Notes: generated by a model from the sequence alone, not told the origin. 64,000 nucleotides of DNA from Eledone cirrhosa (GCA_964016885.1 OZ024748.1:42966001-43030000), one strand, 5' to 3'. Positions 1-64,000 are shown, counted from the first letter of the stretch. A program made the numbers and translations.

Positions 1-3000
1 TATCATTACTGAAGGTAAACTTAGTAAAATGACTCTTTACATATCATTACTGAAGGTAAATTTAGTAAAATGACTCTTTACATACCATTACTGAAGGTAA
101 ACTTAGTAAAATGACTCTTTACATACCATTACTGAAGGTAAACTTAGTAAAATGACTCTTTACATACCATTACTGAATGTAAACTTAGTAAAATGACTCT
201 TTACATATCATTACTGAAGGTAAACTTAGTAAAATGACTCTTTACATACCATTACTGAAGGTAAACTTAGTAAAATGACTCTTTACATATCATTACTGAA
301 GGTAAACTTAGTAAAATGACTCTTTACATACCATTACTGAAGGTAAACTTAGTAAAATGACTCTTTACATACCATTACTGAAGGTAAACTTAGTAAAATG
401 ACTCTTTACATATCATTACTGAAGGTAAACTTAGTAAAATGACTCTTTACATACCATTACTGAAGGTAAACTTAGTAAAATGACTCTTTACATATCATTA
501 CTGAAGGTAAACTTAGTAAAATGACTCTTTACATATCATTACTGAAGGTAAATTTAGTAAAATGACTCTTTACATACCATTACTGAAGGTAAACTTAGTA
601 AAATGACTCTTTACATACCATTACTGAAGGTAAACTTAGTAAAATGACTCTTTACATACCATTACTGAAGGTAAACTTAGTAAAATGACTCTTTACATAT
701 CATTACTGAAGGTAAACTTAGTAAAATGACTCTTTACATACCATTACTGAAGGTAAACTTAGTAAAATGACTCTTTACATATCATTACTGAAGGTAAACT
801 TAGTAAAATGACTCTTTACATACCATTACTGAAGGTAAACTTAGTAAAATGACTCTTTACATACCATTACTGAAGGTAAACTTAGTAAAATGACTCTTTA
901 CATATCATTACTGAAGGTAAACTTAGTAAAATGACTCTTTACATACCACTACTGAAGGTAAACTTAGTAAAATGACTCTTTACATACCATTACTGAAGGT
1001 AAACTTAGTAAAATGACTCTTTACATATCATTACTGAAGGTAAATTTAGTAAAATGACTCTTTACATACCATTACTGAAGGTAAACTTAGTAAAATGACT
1101 CTTTACATACCATTACTGAAGGTAAACTTAGTAAAATGACTCTTTACATACCATTACTGAAGGTAAACTTAGTAAAATGACTCTTTACATATCATTACTG
1201 AAGGTAAATTTAGTAAAATGACTCTTTACATACCATTACTGAAGGTAAACTTAGTAAAATGACTCTTTACATACCATTACTGAAGGTAAACTTAGTAAAA
1301 TGACTCTTTACATACCATTACTGAAGGTAAACTTAGTAAAATGACTCTTTACATATCATTACTGAAGGTAAACTTAGTAAAATGACTCTTTACATACCAT
1401 TACTGAAGGTAAACTTAGTAAAATGACTCTTTACATATCATTACTGAAGGTAAACTTAGTAAAATGACTCTTTACATACCATTACTGAAGGTAAACTTAG
1501 TAAAATGACTCTTTACATACCATTACTGAAGGTAAACTTAGTAAAATGACTCTTTACATATCATTACTGAAGGTAAACTTAGTAAAATGACTCTTTACAT
1601 ACCACTACTGAAGGTAAACTTAGTAAAATGACTCTTTACATACCATTACTGAAGGTAAACTTAGTAAAATGACTCTTTACATACCATTACTGAAGGCAAA
1701 CTTAGTAAAATGACTCTTTACATACCATTACTGAAGGTAAACTTAGTAAAATGACTCTTTACATATCATTACTGAAGGTAAACTTAGTAAAATGACTCTT
1801 TACATACCATTACTGAAGGTAAACTTAGTAAAATGACTCTTTACATACCATTACTGAAGGTAAACTTAGTAAAATGACTCTTTACATATCATTACTGAAG
1901 GTAAACTTAGTAAAATGACTCTTTACATACCATTACTGAAGGTAAACTTAGTAAAATGACTCTTTACATATCATTACTGAAGGTAAACTTAGTAAAATGA
2001 CTCTTTACATATCATTACTGAAGGTAAACTTAGTAAAATGACTCTTTACATACCATTACTGAAGGTAAACTTAGTAAAATGACTCTTTACATACCATTAC
2101 TGAAGGTAAACTTAGTAAAATGACTCTTTACATACCATTACTGAAGGTAAACTTAGTAAAATGACTCTTTACATACCATTACTGAAGGTAAACTTAGTAA
2201 AATGACTCTTTACATATCATTACTGAAGGTAAATTTAGTAAAATGACTCTTTACATACCATTACTGAAGGTAAACTTAGTAAAATGACTCTTTACATACC
2301 ATTACTGAAGGTAAACTTAGTAAAATGACTCTTTACATATCATTACTGAAGGTAAATTTAGTAAAATGACTCTTTACATACCATTACTGAAGGTAAACTT
2401 AGTAAAATGACTCTTTACATACCATTACTGAAGGTAAACTTAGTAAAATGACTCTTTACATACCATTACTGAAGGTAAACTTAGTAAAATGACTCTTTAC
2501 ATACCATTACTGAAGGTAAACTTAGTAAAATGACTCTTTACATATCATTACTGAAGGTAAATTTAGTAAAATGACTCTTTACATACCATTACTGAAGGTA
2601 AACTTAGTAAAATGACTCTTTACATACCATTACTGAAGGTAAACTTAGTAAAATGACTCTTTACATATCATTACTGAAGGTAAACTTAGTAAAATGACTC
2701 TTTACATACCATTACTGAAGGTAAACTTAGTAAAATGACTCTTTACATACCATTACTGAAGGTAAACTTAGTAAAATGACTCTTTACATATCATTACTGA
2801 AGGTAAACTTAGTAAAATGACTCTTTACATACCATTACTGAAGGTAAACTTAGTAAAATGACTCTTTACATACCATTACTGAAGGTAAACTTAGTAAAAT
2901 GACTCTTTACATACCATTACTGAAGGTAAACTTAGTAAAATGACTCTTTACATACCATTACTGAAGGTAAACTTAGTAAAATGACTCTTTACATATCATT

Positions 3001-4133
3001 ACTGAAGGTAAATTTAGTAAAATGACTCTTTACATACCATTACTGAAGGTAAACTTAGTAAAATGACTCTTTACATACCATTACTGAAGGTAAACTTAGT
3101 AAAATGACTCTTTACATATCATTACTGAAGGTAAATTTAGTAAAATGACTCTTTACATACCATTACTGAAGGTAAACTTAGTAAAATGACTCTTTACATA
3201 CCATTACTGAAGGTAAACTTAGTAAAATGACTCTTTACATACCATTACTGAAGGTAAACTTAGTAAAATGACTCTTTACATACCATTACTGAAGGTAAAC
3301 TTAGTAAAATGACTCTTTACATATCATTACTGAAGGTAAATTTAGTAAAATGACTCTTTACATACCATTACTGAAGGTAAACTTAGTAAAATGACTCTTT
3401 ACATACCATTACTGAAGGTAAACTTAGTAAAATGACTCTTTACATATCATTACTGAAGGTAAACTTAGTAAAATGACTCTTTACATACCATTACTGAAGG
3501 TAAACTTAGTAAAATGACTCTTTACATACCATTACTGAAGGTAAACTTAGTAAAATGACTCTTTACATATCATTACTGAAGGTAAACTTAGTAAAATGAC
3601 TCTTTACATACCATTACTGAAGGTAAACTTAGTAAAATGACTCTTTACATACCATTACTGAAGGTAAACTTAGTAAAATGACTCTTTACATACCATTACT
3701 GAAGGTAAACTTAGTAAAATGACTCTTTACATACCATTACTGAAGGTAAACTTAGTAAAATGACTCTTTACATATCATTACTGAAGGTAAATTTAGTAAA
3801 ATGACTCTTTACATACCATTACTGAAGGTAAACTTAGTAAAATGACTCTTTACATACCATTACTGAAGGTAAACTTAGTAAAATGACTCTTTACATATCA
3901 TTACTGAAGGTAAACTTAGTAAAATGACTCTTTACATACCATTACTGAAGGTAAACTTAGTAAAATGACTCTTTACATACCATTACTGAAGGTAAACTTA
4001 GTAAAATGACTCTTTACATATCATTACTGAAGGTAAACTTAGTAAAATGACTCTTTACATACCATTACTGAAGGTAAACTTAGTAAAATGACTCTTTACA
4101 TACCATTACTGAAGGTAAACTTAGTAAAATGAC
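1..4133. repeat. 41-bp tandem satellite, about 100 copies, runs off the window start
   Basis: Unit TAYCATTACTGAAGGTAAAYTTAGTAAAATGACTCTTTACA repeated almost perfectly. Confidence 0.98.
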
Positions 4134-4347
4134 TTCTCCTTCTCTGTAGAGAGATTGAAGAGAGACTGGCTAGTGTGAGAGACAATGTAGAGAGAGATAA
4201 GAGACTGGCTGGAGTGAGAAAGATAAGGAGGAGGAGGAAGAGAGACTGGCTAGAGTGAGAAAGATGGAGGAGACGAGGAGGAGGATGAATGGGTTTGCCA
4301 GCCAACAGTCCTTGCTGTTCTAGTAACCTTCTAAAGTTGTTCTAGTC

Positions 4348-7300
4348 CAGTGATTCTCAACCAGTGTGCCACGGCACACTAAGAAAATGCCTATGACTAG
4401 TCTGTGTCTACAGTTGTATGCCGCCTATGACTTGTCTGTGACTACAGTTGTATGCCGTCTATGACTTGTCTCTGTCTACAGTTGTATACCGTCTATGACT
4501 TGTCTGTGTCTACAGTTGTATACCGTCTATGACTTGTCTGTGTCTACAGTTGTATGCCGTCTATGACTTGTTTGTCTCTACAGTTGTATGCCGTCTATGA
4601 CTTGTCTGTGTCTACAGTTGTATACCGTCTATGACTTGTCTGACTACAGTTGTATACCGTCTATGACTTGTTTGTCTCTACAGTTGTATGCCGTCTATGA
4701 CTTGTCTGTGTCTACAGTTGTATGCCGTCTATGACTTGTCTGTGTCTACAGTTGTATACCGTCTATGACTTGTCTGTGTCTACATTTGTATGCCGTTTAT
4801 GACTTGTCTGTGACTACAGTTGTATGCCGCCTATGACTTGTCTGTCTCTACAGTTGTATGCCGTCTATGACTTGTCTGTGTCTACAGTTGTATACCGTCT
4901 ATGACTTGTCTGACTACAGTTGTATACCGTCTATGACTTGTCTGTGTCTACAGTTGTATACCGCCTATGACTTGTCTGTGTCTACAGTTGTATGCCGTCT
5001 ATGACTTGTCTGTGACTACAGTTGTATGCCGCCTATGACTTGTCTGTGTCTACAGTTGTATACCGCCTATGACTTGTCTGTGTCTACAGTTGTATACCGT
5101 CTATGACTTGTCTGTGACTACAGTTGTATACCGTCTATGACTTGTCTGTGACTACAGTTGTATACCATCTATGACTTGTCTGTAACTACAGTTGTATGCC
5201 GCCTATGACTTGTCTGTGACTACAGTTGTATACCGTCTATGACTTGTCTGTGACTACAGTTGTATACCATCTATGACTAGTCTGTGACTACAGTTGTATA
5301 CCGTCTATGACTTGTCTGTGACTACAGTTGTATGCCGTCTATGACTTGTCTGTGACTACAGTTGTATGCCGTCTATGACTTGTCTGTGACTACAGTTGTA
5401 TGCCGTCTATGACTAGTCTGTGTCTACAGTTGTATGCCGTCTATGACTTGTCTGTGACTACAGTTGTATGCCGCCTATGACTTGTCTGTGACTACAGTTG
5501 TATACCATCTATGACTTGTCTGTGACTACAGTTGCATGCCGCCTATGACTTGTCTGTGTCTACAGTTGTATACCATCTATGACTTGTCTGTGTCTACAGT
5601 TGTATACCGTCTATGACTTGTCTGTGACTACAGTTGTATACCGTCTATGACTTGTCTGTGACTACAGTTGTATACCGTCTATGACTTGTCTGTAACTACA
5701 GTTGTATACCGTCTATGACTTGTCTGTGACTACAGTTGTATACCATCTATGACTTGTCTGTGTCTACAGTTGTATACCGTCTATGACTTGTCTGTGACTA
5801 CAGTTGTATGCCGTCTATGACTTGTCTGTGACTACAGTTGTATGCCGTCTATGACTTGTCTGTGACTACAGTTGTATACCGCCTATGACTAGTCTGTGTC
5901 TACAGTTGTATGCCGTCTATGACTTGTCTGTGTCTACAGTTGTATACCGCCTATGACTTGTCTGTGACTACAGTTGTATACCGTCTATGACTTGTCTGTG
6001 TCTACAGTTGTATACCGCCTATGACTTGTCTGTGTCTACAGTTGTATGCCGTCTATGACTTGTCTGTGACTACAGTTGTATGCCGTCTATGACTTGTCTG
6101 TGACTACAGTTGTATGCCGTCTATGACTTGTCTGTAACTACAGTTGTATACCGTCTATGACTTGTCTGTGTACAGTTGTATACCGCCTATGACTTGTCTG
6201 TGTCTACAGTTGTATGCCGTCTATGACTTGTCTGTGACTACAGTTGTATACCGTCTATGACTTGTCTGTGACTACAGTTGTATGCCGTCTATGACTTGTC
6301 TGTGACTACAGTTGTATGCCGTCTATGACTTGTCTGTGACTACAGTTGTATGCCGTCTATGACTTGTCTGTGACTACAGTTGTATGCCGTCTATGACTTG
6401 TCTGTGACTACAGTTGTATACCGTCTATGACTTGTCTGTGACTACAGTTGTATGCCACCTATGACTAGTCTGTGTCTACAGTTGTATGCCGTCTATGACT
6501 TGTCTGTGTCTACAGTTGTATGCCGTCTATGACTTGTCTGTGTCTACAGTTGTATGCCGTCTATGACTTGTCTGTAACTACAGTTGTATACCGTCTATGA
6601 CTTGTCTGTGTCTACAGTTGTATGCCGTCTATGACTTGTCTGTGTCTACAGTTGTATACCGTCTATGACTTGTCTGTGTCTACAGTTGTATGCCGCCTAT
6701 GACTTGTCTGTGTCTACAGATTGTCTACAGTTGTATGCCGTCTATGACTAGTCTGTGTCTACAGTTGTATGCCGCCTATGACTTGTCTGCGTCTATAGTT
6801 GTATGCCGCCTATGACTTGTCTGCGTCTACAGTTGTATACCGTCTATGACTTGTCTGTGTCTACCGTCTATGGTCTTGTCTGTGTCTACAGTTGTATGCC
6901 GCCTATGACTAGTCTGTGTCTACAGTTGTATACCGTCTATGACTTGTCTGTGTCTACAGTTGTATACCGTCTATGACTTGTCTGTGACTACAGTTGTATA
7001 CCGTCTATGACTTGTCTGTGTCTACAGTTCTATGCCGCCTATGACTAGTCTGTGTCTACAGTTGTATACCGTCTATGACTTGTCTGTGTCTACAGTTGTA
7101 TACCGTCTATGACTTGTCTGTGTCTACAGTTGTATACCGTCTATGACTTGTCTGTGACTACAGTTGTATACCGTCTATGACTTGTCTGTGTCTACAGTTG
7201 TATGCCGCCTATGACTAGTCTGTGTCTACAGTTGTATACCGTCTATGACTTGTCTGTGTCTACAGTTGTATACCGTCTATGACTTGTCTGTGTCTACAGT

Positions 7301-7742
7301 TGTATACCGTCTATGACTTGTCTGTGTCTACAGTTGTATACCGTCTATGACTTGTCTGTGACTACAGTTGTATACCGTCTATGACTTGTCTGTGTCTACA
7401 GTTGTATACCGCCTATGACTTGTCTGTGTCTACAGTTGTATGCCGCCTATGACTAGTCTGTGTCTACAGTTGTATACCGTCTATGACTTGTCTGTGTCTA
7501 CAGTTGTATGCCGCCTATGACTAGTCTGTGTCTACAGTTGTATACCGTCTATGACTTGTCTGTGTCTACAGTTGTATGCCGTCTATGACTTGTCTGTGTC
7601 TACAGTTGTATACTGACTATGACTTGCCATGTTTTTATTTTGTAAAATTCAGATATTTTCCATATATATTTAGCCAGGTGTGCCGCTATTTGTTCATGTG
7701 TTCCAAGGTGAGCCATTGGCAGAAAAAGGTTGAGAACAACTG
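4348..7742. mobile_element. Non-autonomous hAT (Charlie/Buster-like) element enclosing a satellite
   Basis: TIRs CAGTGATTCTCAACC (4348) and GGTTGAGAACAACTG (ends 7742). The 8-bp flanks TTCTAGTC and GTCTAGTC match at 7/8 and resemble the nTCTAGan target of Charlie/Buster hATs. Confidence 0.8.
4391..7625. repeat. 34-bp tandem satellite, about 95 copies
   Basis: Unit CTATGACTTGTCTGTGWCTACAGTTGTATRCCGY. Confidence 0.97.
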
Positions 7743-9064
7743 GTCTAGTCAGTCACTCTCAGTTAGCAATACCAATTACTTGGACCTCTATCATAATGTT
7801 CTTATTCCCATTATGATAATGCTCTCTCATTAATAACTCTGAATAATTAGCTGCTCTGTGACTTCGTTAACAACCCACAGCTGCTGCTATTAATTAGAGA
7901 TACCTTCCTATCATTTCCAAGCTGTTATTGCTTTTCTTTTTGGTTTTTGTTCTTTTCTTCTTTAAATCCTCTGTTTTTCTTTCATTCCCTTCCTTTTACT
8001 TTCATTCTTTCTATTGTTTTCTCCCCCCCCCTCTTCTATATTAATTATTTTCCTTTAGTTATCTGATGTAAAACAAATATTTATATTTATCTGACCTGTC
8101 AGTGAGAACAGGCTCTGTGGGTCTCCACTTTTAAATCTATAATAAACCAGTGAAGACAAATGTAAACAATACATTTTCTTGTCTTTATCTCATGTATTAT
8201 ATACCCTGGCCCTGATGTTTTATATACCCTGGTCTTTATCTCATGTATTATGTATCCTGGTCTTATTCTATATCATCTCTATCTCATGTATCATATACCC
8301 TGGCCTTACTCTATATCATTGATGCAATGACGTTGTTGTTTTTATAAGTTTGTGTAGTTCTGACCAATATTTTACTGTCCTTCAACACAGCAATCGTGTG
8401 TAGTTCTGTCCAGTATTTTACTGTCCTTCAGCAGTGTACACTGGGGTGTAGCTATGTCCGGCTGGGTATGATAATGGTTTTAAACTCAAAAAAATTTATT
8501 TTAAAAAAAGAAAAAAGAAAATCTCTCATTTTAAAGCAAATGGAAATGTTTATTTTAATATAAACATTTGTTAATATTTTCCCCATAAGGCAGTGCCTGA
8601 GCAGCACAACTGTTAAATAACTAAAACCAGTAAAAGAATGAGGAAATATTAGTTTTTAGTCGGATGGAGAAGGGGGAGGGGCTTATAAAAACAAATCAAA
8701 ACAAAACAAAAAGAAATCCAGATTTTGGAAATTATAAAAATATTGATGTCGGCATTATTTTTTTTATTATAATTTATCTTTTAAAAACTAATTGCTGCGG
8801 TGTATGGGAGGTTTCCATAGTATATTGTGTTAAACTAATCTATCATCCATAACTAACAACCAGACATACTCTCTCTCCCCTCTCTCTCACTCTCTCCCCC
8901 TCTCCCTTTTCTTCCTATCTCTCACGCCCCCCCCCCCTCTCTTCATGGTGATAGTAGTTCTCCAATTTGTTTCAACTGAGTTGTCAAAGTTGTGTCTCCT
9001 CAACCAATAACTAGGTTGTGTTACCTGCTCTGGATATATGTTAACTATTAGCTCTGTCATATTT

Positions 9065-9530
9065 ACTACACCGAAGAAGATGGATTTACACGCACATTCA
9101 CACATTAGTTTCTCTATATTAACAGTAACCCTGTCTTGTAGGGGTTTTAAACCTTTACATTAGTTCTCTATATTATTAACAACAACCCTATCTAGCAGGG
9201 CTTTTAAACCCTTACTATACCGAAGATGGATTTACATACATTCACACATTAGTTTCTCTATATTAACAGTAACCCTGTCTAGCAGGGGTTTTAAACTCTT
9301 ACTATACCAAAGATGGATTTACAAACTTTCTGATTTAGTTCCCTACATCAACAACAACCCTGTCTTGCAGAGGTTTTAAACTGAAGATGGATTTACAAAC
9401 ACTCCTACATTAGTTTCTATGTTGTTATGAACAACCGTCTTGGAGGGGTTTTAAACTGATGATGGATTTACAAACACTCACACATCTCTATATTAACAAC
9501 AACCCTGTCTTGTAGGGGTTTTAAATACAC
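9065..9530. repeat. Degenerate minisatellite
   Basis: Recurring GAAGATGGATTTACA...ATTAACAACAACCCTGTCTTGTAGGGGTTTTAAA blocks. Confidence 0.75.
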
Positions 9531-9864
9531 TCCGACTGTGGTATGCAGGATCCAATCTAAATCTTTCTGTCATTATGAAGATAGAAATTATGTTAAGAAA
9601 CTAAACCTTTGTTGGAATTATTATCTTTCTATCTATCTATTTATTTATCTACACACACATATATATGTAAAAGGTAAACAGAAATAACAAAGCAACCGAT
9701 ACAGTACGTTGATATATACATACATACACTTATATACACACACATATATATATATATGTATTATAAAGTAAAATGACAGGAGGCCGGACAAGTTTAATTC
9801 CCTTAATTATTTATTCCTGCAAAACTATGCACCTTTCTACCCAATGGTAAACCACCGAATTTAA

Positions 9865-9906
<42 letters not shown>

Positions 9907-10051
9907 AAAACCCATTGAAGCTATTGAAATATAAAGAGGCAGAGGAAAGAATGCAGACAGTGGAAAGATTAAGAAGAAGAAGAAGAAGATTTAGTGGGAA
10001 GACAGGAATGGTGTCTTTAAGTTATAGATAACGTGGAATGTATCATTATGT

Positions 10052-10223
10052 ATGATGGAACCAGGGGAGCTATGGTCTTCTCCCCTCATGAACTATAAAT
10101 CACCTTTTGAAGATTTCGAAGATCTTTATAGAAACATTGAACAAATTAAAGATGTTGTTGATGTTGATGATGATGATGTTGTTGTTGATGATGATGATGA
10201 TGATGAATATCCACCAGTATTTT
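10052..10223 (+). CDS. CLASP: Candidate alternative first coding exon of CLASP (acidic 57-aa N-terminus)
   Basis: ATG at 10052 after an in-frame TAG (10025). Reads MMEPGELWSSPLMNYKSPFEDFEDLYRNIEQIKDVVDVDDDDVVVDDDDDDEYPPVF and ends at a consensus GTAAGT donor in phase 1, compatible with the 37659 exon. Confidence 0.5.
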
Positions 10224-10315
10224 GTAAGTAAACATCAGCTTTAATATAGACTTGGGGGGATTTTTGGGGGGTAGGGTGAGGGGTCAAGTTCTTCATTTTC
10301 CCCTTTTTTTATATA

Positions 10316-10520
10316 TTGGCAGTAATCGGTAGAGCCTCGGACACCCTGCTTTGCTGCATGGAGTTGCGACCCTTTACGTATGAGTTCAAATTCCACCAAG
10401 GCCAACTTTGTCTTTCATCCTTACTGGGTTGATAAAATAAAGTACCAGAAATGTACTGGGGTAGATTTAATCAACTTTCCCCTAAATTGTTGGCCTTGTG
10501 CCTAAATCAGAAACCATTAA
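10316..10520 (+). mobile_element. tRNA-derived SINE, family B (diverged copy)
   Basis: TGGCAGTAATCGGTAGAG A-box, GAGTTCAAATTCC B-box and TTTCATCCTT...GATAAAATAAAGTACCAG body shared with the 53851, 57436 and 63185 copies. Confidence 0.8.
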
Positions 10521-11057
10521 TATATTTACGGATGGGGGGAGGGAGGGAGGGTTTAAGGTCTTCACCTCCCTCCCTCCTACGGGTGATTTTTTTTTTTTTT
10601 ATTTTTTTTTATTTTTTTTTATTTTTTTTTTTTTATATATATTTATATATTTTATATTTTTGTCATTTCAATCAGTTCCTACTTGTTGGATAATGTTTTG
10701 ACAAACTATGATTTTTGGTTTTAGAAAATATCAACAATATATGAGGGGATGTGGTTGTTTGAAACTTTAATATAAATAAACCTGATCTTTCATCAACAAT
10801 ATATACTTAAAGGTTAGATGTATACATGTTTGATTTAGGCTTAGTCTTATAATAGATATTTCTTGTCTACTACTATTACAATTACATCTACTACTATTAC
10901 TACTGTTACTACTACTACTACTACTGCTACTACTACTAAATATCCCTACAGATGGAGAATATTTCTTCAGCTTGGTTATTAATATAAATAGTTTCTTAGT
11001 TTCTTTCTTTCTATTGGTGAGGAATTTGGTGGGTAATTTTAATTCCATAAATGATAT

Positions 11058-11275
11058 TTACCATATTTCTAATGAAAGACACTGTCTATGTCTTTAACCC
11101 TTTCATTGCCATATTTCTAATGAAAGACACTATCTATATCTTTAACCCTTTCATTGCCATATTTCTAATGAAAGACACTGTCTATGTCTTTAACCCTTTC
11201 ATTACCATATTTCTAATGAAAGACACTGTCTATGTCATTAACCCTTTCATTACCATATTTCTAAAGGAAACACTG
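11058..11275. repeat. 48-bp minisatellite, about 4.5 copies
   Basis: Unit TTAACCCTTTCATTRCCATATTTCTAATGAAAGACACTGTCTATGTCT, starting with a TTAA-CCC motif like a piggyBac MITE end. Confidence 0.85.
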
Positions 11276-11777
11276 CCTCTGATTTTAAAATTATTTTCAA
11301 AATATCGAGAATTTAGAGAGATTTAGTCATGTAACTGACGGTAGTGGTGATGGTGGTGCCACAAAAAAAAAAAGAAAAAACAAAAGCACACACTACACCC
11401 TGTAAGATCTTTGGCTTTAGGAAGGTCAACCAGCTGTTGAAACCATGCCAAATATGGACAGTGTGATAAGATCACTCTGATTAATCTGATCTGTGACCAT
11501 GACAACCTGTCCAGCCAATACCAGCATGGAAAGTGGACATAAAATGACGATGATGATGATAGCATAGACTTCTACATGTTTACTTCATTAACTATAATAT
11601 TTCTTTCATGATGGTTTATAATATGTTTACCCCATGTTTATCATCTCCTCTGTCCTGCTACTGAGCACAATCAATAAGATTCCAGACCTCACTTACCAAG
11701 TGGAGTGGCACTCATCAAATCAGATCTAGGAAAACTGTGTTTCTATTGGTTTATCCAATGTTGATACTATTTACTGG

Positions 11778-12195
11778 TCACAACTCCTGGCAGAAGGAGC
11801 AACATGAAATAAAGTGTCTTGCTCAAGGACACAACTCCTGGCTGAAAGAGCAACATGAAATAAAGTGTCTTGCTCAAGGACACAACTCCTGGCTGAAAGA
11901 GCAACATGAAATAAAGTGTCTTGCTCAAGGACACAACTCCTGGCTGAAAGAGCAACATGAAATAAAGTGTCTTGCTCAAGGACACAACTCCTGGCTGAAA
12001 GAGCAACATGAAATAAAGTGTCTTGCTCAAGGACACAACTCCTGGCTGAAAGAGCAACATGAAATAAAGTGTCTTGCTCAAGGACACAACTCCTGGCTGA
12101 AAGAGCAACATGAAATAAAGTGTCTTGCTCAAGGACACAACTCCTGGCTGAAAGAGCAACATGAAATAAAGTGTCTTGCTCAAGGACACAACTCC
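11778..12195 (-). repeat. 51-bp minisatellite (8 copies) derived from the SINE CORE-like segment
   Basis: The unit contains TGAAATAAAGTGTCTTGCTCAAGGA, the reverse complement of TCCTTGAGCAAGACACTTTATTTCA in the SINE at 29628. Confidence 0.9.
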
Positions 12196-12401
12196 TCACC
12201 CGGCCCGAGAATCAATCTCACAACCTCATGATTGTCCTCTGCTCTTCTCTTGAACATCACATGGAAAAAATCTTGTCTAGGCCTGCTCCTTGGGGAGGAA
12301 GTTTCCAGGTGTAGATACTCAGGCTGTTTATTACAGTTGACAAAGGCCATTCAGATAGGTGTGTGTGTGTGTTATTATGTGTCCCTGAACTCTTCTATTC
12401 C

Positions 12402-12660
12402 TTAACCTTTTAGCATTTAAACAGGCTGTATCCGGCCAGAATTCTCTCATTTAATTCTGTTCAAACTGGCCTTAACCGGCTGTTCATACTTATGTTAAGG
12501 TATTGTTCTCAAAATAAATAGTATCAAAACCTCATAGATTCAATATATTATGTGAGGTAAAGCCTTTACTGTGAAAATACAATAGTAAATATAGAGTAAT
12601 GTAAATGTTATGTGAGGTAAAGCCTTTACTGTGAAAATACAATAGTAAATATAGAGTAAT
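12402..12660. mobile_element. piggyBac-like MITE, partial, with an internal 60-bp duplication
   Basis: Similar to the 14445-14659 and 48539-48758 copies. The right end is missing. Confidence 0.65.
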
Positions 12661-12966
12661 ACAATGACTTAACTTTTAAGCTACTCTTCGCTGCGGTCAA
12701 ACCAACGAGGTTAAGTGAATGGTTGTCACAGTTAACAAATATCGCCTTTGCCCCCCCAGTTACGCCACTGGTTATATATATATATCTATCAAAATTAGAC
12801 ATAGAAACTAATCGAGGAGGAGAGGTAAGAGATCTGTTATGAGAATTATATGCCAGTGGGGAAGGGGACAGTGTGCTCAATGTGTATCAGATGCAAGGCA
12901 TGCGAACAATGTAAGCCAGAGAAATATTTATAAGTAGGACCGAGGTGTAAAACATCATTGTTTATT

Positions 12967-13058
12967 CACATGTGACGTGTATTTCGTGATTAATCAGTTG
13001 AAGCTACAATCAGTATTGATCACACTTGACTCTGGAATCAATAGTTCTTCAGACTTGT
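12967..13058 (-). ncRNA. Hammerhead ribozyme-like motif with long stem II, in a dispersed repeat (relatives near 13980, 19000, 47350)
   Basis: Minus strand reads ACAAGU CUGAAGA ...~60 nt... GAAA UACAC GUC ACAUGU. Stem I pairs 5 of 6. Confidence 0.5.
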
Positions 13059-13087
13059 GGTTTCCTTAATCACAGCAGATATCTATT

Positions 13088-13350
13088 TCATCATCATACG
13101 TCCGCTTTTCCCTGCTTGCAAGGGTGGGACGGGTCCTCTTCAGCACAGCATCTCTCCATTTGTCACGGTCCTTCATCATCTCCTCCGTGACCTGAGGTCA
13201 GCTCTCACCTCCTCGACCTATGTTTTTTGTGGTCTTCCTCTACTGTGTCTTCTACTGGGATTTCTTGGCACTTCTTCACCCAGCGGTCATCATCCATGTG
13301 TATCATGTATATACACACACACGTTTGGACTTCTGCCCATTTCTCAGGCA
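13088..13350 (-). mobile_element. RTE LINE 3' fragment
   Basis: Minus strand encodes MDDDRWVKKCQEIPVE and ends in the CCCTTGCAAGCAGGGAAAAGCGGACGT(ATG)n tail shared with the 30-33 kb LINE. Confidence 0.8.
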
Positions 13351-13392
13351 TAAAATAAGGGGCCGGCTTATATAGTGTATGTGTGTGTATGC

Positions 13393-13435
<43 letters not shown>

Positions 13436-14444
13436 GGTATACAATTGAAAAGTATGAATTTTAGAAAGCTTTTGTTGTATATGTTGTGTTCAGAATGTAA
13501 TTATTTTTCTCTCTTTTATTTTATTATTGTTGATGTGAGAGGCCATATACATTGTTTATAGGACATAAGTATCATTTCTTCAATAAACCATTTGTTGAGC
13601 TTTCAAAACTAATCTTGACAGCTGTGTGTTATAATTTCATCGGATTTAATCTATGATTGATCTAAAACAGATACTACCTCTGTTTAATAAATAAATAGTC
13701 TTTGTCATTTGAAACTGTAGTCTGCTTTGAAATAAGAATTATAGAAGAAGAAGAAGAAGAAATTGTGTTGGGATATATGAAAAAAAAAAGATATACAATA
13801 CTTCTTTCTAGGTAGTCTTTAAACAAGGGCAGGGCTATTTATTTAGGATTTATAAAATACCATATGTGAATAAGTGTTACCTGAAGAAGTTTTAAGTAGT
13901 TTGGTTGGTAAGTGTGTGTGTGTGTGTAATATTTATAATAATATGGATGAGGTGTCAAATTTTTATTACATTTATTGAGGTATGACGTGTTTCGCGATTG
14001 AACAGCTCAAGGTTTGATCTGTGTTGATCGGGCCCGACTGGCAGCAAAAGTATCTCAGACTTCTGTTAGCGGAATAAATAAATATATGAGTGTGTATACT
14101 AGCAGAATACCCGGTGTTGCTCAGAGTAAAATGTAGCTATAAAAGGAGCATATAAATGGACCAGTATTGTTCTTAATTAATGAAGGCCTGTTCAATTTGA
14201 TGGATCAATACTGGGTTTCTTTTGAAGATATGTTATGCCACTTATGACCTGATTTCTTCTCTTGAAGAATCTTGCTACTAACTTGGATATTTCAATACTA
14301 ACCAGGAGTTTCAGGAGGTTTCCTATCAGAAGGATTAATACCCTTATGTTGAAGGCTCACCATTGAACTGTACCATCCTTCTGCTTCCTTTAACATTACC
14401 ATAAATTTCTAGGAGTTTGTCAACATCCCCTTAATTCCACTTAA

Positions 14445-14659
14445 CCCTTTAGCATTTAAACTGGCCATATCTAGCCAGAATTCTCTCACCTCTTTCTGTT
14501 TGAACTAACTGTAACTGACCACTCATACTGATGTTAAGGTATTGTTTTCAACATAAACAATATCAAAACCTCAGAGATTCGATATTTGGTGAGATATGAG
14601 GTAAAACCTTTACTGTGAAAATATAACAGTAAATATAGAGTAATATAAATACTAAAGGG
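14445..14659. mobile_element. piggyBac-like MITE
   Basis: TTAA|CCCTTTAGCATTTA ... TAAATACTAAAGGG|TTAA: TTAA TSD with CCC/GGG termini. Confidence 0.8.
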
Positions 14660-15324
14660 TTAAATTTTTATTTCATTTACAGTTCTCTCTCTTGCTACGT
14701 AAACATTCACTGGTGTTGTGACAGTAGCAGATAAAAACCTCTTTTGTTAAAAGTAAATTGTTGTTTTTGACATAAAATATTAGAACATGTTTGCTAATGT
14801 AGAAGTCCACTTAAGATTGGTGAGAGATAAGTGTTTGTGAGAGGAAAGGTATTTGGTAACTCTGATCTCACTCCTGTGTGTGTGTGTGAGAGAGATATAT
14901 GCATATGAAAACGACATGGCAGAACAATACTGTACAACGATGAGTAGTAAAAGTCTTATTCTTCAGAAGATAGAATGAGAGATAGATGAGAGTAAGTAAA
15001 GGAAGAAATAGAAGAAAAAAAATTCACAGAAGTAAAGTGTGTGTGTATGATTTAGTGTATGTTTTCACTTCTTGCAAGGGTTGATGATAATGGCAATGAT
15101 ATATATATAAAGAGAGAGAGGATGAGGTTCTTCTCTGAAGACCTTCTACTCTCCAGCTCTCCTGAGACTTTATTACCACTGCTGAGTAATGAACTAGTGG
15201 TATAGGTGGAGTTAAGTCATTTATTTTCATCACCTCATATTATTATTGACAGCACTGGTTCATTGTATGTGTGTGTGTATATATATATATATTTATATAT
15301 ATACACACAATTTGTGTTAGTGTA

Positions 15325-16046
15325 TCATCATCATCATCATCATCATCACCATTTTATGTCCGTTCTTCCACGCTAGCATGGGTTAGACGGGTTGTCCTGT
15401 TGTGAGCAGTGTCCGGTCAGCTGACCTTGTCTTGCTCATACGGGAACTGATTCTGGCTTGATTTCTACAGCTGGATGCCCTTCCTAACACCAGCCTCATG
15501 TACAGTGTGGGCTGGGTGCTTTTTTGCCGTGGCACCTCCACGACCACTTTGCAGTGGGAGGGTGTGGGGGCATATTGTCTATATGCTTCAGCTTCGGCTT
15601 GTACCCATGGGGAGTCGGGTCTTCTATATTACTGTGTGATGCCAGAGGTCACATTCGTGTGCCATCGCCTTTGAGAGGTGTAATTGGGTAAGGTCGGCTT
15701 TTATCACCTCATCCCAGGTCTTCTTTGGTCTCCCCACTCCTCGGTTTCCATCGACTTCTGCTGCTCTGCACCTTTTTATGCAGCTGTCATCCTTCATACA
15801 CATCACATGTCCATACCAACGCAACCGCCTCTCCTGCACACAGCATTTGATTCCTCTTATGCTCAGTCTCTCTCTCAATTCATTTATGCTTTGCCGTTCG
15901 CGTATATTACTATTACACATCCATCGGAGCACGCAGGCTTCATTTCTTTCTAATCTACGCAAGTCTTCCACAGACAGCGCCAGGTCTCACTACCATGTAA
16001 CATTGCTGTTCGTATACACGCATCATACAGTCTGCCTTTCATTTTG
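15325..16046 (-). mobile_element. RTE LINE 3' fragment with 3' UTR
   Basis: KMKGRLYDACIRTAMLHGSETW...ERRLRWYGHV...GVGRPKKTW on the minus strand, with a (GAT)n tail near 15325-15350. Confidence 0.85.
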
Positions 16047-16117
16047 AGGGATATATGTAATACATATATATACACACAATTTATTTGTGTTAGTATACCT
16101 ATACATGTGTATATAAG

Positions 16118-16168
<51 letters not shown>

Positions 16169-16804
16169 ATTTATTTGTGTTAGTATACCTATGCATGTGT
16201 ATGTAATATATATATATATACACACACACAATTTATTTATGTTAGTATATCTATACATGTGTATATCATATATATATATATATACACACACCCAATTTAT
16301 TTGTGTTAGTATATCTATACATATGTATGTCATATATATATATATACACACACACACAATTTATTTGTGTTAGTATATCTATACATATGTATGTCATATA
16401 CACACATACACACACAAAGTGGATAAGTATTAATAAATAAATCAGATTGTAAAGTTATAATAAGTGCGACTGTGTCTGTTGTTTGAGTGAATTAATAAGT
16501 ACATCTTGTCTAATGTCACACTTACAATGTCTGTATTGTATTACTGGCTTTCAGTTGAAGAAAACAGCCATTTCACACATGTGAAATATGTAGAGAAAAT
16601 AAATATTTCATTGGGGAAAAATTGGAGAGCTTATTTATATGAGTAAATACCTGTAGAGACTAATTAATTTGATGCATTCTTAACCCCCAACCACCTTTTT
16701 TTTTTTCTTCTTTTAAATCTGTTACAGCCAGCTGGCTGAGGCCATGCTGGAGCACAGCCATTGAAATATTTGTAGAAATATTTTAGCTTCTATTTACATT
16801 TACG

Positions 16805-17060
16805 TCAGTAAGTAGACTTCAGTATTTTGGTCATGTCATCAGGGTCTAGAATTTGACTACCCACATCCTTGAGAGACGAATACAGGGGGAAAGGGGCAGG
16901 GGACGGCAGAAAAGGAGATGGACAGATGATATTAAGGAATGGATGGGAAGGAATTTGGTGGAATGTACGGCAATGGCAAGAAACAGGAAAAGATGAAGAG
17001 GGCTTGTCCATAAGTCCATGACCCCCGACCCTCAGATATGAGGATGGGATGAGATGAAAA
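16805..17060 (+). mobile_element. Old RTE-type LINE 3' remnant
   Basis: SRLQYFGHVIR and GRGRQKRRWTDDIKEW-like translation. Confidence 0.6.
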
Positions 17061-17265
17061 AGGACATTTACTTTAGATACATACTAGTAATGATGATGAT
17101 GGCATAGATGTTGAAGATAAATCAGTGACTAATTTATTTTTATGTCTTCAAAATGTTTGTTTTTCTTCTCTTTATCTTGATATCCCCCCCCGCTTCATTT
17201 TTGTGTGTAAAACATGAATTATCTGATGTCTGTCATAGTTTTACATTGTATCATTCCTATAAGAT

Positions 17266-18158
17266 TCTCTATTACAAGAACCTCTCTTAAACCATCTTGT
17301 CTCTATTACAACAACTCTCCAACCATCTTGTCTCTATTACAAGCACTCTCCAACCATCTTGTCTCTATTACAAGAACTCTCCAACCATCTTGTCTCTATT
17401 ACAAGAACTCTCCAACCATCTTGTCTCTATTACAATAACTCTCCAACCATCTTGTCTCTATTACAAGAACTCTCTAACCATCTTGTCACTATTACAAGAA
17501 CTCTCCAACCATCTTGTCTCTATTACAAGAACTCTCCAACCATCTTGTCTCTATTACAAGAACTCTCCAACCATCTTGTCTCTATTACAAGAACTCTCCA
17601 ACCATCTTGTCTCTATTACAATAACTCTCCAACCATCTTGTCTCTATTACAAGAACTCTCTAACCATCTTGTCACTATTACAAGAACTCTCCAACCATCT
17701 TGTCTCTATTACAAGAACTCTCCAACCATCTTGTCTCTATTACAAGAACTCTCCAACCATCTTGTCTCTATTACAATAACTCTCCAACCATCTTGTCTCT
17801 ATTACAATAACTCTCCAACCATCTTGTCACTATTACAAGAACTCTCCAACCATCTTGTCTCTATTACAAGAACTCTCCAACCATCTTGTCTCTATTACAA
17901 GAACTCTCCAACCATCTTGTCTCTATTACAAGAACTCTCCAACCATCTTGTCTCTATTACAATAACTCTCCAACCATCTTGTCTCTATTACAAGAACTCT
18001 CTAACCATCTTGTCACTATTACAAGAACTCTGCAACCATCTTGTCTCTATTACAAGAACTCTCCAACCATCTTGTCTCTATTACAAGAACTCTCCAACCA
18101 TCTTGTCTCTATTACAAGAACTCTTCAACCATCTTGTCTCTATTACAAGAACTCTCCA
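17266..18158. repeat. 31-bp minisatellite, about 28 copies
   Basis: Unit CTCTATTACAAGAACTCTCCAACCATCTTGT. It accounts for the repetitive ORFs at 17.2-18.3 kb. Confidence 0.97.
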
Positions 18159-19164
18159 GCAATAGGAAGGGGCATGTATGGTGTGTGCCACTGGTATTTA
18201 TTGAGTTGCTGTGGCACATTGTGTGCCACTGGTGTTCATTGAACTTGTGCCTTGCTCAAGGACAAGAAAGGTTCTTACATCAAATTACAATGAGAGTTCT
18301 TTTGATAATTATAAACCTGTTAAAACAAAGTTTTGTATTGTAGAACCAAGAGATAGAATTTAGATATTTTGGTGTAGAGCTTCTCATACAACAGTTTCTC
18401 AATTAAATGTTAGAATGAAGAAACTATAATGAAATGTTTCTTTCGTTCACTACATCATTACCATGTATGGCTGCTTAGAAAAGAAATTGCTATTATGAAA
18501 GAACATTAGAGAGTTGGGGCCCATCAGCTGAGCTCTTGCTGTTTCAACAGTAAATTCCAGACTGAAGGAACATATATAAAACTCCTTTAACTAATTGTTT
18601 TATCTTTTTTATAGCAATGGCTTCCAGTTTTAACTTGCTCCATCTCATTATTTACTGACAGCTCATCAAACATGAAACATTTTAACCTAATCTCTTTTGT
18701 CTCCTAACCACATCGCATGTTTGTCTTCTCATTTCAAGTGTTTGTTCATTTTAAAAAGCTGTGTTTTATCTGGTAGCTTGATGGATATTTAAAGACTTGA
18801 AACTCTGAGGTTTAATCATCATCATCATCACCACCACCACCACCACCATCATCACCATCATTGTTTAACGTCCATTTTCCGTGCTAGCAAGGAATGGATG
18901 TGTCATCATAGATTGTGTGCCTTTTATCGTGACATTAACACTAGGGAAGATGTCACAATGAGTAGGAACGAGGTATCAATATGGCATGATTATGTTTATT
19001 CACATGTGGTGTGTACTTCACGATTGATCAGCTCAAGGAATGATCGGTATCGATTGCACCTGACTCTGAAATCGATGGCTCGTCAGACTTGTGGTAATGA
19101 CAGAAGATATATATATCCTACCCATGCTAGCGTGGAAGATGGACGTTAAATGATGATGATGATA

Positions 19165-19224
<60 letters not shown>

Positions 19225-20158
19225 GTAATAGACAAAAATCACCCGGTCCACACTGTAAATATAGTTGGTCGTGTGAAGGGCATCCAGCTGTAGAAACCAA
19301 GCCAAAACCAGTTCTGTGTGAGAAAATCATGGTCATCAGACCTCGCATATCTCATAACGCGGCAACTCATATAACCTATGATAGACATTAAACAGTGATG
19401 ATGATGTAATAGAATTTCATATGAACCATTACCTTATTAGTCTTTATAATAAGATAAGACTAAATGGAAAAGCCTGTCATGGGATGTCATAAAGCTAACC
19501 CCAACTTTAGCAGAGAAAATGTCCTTTAAACGGTTGTTGTTGTTGTAGTATGTACATCAAGAGAATGTCATCTTATATAATATTTCGAATCTTAACTTTC
19601 TTAAATAGCTTTATATGAAGCTAGAAAGTTTTGTGGCTTGTTTGACCAGATTATAAGTGGCACAGTTGTATGCTTTAATCACATTGACAAACATTTATTT
19701 TCTGGGTCCAAAGTGCCCTTTCTAGTTTGTTTTCTCCACTTTTATTTGAATAACATTGTTTGCCAGCAAGATGGAAATAGTTTCATTTTTTGTAAATATT
19801 TTAATTGAATTGAGTTAGCTAAAGGAAATATTTCTAGTTTAAGACCATCACTACTACTATTACTATCACTACCAGCACCATCACCACCACTGCCAGTACC
19901 TTTTCTACGTCCATTTTTCCATATTTGTTCATCAACCCCTTTACAGAGTGGACTGGGTGTTTTGTTGTTGTGGCACCAAGACAACCACTTTACAGAGTGG
20001 ACTGGGTGTTCTGTTGTTATATTTACTAAAGTCAAAGTAGACAACTGAAGCATATCATAAAATATTTAATGGGGGGGGGGGGGGGGTTCTGGGCTTAAAA
20101 CTATAAATTTGATTATTTATAGCTTTTTCTAGCCTGTAGCCTCTGTAAAATGGTTTAT

Positions 20159-20983
20159 GTTAGAAAGGGCATCCAGCTGTAGAAATTGCCAATAATTGGA
20201 ACATGGTAGTGTGATGTGCTGTTAGAAAGGGCATCCAGCTGTAGAAACTGCCAATAATTGGAACATGGTAGTGTGATGTGCTCTTAGAAAGGGCATCCAG
20301 CTGTAGAAACTGCCAATAATTGGAACATGGTAGTGTGATGTGCTGTTAGAAAGGGCATCCAGCTGTAGAAACTGTGGCAATAATTGGAACATGGTAGTGT
20401 GGTGTGCTGTTAGAAAGGGCATCCAGCTGTAGAACTGTGGCAATAATTGGAACATGGTAGTGTGATGTGCTGTTAGAAAGGGCATCCAGCTGTAGAAACT
20501 GTGGCAATAATTGGAACATGGTAGTGTGATGTGCTGTTAGAAAGGGCATCCAGCTGTAGAAACTGTGGCAATAATTGGAACATGGTAGTGTGATGTGCTG
20601 TTAGAAAGGGCATCCAGCTGTAGAAACTGTGGCAATAATTGGAACATGGTAGTGTGATGTGCTGTTAGAAAGGGCATCCAGCTGTAGAAACTGTGGCAAT
20701 AATTGGAACATGGTAGTGTGATGTGCTGTTAGAAAGGGCATCCAGCTGTAGAAACTGTGCCAATAATTGGAACATGGTAGTGTGATGTGCTGTTAGAAAG
20801 GGCATCCAGCTGTAGAACTGTGGCAATAATTGGAACATGGTAGTGTGATGTGCTGTTAGAAAGGGCATCCAGCTGTAGAAACTGTGGCAATAATTGGAAC
20901 ATGGTAGTGTGATGTGCTGTTAGAAAGGGCATCCAGCTGTAGAACTGTGGCAATAATTGGAACATGGTAGTGTGATGTGCTGC
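20159..20983. repeat. 62-64-bp minisatellite, about 13 copies, containing a SINE/RTE-UTR motif
   Basis: Unit GTTAGAAAGGGCATCCAGCTGTAGAAACTGTGGCAATAATTGGAACATGGTAGTGTGATGTGCT. The first half matches GTTAGGAAGGGCATCCAGCTGTAGAAA in the SINEs. Confidence 0.95.
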
Positions 20984-21150
20984 TTTGACTCATCGGGGAT
21001 GGTAGTATCTCTGAATAAGAACTATGTTAGACTTTAATAAACCATCAAACCCATACCAGCATGGAAAGGTGTTATAAAGTGATAATGATGACGATGGTGA
21101 TGACTAAGGGTAGGATCTATTAAGATGCAAGTGTTTTGGTTTAATTATTT

Positions 21151-21210
<60 letters not shown>

Positions 21211-21365
21211 TTATATATATATATCATCGTTTAATGTCCATGTTTCCTTGCTAACATGGGTTGGATGAGTTTTCCTGTTGTGAGCAACATCAGGTCAGGT
21301 GACCATGTCTTGCTCATACTGAACCAAGCAAGACATGGTCACCTGACCTGGCATTGCTCACGACA

Positions 21366-21399
<34 letters not shown>

Positions 21400-21403
<4 letters not shown>

Positions 21404-22190
21404 GAACTAAGGAAAAAATTAGAAATAAGAGGGATCAGATGTTGTTTACTCGAGAGAAGGCTACGTTGGTACGGTCACGTGATGCGCATGAAAGACGACA
21501 GCTGTATAACAAAGTGCAGGGCAATAAAGATAGACGGTAGCCACGGAGTAGGCAGACCCAGAAAAACATGGGACGAGCTGATAAATTCCGACCTCACACG
21601 CTTACACCTCTCCAAGACAATGTCACTGGGCCGAGACCTTTGGCGGTACTCAGTAATAGAGAAGACCCGCCTTATCTAAATACAAAGTAAAAACCTACTA
21701 CAGTCAGTAGGCATCTCTATCAAAACACCCCCCGTCCCACCACCTCCACCCCATCCACACCGCCCCTTTCAATGTACAGTTATGTTGGTCCCACAACATC
21801 CAGGCCGAAACAAATGAGATCGTGTAGGTGTCACGACAAAAAAACACACAGTCCACGCTGTAAATGTGGCCGTGTAGGCAACACGGTAAAAACCTCCCAG
21901 CCCCACACTGTAAATGTGGTTGGTGTTAGGAAGGGCATCCAGCTGTAGAAAACCCGCCAGACAGTCCACGCTGTAATGTGGCCGTGTAGGCAACACGGTA
22001 AAAACCTCCCAGCCCCACACTGTAAATGTGGTTGGTGTTAGGAAGGGCACCCAACTGTAGAAAACCCGCCAGACAGTCCTATGCGAGCAAGACAACCACT
22101 CTTGCCTCAAGTGGGTGGGAAAACCCCCGTCCAAACCCATGCAAGCGTGGAACACGGACGCTAAACCTGATGATGATGATGATGATGATA
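21400..22190 (+). mobile_element. RTE LINE 3' end (second subfamily) with 3' UTR and (GAT)n tail
   Basis: MRMKDDSCITKCRAIKIDGSHGVGRPRKTW. Colinear with 55030-55720. Confidence 0.85.
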
Positions 22191-22197
22191 TATATAT

Positions 22198-22462
22198 ATC
22201 ATCATCATTTTACATCCGCTTTTCCCTGCTTGCAAGGGTGGGACGGGAACTGACTCCGGCTTGATTTTTACAGCTGGATGCCCTTCCTAACACCAACCTC
22301 ATTTACAGTGAGTGCTGGGTGCTTTTTTGCCGTGGCACCTCCACGTCCACTTTGCAGTGGAATGATAGGGACCCCAGTCCTTATCATCTCATTTCTACAG
22401 CTGAGTAAACTGGAGCAATGTGAAATAAAGTGTCTTGCTCAAGGAAACAACACATCACCCGG
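22198..22462 (-). mobile_element. SINE family A, 5'-truncated
   Basis: Reverse complement of the 29700-29960 body. Confidence 0.85.
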
Positions 22463-23231
22463 TCTATATATATATATAAAAAGTCAAAAACCAAAAATGA
22501 TACTTCAAATCATTTTATCAACTTTTACAGTCATTTCAATTTTAATGCAAGGATAGGTGTTAGTGTGTCTGTCTGTCTGTCTGTGTGTGTGTGTCTGTCT
22601 CTGTGTGTCAATAATTATAGTAATTTAGGGTTTGGCTTTCAATGGCATATATGTAAATTTAAGAACATTCTTTTAGCCTTTGTTTTTTTTTTTAATTGAA
22701 GTTCTTGTTAAAATGGTAAATAAAATATATCCAGCTGCTCTATGTTGCCAACAATTTCTGAGTAATTAGAATCTCTCTCTCTCTCACTCCCTTTCTCTCC
22801 CCCGCTCTCTCTCCATTTCTCTCTCCCCCTCTCTCTGTCTCTCTCTCTCTCTACATCTGTCATCCTTCTGTTTATTTATGGCTTGTTCCTACCCTTCTTA
22901 TTGTCTGCTGCTACCATTTCCAAAGAGATAGTAGTTTTACATTCCTGCAGAATAGCTTCCTTGCTTCAGTTAATATTTTTAACTGCCAACCATTTGAGGT
23001 GGAAACCAGTAGCTATATTCTCTCTTTTTTCTCTGCTCTTGATGGGTTCCATAAAGGACAGGATAGTTAAAAAGTACAAGTCCTTCTTTTTGTCACCTAG
23101 AAAAGGTAAACTATGACAAAAAAACATGTCTTCATATTGAAATGTATTTATTGGTCAAACAATATTTTTGGTGAATTCTTTGAAGTCATTTTTTGATATA
23201 AGTTTAAAAAATTGAATTTAAAAACAAAATA

Positions 23232-23454
23232 TCCAAGGGGCTGCTGAAAAGTTCAAGGCTTTGGGTAAAAACAAAATACAGGAGGATCAGTAAATTATGA
23301 TTTTATCCGACATATTCCCCTCTCAAATTCACACACTTATTACAGCAGTCCTTCAGTTTTTCTAAGCCCTGTAAAAAGTATGTGAAAGTTTGGGCCTCCA
23401 ACCAGGCCCCTGTAATACCCTTAAAGCCAGTAACTTTTCAGCAACCCCTTTGTA
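23232..23454. mobile_element. mariner-like MITE
   Basis: Inverted ends CAAGGGGCTGCTGAAAAGTT and AACTTTTCAGCAACCCCTTTGTA, with a terminal TA on the right. Confidence 0.6.
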
Positions 23455-23889
23455 CCTTTTGATATTTCTAGTCATTACTGTAATGTTGTTGTTGTTTGTT
23501 TAATCTCAGAAGTTCCATCAAATATAAATTGTAATTATATACCTTTATATTTTACCAATTTCTTACCTTATTTCTCTAATGAAAAACAATGACATTTCAA
23601 TCGATTTTGAAAACAATAATTTTGTGGGATTTGAACTCAGGGAGTTGGAATGAATACCATAAAGTATTCTATGGGATGTTCTAATGACTCTGACAATTCA
23701 AAGGGTTACTGCTATTATAGAGAAGATTATAACTAAACTCACTGTTAACAGTTGTTTTAAAATACTGAAATATATCCATGGTTGTTACAGATGAATGAAT
23801 GACTGTCTCTTGAACAAAGTAGGTTATTGTTCGTGCTTATAGAGTCTCACTTTACCTGTACAATAGTCCAGCACGCACGCGCGCACGCA

Positions 23890-23932
<43 letters not shown>

Positions 23933-24330
23933 ATATTTACTTTGTTGTAATTTTTTAAAATAATTTATTATAGGTGATTTCTGGTTGAATGTCTCAGAAG
24001 TTCATTGACCATAGTATTGTATTGTATTGTGGTTGTTCTTGGATTTTAATTTATCTGGGGGTGTTTTTGTTTGTTGTTGTTGTTTTATTTTTAGGGGTGA
24101 GGGTGGCGATATGGCAGAATCCTCCACCACTGTTTTGATGCCCCCATGTTAGCATGGGTTGGATGAGTTGTGTTGAGGCAATGTTTTACAGCTGGGTGCC
24201 CCTCCCTGATGCTAACCCTTTTATCTCCTCATACAACACACAGGGATACAGTGTACCTATTCTTAAACCCAGGAATGTGAACCCTTTTCATATTATTTAT
24301 TGATAATGTTGGTGTAGTTGTTAGGTATTT

Positions 24331-24691
24331 AATGGAATGATATCAACTACTGATGGAATGATATCAATTATTGGTGAAATGATATCAACTACTGATGGAA
24401 TGATATCAACTACTGATGGAATGATATCAACTACTGATGGAATGATATCAACTACTGATGGAATGATATCAACTACTGATGGAATGATATCAACTACTGA
24501 TGGAATGATATCAACTATTGATGGAATGATATCAACTATTGATGGAATGATATCAACTATTGATGGAATGATATCAACTATTGATGGAATGATATCAACT
24601 ATTGATGGAATGATATCAACTACTGATGGAATGATATCAACTACTGATGGAATGATATCAACTATTGATGGAATGATATCAACTATTGATG
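24331..24691. repeat. 21-bp minisatellite, about 17 copies
   Basis: Unit TGATGGAATGATATCAACTAY. Confidence 0.95.
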
Positions 24692-24799
24692 AAATATTTT
24701 AAAAGAATCAACAAATTTGTTTATAAATGTGTGTGAAACCTAAGCTATGTGTCAACCTGTATATTGTAAAAATACCCCACCCCACCTGTCTCAACATGA

Positions 24800-25915
24800 A
24801 TCATCACCACCAAATGACGACACCACCTCCTCCACCACCACCATCATCACCACCAAACAACGACACCACCTCCTCTCCACCACAACCACTATTACCATCA
24901 TCACTGCCAAACGACGACACCACCTTCTTCTCCTCTACCACCATCACCACCACTACCTCCAGAATCACCACTACTACCAAACAACAATACCACCAGCACC
25001 TCCAACAACAAACACCACTACCACCACACCTACCACCACCACCACAACTACCACCACCATCACCAAACAACAATACCTGCAGCACCTCCAACAACAAACA
25101 CCACCACCACCACACTTACCACCACCACCACCACCACCACAACTACCACCACCTACACCAAACAACAATACCTGCAGCACCTCCAACAACAAACACCACT
25201 TCCACCACACCTACCACCACCACCACAACTACCACCACCATCACCAAACAACAATACCTGCAGCACCTCCAACAACAAACACCACTACCACCACACCTAC
25301 CACAACTACCACCACCATCACCAAACAACAATACCTGCAGCACCTCCAACAACAAACACCACCACCACCACCACAACTACCACCACCATCACCAAACAAC
25401 AATACCTGCAGCACCTCCAACAACAAACACCACTACCACCACACCTACCACCACCACCACAACTACCACCACCATCACCAAACAACAATACCTGCAGCAC
25501 CTCCAACAACAAACACCACGACCACCACACTTACCACCACCACCACAACTACCACCACCACCACCACCACCACCACCACAACTACCACCACCATCACCAA
25601 ACAACAATACCTGCAGCACCTCCAACAACAAACACCACTACCACCACACCTACCACCACCACCACCACCATCACCAAACAACAATACCTGCAGCACCTCC
25701 AACAACAAACACCACTACCACCACACCTACCACCACCACCACAACTACCACCACCATCACCAAACAACAATACCTGCAGCACCTCCAACAACAAACACCA
25801 CTACCACCACACCTACCACCACCACCACAACTACCACCACCATCACCAAACAACAATACCTCCAGCACCTCCAACAACAAACACCACAACTACCACCACC
25901 ACCACCACCACCATT
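24800..25915. repeat. CCA-rich compound minisatellite
   Basis: Anchor CAAACAACAATACCTGCAGCACCTCCAACAACAAACACC separated by variable (CCA)n runs. Confidence 0.93.
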
Positions 25916-26144
25916 TTTAAACAGACTTAAAAATAATGAATTGTTATTATCTATATTGTGTTGTTATTGAAACTAGTTTTATTTCAATATGTGGTTGACA
26001 CACATTGCTGTCACACATTGGTGACACACAACTGTATCATCCACTGAGTTAGGGTTTAACATTTAAGTACACCCAGTTTATTTCAATGAACAAACCTGAA
26101 GTTTATATCAAACAAGTTACTCAAATATATGAATGATATATATA

Positions 26145-26620
26145 TCATCATCATCATCATCATCAACGTTTAACGTCCGTGTTCCACGCTTGCATGGGTT
26201 TGGACGGGGGTTTTCCCACTTGAGGCAAGAGTGATTGTCTTGCTCGCATAGGACTGTCTGGCAGGTTTTCTACAGTTGGATGCCCTTCCTAACACCAACC
26301 ACATTTACAGTGTGGGTCTGGGAGGTTTTTACCGTGTTGCCTACACGGCCACATTACAGCGTGGACTGTGTGTTTTTTTGTCGTGACACCTACACGATCT
26401 CATTTGTTTCGGCCTGGATGGTGTGGCACCAACATAACTTTACATAGAAAGGGGCGGTGTGGATGGGGTGGGGGTGGTGGGACGAGGGTGTATTTTGTTA
26501 GAGATGCCTACTGACTGTAGTAGGTTTTACTTTGTATTTAGGTAAGGCGGGTCTTCTCTATTACTGAGTACCGCCAAAGGTCTCGGTCCAGTGACATTGT
26601 CTTGGTGAGGTGTAAGTGTT
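26145..26620 (-). mobile_element. RTE LINE 3' UTR fragment
   Basis: Reverse complement of the 21600-22190 region. Confidence 0.8.
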
Positions 26621-26639
26621 ATATATATATATATAGATA

Positions 26640-27150
26640 AATCTACCAAAAGTTTACGGTAGTGTCCAATCCGTATGAAGAACTCAATGTAATCCGGATA
26701 TCATGAAAAGAGAAGACGCATTCAAAAACTACTTTCGGTGAAAAATAAACGGAAAACAGAGTCAAGATAAATTAATAAAATAATGAATAAACAAAGAAAC
26801 AATTCCTTATATTAAAAAAATTCATCATTTTACGATCGTTTCTAGGATATATATGTGTTAGAGTTGGTATGCATATTCTATAGATCTATGTACAATATTT
26901 ATACAAACTATCAGAGGGAATATACATACCTACACATATATATGCTGTCTTCAGAAATAATCTTATTATTTCTGAAGACAGCATATATATGTGTAGGTAT
27001 GTATATTCTCTCTGATAGTTTGTATAAATATTGTACATAGATCTATAGAATATGCATACCAACTCTAACACATATATATCATAGAAACGATCGTAAAATG
27101 ATGAATTTTTTTAATATAAGGAATTGTTTCTTTGTTTATTCATTATTTTT
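26640..27150 (-). mobile_element. Fold-back Penelope-like insertion (about 185-bp arms plus unique tail)
   Basis: 26777-26961 is a near-perfect inverted repeat of 26965-27149. It is flanked by (TA)n and has a hammerhead in each arm. Confidence 0.7.
26963..27105 (+). ncRNA. Type I hammerhead ribozyme with extended stem II
   Basis: UUAUUAUUU CUGAAGA (26972) - ~105-nt hairpin - GAAAC GAUC GUA (27084-27095) AAAUGAUGA. Stem I is 9 bp including GU pairs, and stem III is palindromic. Confidence 0.7.
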
Positions 27151-27184
27151 TTAATAATTTATATATATATAATATATATATTAA

Positions 27185-27606
27185 AATTCAAATATTAACA
27201 AAAATAGATATTCTTGTGATCAATTAAATTTTATTATACATATTTCAGAGGTACTTGAATCAGGTTCAACAGTACGTCCTCATCAGATAAAATAAAATGA
27301 TACATGACATACCCTCACATGTTAGATGGTTAAGATTTAATCAATTAAGATTTAATCATGTCAGGTTTAATCATGTCAGGTTATGCCATGTATCATTTTA
27401 TTTTATCTGATGAGGACATACTGTTGAACCTGATTCAAGTACCTCTGAAATATGTATAATAAAATTTAATTGATCACAAGAATATCTATTTTTGTGTTAA
27501 TATTTGAATTAATATTAATAACTCTGGAAAATATTTTTACTGTAGAGTGCTTCCAATCTACTGTAAAACTCATTCTTTGATGTACTCATTGAATCTTGTT
27601 TAACTC

Positions 27607-27610
<4 letters not shown>
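27185..27610 (+). mobile_element. Fold-back Penelope-like insertion (about 125-bp arms, spacer, tail)
   Basis: 27185-27311 is inverted against 27383-27510, and the tail runs into (TA)n. Confidence 0.65.
27400..27465 (+). ncRNA. Type I hammerhead ribozyme
   Basis: AUUUUAU CUGAUGA (27407) - stem II with UUGAA/UUCAA - GAAA UAUGUA UA (27458) AUAAAAU, giving a 7-bp stem I. Confidence 0.6.
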
Positions 27611-27638
<28 letters not shown>

Positions 27639-27962
27639 GCTAGTGTGGAAGATAGACGTTAAACGATGATGATGATTATATATATATATATATATCTGTA
27701 TTTTTAACCACTGGTCAATCAATGATAAACATTGATTGCCAAATAAATTAACTATGGAGATATAAAAGATACAGAAGCGAAAACCAAACAAACAGTGAAT
27801 GCGTTCTGTTATTATTTCTGGCAATATTACAACAATATGACCTTCCCCAAGTGTGTATATATATATATATATGTATGTAAAAAGTAAACAGAAATAACAA
27901 CACATCGGTACAGTATATGGAAGGTATATATTAGGTTAACGCTTGATATAGCAGGAAGAGGG

Positions 27963-27998
27963 TCTTAACGTTTCGGACGCTAGTCCTTCATCAGAAGA
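27963..27998 (-). ncRNA. Minimal type I hammerhead ribozyme (PLE type) in a ~190-bp dispersed repeat
   Basis: Minus strand reads UCUU CUGAUGA A GGAC UAGC GUCC GAAA CG UU AAGA. Same family as 43603. Confidence 0.75.
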
Positions 27999-28341
27999 AA
28001 GAATGAGAAATAAAATAGATTAAGGGGATGGGCAGGTTGGAATTGGAAAAAAATGTCTTTAGATAAAAATATTCCAGCTGTAAGAAACCCGGCCAAATTT
28101 AGTCCTCATTGGAGCAAGGTGCAACATGGTCAACTCTGATCAGACTTGCTTCTCGGCGTGGACACAAGCATGGAAAAATGGACACTAAACTGTAATGATG
28201 ATGACACACACATATATGTGTATGTGTGTTTATTGGAGCCATATTATGAGGAAGTGTGTACTGTTGATAATAGTGGTGGCCTGAATATTTCATGAATGAC
28301 TTACATTTCTTGTTTGTCATTTTCTGAAGATAAGTTGCAAA

Positions 28342-28775
28342 TAGAGATATCTACACTGCTGTCGTCTTGCCATGCAATATAGGGGCGGGGGGAGAGTTAG
28401 AGATATCACACTGATGTCATCTAGCAATATAGGGGCGGGGGGAGAGTTAGAGATATCTACACTGCTGTCGTCTTGCCATGCAATATAGGGGCGGGGGGAG
28501 AGTTAGAGATATCACACTGATGTCATCTAGCAATATAGGGGCGGGGGGAGAGTTAGAGATATCACACTGATGTCACCTAGCAATATAGGGGCGGGGGGAG
28601 AGTTAGAGATATCACACTGATGTCATCTAGCAATATAGGGGCCGGGGGGTGGAGTTAAAGATATCACACTGATGTCATCTAGCAATACAATATGGGGGGG
28701 GGGGGTAGAGATATCACACTGATGTCATCTAGCAATATAGGGGCGGGGTTAGAGATATCACACTGATGTCATCCT
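28342..28775. repeat. About 50-bp G-run minisatellite
   Basis: Unit AGAGATATCACACTGATGTCATCTAGCAATATAGGGGCGGGGGGAGAGTT. Confidence 0.9.
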
Positions 28776-28866
28776 CCCATGCAACTTACCGGGGAGTTTT
28801 CTTTCCATAACTAAAGTTTAATTTGAAATATATGTGTGTATGTATATGTATATATATATATATATA

Positions 28867-29310
28867 TATATTAATAAGAGGAATTCCAACTTTGTCTGAT
28901 TTACTCGTTTTATTTGCAAACCTTTAAAATATATATAATATGGTATTATAATGAAATAGTATGATAGAATATTAAATTCTAAGTGTTAATTGAACAAGTA
29001 CTTTCATGCTTTCGCAATCTTCAGGTTCATGATATGTGGTGACAGTCGAGTTTGTAATTTTCAACTGTTGAAAATTGCAAACTCGACTGTCACCACATAT
29101 CATGAACCTGAAGATTGCGAAAGCATGAAAGTACTTGTTCAATTAACACTTAGAATTTAATATTCTATCATACTATTTCATTATAATACCATATTATATA
29201 TATTTTAAAGGTTTGTAAATAAAACGAGTAAATCAGACAAAGTTGGAATTCCTTTTATTAATATAATCTTCACACAATCATACACACCCGTGTATATTTA
29301 CCTATCTATA

Positions 29311-29312
<2 letters not shown>
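28867..29312 (+). mobile_element. Fold-back Penelope-like insertion (about 199-bp arms, essentially no loop, short tail)
   Basis: Palindrome centred at 29066, with (TA)n on both sides. Confidence 0.7.
29103..29141 (+). ncRNA. Minimal type I hammerhead ribozyme
   Basis: UGAAC CUGAAGA U UGC GAAA GCA U GAAA GUAC UU GUUCA. Perfect 5-bp stem I, GAAA-capped stem II, palindromic AGUACU stem III. Confidence 0.78.
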
Positions 29313-29352
<40 letters not shown>

Positions 29353-29356
<4 letters not shown>

Positions 29357-29515
29357 AAAATGTTTGACCCTGATGGCAGAGCTCAAGGCGTTTTGACGGC
29401 TTGAGCTCTGCTGTCGGGTCAAACATTTTCCTATTACCCACTCTACTACCCTAAGTATTGAGTACTCTGGTGCATTATGATCCATCTGGTTCCTTTCCAC
29501 ACCTCCTTCGTTAGA
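29353..29515 (+). mobile_element. Short hairpin-plus-tail element in (TA)n (family also at 34647 and 35710)
   Basis: TAGGAAAATGT...GCAGAGCTCAAG / CTTGAGCTCTGC...ACATTTTCCTA inverted repeat, then tail CTCTACTACCCTAAGTATYGAGTACTCTGGTG. Confidence 0.65.
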
Positions 29516-29627
29516 AACAAATAACTTTTTAATTGAGATGTATGTATATATGTATAATAATAACGAAGACTAAAATGCTAAGGGGGCTCTATGGATTGTG
29601 TGTGTGTATATATATATATATATGTTT

Positions 29628-29957
29628 GGAGACACATGGCTTAGTGGTTAGAGCATTGGCCTTGCAATCGAAAGGTTGTGAGTTCAATTCTCAGACCGGG
29701 TGATGTGTTGTTTCCTTGAGCAAGACACTTTATTTCACATTGCTCCAGTTTACTCAGCTGTAGAAATGAGATGATAGGGACCCCAGTCCCTATCATCTCA
29801 TTCTACAAAGTGGTCGTGGAGGTGCCACGGCAAAAAAGCACCCAGCACTCACTATAAATGAAGTTGGTGTTAGGAAGGGCATCCAGCTGTAGAAATCGAG
29901 CCAAAATCAGTTCCCGTTGCACCCTTGCAAGCAGGGAAAAAGTGGACGTAAAATGAA

Positions 29958-29961
<4 letters not shown>
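29628..29961 (+). mobile_element. tRNA-derived CORE-like SINE (family A) with RTE-derived tail
   Basis: TGGCTTAGTGGTTAGAG A-box, GAGTTCAATTC B-box, CCTTGAGCAAGACACTT CORE-like motif, and a 3' end matching the LINE end at 32890-32935. Confidence 0.88.
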
Positions 29962-30000
<39 letters not shown>

Positions 30001-30004
<4 letters not shown>

Positions 30005-32936
30005 CGCAGATGCTGGAGAGAAGGCATGTGGATGTGTGCTGCATGCAAGATGCAAGAGGTGAGATGGAGAGGTGCCTCTGTGAGACTAATCGCAAGCAAA
30101 CATCTTAGTTATAAACTTTTCTGGGTAGGTAAGGATGATGGGTTAGGGGGAGTAGGCTGAGAGATGGATCAATAAGACAATAGAGGTAGTTCGAGTTAAT
30201 AATCAAATAATTAAGCTTAGGTTAGTTGTAGGCAGGAGACTACTGACAATCATCTCTGCCTATGCTCCCCAAGCAGGCCTAGGTAAAGAAGAGAAAGACT
30301 GCTTTTACGAGCAACTTTTGCAAACAACCGCAATGACTGAGGGCAGAGACATCGTTATGCTAGCAGGAGACTTCAATGGTCATGTTGGACAGCTCCAGGA
30401 TGATTACACTGGGGTACATGGTGGGCACGGTTACAGCTCAAGAAATGAAAAAGGAGTGAGATTTCTTGAATTTTGTGATGCAAGTACACTAACTTCCAGA
30501 AACCTACCAACCACCTAATAACCTACAAATCAGGAAAGCACATAAGCCAGATTGACTTCTTGCTAGTTAGGCAGCGGGACAGGCAGATGGTGTCAAATAC
30601 CAAGGCATACCCTGGGGAAGAATGTACCCCACAGCATAGGTTAGTCATTAGTGATATCTCAGTAAGCAAAAGATGGAATGAGACATACAGGAAGGTGTGG
30701 AGAAGAATGGTCTGGAAGCTAAAAGACCTTTCACTAAAATACAAATTTAGGAAAGCCCTTCAAGATGTGTATGATGAAAAAGAAGACGATTTAGAGACGT
30801 ACGACATAGATAATAACTGGAATTTCTTAAGTGACAACTTACTGCAGGCTACTGATGAAACTTGTGGCTGGAGCAGAGCTCCAACCAGACAGAGTGGCTT
30901 GGTAGTGGAACAGCGCAGTAGATAGGGCTATTAGAGACAAAAGACTAGCATGGAAGGCTTGGAAAAAGGGTGGGAGTAGAGAAGGATATACAGCCGCTAA
31001 GAGAGAAGCTAGACGTCAGGTGTACTTAGCATGCAGGGAGGCTGAGAGTAGGAGGTTTGCCAATGTTCTGCGATGGGAAGATCAGAGGCGTGCGGTGTTC
31101 CACATTGCAAAGCAGTGTGTCAATGCAAATCAGGATGTTGTTGGAGATAAATGTATCCGGAATGATGCCGGTGTACTTAGTGTCACGAATGATCAGAAAA
31201 AGGAGGCCTGGAAATGTCATTATGAGAGACTGATGAATGTGGAGAACGAATGGGAGAGAGAGAAATTACTCTCAGTAGATCCGACAGAGGGACCAGCTAT
31301 TGAGATTGACGAATATAGGGTCCAAGAGGCAATTAAGGAAATGAAAAATGGTAAGGCTGCTGGACCGTCGGGGATAGTTGCTGTGATGCTGAAGGCATCA
31401 GGGTACGTAGGCACTAAACTGGTTGCACGCATCATCAATCAGGCTATATATGGTGGTGTCATACCCAAAGACTGGTGCAGCAGTATTCTCATAAATTGCT
31501 ACAAAGGTAAAGGGGATGCTCTGGAGAGGAGCAATTATAGGGGTATAAAACTGATGGATCAGGTTATGAAAGTGGCAGAAAGGATATTAGCACAACTAAT
31601 TAGAGAAAGGGTCAAACTAGATGAGATGCAGTTTGGTTTTGTGCCTGGGAAAAGTACAACAGATGCCCTCTTCTTGGTGAGACAATTACAAGAGAGGTTC
31701 TGAGAGAAGAATAAGCCACTATACCTAGCCTTTGTTGACCTAGAGAAGGCCTTTGATAGGGTACCCCGATCTGTCATCTGGTGGTCCTTAAGGAAACTAT
31801 GCTTGGGAGGACAGTGCAAACTTTGTACAGAGGTGGTCAGTAAAGTCAGGGTAGGAATGGAGTTTAGTGAGGAATTCCAGATACAAGTAGGAGTACATCA
31901 AAGTTCGGTCCTCAGCCCGCTCTTGTTCATTATAGTCCTCCAAGCCATAACAGAGGAGTTTAAGACTGGCTGTCCATGGGAACTTCTCTATGCTGATGAT
32001 CTGGTTCTTATAGTAGAATCAGTAGAAGAGCTAGAGAATAAATTCTGGCTATGGAAACAGCAGTTGGAAGCAAGAGGACTGAGAGTGAACCTAGCTAAGA
32101 CAAAAGTGTTGATGAGTAGAAATTCCATCAGGGAAAGGGCCATGTTCAATATGCAGAAAAAGAACTGGCATAAATTCTATAAAATGCGCAGAATGCAGAT
32201 CCTGGGTACACAAGAGATGTAGTGGGATAGCAGGCAAACTAACAGGTAGGGAGAAATATGTATGCAGTAGATGTACAGGGAAATTAGACAGTAGAAGTCG
32301 CATTGATAGACACATTTTTCAAATGCAGGCGTGAGCTATAGAAGTGGTGGATAGCTTCCGGTACCTAGGAGATCAGATTAGCATGGGAGGGGGGTGTTCC
32401 GAGGCCATAGTATCTAGAATAAGAACGGGTTGGAAGAAGTTTAGGGAGCTGCTTCCTCTGCGTACGAAAGGCTGGTTATATGATGCCTGTGTGAGGAGCG
32501 CAATGCTGCATGATAGTGAGACTTTGGCAGCGACTGCAGAGGATATGCGACGGCTGGAGAGAAATGAGGCAAGCATGCTCCGTTGAATGTGCAATGTCAA
32601 TATGCATGAACGACCCAGCATAGATGTGTTGAGAGAGAAACTGTGTCTGAGAGGGATAGAATGTAGTGTGCGAGAGAGGAGACTGCGGTGGTATGGACAT
32701 GTGATGCGCATGGAGGATGACCGATGGGTGAAGAAGTGCCAGGAAATGCCAGTTGAAGGAAGACGTGGTAGAGGTAGACCACGAAAAACATGGGCGGAGG
32801 TGGTGAGAACAGACCTCTGATCGCTGAAGCTCACGGTGGAGATGACGAAGGACCGTGACAAGTGGAGAGATGCTGTGCTGAATAAGACCCGTTCCACCCT
32901 TGCAAGCAGGGAAAAGCGGACGTAAAATGATGATGA
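30001..32936 (+). mobile_element. Near full-length decayed RTE-clade LINE (APE endonuclease, RT, Cys-rich insert, C-terminal domain)
   Basis: SAYAPQ, AGDFNGHVG, IDFLLVR, NYRGIKL, QFGFVPGKSTTDA, FVDLEKAFD, LLYADDLVL, RLRWYGHV, GRGRPRKTW and a (GAT)n tail. Several stops (e.g. 31701, 32584) and frameshifts. Confidence 0.95.
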
Positions 32937-33109
32937 TATATATATATATATGTTTATATATATATATATAAACCGATAGAGCAAATATTTATTATTAGTA
33001 TAGATTAAAGTTTAACCAAAGAATTCCTGCTTTCACTGTATTACAGGATCTTCTGAAACTATATATATGTATGTGTGTGTGTCAAGACAAACAGCCTTTT
33101 AATCTCTTT

Positions 33110-33141
33110 CTCTTCCCCTCTCTCTCTTTCTCTCTCTCTTC

Positions 33142-33191
<50 letters not shown>

Positions 33192-33264
33192 CTCTCTATA
33201 TATATATCTCTCTATCTCTATATATATATATATATATATCTCTCTATATATATATATATATATA

Positions 33265-33301
<37 letters not shown>

Positions 33302-33454
33302 ATCTATATATATATATTTATATATATATATATATCTATATATATATATATATATCTATCTATATATATATATCTATATATCTATCTATCTATATATATA
33401 TATATCTATCTCTATATATATATCTATCTATCTATATATATATCTATCTATCTA

Positions 33455-33495
<41 letters not shown>

Positions 33496-33956
33496 ATCTA
33501 TATATATATATATCTATCTATATATATATATATCTATCTATATATATATCTATATATATATATATCTATACAAGAGGTGCTGCACCCCAGCCGTTTCTAT
33601 GAAAGATGGGTGAAAGTGGCGAGAATGGCCCGTGTGAATGGGCCTTCACTCTACATCAGACTATAGGTGAGGAAGATGAAAGACCAAGGGAGCACCCCTT
33701 CTCTGTGCTCCTGAGGAGAAGGGTTGCACACTTTTTTCGGGGGTGTGTGCGACCCCCCAAGGCGCCTCCTCTCTATTGAGGACTTTGTTATAAATTTTAT
33801 TTTTGTTATATTTTATTTTATTTTTATATATTGTTATTGCCTCCTCCTTATTGAGGACGCCTTGTTTTGTAAACTCCCCCATTGTACTTGTCCCACTTTT
33901 GATGCCCTGGTGGCAAATAAAAGAAACATATCTATATATATATATATATATATCTA

Positions 33957-34001
<45 letters not shown>

Positions 34002-34192
34002 ATATATATATATCTATCTATATATATATATCTTTATATATATATATATATATATATCTATATATATATATATCTATCTATCTATATATATATATATATA
34101 TATATATATCTATATATATATATATATATATATATCTATCTATCTATCTATATATATCTATCTATCTATATATATATATATATATATATATC
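33110..34192. repeat. (TC)n/(TA)n/(TATC)n microsatellite block, split by an insertion
   Basis: Direct inspection. Confidence 0.95.
33571..33928 (+). mobile_element. Probable Tx1/L1-like LINE 3' end inserted in (TA)n
   Basis: The frame [31 protein letters not shown] is followed by a UTR ending AATAAAAGAAACA, directly abutting (TA)n. Confidence 0.45.
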
Positions 34193-34646
34193 AGAATATC
34201 AGAGACAGTGAATGTGCTTTTTGTGTAAATGTATTTTTCAGTTCCTAGTTATTCCCATTACGTATTTACAAATGGGTAATAAATGGGATTATGTTATTAA
34301 AATTGTGCAAATTCCATTTGAATGGAGCATTGTTTGTGTTAAGGTAAAACTGTTGAAATGAGGTCATTATTGAAATTATTTGCTTGAATGACACTTCAAT
34401 ACCTGTTTCTTCCGTGTTGAGTAATTGGTCATGATATATAGTCAATATTTGTTCTGGATAGTTAGTTATCCTTTCCTTATATATATAATAGTAGAACACT
34501 GGTGGGTTATCTCCATAGTAGTAGAGCACTCAGTCCATGGGATGAGTTTGGTAGAAGTAGTTCTACAACAGTTAGTTCACCATTTCTGAGAACAAATTGT
34601 TTCACCTTATTTGGATCATCAGCTGGGTTTAAATCCTATATATATA

Positions 34647-34885
34647 TAGGAAAATGTATAACCCCAACAGCAGAGCTCAAGCCGTTCCGACGGCTATTTC
34701 TGGACGTATTTTGTAGGTATTGAATCCGAATCTCTCCTTAAATAAAGTGAGAGTCCAGAAATAGCCGTCGAAACGGCTTGAGCTCTGCTGTCGGGGTCAT
34801 ACATTTTCCTATTACACACTCTACTACCCTAAGTATCGAGTACTCTGGTGCGTTATAGTCCACCTGGTTCCTTACCACACTTACT
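34647..34885 (+). mobile_element. Hairpin-plus-tail element (longer copy of the 29353 family)
   Basis: Arms ~34647-34706 and ~34754-34812, followed by the shared tail. Confidence 0.65.
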
Positions 34886-35515
34886 TCATTATGTCCTCTG
34901 CAGTTGCTGCCCATGTCTCACTACCATGCAACATCGCCCTCCTCACACAGGCATCATACAACCGGCCTTTCGTACGCAGGGAGAAATCCTTCTTCGTCAG
35001 CAGAGGAAGCAGCTCCCTAAACTTCTTCCAACCCGTCCTTATTCTAGATACTATGGCCTCGGAACACCCTCCTCCCATGTTAATCTGATCTCCTGGGTAC
35101 CGGAAGCTATCCACCACTTCTATAGCACCCTCCTGCATTTGAAAAATGTGTCTATCAATGCGACATCTACTGTCTAATTTCCCTGTACATCTACTGCATA
35201 CGTATTTCTCCCTACCTGTTAGTTTGCCTGCTATCCCGCTACATCTCCTCTGTACCCAGGATCTGCATTGTGTGCATTTTATAGAATTTATGCCAGTTCC
35301 TTTTCTGCATATCGTACATGGCCATTTCCCTGACGGAATCAGAGTTTTGTCCTCTTTTCTACTCAACACTTTTGTCTTAGCTAGGTTCACTCTCAGTCCT
35401 CTTGCTTCCAACTGCTGTTTCCATAGCCAGAATTTATTCTCTAGCTCCTCTACTGATTCTGCTATAAGAACCAGATCATCAGCATAGAGAAGTTCCCATG
35501 GACAGCCAGTCTTAA
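34886..35515 (-). mobile_element. Internal RTE LINE fragment (RT to Cys-rich insert)
   Basis: KTGCPWELLYADDLVL...KWPCTICRK...HGSETW. Highly similar to 31960-32550. Confidence 0.92.
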
Positions 35516-35531
35516 ATATATATATATATAT

Positions 35532-35710
35532 AATTGTTTCTACTTTTGGCACAAGGCCAGCAATTACCCAGTGCATTACTGGTACTTTATTTTATCGACC
35601 CCGTAAGGATGAAAGGCAAAGTTAACCTCGGCGGAATTTGAACTCAGTCCGTAAAGGGACGTAACTATGCTGCAAAGCATGGTGCCCGACCCTCTATGAT
35701 ACTGCCAATC
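35532..35710 (-). mobile_element. SINE family B
   Basis: Reverse complement of 53851-54035. Confidence 0.85.
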
Positions 35711-37658
35711 TGGTTCCTTCACACACTTCCTTCATTATATATATATAATGAAGGAAGTGTGGTAAGGAACCAGGAGGACCATAACGCACCAGAGTACTCG
35801 ATACTTAGGGTAGTAGAGTGGGTAATAGCCGTCGGGGTCCTGACTCTGTTCATATATATCATCATCATCATATAGTTTTTACGACCACTTTTCCATGCTT
35901 GCATGGGCTGAACGGGTCCTTCTCAGCAGGGCATTTCTCCACTTGTCACGTTTTCTGTATATATATATGCAATGATGATATATATATATATACACACGTG
36001 TGAGGCAGTTGATTTGGCAAAGTCAGTAGAGCATCAGTTGATCCAAGTCTCTGTATTTTCAGTTCAAGTCCTGCCAAGGTCCACTTTACCTTTCACCCAG
36101 TGCTGGTGTCCTCTCTCTCTCTCTCTCCTTCCAGCTGTCACATCATTGAAAATCCACATAAATTGAGGGGCCTCTCTGCATCTTATTTTTGTTTTATGTA
36201 CTGTATCAACTTGAGTATAAGGTGACCCCACTATTTTATTTTACGTCTGAGAAATGGGCAAAAATCCAAACTTTATTTTCATAGAATTTGAAGTTGGTGA
36301 AAATCACCAAAATATTGACTCCTGAGTATAAGACCATCCCTCCCATTTTGTGTGTGTGTGTGTGTGTTGGGGAGTTTTACATATATTCAAGTATATATGG
36401 TAATATTTTGTCAAAAATTAAAGAACCTCTGATACTTTCCCAGTTTCTCCATGTTGATTCTTTCTTTACCGTATTTCTTATGCAATAAACCATTTCAATA
36501 AATTAATTAAACATTTCTGAGAATAAAATATTTATTCCATTAAGATGGTATTTGTATCAACCTAACAAAATGGTTTTATATTAAATTATATCGGTGGATT
36601 TTAGTTCAAATAGGAAGGAACTCTTTAAAAATGTGAGGCTTTTCATAGAAATAGAGTTGGTTTTATTTAGGCTGGGTTGGTATTAAATGGGTTAATATTG
36701 TAGTTTGGAAGAACTGCAGAAGTACAAACTGCTGCACCTCCCTCTCTCTGTCCCTACCATCTTATGTTTGACTAACTCAAACTCCTACTCCACCCTCTTC
36801 TAATTAGTGATGAAAAGCCAGTCACTCCTCTTCTCCCTCCCTGTAAACTCTACCTATTTTTTCTTTCTCTTTTGTCATTACTACCCCTCTTCCCCTCTCC
36901 ATCATAACTACCCCTATTCCCCACCCCCATACTACTCCTATTGCCCCACCCCCACCATAACTGCCTCTATTCCTCCATCATAACTACCCCTATTCCCCAC
37001 CCCCATACTACTCCTATTGCCCCACCCTCACCATAACTACCCCTATTCCCCACCCTCACCACCAGAACCATTCCCATATTTTCACTGACTCCATTCCTCC
37101 ACAATACAAATTAGAGACACAAGACTAAAAACTAGAGTAAATAAAAGTAGTTTACTTCATATTTATATTTACCTTATATTTCCTGATATTTCAGGGTTTA
37201 GGACCCCTCTTTTAAAAGAAAGGAAATATAGTAGTGATGATGATGGTGGTGGTAGTGGTAGTGGTGGTGGTGGTAACTGGCTTTCTTCCTTATCAATCTT
37301 AACTAAAATTATGTACAACAACCATATATACTCGAATATAAGGCAACCCCACTCTTACCATTGTTTTTTTGTTGATTTTTTTCTTTGTCACATATTTCTT
37401 GGCTTAAATACAAGTATATGCGTATATATGGTAAGTTTTAATGATCAGCCTAAATAAAACCAGTTCTGTAACAAAGCTACACATTTTTAAAGAGTTTCTT
37501 CCAATTTGAAATAAATCCCTTAATTTGACATAAAACCCTAATATTTGAGACATTTAATTGGGGTTTCTTTTAAAGTCCCTCAACATAATTTGATATAAAA
37601 CCCTTAATATTTAAGACATTTTAATTAGGGTTTCTTTTCCTTTTCTTCTCTTTTGCAG

Positions 37659-37793
37659 CTCCCATTCGAAAGGACTATCACAGCGAAGATGAAACAGATT
37701 TTATCAAACCCATGTCTCGGTTGCACCCTATCCGTCGTAGCTCAAGTGCAACAACACGTAAATCCTCAGGACTTGCTAGGGCGGTTACAACAG
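37659..37793 (+). CDS. CLASP: CLASP exon, linker before TOG2 (phase 1-1)
   Basis: Long pyrimidine tract, GCAG acceptor and GTAATA donor. PIRKDYHSEDETDFIKPMSRLHPIRRSSSATTRKSSGLARAVTT resembles the FDDEDSVD plus S/R-rich linker of vertebrate CLASPs and joins in frame to 52746. Confidence 0.8.
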
Positions 37794-37992
37794 GTAATAC
37801 CTACATATACAATATTGTTCTTTTATTGGTTTCAAGTTATTAAACTTATGCAATACTATTTAGTTCTCACCCACCTCTCATGTTAGGCTTACAAATTATC
37901 TCTGCCCATGTATGGAGATTTTTATGTAAATATACGAAATAGATTTCTTTTTTAAAAGATGAAAACAAAAAAAAAGTAACGAAAAAAAAACC

Positions 37993-38040
<48 letters not shown>

Positions 38041-39524
38041 AACATGTATACATACTTTTATTAGAATGCTGTTGAAGTGTGTATACATTTTTTGGGGACA
38101 GTCTGTATTTTGCTTTCTTGAACGTTGAAAACTAGCTGTTATGTTAAGTTTTAGTGTTAGGTATTTTACTAGCCCTCCTCTCCCACTACTGGGTATAAAG
38201 GAAGTGAGTGTGGTTGGAGGGAACTTTCTAATTGGACCAGTTTGTTGATGATGGATATATATGATAGGCAGTCTGCTGTAAATCTTCTTCCAGCGCCACT
38301 ATCAACACATTTTGTCATGTTTATGCAACTCCTTCATGACTACCACCAAGAGAAATCTGGTTAATTTTCAGGTATTAAACATTTTAAGAACAGCTGCCAG
38401 ACTTAATAAAACCATAAATAAATAAAATGTTGTTTTTTTCTCTCCCCCTCCCCCCACCTAGTGTAAGTTTCATGAAGTACCTTGTGTCTCATGAGTCTGT
38501 CAAGATTTTCAATAAAAACCATTGTTTAAATCCTGTCTTACTTATGGGACACACAGTATTATTAATGCTTTTTATATTAATATTTGTTTTTTAATAATAT
38601 TGATATTTCAGGCGTGTTAACATATTAACTGGCCAAACTTGTTAATATTCTTTCTTTATTAATCTGTTTTTAACGAAGTATCACCTCCGATACTCTGGCA
38701 GCCAATATGTTAATACACTCTGCTGATTTTTGTTATTATTTTTCATTTAACCCTCTTGTTACCACATTTTTAATAAAAAAACACTACCCAGGATTTCAGC
38801 GATTTAGTCATGCATCTAACTTTCTCATTATTTATTTAATGTTTGGAATGTAACATAACAAAGGTTCTGACATAGGATTATGTAAATATAAACACTTTAA
38901 CATTAAACAGCTATCTATCATAGAATTAGGGGTTTGCAAGGAGTTTAGTGTGAAAAGTGTTAAATCTGTGGTTTTAAGAGTTGAAATTAATGCAAGATTT
39001 CACAGCTCTCGCATCACTCCTTCATAGTCAGCCTATGAACTTTTCAGCACACTCTCGTGCGTGTATATATATATATATATATAATGTGTATAGTTATATA
39101 TATATATATATGTATAGTTATATATATACGTATATGTATATGTATAGTTATATATATATATGTAGTTATATCCCAGCCAGTATTTTGTTGGTATGTCTCT
39201 TAATTTTTCTAAGGAGCACAATCCTGGCACATGTATCATAGAGCACCCCTCCCATATAGCACACCCCTCATATAGCACTTCACCCTGCCCCACCCACCCC
39301 GTATAGCACCTCACCCTACCCCGTTCTCATTATTAAGACTTACATATGTAAACATGAGTCCGTTGTAATTTCCAGTCACTTCATGCTATAGACATCTACC
39401 ACCCCAACCCTGTAGCTTACCTAAATAAACCTCAATTGTCTCAGCAGCCTTAGAACAATTCCAGTTAGGCAGCCTATCTTTAAGAGTGTTCTGTTTAGTG
39501 CTTAATCTAAGGACCATCTACCTA

Positions 39525-39558
<34 letters not shown>

Positions 39559-39649
39559 GTATGTATAAAATATGTGTATATAGTGTAGTACTTCATATAT
39601 GTATGTGTGCATGTATACATATATATGTGTGTGTATATATATATATGTA

Positions 39650-39690
<41 letters not shown>

Positions 39691-41050
39691 CAGGGAAAGC
39701 AGATGTTAAAATGATTATGTATATATACATAGAATATGCACAAATTTATGCACAGTTTCATATGGCATTTGGTAATATTTACTGTTCTCTCTGTGTGTGT
39801 GTGTGTAATATATATATATATATATATAATGTATAATAAACAATACAATATAATTACCTCATTACCAGAGGTTTCCCGAATAACACGAATACGAAAAATG
39901 TCCTCATTCGTTCGTCGGACAAGGCAATTTAAAACATAGTGAAATATTTGAAAAGTCTCCTCAAGAAAGGCAAGAGTTTAACGGGCAAAAAATATATAAA
40001 TAAAAGTAATTCAAGAGATATATAAAAAAATAAGAAAATATAGTTAGGGTATGTGTATATGTATGTATATACACTCACAAATGTACATATGTGTGTATGT
40101 ACAAATGCATGTGTATGGTGAAAGTGTGTGCGTAAGTACATATATGAGGGCAAGTATATTTGTGTATATGTGACCTCAAATACGTAGTATATAATGAGTT
40201 GAAATAGAAATTGTAAGATAATATAGTTAACACGCATCCAGATACAGGTATTAAATACACATACGAGTATGAAAGCACGCGTATAAACACACGCGCGGTC
40301 ACTTATATGCGGAAGATAAAGAGGGAAGGGCGTGTAATAGTAAAAAGAAGTGTCATTCTCGATATATGTATAAAAATGAAACAATATATGAGAATGAAAA
40401 AATTTTTTTAATCAAAGAGAAAGTAATCAATTAACACTAGAGAAAATAAAATAAACATAGGTACGCACGTACACGCACATATATATATATAAAATATTTA
40501 TACACACAAATACGTACAGACAAAAACGCATGCATCCGTACACACGAGGCATGTATATATATATATCGCCACATGTATATCTAATCACACGTACGTACGC
40601 AACTATATATATATACATATATACATACACACCCATACATACATACACATATACCCACATATACATACACATACATATACATTCACCCGCATACACACAC
40701 ACGTATAAATAAGTATGTAAAAAACATAGATATAAAAACACACATTTATATACGTACGCACGCACACATACGGAGGCGTTCATATACAGAACGTATACAC
40801 ACATATTCACGCTCACACGCATAGATACAGATTATAAACCACCCGTACAAATATAAAATCGGCTGCGAAACAACAGAATATATCTGGAGTGGAAAACTCA
40901 AGTGACATGTGATATCAGGTAGTGAAAGAAAATGGGGAAGTAAAATGTGGAATGTGAAGATATTAGGTAAGTGAATCGAAAAGTAGGGGCGGGGGGTGTT
41001 ATTGGTGGATGTGAAGTAAAAATAAAATTAAATCAGAAAGAGAAGTCAAA

Positions 41051-41509
41051 AGTGAATGCCCATTACAAGGTAAATGCAACACCAAAGCTATTGTATATGC
41101 GGCTAAAGTGACAACCATCAGCAACAACCAGCCAGCCACCAGTGAACGATATGTGGGTATGACACAAGACAAATTCAAAACACGTTATTACTCACATGTC
41201 GCATCTTTCCGACATCCAGAAAAAAGATTCACAACAGCTCTGGCTAGCAGAATATGGGATTTGAAAGACCAAGGTATCCAATATAAATTGGATTGGTCAA
41301 TTTTGAACCAATCTAAAGAATATGCAAGAGGAACAAGAAGATGCACACTCTGCATAAGTGAAAAATATTGGATATTACAGAACCTTAAATCACCAAAAAC
41401 CTGCCTAAATACAAAAACAGAAATTTTCACCAGTTGCCCACACATGAAATCACACTTGCTTTCCAGCTCATATAAACTTAACTCACTTTCAGATACTTAT
41501 CCTCCATAA
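41051..41509 (+). pseudogene. GIY-YIG endonuclease domain of a Penelope-like element (no RT, no true start)
   Basis: ECPLQGKCNTKAIVYAAKV...YVGMTQDKFKTRYYSH...WSIL...CTLCISEK...LNTKTE...CPH gives the VY..YVG motifs, catalytic R, E and N, and Cys/His clusters. Confidence 0.85.
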
Positions 41510-42574
41510 ACTCTTATTCTTCACTTTCCTTAAATTATCCTCTTTACAGACTTCTCTTTCTGATTTAATTTTATTTTTATTTTTACTTCACATCCACCAG
41601 TAACCCCCCCCCCCCCTACTTTTCGATTCACTTACCTAATATCTTCACATTCCACATTTTACTTCCCCATTTTCATTCACTACCTGATATTACATGTCAC
41701 TTGAGTTTTCCACTCCAGATATATTCTGTTCTTTCGCAGCTGATTTTATATTTGTACGGGTGGTTTATAATCTGTATCTATGCGTGTGAGCGTGAATATG
41801 TGTGTATACGTTCTGTATATGTATATGAACGCCTCCGTATGTGTGCGTGCGTACGTATATAAATGTGTGTATGTGTGTTTTTATATCTATGTTTTTTACA
41901 TACTTATTTATACGTGTGTGTGTATGCGGGTGAATGTATGTGTATGTATATGTGTGTATATGTATATGTATGTATATATGTATATATATATATATATAGT
42001 CGCGTACGTACGTGTGATTAGATATACATGTGGCGATATATATATATACATGCCTCGTGTGTATGTATGTACGCATGCATGCGCTTTTGTCTACGTATTT
42101 GTGTGTATAAATATTTTTTTATATATATTTGTGCGTGTACGTGCGTACCTATGTTTATTTTATTTTCTCTAGTGTTAATTGATTACTTTCTCTTTGATTT
42201 AAAAAATTTTTTCATTCTCATATATTGTTTCATTTTTATACATATATCGAGAATGACACTTCTTTTTACTATTACACTCCCTTCCCTCTTTATCTTCCGC
42301 ATATAAGTGACCGCGCGCGCGCGTGTTTATACGCGTGCTTTCATACTCGTATGTGTATTTAATACTTGTATCTGGATGCGTGTTAACTATATTATCTTAC
42401 AATTTCTTTTTCAACTCATATACGTATTTGAGGTCACATATGCACAAATATACTTGCCCTCATATATGTACTTACGCACACTCTTTCACCATACACATGC
42501 ATTTGTACATACACACATATGTACATTTGTGAGTGTATATACATACATTTACATATGTATGTATATACATATGT

Positions 42575-43095
42575 AAATGTACAAGCTGAAGCATATAGAC
42601 AATATGCCCCCCCCCCCCCCTCCCGCAAGATGGTCGTGGAGGTGCCACGGAAAAAAAGCACCCAGCCCACACTGTAAAGTGGACGTGTAGGCGCCACGGA
42701 AAAAAGTACTCAGCACTCACGGTAAATGAGGTTGGTGTTAGGAAGAGCATCCAGCTGTAGAAACCAAGCCAAATCAGTTCCTGTATGAGCAAGGCATGGT
42801 CAGCCGACCAGACACTGCCCACAACAGGACAACCCGTCTAACCCATGCTAGCGTGGAAGAACGGACGTAAAACGGTGATGATGATGATGATGATGATACA
42901 TATGTAGGTAACATGGTAAAAACCTCCCAGTCCACATTGTAAATGTAGCTGGTGTTAGGAAGGGCATCCAGCCGTAGAAAACCCACCAGACAGTCCTATA
43001 CGAGCAGGACAACCAATCTTGCTTCAAGTGGGGAAAACTCCCGTCCAAACCCATGCAAGCGTGGAAGATGGATGTTAAACGATGATGATGATGAT
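42575..43095 (+). mobile_element. Two tandem RTE-UTR/SINE fragments nested in the Penelope arm
   Basis: Each has GGTGTTAGGAAGRGCATCCAGC and a CCCATGC...(GAT)n tail. They are absent from the left arm. Confidence 0.8.
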
Positions 43096-43400
43096 ACACA
43101 TACCCAAACTATATTTTCTTATTTTTTTATATATCTCTTGAATTACTTTTATTTATATATTTTTTGCCTGTTAAACTCTTGCCTTTCTTGAGGAGACCTT
43201 TTCAAATATTTCACTATGTTTTAAATTGCCTTGTCCGACGAACGAATGAGGACGTTTTTTGTATTCGTCTTATTCGGGAAACCTCTGGTAATGAGGTAAT
43301 TATATTGTATTATTTATTATACATTAAATCTTGCTCTGGTACTTACATAGAGCACTCTTCACTCCTATGACTTTTTCATTTTTCAACGGAAACTTCAATA

Positions 43401-43461
<61 letters not shown>

Positions 43462-43602
43462 TCATCATCATTTTACGTCGCTTTTCCCTTTTTCCCTGCT
43501 TGCAAGAGATGTCAACATGAATGGACCTGTTATTTTTATCTAAAGACATTTTTTCCTATTCCACCCCACCCGTCACCTCAGTCTATTTAATTTCTCATTT
43601 TT

Positions 43603-43638
43603 TCTTCTGATGAAGGACAAGTGTCCGAAACGTTAAGA
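43603..43638 (+). ncRNA. Minimal type I hammerhead ribozyme (PLE type)
   Basis: UCUU CUGAUGA A GGAC AAGU GUCC GAAA CG UU AAGA. Stem II is kept while its loop differs from the 27963 copy. Confidence 0.78.
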
Positions 43639-44031
43639 CCCTCTTCCTGCTATATCAAGTGTTAACCTATTATATCCCTTCCATATACTGTACCGATTGT
43701 GTTGTTATTTCTGTATGTATATTTGCTGCCTTCATTCTGAAGCAGGACAGTTAATGTGACTGTGTTGGTGTCAATCTACCAGTTAATATATCAACTGTTA
43801 TTATCACTCCACAGTTCATCAACTCTAACTTTACCTCCTCTACTATTTCTATTCCTCTCAACTGTTATTCTTCTATTCCTCTCAACTGTTATTCTTCTAT
43901 TCCTCAACTGTTATTCTTCTATTCCTCTCAACTGTGATTCTAGTTGGTAAAGATGTCTTTTTAAAATAACATTTTCCTCAAACTATGATTGTTTTAGTCA
44001 ATGACTTGTTATTCCATGTCGAAACTAAGGC

Positions 44032-44365
44032 TTAAACTTTTCTATAATTACATTATAACTGGGTCCCTTAAACTTTTCTATAATTACATTAAAATGAGGA
44101 CCCTTAGCTTTCTATAATTACATTAAAACGAGGTCTCTTAGCTTTCTATAATTACATTAAAACTGGGTCCCTTAAACCTTTCTATAATTACATTTAAATT
44201 GGGTCCCGTAAACCTTTCTATAATTACACTAAGACGAGGTCCCCTAAACCTTTCTATAATTACATTAAAACTGGATCCCCTAAACCTTTCTGTAATTACA
44301 TTAAAACTGGGTCCCTTACCTTTTTATAATTACATTCAAACAGGGTCCCTTAAAACCTTCTATTA
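44032..44365. repeat. About 35-37-bp degenerate minisatellite
   Basis: TTTCTATAATTACATTAAAACTGGGTCCCTTAAACC-like units. Confidence 0.85.
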
Positions 44366-45442
44366 TAATTACCTGTTTAATTACTTGCTGGCCTTGTGCC
44401 TAAAGTAGAAACAATTATAATTACCTGTTTACATAGCTTAGACTAAACTGTTTAATTACACTGACCTCAAGGTAAGGCATTTGCTGTCCTTATGCTCAAC
44501 TTTTAAGTAGTTGCTGCTTAATAACATCACTCCACACCCCACTATCTTTCATCTCAGTAGTATATCATTGTACTTAGACACAGTCTGCTTTCCTCATAGA
44601 GATATCGCCATGGTACATTGAATATCAGCCACTTTATATCACATCTCCTCCTCCCCCTTAGGATCTCCTCAATTCCTTTCATCTCTACATTTCCTCACTA
44701 AACCTAGCATTCCTCAACATACCTCTGCTACTCTCTACATTACTACTATCACCTTGTCAGCCATATCATATTTGATAAGTTGCTCCAACAAGTCTTCATG
44801 TGTGGTTTTCTGCTGCCCTCCCCTCTTCTATGAAATCCTACCTGTACTCTTCACTTAGTATTATATTGCTAACTCAGGTTGGTTGTTAAATGTTTTTATC
44901 TAATTCAACTATGAAAATTTATCTTCCATAACACCTTTAAGCTTCTTCCCTGGGTATTTCCTGACTACCTGCTTCAAACTGTCTTTCACTATTCTTAATA
45001 TATATAAATATCACATTACAACCCTCCTGTGTATGGTAGAGGTGGTGTTATGGTGGTGTTGGTGGTACATTCCTTTTCTTGGATTGCCTCAATGCCTTTT
45101 TTTTTCACTGTTTGCCCTACCTTGTGTGTGTGTGTGTGTAATTGGCATCATAGTCAATAAATGGTTATTTCCAAGTTGTGTATATTTTGTTTGCAATAAG
45201 CCCTAAGTTTATAAATCATCCAACAATTTTTAGAGCTCGGTTCCCTCATTATCCACTCAACTGTCTCAAATAAAATGAACAAAATTATTTTGTTTACTCT
45301 GTGAGTGTGTGTGTGTGTTTGTGTGTGTATATATATATATGTATATACTCCTGTAGAATTCACATCTTTTCTGAAGAAAATATGACGTGTAAACCTAGCA
45401 TGTGACTTATCTACTGGGCCTACACCTCAATTATATATATAT

Positions 45443-45816
45443 GGAAGCACATGGCTTAGTGGTTAGAGCATTGGGCTTGCAATCGATAGGTTGTGAGTTC
45501 AATTCTCAGACTAGGTGATGTGTTGTTTCCTTGAGCAAGACACTTTATTTCACATTACTCCAGTTTACTCAGCTGTAGAAATGAGATGATAGGACTGGGG
45601 TCCCTATCATTCCACTGCAAAGTGGTCGTGGAGGTGCCATGCCAAAAAAGCACCCAGCCCACACTGTAAAGTGGACGTGTAGCGCCACGGAAAAAAAAGC
45701 ACCCAGCACTCACTGTAAATGAGGTTGGTGTTAGGAAGGGCATCCAGCTGTAGAAATCAAGCCAGAATCGGTTCCCGTCCCACCCTTGCAAGCAGGGAAA
45801 AGCGGACGTAAAATGA

Positions 45817-45820
<4 letters not shown>
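45443..45820 (+). mobile_element. SINE family A, full length
   Basis: Same head, CORE-like body and RTE tail as 29628. Confidence 0.88.
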
Positions 45821-45854
<34 letters not shown>

Positions 45855-47607
45855 CATCATCATCATCATCGTTTAACATCCACTTTCTATGCTAGCATGA
45901 GTTAGACGGGTTGTCTCATTTGATACAAGTTGGGCCAGTTGTCTGTGTCTTGCTCATGTAGAACTAATTTCTACAGCTGGATACCCTTCCTAATGTCAAC
46001 CACATATATGATGACTAGTAAGACATAACTTGCAAAAATATGCATGTATATTGTTATATGTATATGTATGTGTGTTTGTCAGTCACACAGAAAATATACA
46101 CATGTAGCAAAAATATAATGTATATAGTTATATGAATATGTATGTTGTGTATATGCAGTCACACAGAAAATATACACATGTAGAAAAAATATGTATATAT
46201 ATGAATATGTATGTATTTTGTGTATATGCAGTCACACAGAAAATATACACGTGTATATAGTTGTATAGTATTACTTCCTTTATATATATGTTTACCAAAC
46301 AATAATAGTTGGTGCCTAAGTAGGAAAAGAATTTGTTATAATTCAGGTGAATAATAAAACCAGTCAGATGTTGAACTACTAAAACATTCTTATTGTTGCA
46401 TTCATGGTCTAGATTCATAAAATCTGGGTCAATTTCTGTGTTGTTCATTATTTATGTAATATGTAAATCAAGGAGGCATCTCTTGTGTACATGCATAGCT
46501 GCATATAAATACCAAATGCAACAGTCTCTGTTATGTATGCATATACATCCTCCATTTATTTTACATAAATCAAAACGAGAATAAATTAAGTTTGTTAATT
46601 TACAAAACAATGGAAACTTGGAGATAATCTTCATATATGTTTGAATATCCTGTTGATATATATTTAGATTCCACCTCTGTTTGTCAGCTTTTCCCATCAT
46701 TCAAGAGCAGAGAGTAGAGAAATATGTTAATGTTTGCTAATACCATAAATCTAGTTTATTGTTCTTATGTGTAAGACTCTTCTTATTTATTCATTATTCC
46801 AAATGTCCGATAATTAATTATATGTACTTTTCTTTTTTTCTTGTTTATTTTGTTTCATGATTATCTTCTTGTATAATCTTAAGTTTTGAATTAATGTAAC
46901 CCATTTTCTCTCCCCACATCTTCGCTCCCATAAAAGATAAAAGAAATTTGTCTAAAAAAAACTTCCTGGTTGTGATTAAACAAAATTCAGAAATTAGCCT
47001 GTCTGTCGATTGGAACACTTTATAGAGTAATGGTAGTTGTACTGTTAATGTTACTTAAAACTTAGATGTTCTGTAATAATAGTCTAAATAAATGTATCAG
47101 AAGTGATCTAATTAGATCTTTAAATATTCATTTTATTAAGACTAAATAGTGAGTCTTGTTACTTCTCACATGGTCATCCACCCTGTGAGAAGCAGGTGAA
47201 ACTCCAGAGTAACAAGGCTCACTATTTAACCTTAATAAAATAAATATTTAAAGCCTACTTAGGTATTGAGTATTCTTTTCTGTCAGCTGTCAACTACATA
47301 CGGATGTGTGTGTGTGTGGTAATAAGTAAGGACGAGGCGTGAAATTATTAAATTTATTCAGGTGTGATGTGCGTTCTGTGATTGATCAACTCAAGGTTTG
47401 ATCTCTATTGATCAGGCCCAACTCTTAAATCAAGAACATTTCAAAGCTCAAATATGATTTTATAGTCCACAGTGAGAGTTTAATCCAGTTTGATAAATTT
47501 CCAGTAAATAAAGAATAATCAATTAAATGATTTAATTTAATCTAAATCCTAGCTATTCTTTTTTTAACAAAATGAAAAATAACCAAGGTGTCCTACATGA
47601 GTGAAAG

Positions 47608-47817
47608 TATAAGGAAAAAAGATGAAATCGAAAATACAACTGGAGTCTTTTTTTTTAAAAATATATATATTTATTTGGTTCTTTTACCAGTTTCGCAGTT
47701 CTTCTGCTTTTCAAAAGTAGAATTGAGATGGAGGGTTTGTGGTTTTTCTCTGAACCAAATAAATATATATATTTAAAAAAAAAAGACTCCAGTTGCATTT
47801 TCGATTTCATATTTTTT

Positions 47818-47824
<7 letters not shown>
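47608..47824. repeat. Inverted repeat (about 72-bp arms) abutting (TA)n, with a degenerate hammerhead-like spacer
   Basis: Arms 47608-47681 and 47752-47824. The minus-strand spacer reads UUGAAAA GCAG AAGAA CUGC GAAAC UG GUA. Confidence 0.6.
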
Positions 47825-47875
<51 letters not shown>

Positions 47876-48176
47876 TTAGAACCAATTTAAAACTAGTTAG
47901 ATCATTACTCAACAGAGTACTTAATAATATATATATATAATTTTAATAATAATAAGTGTTGCTATTATTGGGTATATACCTAACCAGAAGGTTTAAAGTT
48001 CAATGCAGTAGGGTTGGTTCATGCAGAGCTGATAATTTTATATAATTTTAGTGTTTTTAGGTAATCCTTAAAAATGTCTTATTTGACAATATAAGCCGAT
48101 GATGGGAACAACTTTAGTAGCGTTAATCTACTTTGGAAGAAAAAAGAAATGTTTCATTGTTGATTGTTTTTATTAG

Positions 48177-48278
48177 TTATTGTGACTCCATCGCCGTCAT
48201 CTCCATCTTCCCCATCATGTGGAGCAACACAGTTTCCTTACAAACGTCGTGCCAGTGCTGGCAACCTTCTGCTCGTTG
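48177..48278 (+). CDS. CLASP: Candidate CLASP cassette exon (102 nt, phase 1-1)
   Basis: TTTTTATTAG acceptor and GTAAGA donor. IVTPSPSSPSSPSCGATQFPYKRRASAGNLLLV preserves the frame between 37793 and 52746, and the sequence is GC-richer than its flanks. Confidence 0.6.
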
Positions 48279-48538
48279 GTAAGACCCCTCCACTCCGAAA
48301 TAGCATGTCTTCTGGTGTGTGTGTGTGTATGCTCCATTTAGTGTGGACTGTCGACTGCTTGCTCTGTTCCATCATTTCCTTCTCTCAAACCAAGAGATGA
48401 GCCAACACTACATAATGAGCTACATACAATATTGCAGTTAATACTGTCTCTCTTTTTCTATTTTATTTATGTCTTGCCTTTCAGGATAACCCAGTAATGA
48501 TGTGGACCCTGGTTTTCATTTTGCTCCCCATACCTTAA

Positions 48539-48758
48539 CTCTTTAGCATTTAAACCGGCCGTATCTGGCCAGGATTCTCTCACCTCTTTCTGTTCAAACT
48601 GGTCATAACCTGCCACTCATACTGACATTAAGGTATTGTTCTCAAAATAAATAATGAAAAAATATCATCAAAATCTCGTAGATTCCATATTATGTGAGAT
48701 AAAGCCTTTACTATAAAACTACAATAGTAAATTTGATAGTAATGTAAATGCTAAAGGG
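48539..48758. mobile_element. piggyBac-like MITE
   Basis: TTAA|CTCTTTAGCATTTA ... TAAATGCTAAAGGG|TTAA. Same family as 14445. Confidence 0.8.
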
Positions 48759-49047
48759 TTAATCAGCTTGTTTCATTGTTTTCTGATGAAACTCAATATT
48801 ATCCCCACCCACAATATATTTGTGATATGCATTGTTATATAGTATATAGGGATGTAAAAAAGACATAAGATGCAAAATATTTGATGTTTTGTTTTTATTG
48901 ATTTTTTTTTTTCTTTGGTTTTTCTTTGGGTTTTGTTTTCCCCTTTCCTCGCCCTTTTTGTGTCTTTTAAAATTGTACTTTTGTACAAATGTCCAGAAAG
49001 AGTGTTTGATCTTTGCTATTTATTTCATGTCACTATGTAGTATATAT

Positions 49048-49395
49048 GGAGGCACATGGCTTAGTGGTTAGAGCATTGGCCTTGCAATCAAAAGGGTGTG
49101 AGTTCAATTCTCAGACCGGCTGATGTGTTGTTTCCTTGAGCAAAGCACTTTATTTCACATTGCTCCAGTTTACTCAGCTGTAGAAATGAGATGATAGGGA
49201 CTGGAGTCCCTATCATTCCACTGCAAAGTGGTCGTGGAGGTGCCACGGGAAAAAAGCACCCAGCACTCACTGTAAATGAGGTTGGTGTTAGGAAGGGCAT
49301 CCAGCTGTAGAAATCAAGCCAGAATCAGTTCCCGTCCCACCCTTGCAAGCAGGGAAAAGTGGACGTAAAATGAAATGATGATGATGGTGATGATA
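49048..49395 (+). mobile_element. SINE family A, full length
   Basis: Same as 29628 and 45443. Confidence 0.88.
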
Positions 49396-52068
49396 TGTAT
49401 ATATATATATGAAATGAAATGGTTTGGAGCAATGAGTGTAAATACTTCGTAAAATTTTTGGAATCTCAAACACAGAAATAGCTGTAAGACAGCCCACTGC
49501 TACATGATTCTAGCTATTTCCACATGATGGCAATTCCAGCCATTTTATGGTATAATTTTACATCCATTTTTCCATGTTTGATTGAGCTGGACGATATATA
49601 TGGGAAGGTGTATGTGTGTGTAGAATTTGCTCACTACATCCTTGTGTGTCTTATGAGGTGTCTAAGAATGTTGGTGCCAGGAATGGCATTCAGGTGTAAG
49701 ACGTTGCTTCAGAAGTGATCCCATGGCATGTGTAAAATCTGTCACGAAGACCATACAGTGCTAACCTGCAGGGAAACTAGCCTTGAAACGCTTGTTGTTG
49801 TTGTTATGTAGACATTGCCTTTTCCCAATATTGTTTACTAACACTAACATTAATATGCTGTTGCGATTGTTTTTTAGAAGATATTTATAGTAGTTGATAG
49901 CTTGTTGGTTTATTTCTAGAATTTCTATTTTAATATTTGCCGAGAGTTTCCAGCAGAATATTTCAACTAGAATAAAGAAATGGTTGTTTGAAGATTACTG
50001 GACATTTTCCAGACTCTTGACGTTAGAGAACTTTTTTCAGCTGGGCTGAGGAGGATGTACGTGTGTATAAGCTGTTTGTACGTACATTTATCTACATACA
50101 CTCTCATCTTCTCCCCAAGTACTTTTCTCAGCTGTGAAATGTATATATACATGAGTGTATAAGAAGTTTGTACATGTATATACACTCTCCTCTCCTGAGA
50201 ACTTTTCTCAGCTGTCAACTGTATATACATTCATATGTGTGTATAAGAAGTTTGTACATACGTCTATATACACTCTCCTCCCCGAGAACTTTTCTTGGCT
50301 GAAATGTATATACATGTATATCTAGAAAGTTCCCCTCCAAGGCAGAAGTCTGGACAAGGTTGTTTGTGGAAGACCAGCCGTTGCCCATACCAGTCTCCCC
50401 CCTACACACCACCAATGTTGTCCAAGGAAAAGGCAAAGGCCAAGCTTGGCGCCAGTGATGTGACAACATATACATAAGACCCTTTTATTAAAATTTTGGT
50501 TTCCTAATTTGCCTTGCCCTTGCTGGGGTTATTATTATTTTTTTGTTTGTTAATTTTGTTGTTTTTATATGTATGATTCTTGCAAGAAATTTTATTAGTT
50601 GAAGTTTTGCATCAATGGTTGATTTTAAAAAAATAAGCGATTAAGGATTTATATTTAATTTATTTTAAGCTGTTATTGAATTAAAACAACTCAACGAAAT
50701 AATGTCTAAACTTCTGCAACAAATTCTCAATATAAATATTTCATTTTTTTATTTTCTGCTTCCAATCCCACAATTTTACTACCATAACTCTTACCTCTGG
50801 TTGTTGTCAGGTGTTGTGACTATTTCTAGATAGGTACATTGTAAATTAAATTGTTGGGGAAGGGTGGGGAGGAGGAGGATAAGCCAATGCCCGTGGACTT
50901 TTCTAATGTTCTCCCTCACCCTCCTCCGTCCTGTTGATTGGTACATGAGAGGAAGAAGGGTATCCTCAAACTGAAAATCTGACCCCAAATACTAACAAGT
51001 GTAGATTCTGCTGAAGACAGTTAAAGACCGAGTGGAGGTGGTCATTGTTGTGATAAACTGGGTGACAGATTATGTCTACCACCAAAAGAGGTTGTGTTAA
51101 AGTAGTGACCGATAATGTCCACCACTCAAGGGCCATGAGGTGGTGTTAAACTGGGTAATAGATTATGTCTTATCACCAAAGAACCAGGTGGTGGTGTTAA
51201 ATTGGGTGACTGGTTAAGTCTACCACCCAAGTAAGCTACACAGCATGATTTGAACTCGGTGCTGAAATCCAGGCTCAAGTTAACGGGATGCCTGTCACTG
51301 ATCTGAGATTAAACTGATCCAAGAAAAAGTTGTGTAACTGGAAACTACAGAAGTTGAGATTAATAATCCAGAAAATTTAAATTACAGAGAAATAGTTGTG
51401 GAAAGTACCATAAATACTTGAATATAAACTGAGGAATATAAGACGAAAGAATTGATAGTAAAATGATTGGGGGGGGGGGGGGGGCATCTTAATATGTGTT
51501 GATTAGCTGCTTTGGCTTATAAACAGGGTTTGGATTTTTGCTCATTTCTCAAACATAAAATGGGAGGTGGGTACTTATATTCAAGTACTTACGCTACTTT
51601 CTATTTTATTTTGTGTCTGAACTAATATGAGGAACATTTGATTTCAGTCATCTTGTAGCCAAGTCTGTTACTATAGATATAATATGAAGTAAATAAAGTG
51701 TTCAGTTTTTGTAAACTTGAGCACTCCGTGTGATCTGGTGGCTTTTTTTATTTTATTTTTTTTGCTTTCGCTGCTGTGATACTTCTGTGAAATGCATTCT
51801 CAGCATGCTTATCATGGCTGCATGGATTTCTAAAATGATGAAGTTTACTAAATTATCTTTGTTTTGTTTAATAATCTTGAATAAAGTATATATAGACGTG
51901 TCGGACATTGGTCCTTCATCAGAAGATAGAATGATAGAATATATAGAAAGGTAGAGTAAGAAAAGAAGAAAACATGAAAAGAAAATTATTTTCAGGAAGA
52001 TAACACATGTAGTCGTGTGTGTATGAATATATATATATGGTCAATTTATACCTTTAAACAATTATTTG

Positions 52069-52114
<46 letters not shown>

Positions 52115-52139
52115 TTCTATATATATATACATATATTTC

Positions 52140-52196
<57 letters not shown>

Positions 52197-52745
52197 TTCT
52201 ATATATATATACATATATATATATATATTTCTATATATATATATATATTTCTATATATATATATATATGTATATTTCAAGATTTTATTTTGTTTAAAGGA
52301 CATCAATTTTTTGTAACATTTAGTCTAAGAATTTTTTTTTCCAAGCTGTTTAGTACTTCATTATAAACAACTAGCTATTTTCAGGTAATCATATTTAAGA
52401 TAAAATATATTTTTGTCTTAGAATCTTTTGGAAATTATTTCTTAAAGAAAATTAATAACTTTTCAATATTTTATTCTCAGAATGCTGAAATATCTTTAAT
52501 TTCCAAGAATATTATTATTACAATTTGTGTTCTGCTTCTTTCCAAATCATGCCGAGTGTCAACCTGACACCTGAGGCTAAATTTGGTAATACATACATTT
52601 TACAATCAATTGTCACAGAAATGATGCCATTAACTCCTGTGGTTAATAAAGAAAGCATTATTATTATAATTATTATCATTATTATTAAGGATTCTTTGTA
52701 AGCTTTCTATGTATTCCAGCTAAATAAATTAATTTTGTTTTACAG

Positions 52746-52822
52746 CAAGGCAAGAGAGCAGTGCTGGAGCAGTGGATGAAGAGTTGTTCATAAAATCATT
52801 TGAAGATGTTACAAAAGTTCAG
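52746..52822 (+). CDS. CLASP: CLASP exon
   Basis: RQESSAGAVDEELFIKSFEDVTKVQ matches the CLASP GAGAVDEEDFIKAFDDVP motif. AG/GT boundaries. Confidence 0.93.
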
Positions 52823-52989
52823 GTAAGAATCTTTTTTCCTCCTCACTGTGTTTTTTCTTCTTTTTTTTTTTTACCTGATCTCTTTAACGCCCTACCTTTT
52901 AGAATTTGCACTTTTTAATGTTCAAAGTAATCTACAAGTTGACCAATGTCTTTTGAGTGAAATTTGGTGGACAGAAACTCTGTAGAAGC

Positions 52990-53032
<43 letters not shown>

Positions 53033-53611
53033 ATACACATTTGCTGTTTGTTTGTATTCTATAATTTGTGGTGATTCAACAGAGGGAGGTGAATAAACTA
53101 AGTACCAGGCTTAAAAATATCAGTTCTGAGGTTGATATGATTGACTAAATCCCTTAAAGGTAATGAGTGCCCCAGCATGGCCACTCTAATAAAATCAATA
53201 AAAGAAGAATCATTGGTAAATAGTTACTTCTGTTTCAAGGTGGAATATGACAACTTTCAGGCCTTGGTTTGTTTTTGTGAAAGGCATCAGATATTTACAT
53301 CCATACCAGTTGCCTCTCTGGACCCAAGAGTGATGTACTGGTGATATAAAGGGGTGAGAGTTAGGTGAGAAAAAAACATCGTCCTCTGTTGATTGAGGCT
53401 ATTTTAGCAGGAAAAATAGTCATAAAATGCTGTATATATGTATGGTCCTGTAACTCCCGATGGAGTCATAGGGGCTCCTTATTGATATACAGTATTTCTA
53501 GGACATTTTAAAACCTGACAGAGCCCATCTCCTCTCTGTATAACAAATCCATCGAACCCATACCAGTATTTATAAACATGTTGAAATAATTTCTTTCTCA
53601 ATCTCTTCCAG

Positions 53612-53704
53612 ATTTATTCTTGTAAAGATATCCAGACTCACTTCTCTAAAATCAAAGATACTCTAGGTGACAGCAATAATGACTGGGAAAAAAGAGTTGA
53701 ATCT
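53612..53704 (+). CDS. CLASP: CLASP exon (start of TOG2)
   Basis: IYSCKDIQTHFSKIKDTLGDSNNDWEKRVES, similar to IYSSRDLEE...DWEQRV. Phase 0-0. Confidence 0.93.
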
Positions 53705-53850
53705 GTAAGATATGAAATATATTTATCAAATATTACCATTTTAAAACATTTGACATGGAGTTTAAACTTATAATTGATTCAATCTTCATTCACAATTGTT
53801 TAATAATTACCAAATAAATAAGGAAATCAATAAGACATTATTATATTTCA

Positions 53851-54035
53851 TTGGCAGTATCGGTAGAGGGTCGGACACCATGCTTTGACGCAAAGAGTTA
53901 CGGCCCTTTCCATTCTGAGTTCAAATCCCGCCGAGGTTAACTTTGCCTTTCATCCTTACGGGGTCAATAAAATAAAGTACCAGTAATACACTGGGTAATT
54001 GCTGGCCTTGTGCCTAAAGTAGAAACAATTATTAT
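53851..54035 (+). mobile_element. SINE family B
   Basis: A-box TGGCAGTATCGGTAG, B-box GAGTTCAAATCCC, ending GTAGAAACAATTATT. Confidence 0.85.
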
Positions 54036-55725
54036 TCTTTTCCTTGTACGACAACTACAGGAGAAGTACCTAGCTAAAAGTAAACCCCTCTACTTAGCTT
54101 TTGTAGACCTGGAGAAAGCCTTTGACAGTCCCCTGCTCCATTATCTGGTGGGCTCTTAGAAAACTAGGTGTAGATGAATGGCTTGTGAGAGCTATACAAG
54201 CTATGTAGAATGAAACAGTCAGTAAGGTTAGAATTAACAATGAATATTGTGAAGAATTTAGTGTAAAAGTTGGTGTTCACCAAGGCTCTGTCCTTAGCCC
54301 CCTCCTATTTATTATTGCCCTTCAGGCTATAACAGAGGAGTTCAAGACCGGCTGCCCATGGGAACTCCTATACGCAGATGATCTAACTCTCATAGCTGAA
54401 TCAATGGCTGAACTAGAGAAGAATTTCCAAACATGGAAGCATGGCCTAGAATCAAAAGCCTTAAAGTTAACTTGTCTAAGACTAAAGTCCTCGTTTGTAG
54501 AAAGGAAAATAAGGCACAGGTACCCTCAGGGAAATGGCCATGCTCAGTGTGTAGGAAAGGAGTAGGCAGAAATTCAATTTTATGTCCCAAATGCAAAGTA
54601 TGGGTACATAAAAGATGTATTGGGATTACAGGTAAACTATCTAAGAACGTAGACGTTATATGTGGCCGATACTCAGGTGCAGTGCAATAAGTAACAAGTG
54701 TCCACAGGATACTAGCTCCTTCTATTGCCCAGATGGTTCTATAGAAATACTAGACACTTTCCGTTACCTGGTTGATGAAATCAGCAGTGGTGGAGGGTGT
54801 TCTGAAAGTTCAGTAGCCAGAGTCAGAATGGGATGGAAAAAGTTCAGAGAGCTTATACCACTATTGGCCACAAAAGGTTTCTCTCTAAAAATGAAAGGCA
54901 GGCTGTATGATGCCTGCATACGAGCAGCAATGTTACATGGCAGTGAGACATGGGCAGACTGGAAAGGAACGAAGCTTGCATGTCCGTTGGATGTGTAATA
55001 GTAATATACGTGAACAGCAAAGCATAAATGAACTAAGTGAGAAATTAGGAATAAGAGGGATCAGATGCTGTTTACTCGCGAGAAGACTACGTTGGTACGG
55101 TCACGTGATGTGCATGAAAGACGACAGCTGTATAACAAAGTGCAGAGCAGTTACGGAGTAGGTAGACCCAGAAAAACCTGGGACGATCTGATAAATTCCG
55201 ACCGTACACACTTGCACTTCTCTAAGACAATGTCACTGGACCGAGATCTTTGGTGCTACTCAGTAATACAGAAGACCCGCCTTGCCTGTGTACAAAGCGA
55301 AACCTACAGTCAGTAGGCACCTCTTAACCAAATATACACCCCAATCCACTACCCCTACCCTATCCTCCCACTCCCACCAACACCACCCCCTCTCTATAAA
55401 TTTGGTACCACAACATCCAGTCCAAATAAATGAGATAATGAGATCGAGATCGTGTAGGTGTCACGACAAAAAACAAAAAAACAAAAAAAAAACACAGTCC
55501 ACGCTGTAATGTGGCCATGTAGGTAACACGGTAAAAAGTTCCCAGTTCTACACTGTAAATGTCGATGGTGTTAGGAAGGGCATCCAGCTGTAGAAAACCT
55601 GCCAGATAGTCCTATATGAGCGAGACACGGTCACCCGACCTACCTTGCCTCAAGTGGGACAACTCCTGTCTAACCCATGCTAGCGTGGAAGATGGATATT
55701 AAACGAAGATGATGATGATGATGAT
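54036..55725 (+). mobile_element. 5'-truncated RTE LINE (second subfamily), decayed
   Basis: FVDLEKAFD, GVHQGSVLSPLLF, LLYADDL, KWPCSVCRK, RLRWYGHV, 3' UTR and (GAT)n tail. Confidence 0.92.
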
Positions 55726-56123
55726 TAACTAGTTTATAACTGTATTTCTAATGTAATATAGCACACTTTAATTAAGGAAGGATTTAGAGAGATTTACTAA
55801 AATTATTATTTCATTATTTACCGTATATATTTGAATATAATCTGAGGTATTTGTAACTAAAAAAATCGCTGATAAGAAAGTCAGCTTTTATTCAGGTGTC
55901 AATATTTTGACAACTTTCACCAACTTCAAATTCTATGTAAATAAGTTTTGGATTTTTGCCCATTTCTCAGAATGGTGGGGTCAGCTTATATTTAAGTATA
56001 TATGGTAATTTGTTCAGGATCAAATTCTTATAGGTATAAAATTCTTTCGTTGCATGTTTGAGAATATTTAAAATATTCCTAAGTCTACATTTATTATAAA
56101 ATGAAGTATGTGTTTGTTTTTAG

Positions 56124-56269
56124 CTTCGTTTGGTGCGGGCATTATTAATAAGTGGAGCTGCAGATTATGAAGACTTTTATTCTATGTTACGCACTTTGGA
56201 ACCAGCTTTTAGCCTTGCTATCAAAGATCTACGGTCTCAAGTTGTGAGAGAGGCCTGCATCACTACATC
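56124..56269 (+). CDS. CLASP: CLASP exon (TOG2)
   Basis: LRLVRALLISGAADYEDF...KDLRSQVVREACIT, the CLASP signature. Phase 0-2. Confidence 0.97.
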
Positions 56270-56776
56270 GTAAGGGTTCTACATATCTCTCTCTCTCTCT
56301 CTCCATCACTCTACATCTCTCTCTCTCTCTCCATCACTCTCTCCATCTCTTCCTCTCTCTCTCCATCTCTTCCTCTCTCTCCATCACTCTCTCTCTCCAT
56401 CACTCTCTCCATCTCTCTCTCTCTCTCTTTCCATCTCTCTCTCTATCACTTAACATCTCTCTCTCTCTCTCCATCTCTCCCTCCACACACACACACCTGA
56501 TTCTATATGTTGTATTGTCTCTCTACAGCTATATATCTCTCCACCTCTCTCTCTCTCCACCTCTCTCTCTCCATCTCTCTCTCTCTCCCTCCAGACACAG
56601 CTGATTTAATATGTTGTATTGTCTCTCCATCTCTCCATCTCTCTCTCTCCCTCCACATACACACCTCATTCAATATGTTGTATTATCTATCTACAGCTAT
56701 CTCTCTCTCTCTCTCTCTCTCTATCACACCCTCCATACACACACCTGATTCAATATGTTGTATTATCTCTCTACAG

Positions 56777-56912
56777 CTATATCTCTCAACAACTTGGTAA
56801 TAAATGTGACCATTTTGCTGAAGCTATGTTGCAGAATCTTATTGCTCTTGTATCCAATACTGCCAAAGTAATGGCCACCTCTGGAGTCGTGTGTATCCGC
56901 TTTCTCATCCAG
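56777..56912 (+). CDS. CLASP: CLASP exon (TOG2)
   Basis: YISQQLGNKCDHFAEAMLQNLIALVSNTAKVMATSGVVCIRFLIQ. Phase 2-0. Confidence 0.96.
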
Positions 56913-57296
56913 GTATTTAAACATTTTACACCTTTATTTAATTATCTTTTTCTTGCCATCTTCAGTTGTGAGTGTCCACATTTTTTACTGTTCTTTTTTT
57001 CCTGCTAATTAGTCAGATATGGAAAGGTAACAGTCATGATGCTTTTTCAGGGCCTCCATGACTGGTGGAAGAGTGAGAGGGGAAGGTCTCTGATTGTCAT
57101 GGACCCTTTTTCAGGGCTTCCATGAATTATTACAAAATTTACTCTCATGTAGTTCGAATACTTTCTTTACAGAAAGTATTTTAATAATTTAACCATTTAA
57201 CTATTTCATTACTATATTTCTTATGAAATATACTGTATTTTAATTAATTAATGAAGAATTTGGAGGCATTTACTAAAATCATTATTTCATTATTAA

Positions 57297-57416
57297 GTTT
57301 ACGGCCATATCACGCTGAAAACACTGGTTCTCGTCTGATCACCGAAGTTAAGCAACGTCGAGCCTAGTTAGTACTTAGATGGGTGACCGCTTGGGAACCC
57401 TAGGTGCCGTAAGCGT
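57297..57416 (+). pseudogene. 5S rRNA retrocopy (full-length 120 nt, poly-A tailed)
   Basis: TACGGCCATATCACGCTGAAA...GATCACCGAAGTTAAGC...AGTACTTAGATGGGTGACCGCTTGGGAA...GCCGTAAGC. Followed by A17 instead of a T-run terminator, and present as a single intronic copy. Confidence 0.9.
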
Positions 57417-57435
57417 AAAAAAAAAAAAAAAAAGA

Positions 57436-57625
57436 GGGCAGTGAATTGGCAGTATCGGTAGAGGGTTGGACGCCATGCTTTCTAGCATAGTTACATCTCT
57501 TTAGGGTCTGAGTTCAAATCCCGCCATGGTTAACTTTGCCTTTCATCCTTACGGGGTCGATAAAATAAAGTACCAGTAATGTACTGGGTAATTGCTGGCC
57601 TTGTGCCAAAAGTAGAAACAATTAT
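57436..57625 (+). mobile_element. SINE family B fused behind the 5S copy
   Basis: Full head GGCAGTGAATTGGCAGTATCGGTAG through GTAGAAACAATTATT. Confidence 0.88.
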
Positions 57626-57839
57626 TTCATTTATTAAGATGGTATTTGTACCATATCAAGTGATTCTTATACCAAATTATGATTTTAATTGAAATAACTC
57701 TTTAACATGGATGGCTTTGTTTCACAGAACCTAGTGAAGTGTTAGGCAAAGTGGTATCTAAAGGGTTAAATATATTCCATATATTAGGATTGTAATGTAG
57801 ACATTTGTATAAATCTTGAATAATGATTATATATTTCAG

Positions 57840-57910
57840 TTCACTCATTCTTCTAAATTTATTCCTATAATAACGGGCAATTTTTCGTCAAAAAATTCCA
57901 TAATTCGAAG
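57840..57910 (+). CDS. CLASP: CLASP exon (TOG2)
   Basis: FTHSSKFIPIITGNFSSKNSIIRR, similar to HTHIPRLIPVITSNCTSKSVAVRR. Phase 0-2. Confidence 0.93.
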
Positions 57911-58123
57911 GTAAGTAACAAAATGTAATCTTTGATTAATTTTTTGGTATTTTATTAAACAAAGCATTAGATAAAGTAAATATTTAAAATCTAAATACAA
58001 TCAATATTTTATTCTGAATACCTCTGTTGTTTTAAGTATTTTACTGCATCGGGCTGACATTACGCATAAATTCTTACATTTAAAAAAAATTGTAAAGAAA
58101 TAAATACCTTGATCAAATTTGTT

Positions 58124-59097
58124 TTTACTGATCGACTGTTATTACTGATCGACTGTTATTACTGAGCGACCGTTATTACTGATCGACTGTTATTACTGAT
58201 TGACTGTTATTACTGAGCGACCGTTATTACTGATCGACTGTTATTACTGATCGACTATTATTACTGATCGGCTGTTATTACTGAGCGACCGTTATTACTG
58301 ATCGGCTGTTATTACTGAGCGACTGTTATTACTGATCCGCTGTTATTACTGATCGACTGTTATTACTGATCGACTGTTATTACTGATCGCCTGTTATTAC
58401 TGATCGGCCGTTATTACTGATCGACCGTTATTACTGATCGACTGTTATTACTGATCGGCTGTTATTACTGATCGACCGTTATTACTGATCGACCGTTATT
58501 ACTGATCGACCGTTATTACTGATCGACTGTTATTACTGATCGGCTGTTATTACTGATCGGCTGTTATTACTGATCGGCTGTTTTTACTGATCGACTGTTA
58601 TTACTGATCGGCTGTTATTACTGATCGGCTGTTATTACTGATCGACTGTTATTACTGATCGGCTGTTATTACTGATCGACTGTTATTACTGATCGACTGT
58701 TATTACTGATCGGCTGTTATTACTGATCGGCTGTTATTACTGATCGACTGTTTTTACTGATCGACTGTTTTTACTGATCGGCTGTTATTACTGATCGGCT
58801 GTTATTACTGATCGACTGTTATTACTGATCGACTGTTATTACTGATCGGTTATTTTTACTGATCGACTGTTATTACCGATCGACTGTTATTACTGATCGA
58901 CTGTTATTACCGATCGGCTGTTATTACCGATCGGCTGTTATTACCGATCGGCTGTTATTACCGATCGGCTGTTATTACCGATCGGCTGTTATTACCGATT
59001 GACTGTTATTACCGATCGACTGTTATTACTGATCGGTTATTTTTACCGATCGACTGTTATTACTGATCGGTTATTTTTACCGATCGACTGTTATTAC
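58124..59097. repeat. 17-bp minisatellite, about 57 copies
   Basis: Unit TTATTACTGATCGRCTG. Confidence 0.96.
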
Positions 59098-60259
59098 AGT
59101 TATTTTCTGCATCTAGGACTTTCACATTTTCAGATCTCTCACACATTTGGTGCTTTGATAATTCGTAAGATTTGTTTACATAGCTGTATGTTTTGGGTAC
59201 ATAAGGGTGGCCAGGTAAAAGACACACCATTACCTGGCACTGAAACAGTAAAGATGTTAGTGATTGTATATAATAATAATTTCTTTATTAGCCACACAGG
59301 GCTCACATTAAGGAAACATTAAAAACGGTACAGGACGATACAGTGTGTGGGGGGTGGGATATAAAATAAAATTTATGACAGAGACTACTACTAATAATCT
59401 AAACTAATCTAAAGAAAGGTCTACGGGACTGCGTACGGTTTATTTTTTTTTATCCCATTAGTAAAATAAGCTGGATTACTTTGAATAAATAATGAATGAA
59501 TATTACATAATTTATCTATTAAATTTCGTAAACAAAAATAATTTCGTAAAAATAGATAATTTAAAATTGACTTCTTTTCAAAGTTGTACTTCCGGTATAT
59601 CGTTGCCACCACCACCACTTCAACTACCATTTATATAGAAAGAGAGAGTGTGTGATGTCAACACTTCCGGTGGCGATCACTTAAATAAACATACTAATTT
59701 TCCGTCACTAATTTTCTCCTAATACAGTTTATATATAATATCGTCTTTTTTTAATGTATCATGGATTACGTTACTGATCACATAAGACAGTGTAACAACG
59801 TCTTCGTTCAATTTCTGTTTATATTGTCAATTACGATTTTATTTTTGTTGTATCATATCTACATGTATATATACTTGCGTATAATATCAATGTACACACT
59901 ACACATGCTAGCAGAAAACCACCCTGGTAGTAATAATAATAATAGTTTCTTTATTAACCATAGAGGGTTTACATCAAGAAAATGTCAGGTAAATAATAAT
60001 GATAATAATAATGATTTCTTTCTTTATTTATTTATTATTTATTTATTTATTATTTATTTATTTATTTATTTATATAATTATATATATATTTATATAATTA
60101 TATATTATCATTATATATTAATTTATATAATTTTATATCATTATATATTAATTTATATATATTTATATAATTATATATTATCATTATATATTAAATAATA
60201 ATGATAATAATAATGAAAATACATTGTAATTCTTTATATTTCTGTTTCGTTTCTGTCAG

Positions 60260-60397
60260 GTTGGTATGTGAATGTTTGAAACAAATTCTTCTAAGCTGGC
60301 CAACCCATATCTTAGAGAAACACATTGCAATACTTCAGGATGCTATAAAAAGGGGAATCAGTGATCCAGATTCAGAAACTAGGGCACATTCCAGAAA
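60260..60397 (+). CDS. CLASP: CLASP exon (TOG2)
   Basis: LVCECLKQILLSWPTHILEKHIAILQDAIKRGISDPDSETRAHSRK. Phase 2-2. Confidence 0.96.
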
Positions 60398-60816
60398 GTA
60401 AGTTACTTTGGTTGGAAACATTTTAACAAAAAAAATAAATATATTTATATACTCTTTTACTCTTTTACCTGTTCCAGCCATCCGGCTGAGGCCATGCTGA
60501 GGCACCGCCCTTGAAAAGTGAAATATATATATATAGTGTAGTTAATACAAAACATTGTGAGATATGTAATAAAAACCCCACATTTGAAAAGAAATATACT
60601 GGGTAAAACATTACTTTGTTCTGTTTTAGTCATCCTTTGCCCTTTGTATTTTCCTACTACGTTGTACCAGCTTTTTGTAAATTATCAGTCAGCATAAAGT
60701 GGGAAGTATTGGTAGATAAGGAAGTCAGGACCAAGTATGCAGATACGATTGCATCCAAATTCAGAGAACTCCCTGAGCAAATGGATGACAGCCTAGTAAG
60801 CTGATATTTAGTTAAT

Positions 60817-61082
60817 GGAGGTGCATGACCTAGTGGTAAGGTTGTGTGTTGTATTCTTGAAAAAAATAATTCATTTCACATTGCTCCAGTATACTCACTG
60901 GTGCCAAGCTGTATCAGCCATTGCCTTTCCCATGGACAACATCGGTAGCATGGGGCGCGGTGATTGCTATGTATGGATGATTGCTGGTCTTCCACAAACA
61001 ACCTTGCCCAGACTTGTGCCTAGGAAGGGAACTTTCTAATGCAAATCCCATGGTCATTTGTGACTGAAGGGTGTCTTTACCC
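60817..61082 (+). mobile_element. Older tRNA/CORE-like SINE (family C, inverted partial copy at ~50320-50460)
   Basis: Head TGACCTAGTGGTAAG, ATTTCACATTGCTCCAGT shared with family A, and body GCTGGTCTTCCACAAACAACCTTG. Confidence 0.65.
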
Positions 61083-61203
61083 TTATTTTTTCCAACAGAA
61101 CTTATTGGCTACTTTTGAAACCTTTAATTTCTTCTTATTTCTTCCAATCCAAACACATGTATTATACTCATGTAAATAATTGTATATAATTATTTTCCAA
61201 CAG

Positions 61204-61407
61204 AGCTTATTGGCATTTCGCTACACATTTCCGAGATCAAGCTGATGCACTGCTGAACTCATTGGATATTGCTAAACAAAAAGTGCTCCAAGGGGAGCTA
61301 AGTAATTCTTCCAGTAATAATTCTTTAAATAGTGCCGACTCTCTGAAGTTACCGGCATCGAGGTCACGTTCTGCTAGTCAAGATCGAATTGGTTTTGATT
61401 CTTTAAC
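61204..61407 (+). CDS. CLASP: CLASP exon (end of TOG2, start of Ser-rich region)
   Basis: AYWHFATHFRDQADALLNSLDIAKQKVLQGELSNSSSNNSLNS...SRSRSASQDR. Phase 2-2. Confidence 0.95.
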
Positions 61408-61500
61408 GTAAGTTATATAGATATTAATTTTTTTTTTATTCCTCAAAAATGTTTGAACTGTTTTTCCTTAATAAATAGTTTTCTGTTATATTTATCTGCA

Positions 61501-61534
<34 letters not shown>

Positions 61535-61767
61535 CACTCCTCATCTGTCATCTGTGACACCCTCATACCTCACCTGTGGCACCCTCATTCTTATCACCTG
61601 TGATACCTACCACCTGTAACACCTCACTCCTGTCACCTGTGATACTTACCACCTGTGGCACCATATCTAACCTGTGACACCTCACTCCTGTCACCTGTGA
61701 CACCCTCACACCTCTTATACCTTACATCATATCAGAAATCTCCTGACTGTAGCTATCTCTATTGTAG

Positions 61768-61823
61768 ACGTGGTGGTACCCGAAGATCAGTAACTTCGAA
61801 AGTCGCTCCAAGCCCACGACAAG
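61768..61823 (+). CDS. CLASP: CLASP small exon (Ser/Arg-rich linker)
   Basis: TGTAG acceptor and GTATGA donor. RGGTRRSVTSKVAPSPRQ is in phase with the previous exon. Confidence 0.7.
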
Positions 61824-62416
61824 GTATGACGATATTTCTTCTTAACTCCTTTCTTCTGGAAATTTCTTCTATGTAGTTTGTTTGTTTGTTACAGTTCGTG
61901 TGAATTGTTTTTTTTTTTAAAGAAATATTTTAGATTTTCGGTAAAATATTTTTCTACCTTTAAACAAAAAACTCAAAGAATAAACCAGGTGACTTTCTCA
62001 GACATTTTTTGATTTCGTTTTTAACATAAAGAAGTTTTTATTCAGCATTTTTTCTTATTTTTCTTATTTTTCATATCTTCTCATTCATCTTCACACATTT
62101 TATTTGTTTGCTAGCTTTTCTTTCTGCCCTAGATTTAAAAAAAAACAACACAAACAAAAACTATAATAAATGACTGAAAATCCCGAAATATATGTCAGTT
62201 AAAGGAAAGAAAGGACATTTAAGGCTTTCTTTCTCGCCGTTAGTAATATTCAGTTTCTTTTTTCATGCCCCTCATCCAGCAACACACCATAGACATATTG
62301 GTAGCAGTGGTGTTTGTAAGTATTTTTAGGTACTTTGTCATATCTGGCAAAACCTCTTGCTTTCTGCTGCTTCATTTGTCTTCTTCATAACCACACATTC
62401 TCATCTCTCATCTCTT

Positions 62417-62449
<33 letters not shown>

Positions 62450-62461
62450 ATATATATATAT

Positions 62462-62688
62462 AGTTTTAATATAGATGAGATTCTACAGGATTAGAACTGT
62501 TTCATTCTTTTGAAATCATCAGGAATCTGGGTATAAAGATTTATTTTTTGATACCCAGATTCCTGATGATTTCTAAAGAATGAAACAGTTCTAGTCCTGT
62601 AGAATCTCATCTATATTAAAACTTTTATACTCTATGTATTGAGTACCTTACTTACTGTGGTTACCTCCAATTCAACCCGGAATAACAT
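62462..62688 (+). mobile_element. Fold-back Penelope-like insertion (73-bp arms, 16-nt loop, tail) in (TA)n
   Basis: 62462-62534 is inverted against 62551-62623, with (TA)n on both sides. Confidence 0.72.
62557..62607 (+). ncRNA. Type I hammerhead ribozyme, canonical core
   Basis: AGAUUC CUGAUGA U UUC UAAA GAA U GAAAC AG...CU GUA GAAUCU. Stem I is 6 bp, stem III is 4 bp, and the predicted cut is after 62601. Confidence 0.82.
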
Positions 62689-62815
62689 ATATATATATAT
62701 ATATATATAGCATATTCTAATATCATTAGTTTTCGGAAAATTAATACTTTAATATTCCTCCTAGATTTTTTATTATTCGGTTCTCGTTTTTATCACTCTA
62801 TATCCAATTTATATT

Positions 62816-62852
<37 letters not shown>

Positions 62853-63184
62853 TTATATATATATGTATATGTACATACAAATATATCATCTCACTCATAT
62901 ATTATTCATTTCTTTATTTTACCTTAATTTCCTCCAATAACTTTAAAGTAGCCAGTAATTAGGTGACAATATTTCAACAGGGCCCTGACCTCCCCCTGCC
63001 TCTTATCCACAAACACAGGGCCGGATTTAATGGAGTGCAATTGCCCTGTACCCCACCAGCGATGGCCATAGCAATTTATTTGTGCCCTCAGTTGAGTTTT
63101 TAGTTTTAGGATGGTTAGAATTTTTTTATTTAATACCTGTATGTATAACTTTTCAATTCTAATGACTGAAACAAGTTGAATAAT

Positions 63185-63540
63185 AATAATTGTTTCTACT
63201 TTTTGGCACAAGGCCAGCAATTATCCCAGTGTATTACTGGTACTTTATTTTATCGACCCCGTAAGGATGAAAGGCAAAGTTAACCTCGGCGGGATTTGAG
63301 CTCAGATCATAAAGAGCCGTAACTCTATGCTGCAAAGCATGGCGTCCAACCCTCTACCGATACTGCCAAAATAATAATTGTTTCTTCTTTCGGCACAAGG
63401 CCAGCAATTACCCAGTGCATTACTGGTACTTTATTTTATCGACCCCGTAAGGATGAAAGGCAAAGTTAACCTCGACGAGATTTGAACTCAGAATGGCAAG
63501 GGGCGTAACTCTATACTTCAAAGCATGGTGTCCGACTCTA
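63185..63540 (-). mobile_element. Two tandem SINE family B copies
   Basis: Two reverse-complement copies at ~63185-63369 and ~63375-63540. Confidence 0.85.
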
Positions 63541-63999
63541 ATAATATACAAACACACACCAGAAAAAGTGTCAGAGAATGACAAAGCAACCATTCTCTGG
63601 GATATGCCAATATATACAGACAGAGATCAAAGCCAACTGACCAGATATAGTCAAAGACCATATCTTCCAAGGAAATCGAGAAACTATCCAAATATAAAGA
63701 TCTTGAGATAGAAATAACTCGAATGTGGAAAATGAAACCAAAAACAATACCTATAATAAAAGGTGTTCTAGGAATAATAAAAAAAAGCCAGACGAATACA
63801 TAACCAAAACCTCAGGAATTACAAATATATACAGTATACAAAAGATAGCAATAGGTACTGCACACATATTACAAAAAATACTATCAATACAATAGAAACA
63901 ACATCAGCACAAACTACACTGCACAGAGCTGTGCTCGGTAAAGCAGTAATGATGTGCAATAAAAATAATAATGGAAATAACAATAATAATAATAAAATA
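63541..63999 (+). mobile_element. 3' end of an RLE-type (R4/Dong-like) non-LTR retrotransposon
   Basis: HTPEKVSENDKATILWD...PDIV...EKLSKYKDLEIEITRMW...GTAHIL across frameshifts, ending in (TAA)n. Confidence 0.75.
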
Positions 64000-64000
64000 A

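Follow-up and report, generated by a model that had tools for sequence, protein, structure and literature searches.

Results

Fold-back insertions in TA tracts

The stretch of DNA analysed here, 64,000 nt long and hereafter called the window, contains recurrent hairpin insertions, as a preliminary description had noted. Fold-backs were recovered where that description placed a shared design of (TA)n, inverted repeat and tail, and each lies within or adjoins a (TA)n tract. Inverted arms were found at 28867-29265 (199 nt, 98% identity), 26771-27155 (191 nt, 98% identity) and 27198-27495 (124 nt, 97% identity), nested arm pairs are spread over 39824-43329, and further spans of inverted arms lie at 62462-62623, 34646-34812 and 47649-47784.

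From the left, the first of these is a fold-back of family H, assigned below to the Hydra clade of Penelope-like elements (PLEs), at 26645-27160 on the minus strand. It consists of a tailed arm (26645-26961, minus) and a tail-less arm (26965-27160, plus), with hammerhead cores at 26954(-) and 26972(+); a tail of about 135 nt begins with a long-looped copy of hairpin 1 (26682-26762, minus), the first of the twin hairpins described below, and the arms recur with a partner ORF in loci L265 and L261. The hammerhead motif of this insertion uses a 105-nt hairpin as stem II, and in short-window minimum-free-energy folds its stems I and III do not form. Family C (Hydra) follows at 27187-27612 (plus), with cores at 27286(-) and 27407(+), hairpin 1 at 27521-27548 (plus), a tail reaching 27612 and a tandem partner at L256. 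Family J is present as two solo copies with minimal hammerheads, one without an inverted arm at 27880-28060 (minus, core 27994) and one at 43549-43720 (plus, core 43607). The fold-back of family B, a probable Neptune-type PLE, occupies 28867-29303 (plus) and has minimal hammerheads at 29024(-) and 29108(+); its tail of ~40 nt bears a different hairpin, and a full tandem copy exists at L274.

Family E (Hydra) left three short insertions: a mini fold-back at 29353-29512 (plus; hairpin 1 at 29440-29463), a second with a 47-nt spacer at 34646-34890 (plus; hairpin 1 at 34818-34841) and a remnant at 35745-35845 (minus), comprising the tail with hairpin 1 at 35796-35819. Of the family hammerhead, which elsewhere has a U3-A8 core and a 5-bp stem III, the two mini fold-backs retain no more than the 3' half. 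The long fold-back of family A (Hydra) spans 39824-43403 (plus), with cores at 39918(-) and 43235(+), both of the U4C variant, hairpin 1 at 43333-43353 (plus) and a tail at 43329-43403; its right arm is broken by a later insertion of a dispersed repeat at about 42585-43095. A fold-back of family G at 47123-47305 (plus), absent from the preliminary description, has lost its first core here, which is intact in relatives, and hairpin 1 was found in 13 of 20 fetched copies of the family. Family F is represented at 47555-47822 (minus) by a fold-back with a single hammerhead, 47714(-), again with a U3-A8 core. The last insertion, of family D (Hydra), lies at 62462-62688 (plus) and has cores at 62522(-) and 62563(+) with a 4-bp stem III, a hairpin 1 with a shortened inner stem (62629-62644, plus) and a partner ORF at L270.

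A hammerhead descriptor detected 11 motifs in the window and 0-1 in each of 10 block shuffles. Two more cores, 27407(+) and 39918(-), the latter recovered by exact match, bring the total to 13. Hammerheads had been ascribed to four insertions; their presence stands, and the number has to be raised, as all five main insertions carry the motif, in both arms. The tail, placed last in the earlier order, lies at the left in the insertions at 26640-27150 and 47608, whose tailed arms are minus-strand, and what had been called a short unique tail belongs to the family sequence, with candidate copies numbering in the hundreds to thousands. An Rfam search of the window (E<=1) returned no hammerhead, its output being miRNA-like hairpin noise and one 5S rRNA, and an initial strict descriptor missed most motifs. 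Fold z-scores from single windows were mostly weak for hammerheads and hairpins alike. Arms differ by 1-6%, and within families the deviations in core and flank (6/1500 vs 149/16227) were uninformative because the copies are near-identical; subfamilies of family D do show compensatory changes in hammerhead stem I.

A TA tract follows within 220 nt downstream of 27 of 28 sampled motifs, against a background of 26%, which supports the proposed targeting of (TA)n. An estimate from sampling is about 2x10^5 hammerhead motifs for the source genome, upholding the large ribozyme load that had been surmised and standing well above the published counts that we found. The source genome also contains an array of 13 hammerhead units of 311 bp each (L290/L316).

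Parent elements

The insertions are almost certainly 5'-truncated copies of PLEs, from several young, high-copy families that fall mostly in the Hydra clade. In longer copies the arms of families B, C, D, E and H continue into reverse transcriptase (RT) and/or GIY-YIG frames, so that the PLE reading of the preliminary description holds and these families have coding partners; for family A the end of the ORF, with a CxCX5C linker and the GIY-YIG endonuclease, lies within the window itself (41015-41509, plus). A search with this segment gave 57,651 first-look candidates, of which the 150 scored were all at least 91% identical. The complete family A frame has 719 aa, and its AF2 model (pLDDT 93.5) finds its best fold match in the telomerase TERT. 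Pfam matches of family B to RVT_1 and GIY-YIG were slightly below cut-off, families A and H gave no Pfam match, and a PDB sequence search returned nothing useful; for families F, G and J we found no protein partner. Tandem pseudo-LTRs (pLTRs) occur at L274, L256, L339 and L261, and the identity between copies, 94-99%, suggests recent activity.

Motifs and pairwise identity place families A, C, D, E and H in the Hydra clade. Family A carries RWK (36), DKT (113), CxCX5C, CxxC and CxH, as in the published description of this clade (PMC8557442); RWR and DKT are present in family E and RWR in family C. The CxCX5C linker together with CxxC and CxH around the catalytic E and N, and with no CCHH, is found in families A and H, and the linker also in D and E. 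Identity among these families is 40-53%, compared with 23% to family B. The Nematis clade was considered for the same five families and ruled out on their CxCX5C linker and missing CCHH. Family B, with GxKF, DKG, YLDD, a CX4CX2C linker and a GIY-YIG core that contains cysteines, appears by its motifs to be Neptune-type, although its CX2-5CxxC linker is common to Nematis too. At locus L274 of this family a 478-aa frame precedes the 775-aa RT-endonuclease frame, through either a frameshift or a second ORF.

A twin bulged hairpin in Hydra 5' UTRs

The 5' UTRs of the Hydra families contain a bulged hairpin, RCUC...UH-GAGY, in two copies with compensatory pairing. Downstream of hammerheads in the source genome it occurs in 95 of 315 regions, against 1 in the reverse complement and 2.0 after shuffling; with a TA tract 25-80 nt further downstream it was found 18 times in 400 kb and in none of four shuffles. 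The second copy lies directly beyond the tail end and upstream of the ATG in all four Hydra families with read-through sequence (A, C, E, H), and the hairpins precede the start of the protein match by 35-130 nt. Among 45 distinct Hydra 5' regions from other organisms, 35 have at least one hairpin and 22 have two, spaced by 57-70 nt (controls 3/45 and 0.7/45), which leaves 13 with a single copy and 10 with no motif. Judged by eye, three of six published Hydra consensi contain the hairpin, Hydra-1_Ajap in both copies.

Pairing extends beyond the positions constrained by our search: the first inner pair is Watson-Crick in 63 of 66 cases (shuffle mean 37.5, maximum 51), the second in 40 of 61 (17.4) and the third in 28 of 40 (10.2), counted without correction for relatedness. 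G-U pairs are tolerated, consistent with a role at the RNA level. A strict form of the motif matched only 2 of 50 family A copies on account of their bulged inner stem. Family B gave 0/61 for the RCUC hairpin, and none was seen in family F; as both form the same fold-back shape, the hairpin is not required for this architecture in PLEs generally.

Copy ends and arm pairs

Arms end at family-specific sites, the inner junction varies between copies, and most copies are single-armed. In every family the copy ends are bimodal. Those near the hairpins cluster 1-9 nt upstream of each, so that the tail spans the distance between the two; among TA-ended copies that stop within the 20 nt surveyed before a hairpin, 224 of 259 stop 1-9 nt before it, with 74 copies ambiguous and ends blurred by several bases of TA microhomology. 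Four of five measurable ends in metagenomes lie 6-11 nt before a hairpin. Across six families the offset to hairpin 1 is 4-6 nt, with loop differences of up to 60 nt among them and other TA-like words close by. At the ends themselves there are TAT/ATA matches to the target.

Head-to-head pairs combine one tailed and one tail-less arm in 132 of 165 cases, and either may be the longer. In the 132, the 5' ends lie within 10 nt of each other in 73 and overlap by 1-10 nt in 54. Most loci were best matches to window queries, a choice that over-represents young, tail-bearing copies; of 36 pairs taken without selection, 13 have a tail-less arm that extends further 5' and 2 a tailed arm that does so. 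The excess of the tail-less arm can be as much as 285 nt, and long ORF-bearing arms sometimes stop at the tail-less site (L016, L265). This asymmetry could stem from deletions in an old palindrome. Minor variants are common to both arms in families E (0.54 vs 0.10 shuffled) and H (0.98 vs 0.24); none is shared in B (0/10, one column), and C, D, F and G remain inside the shuffle range.

The apex of the fold-back lies 24-38 nt past a TATA box in families B (19/19), C (10/12) and F (8/13). This rule fails in family E (2/51), where rescue by a TATA-like word at +14 is post hoc, and holds in few D pairs (3/11); H and G have no clear TATA. In family D, 16 of 20 unselected copies have their start no more than about 12 nt from the core. 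The hammerhead cleavage site was also considered as the apex and was ruled out, as neither end maps there.

Discussion

How could an inverted arm and a one-sided tail arise together? We think it fairly probable that this shape comes from twin priming, with a single RNA offering two start sites set by the hairpins. Each hairpin would bind one protomer of the RT-endonuclease, the GIY-YIG domain would nick both strands of the (TA)n tract, and each nick would prime a cDNA on the same RNA immediately 5' of one hairpin. Both cDNAs would then be extended in the direction of the RNA 5' end and joined head to head, often through 1-10 nt of microhomology, and the tail would be the stretch separating the two start sites. 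Tiny copies would result when the enzyme sits on the 5' pLTR of the mRNA, where cDNA would run off at the transcription start ~30 nt past the TATA box; the hammerhead would be carried along uncleaved and would not set the fold. Two enzymes on one RNA would require strand displacement. By a slightly narrower balance, we also favour a broader proposal: that clade-wide the twin hairpins dock protomers of this telomerase-related RT and set the start a few bases upstream, much like a template-boundary element, with twin priming as the normal insertion route. The origin of tandem and inverted pLTRs and of the one-sided tail is an open problem in PLEs (PMC8557442, PMC3846280), and one process would, if this is true, account for tail and inverted pLTR alike.

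The same elements could instead acquire the inverted arm by snap-back self-priming of a single cDNA or RNA, return synthesis being halted at hairpin 1 and the arms made unequal afterwards by deletions in the centre of the palindrome. We consider this unlikely, if a serious competitor. Self-priming has already been proposed from junction palindromes (PMC3846280), and the near-coincident 5' ends (73/132), short overlaps (54/132) and arm-shared variants would suit it; gene conversion at a later time predicts the shared variants just as snap-back does. It sits poorly with tail-less arms that are frequently longer (by up to 285 nt; 13 vs 2 among unselected pairs), with ORF-bearing arms that terminate at the tail-less site, with a second identical hairpin at the tail end, where return synthesis does not stop, and with the extension of both strands by a related PLE in vitro. 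A little less probable again is that the hairpins are real and serve another step, such as RNP assembly, translation control or recognition by the endonuclease at the DNA level, while TA microhomology or endonuclease resolution sets the ends and the hairpins merely flank the recognition region. Their position 35-130 nt before the protein match and the TAT/ATA matches at the ends would agree with this, as would the proposal that the tail arises by endonuclease-mediated resolution (PMC8557442) and the requirement for tail DNA in recognition by the D. virilis endonuclease recounted in PMC11167929; the 4-6 nt offset in six families despite loop differences and the tolerated G-U pairs, which suit an RNA, speak against it.

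Two further identities fail for the window insertions. Non-autonomous retrozymes, spreading via circular RNA released by hammerhead cleavage, are very improbable here, even though there are hammerheads in every arm, a 13-unit, 311-bp array exists elsewhere in the source genome and a PLE origin of retrozymes has been argued (10.64898/2026.07.22.740005). The window copies are single, truncated pLTRs rather than tandem units, their ends ignore the cleavage site, their arms are continuous with RT-endonuclease ORFs, and family E copies lack half the ribozyme; the definition of a retrozyme, tandem hammerhead units with no coding partner, fits the L316 array only, and this half of the earlier reading is unneeded. 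MITEs or other TIR DNA transposons with a TA target duplication, or assembly palindromes, would explain long inverted repeats with TA on both sides, and are rendered negligible by unequal arms, a shifting inner junction, mostly one-armed copies and arms joined to RT-GIY-YIG ORFs.

Twin priming as such has a precedent in LINE-1, where a pair of cDNAs, started from two target nicks, is copied from one RNA and the products join at microhomology. In that element the internal site taken by the second primer varies and the segment inverted is a different one, whereas here the positions of both starts are fixed and each cDNA would cover the same segment, yielding a palindrome. The closest experimental parallel is the Poseidon element PAc of Anolis, which in vitro cuts and extends both target strands (Frangieh et al. 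2024, PMC11167929); its tail is bounded by two internal RT start sites, hammerhead cleavage is dispensable, the target is AT-rich and a dimer is predicted. Two tail-bounding start sites and the use of both strands are also predicted for the Hydra families. The PAc starts lie in an AC-rich stem-loop inside the ORF with no target homology (PMC11167929), whereas in the Hydra families the two proposed sites belong to the 5' UTR, with one hairpin copy immediately 3' of each and with 2-6 nt of TA microhomology. The main text of that study leaves the inverted arm unexplained and only brackets the protein-binding region.

The Hydra-clade PLEs of Craig et al. (2021, PMC8557442) share with ours a single ORF of ~710 aa with RWK, DKT and the CxCX5C linker, CxxC/CxH around the GIY-YIG E and N without CCHH, and a pLTR hammerhead, (TA)n insertion and an inverted 5'-truncated copy. 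This design of inverted pLTR and tail, with hammerhead and (TA)n targeting, is hence less surprising, having been published for PLEs; what is newly recognised is a cis-signal, the twin hairpin, in a known element class. The consensus files of PMC8557442 contain the twin hairpin, which is not mentioned in the passages of that paper that we consulted. The literature covered, to the exclusion of Repbase notes, subscription papers, bioRxiv supplements and supplementary figures such as Figs S1-S2 of PMC11167929, all of which could affect novelty, yielded no description of this hairpin or of twin priming by PLEs. Differences from the published Hydra elements are also evident: the published clade is small, with about 27 families (PMC8557442), against 57,651 first-look candidates for one family here, the tails here measure about 55-140 nt compared with 30-40, and many hammerheads here have a long stem II or variant cores, unlike those described. 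Family B resembles Neptune-clade PLEs in its motifs GxKF and DKG, its minimal hammerhead with palindromic stem III and its ~40-nt tail, and differs in the extra 478-aa frame ahead of RT-endonuclease in copy L274. With non-LTR retrozymes (10.64898/2026.07.22.740005; PMC7761336) the insertions share type I hammerheads of pLTR origin and dispersed monomers, whereas the window copies are non-tandem and have autonomous parents.

The twin hairpin offers a clade marker for tiny non-coding Hydra remnants, which Rfam and Pfam missed here, and the copies in the source genome make up a natural hammerhead library that includes long stems II and variant cores. Finally, an RNA motif that is short, covarying and duplicated, and whose offset from both copy ends is fixed, belonging to an RT sister to telomerase, provides a mutational handle on the tail and pLTR problem of PLEs.

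Results

The fold-backs that the preliminary description had reported in the window, five main ones and several weaker cases, are present at its positions, all within or adjoining (TA)n tracts. Rfam reported no hammerhead in the window; a relaxed type I descriptor found 11 motifs (0-1 in each of 10 shuffles), and the same motif in two further arms brings the total to 13, and the five main insertions account for ten of these. The family labels are A (39824-43403), B (28867), C (27187), D (62462), E (29353, 34646, 35745), F (47608), G (47123), H (26645) and J (27994, 43607). Hammerheads had been claimed for four insertions and are there, but the element at 26640, wrongly left out, also has one, its core split by a 105-nt hairpin; the proposed arm-then-tail order is reversed in this element and the one at 47608, whose tailed arms lie on the minus strand. 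A third family J-like hammerhead, degenerate with its GAAA changed, lies beside a TA tract at 51922 (minus strand), and a hairpin with 42-nt arms and no visible hammerhead ends at a TA tract (21273-21368). Chained insertion into TA tracts beside older copies of Penelope-like elements (PLEs) is seen at 26645-27612, at 28867-29512 and at many loci fetched from the same assembly (L numbers below, with local coordinates).

The window also holds a decayed RTE-like LINE with a PHD-like finger (30000-32930), a second such LINE fragment in opposite orientation that is 94-99% alike to it (34885-35516), a single 5S rRNA match (57297-57415, 108 bits), three tRNA-like heads slightly below the Rfam cut-off, probably tRNA-derived SINEs (29637-29694, 45451-45512, 49057-49114), and satellite arrays with periods of 41 bp (4-4134), 34 bp (4391-7626) and 17 bp (58120-59097).

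The window is C8:42966001-43030000 of a 3.0-Gb animal assembly, G000, in which all arms tested are repeats of high copy number. First-look arm candidates, which are not copy numbers, came to 1,925 (A), 473 (B), 2,351 (C), 1,442 (D), 4,196 (E), 520 (F), 2,227 (G) and 623 (H), with 40 scored per family; the frame at 41015-41509 gave 57,651, and all 150 scored had at least 91% identity. The reading of the insertions as PLEs was borne out, as longer copies join families A, B, C, D, E and H to reverse transcriptase (RT) and/or GIY-YIG endonuclease (EN) frames; no protein partners were found for F, G and J. The 711-aa protein of family A has a confident predicted fold (pLDDT 93.5) with telomerase TERT as top PDB match, and carries the motifs RWK, DKT, YRDD, CxCX5C, CxxC and CxH, which section 11 of PMC8557442 gives as Hydra-clade features; C, D, E and H show the same motifs as far as their fragments reach. 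Family B has GxKF, DKG, YLDD and CX4CX2C and, judged by its sequence, is of Neptune type. In its natural copy at L274:3012-6679, a 478-aa frame overlaps a 775-aa RT-EN frame, and an element-encoded TA-rich patch stands at the tail end inside a long stem. In the family H protein (L263:2035-3102, L265:2298-4133) the RT is followed by an Asn/Thr-rich insertion, which resembles the N-rich inserts reported for rotifer PLEs (PMC3846280).

The partner frames, the TERT-like fold and the clade motifs thus make the class a known one: the window insertions are genuine and add new members to PLE clades already known. The design first described is equally real, but ordinary for PLEs, as an inverted truncated pseudo-LTR (pLTR), a tail, a hammerhead and a bias towards (TA)n have all been described (PMC8557442, PMC3846280, PMC4209133). 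Hammerhead pairs on opposite strands and a U3-A8 core are on record as well (PMC4209133).

What the tails of otherwise unalignable families have in common is a bulged hairpin, RCUC-stem-loop-stem-UH-GAGY. We surveyed 456 hammerhead motifs, in 43 clusters, from the sampled part of the assembly and kept the 315 regions with at least 85 nt ahead of the next simple repeat. The strict hairpin occurs in 95 of these (reverse strand 1, shuffles 2.0) and in 11 of 33 clusters tested, as well as in family E (27/30) and family G (13/20); it is missing from family B (0/61) and clusters 7, 8, 10 and 13. Its inner triplets vary in sequence across families while pairing is kept. In A, C, E and H, where tandem copies continue into the ORF (D and G yielded no read-through copies), a second hairpin directly follows the tail end, ahead of the ATG. 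For generality we turned to 78 metagenome-contig loci whose related proteins are 38-48% identical to the query. In 51 of them, 45 distinct, the match began close to the ORF start and 140 nt or more of upstream sequence was available. These Hydra 5' regions contain the hairpin in 35 of 45 cases, twice in 22 (57-70 nt spacing) and not at all in 10, against controls of 3/45 and 0.7/45. Inner pairs 1-3, for which the search did not require pairing, are Watson-Crick in 63/66, 40/61 and 28/40 cases, exceeding all 5,000 shuffles, and pair 4 in 16/33, which does not exceed all of them; these counts are raw and ignore kinship. By eye, the hairpin is also present in three of the six consensus sequences that File S7 of PMC8557442 gives for Hydra elements, with both copies in Hydra-1_Ajap.

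Every family has two classes of copy 3' end. In A, C, D, E, G and H the most frequent break comes 4-6 nt ahead of hairpin 1; for hairpin 2 the distance, after TA microhomology, is 1-4 nt in A, C, E and H. Among TA-ended copies ending in the 20 nt examined ahead of a hairpin, 224 of 259 end at most 9 nt from it (74 copies are unclear). Four of five measurable metagenome ends lie 6-11 nt ahead of a hairpin. Since the ends fall just ahead of each hairpin, the tail is the span between the two end sites, here about 55-140 nt; neither end maps to the hammerhead cleavage site.

Head-to-head pairs (n = 165) mostly combine a tailed and a tail-less arm (132; both tailed 4, both short 4, neither class 25). 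Within the 132, the two 5' ends differ by no more than 10 nt in 73; where the difference is larger, the tail-less arm is the one that extends further 5' in 33 pairs and the tailed arm in 26. For 36 pairs not selected by search the corresponding figures are 21, 13 and 2. At 54 of the 132 junctions there is an overlap of 1-10 nt. In E and H, minor variants are common to both arms more often than in shuffles; in B, C, D, F and G such an excess is not clear.

Fold centres lie 24-38 nt past a TATA box in B (19/19), C (10/12) and F (8/13). For D, the apex predicted from its own TATA box is at -6. Starts no more than about 12 nt from the hammerhead core are seen in 16 of 20 unselected copies, but only 3 of 11 pairs, in a set made up mostly of search-selected copies, fall in the predicted range. 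Family E fits solely with a TATA-like word chosen post hoc; in H and G the apices gather at the 5' margin of stem I, and no TATA is clearly present. TATA and Inr inside a pLTR were noted in PMC3846280, and we infer that the apex would be the transcript's 5' end.

Forty evenly spaced 10-kb stretches of the assembly hold 33 hammerhead motifs (shuffles 1-2 in all), 28 of them with a C3 core, across 17 stretches and five from one array. Extrapolation gives 2.1x10^5 genome-wide (bootstrap 1.1-3.2x10^5), only loosely comparable with published counts because descriptors differ: PMC4209133 gives about 2,000, 4,000 and 9,000 for minimal motifs, and 10.64898/2026.07.22.740005 gives 14,255 for tandem retrozymes. 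U4C, which reduces activity in vitro (PMC3088659), is the common core in 34 of 38 tail-selected family A arms versus 7 of 28 ORF-selected ones. At L316:630-4790 (G000:C3, about 280008600-280012800; also L290), 13 near-identical 311-bp tandem units each carry a type I hammerhead; the 5' end bears an inverted arm, and the whole lies within (TA)n. This array is retrozyme-like, with the PLE fold-back signature. Clusters 17, 18, 20 and 22 (e.g. L279:8140, L267) are further hammerhead families with a stem II of 63-97 nt; long stems II are common here and would escape standard descriptors.

Discussion

Our literature search found no description of this hairpin, and its duplication at a fixed offset to both copy ends appears to be new. 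We propose that one RNA carries two predicted protomers, one at each hairpin; both strands of (TA)n would be nicked, two cDNAs would start by short TA pairing, each a few nucleotides upstream of its hairpin, and the two would then be joined head to head. Footprints of 150-450 bp would follow from use of the 5' pLTR. Two other explanations are live: snap-back plus later deletion could make the fold-back, or the hairpins could be real but serve another job. Families B and F have the fold-back shape without this hairpin, which is therefore not needed for it. The twin-hairpin account is the simplest in view of the anatomy seen here and of the in vitro results for a Poseidon PLE, and the duplicated hairpin with its fixed offset makes an open PLE question testable at the bench. 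In that Poseidon element, both target strands are cut and extended, two internal start sites delimit the tail, and RNA downstream of the start sites is required while hammerhead cleavage is dispensable (PMC11167929).
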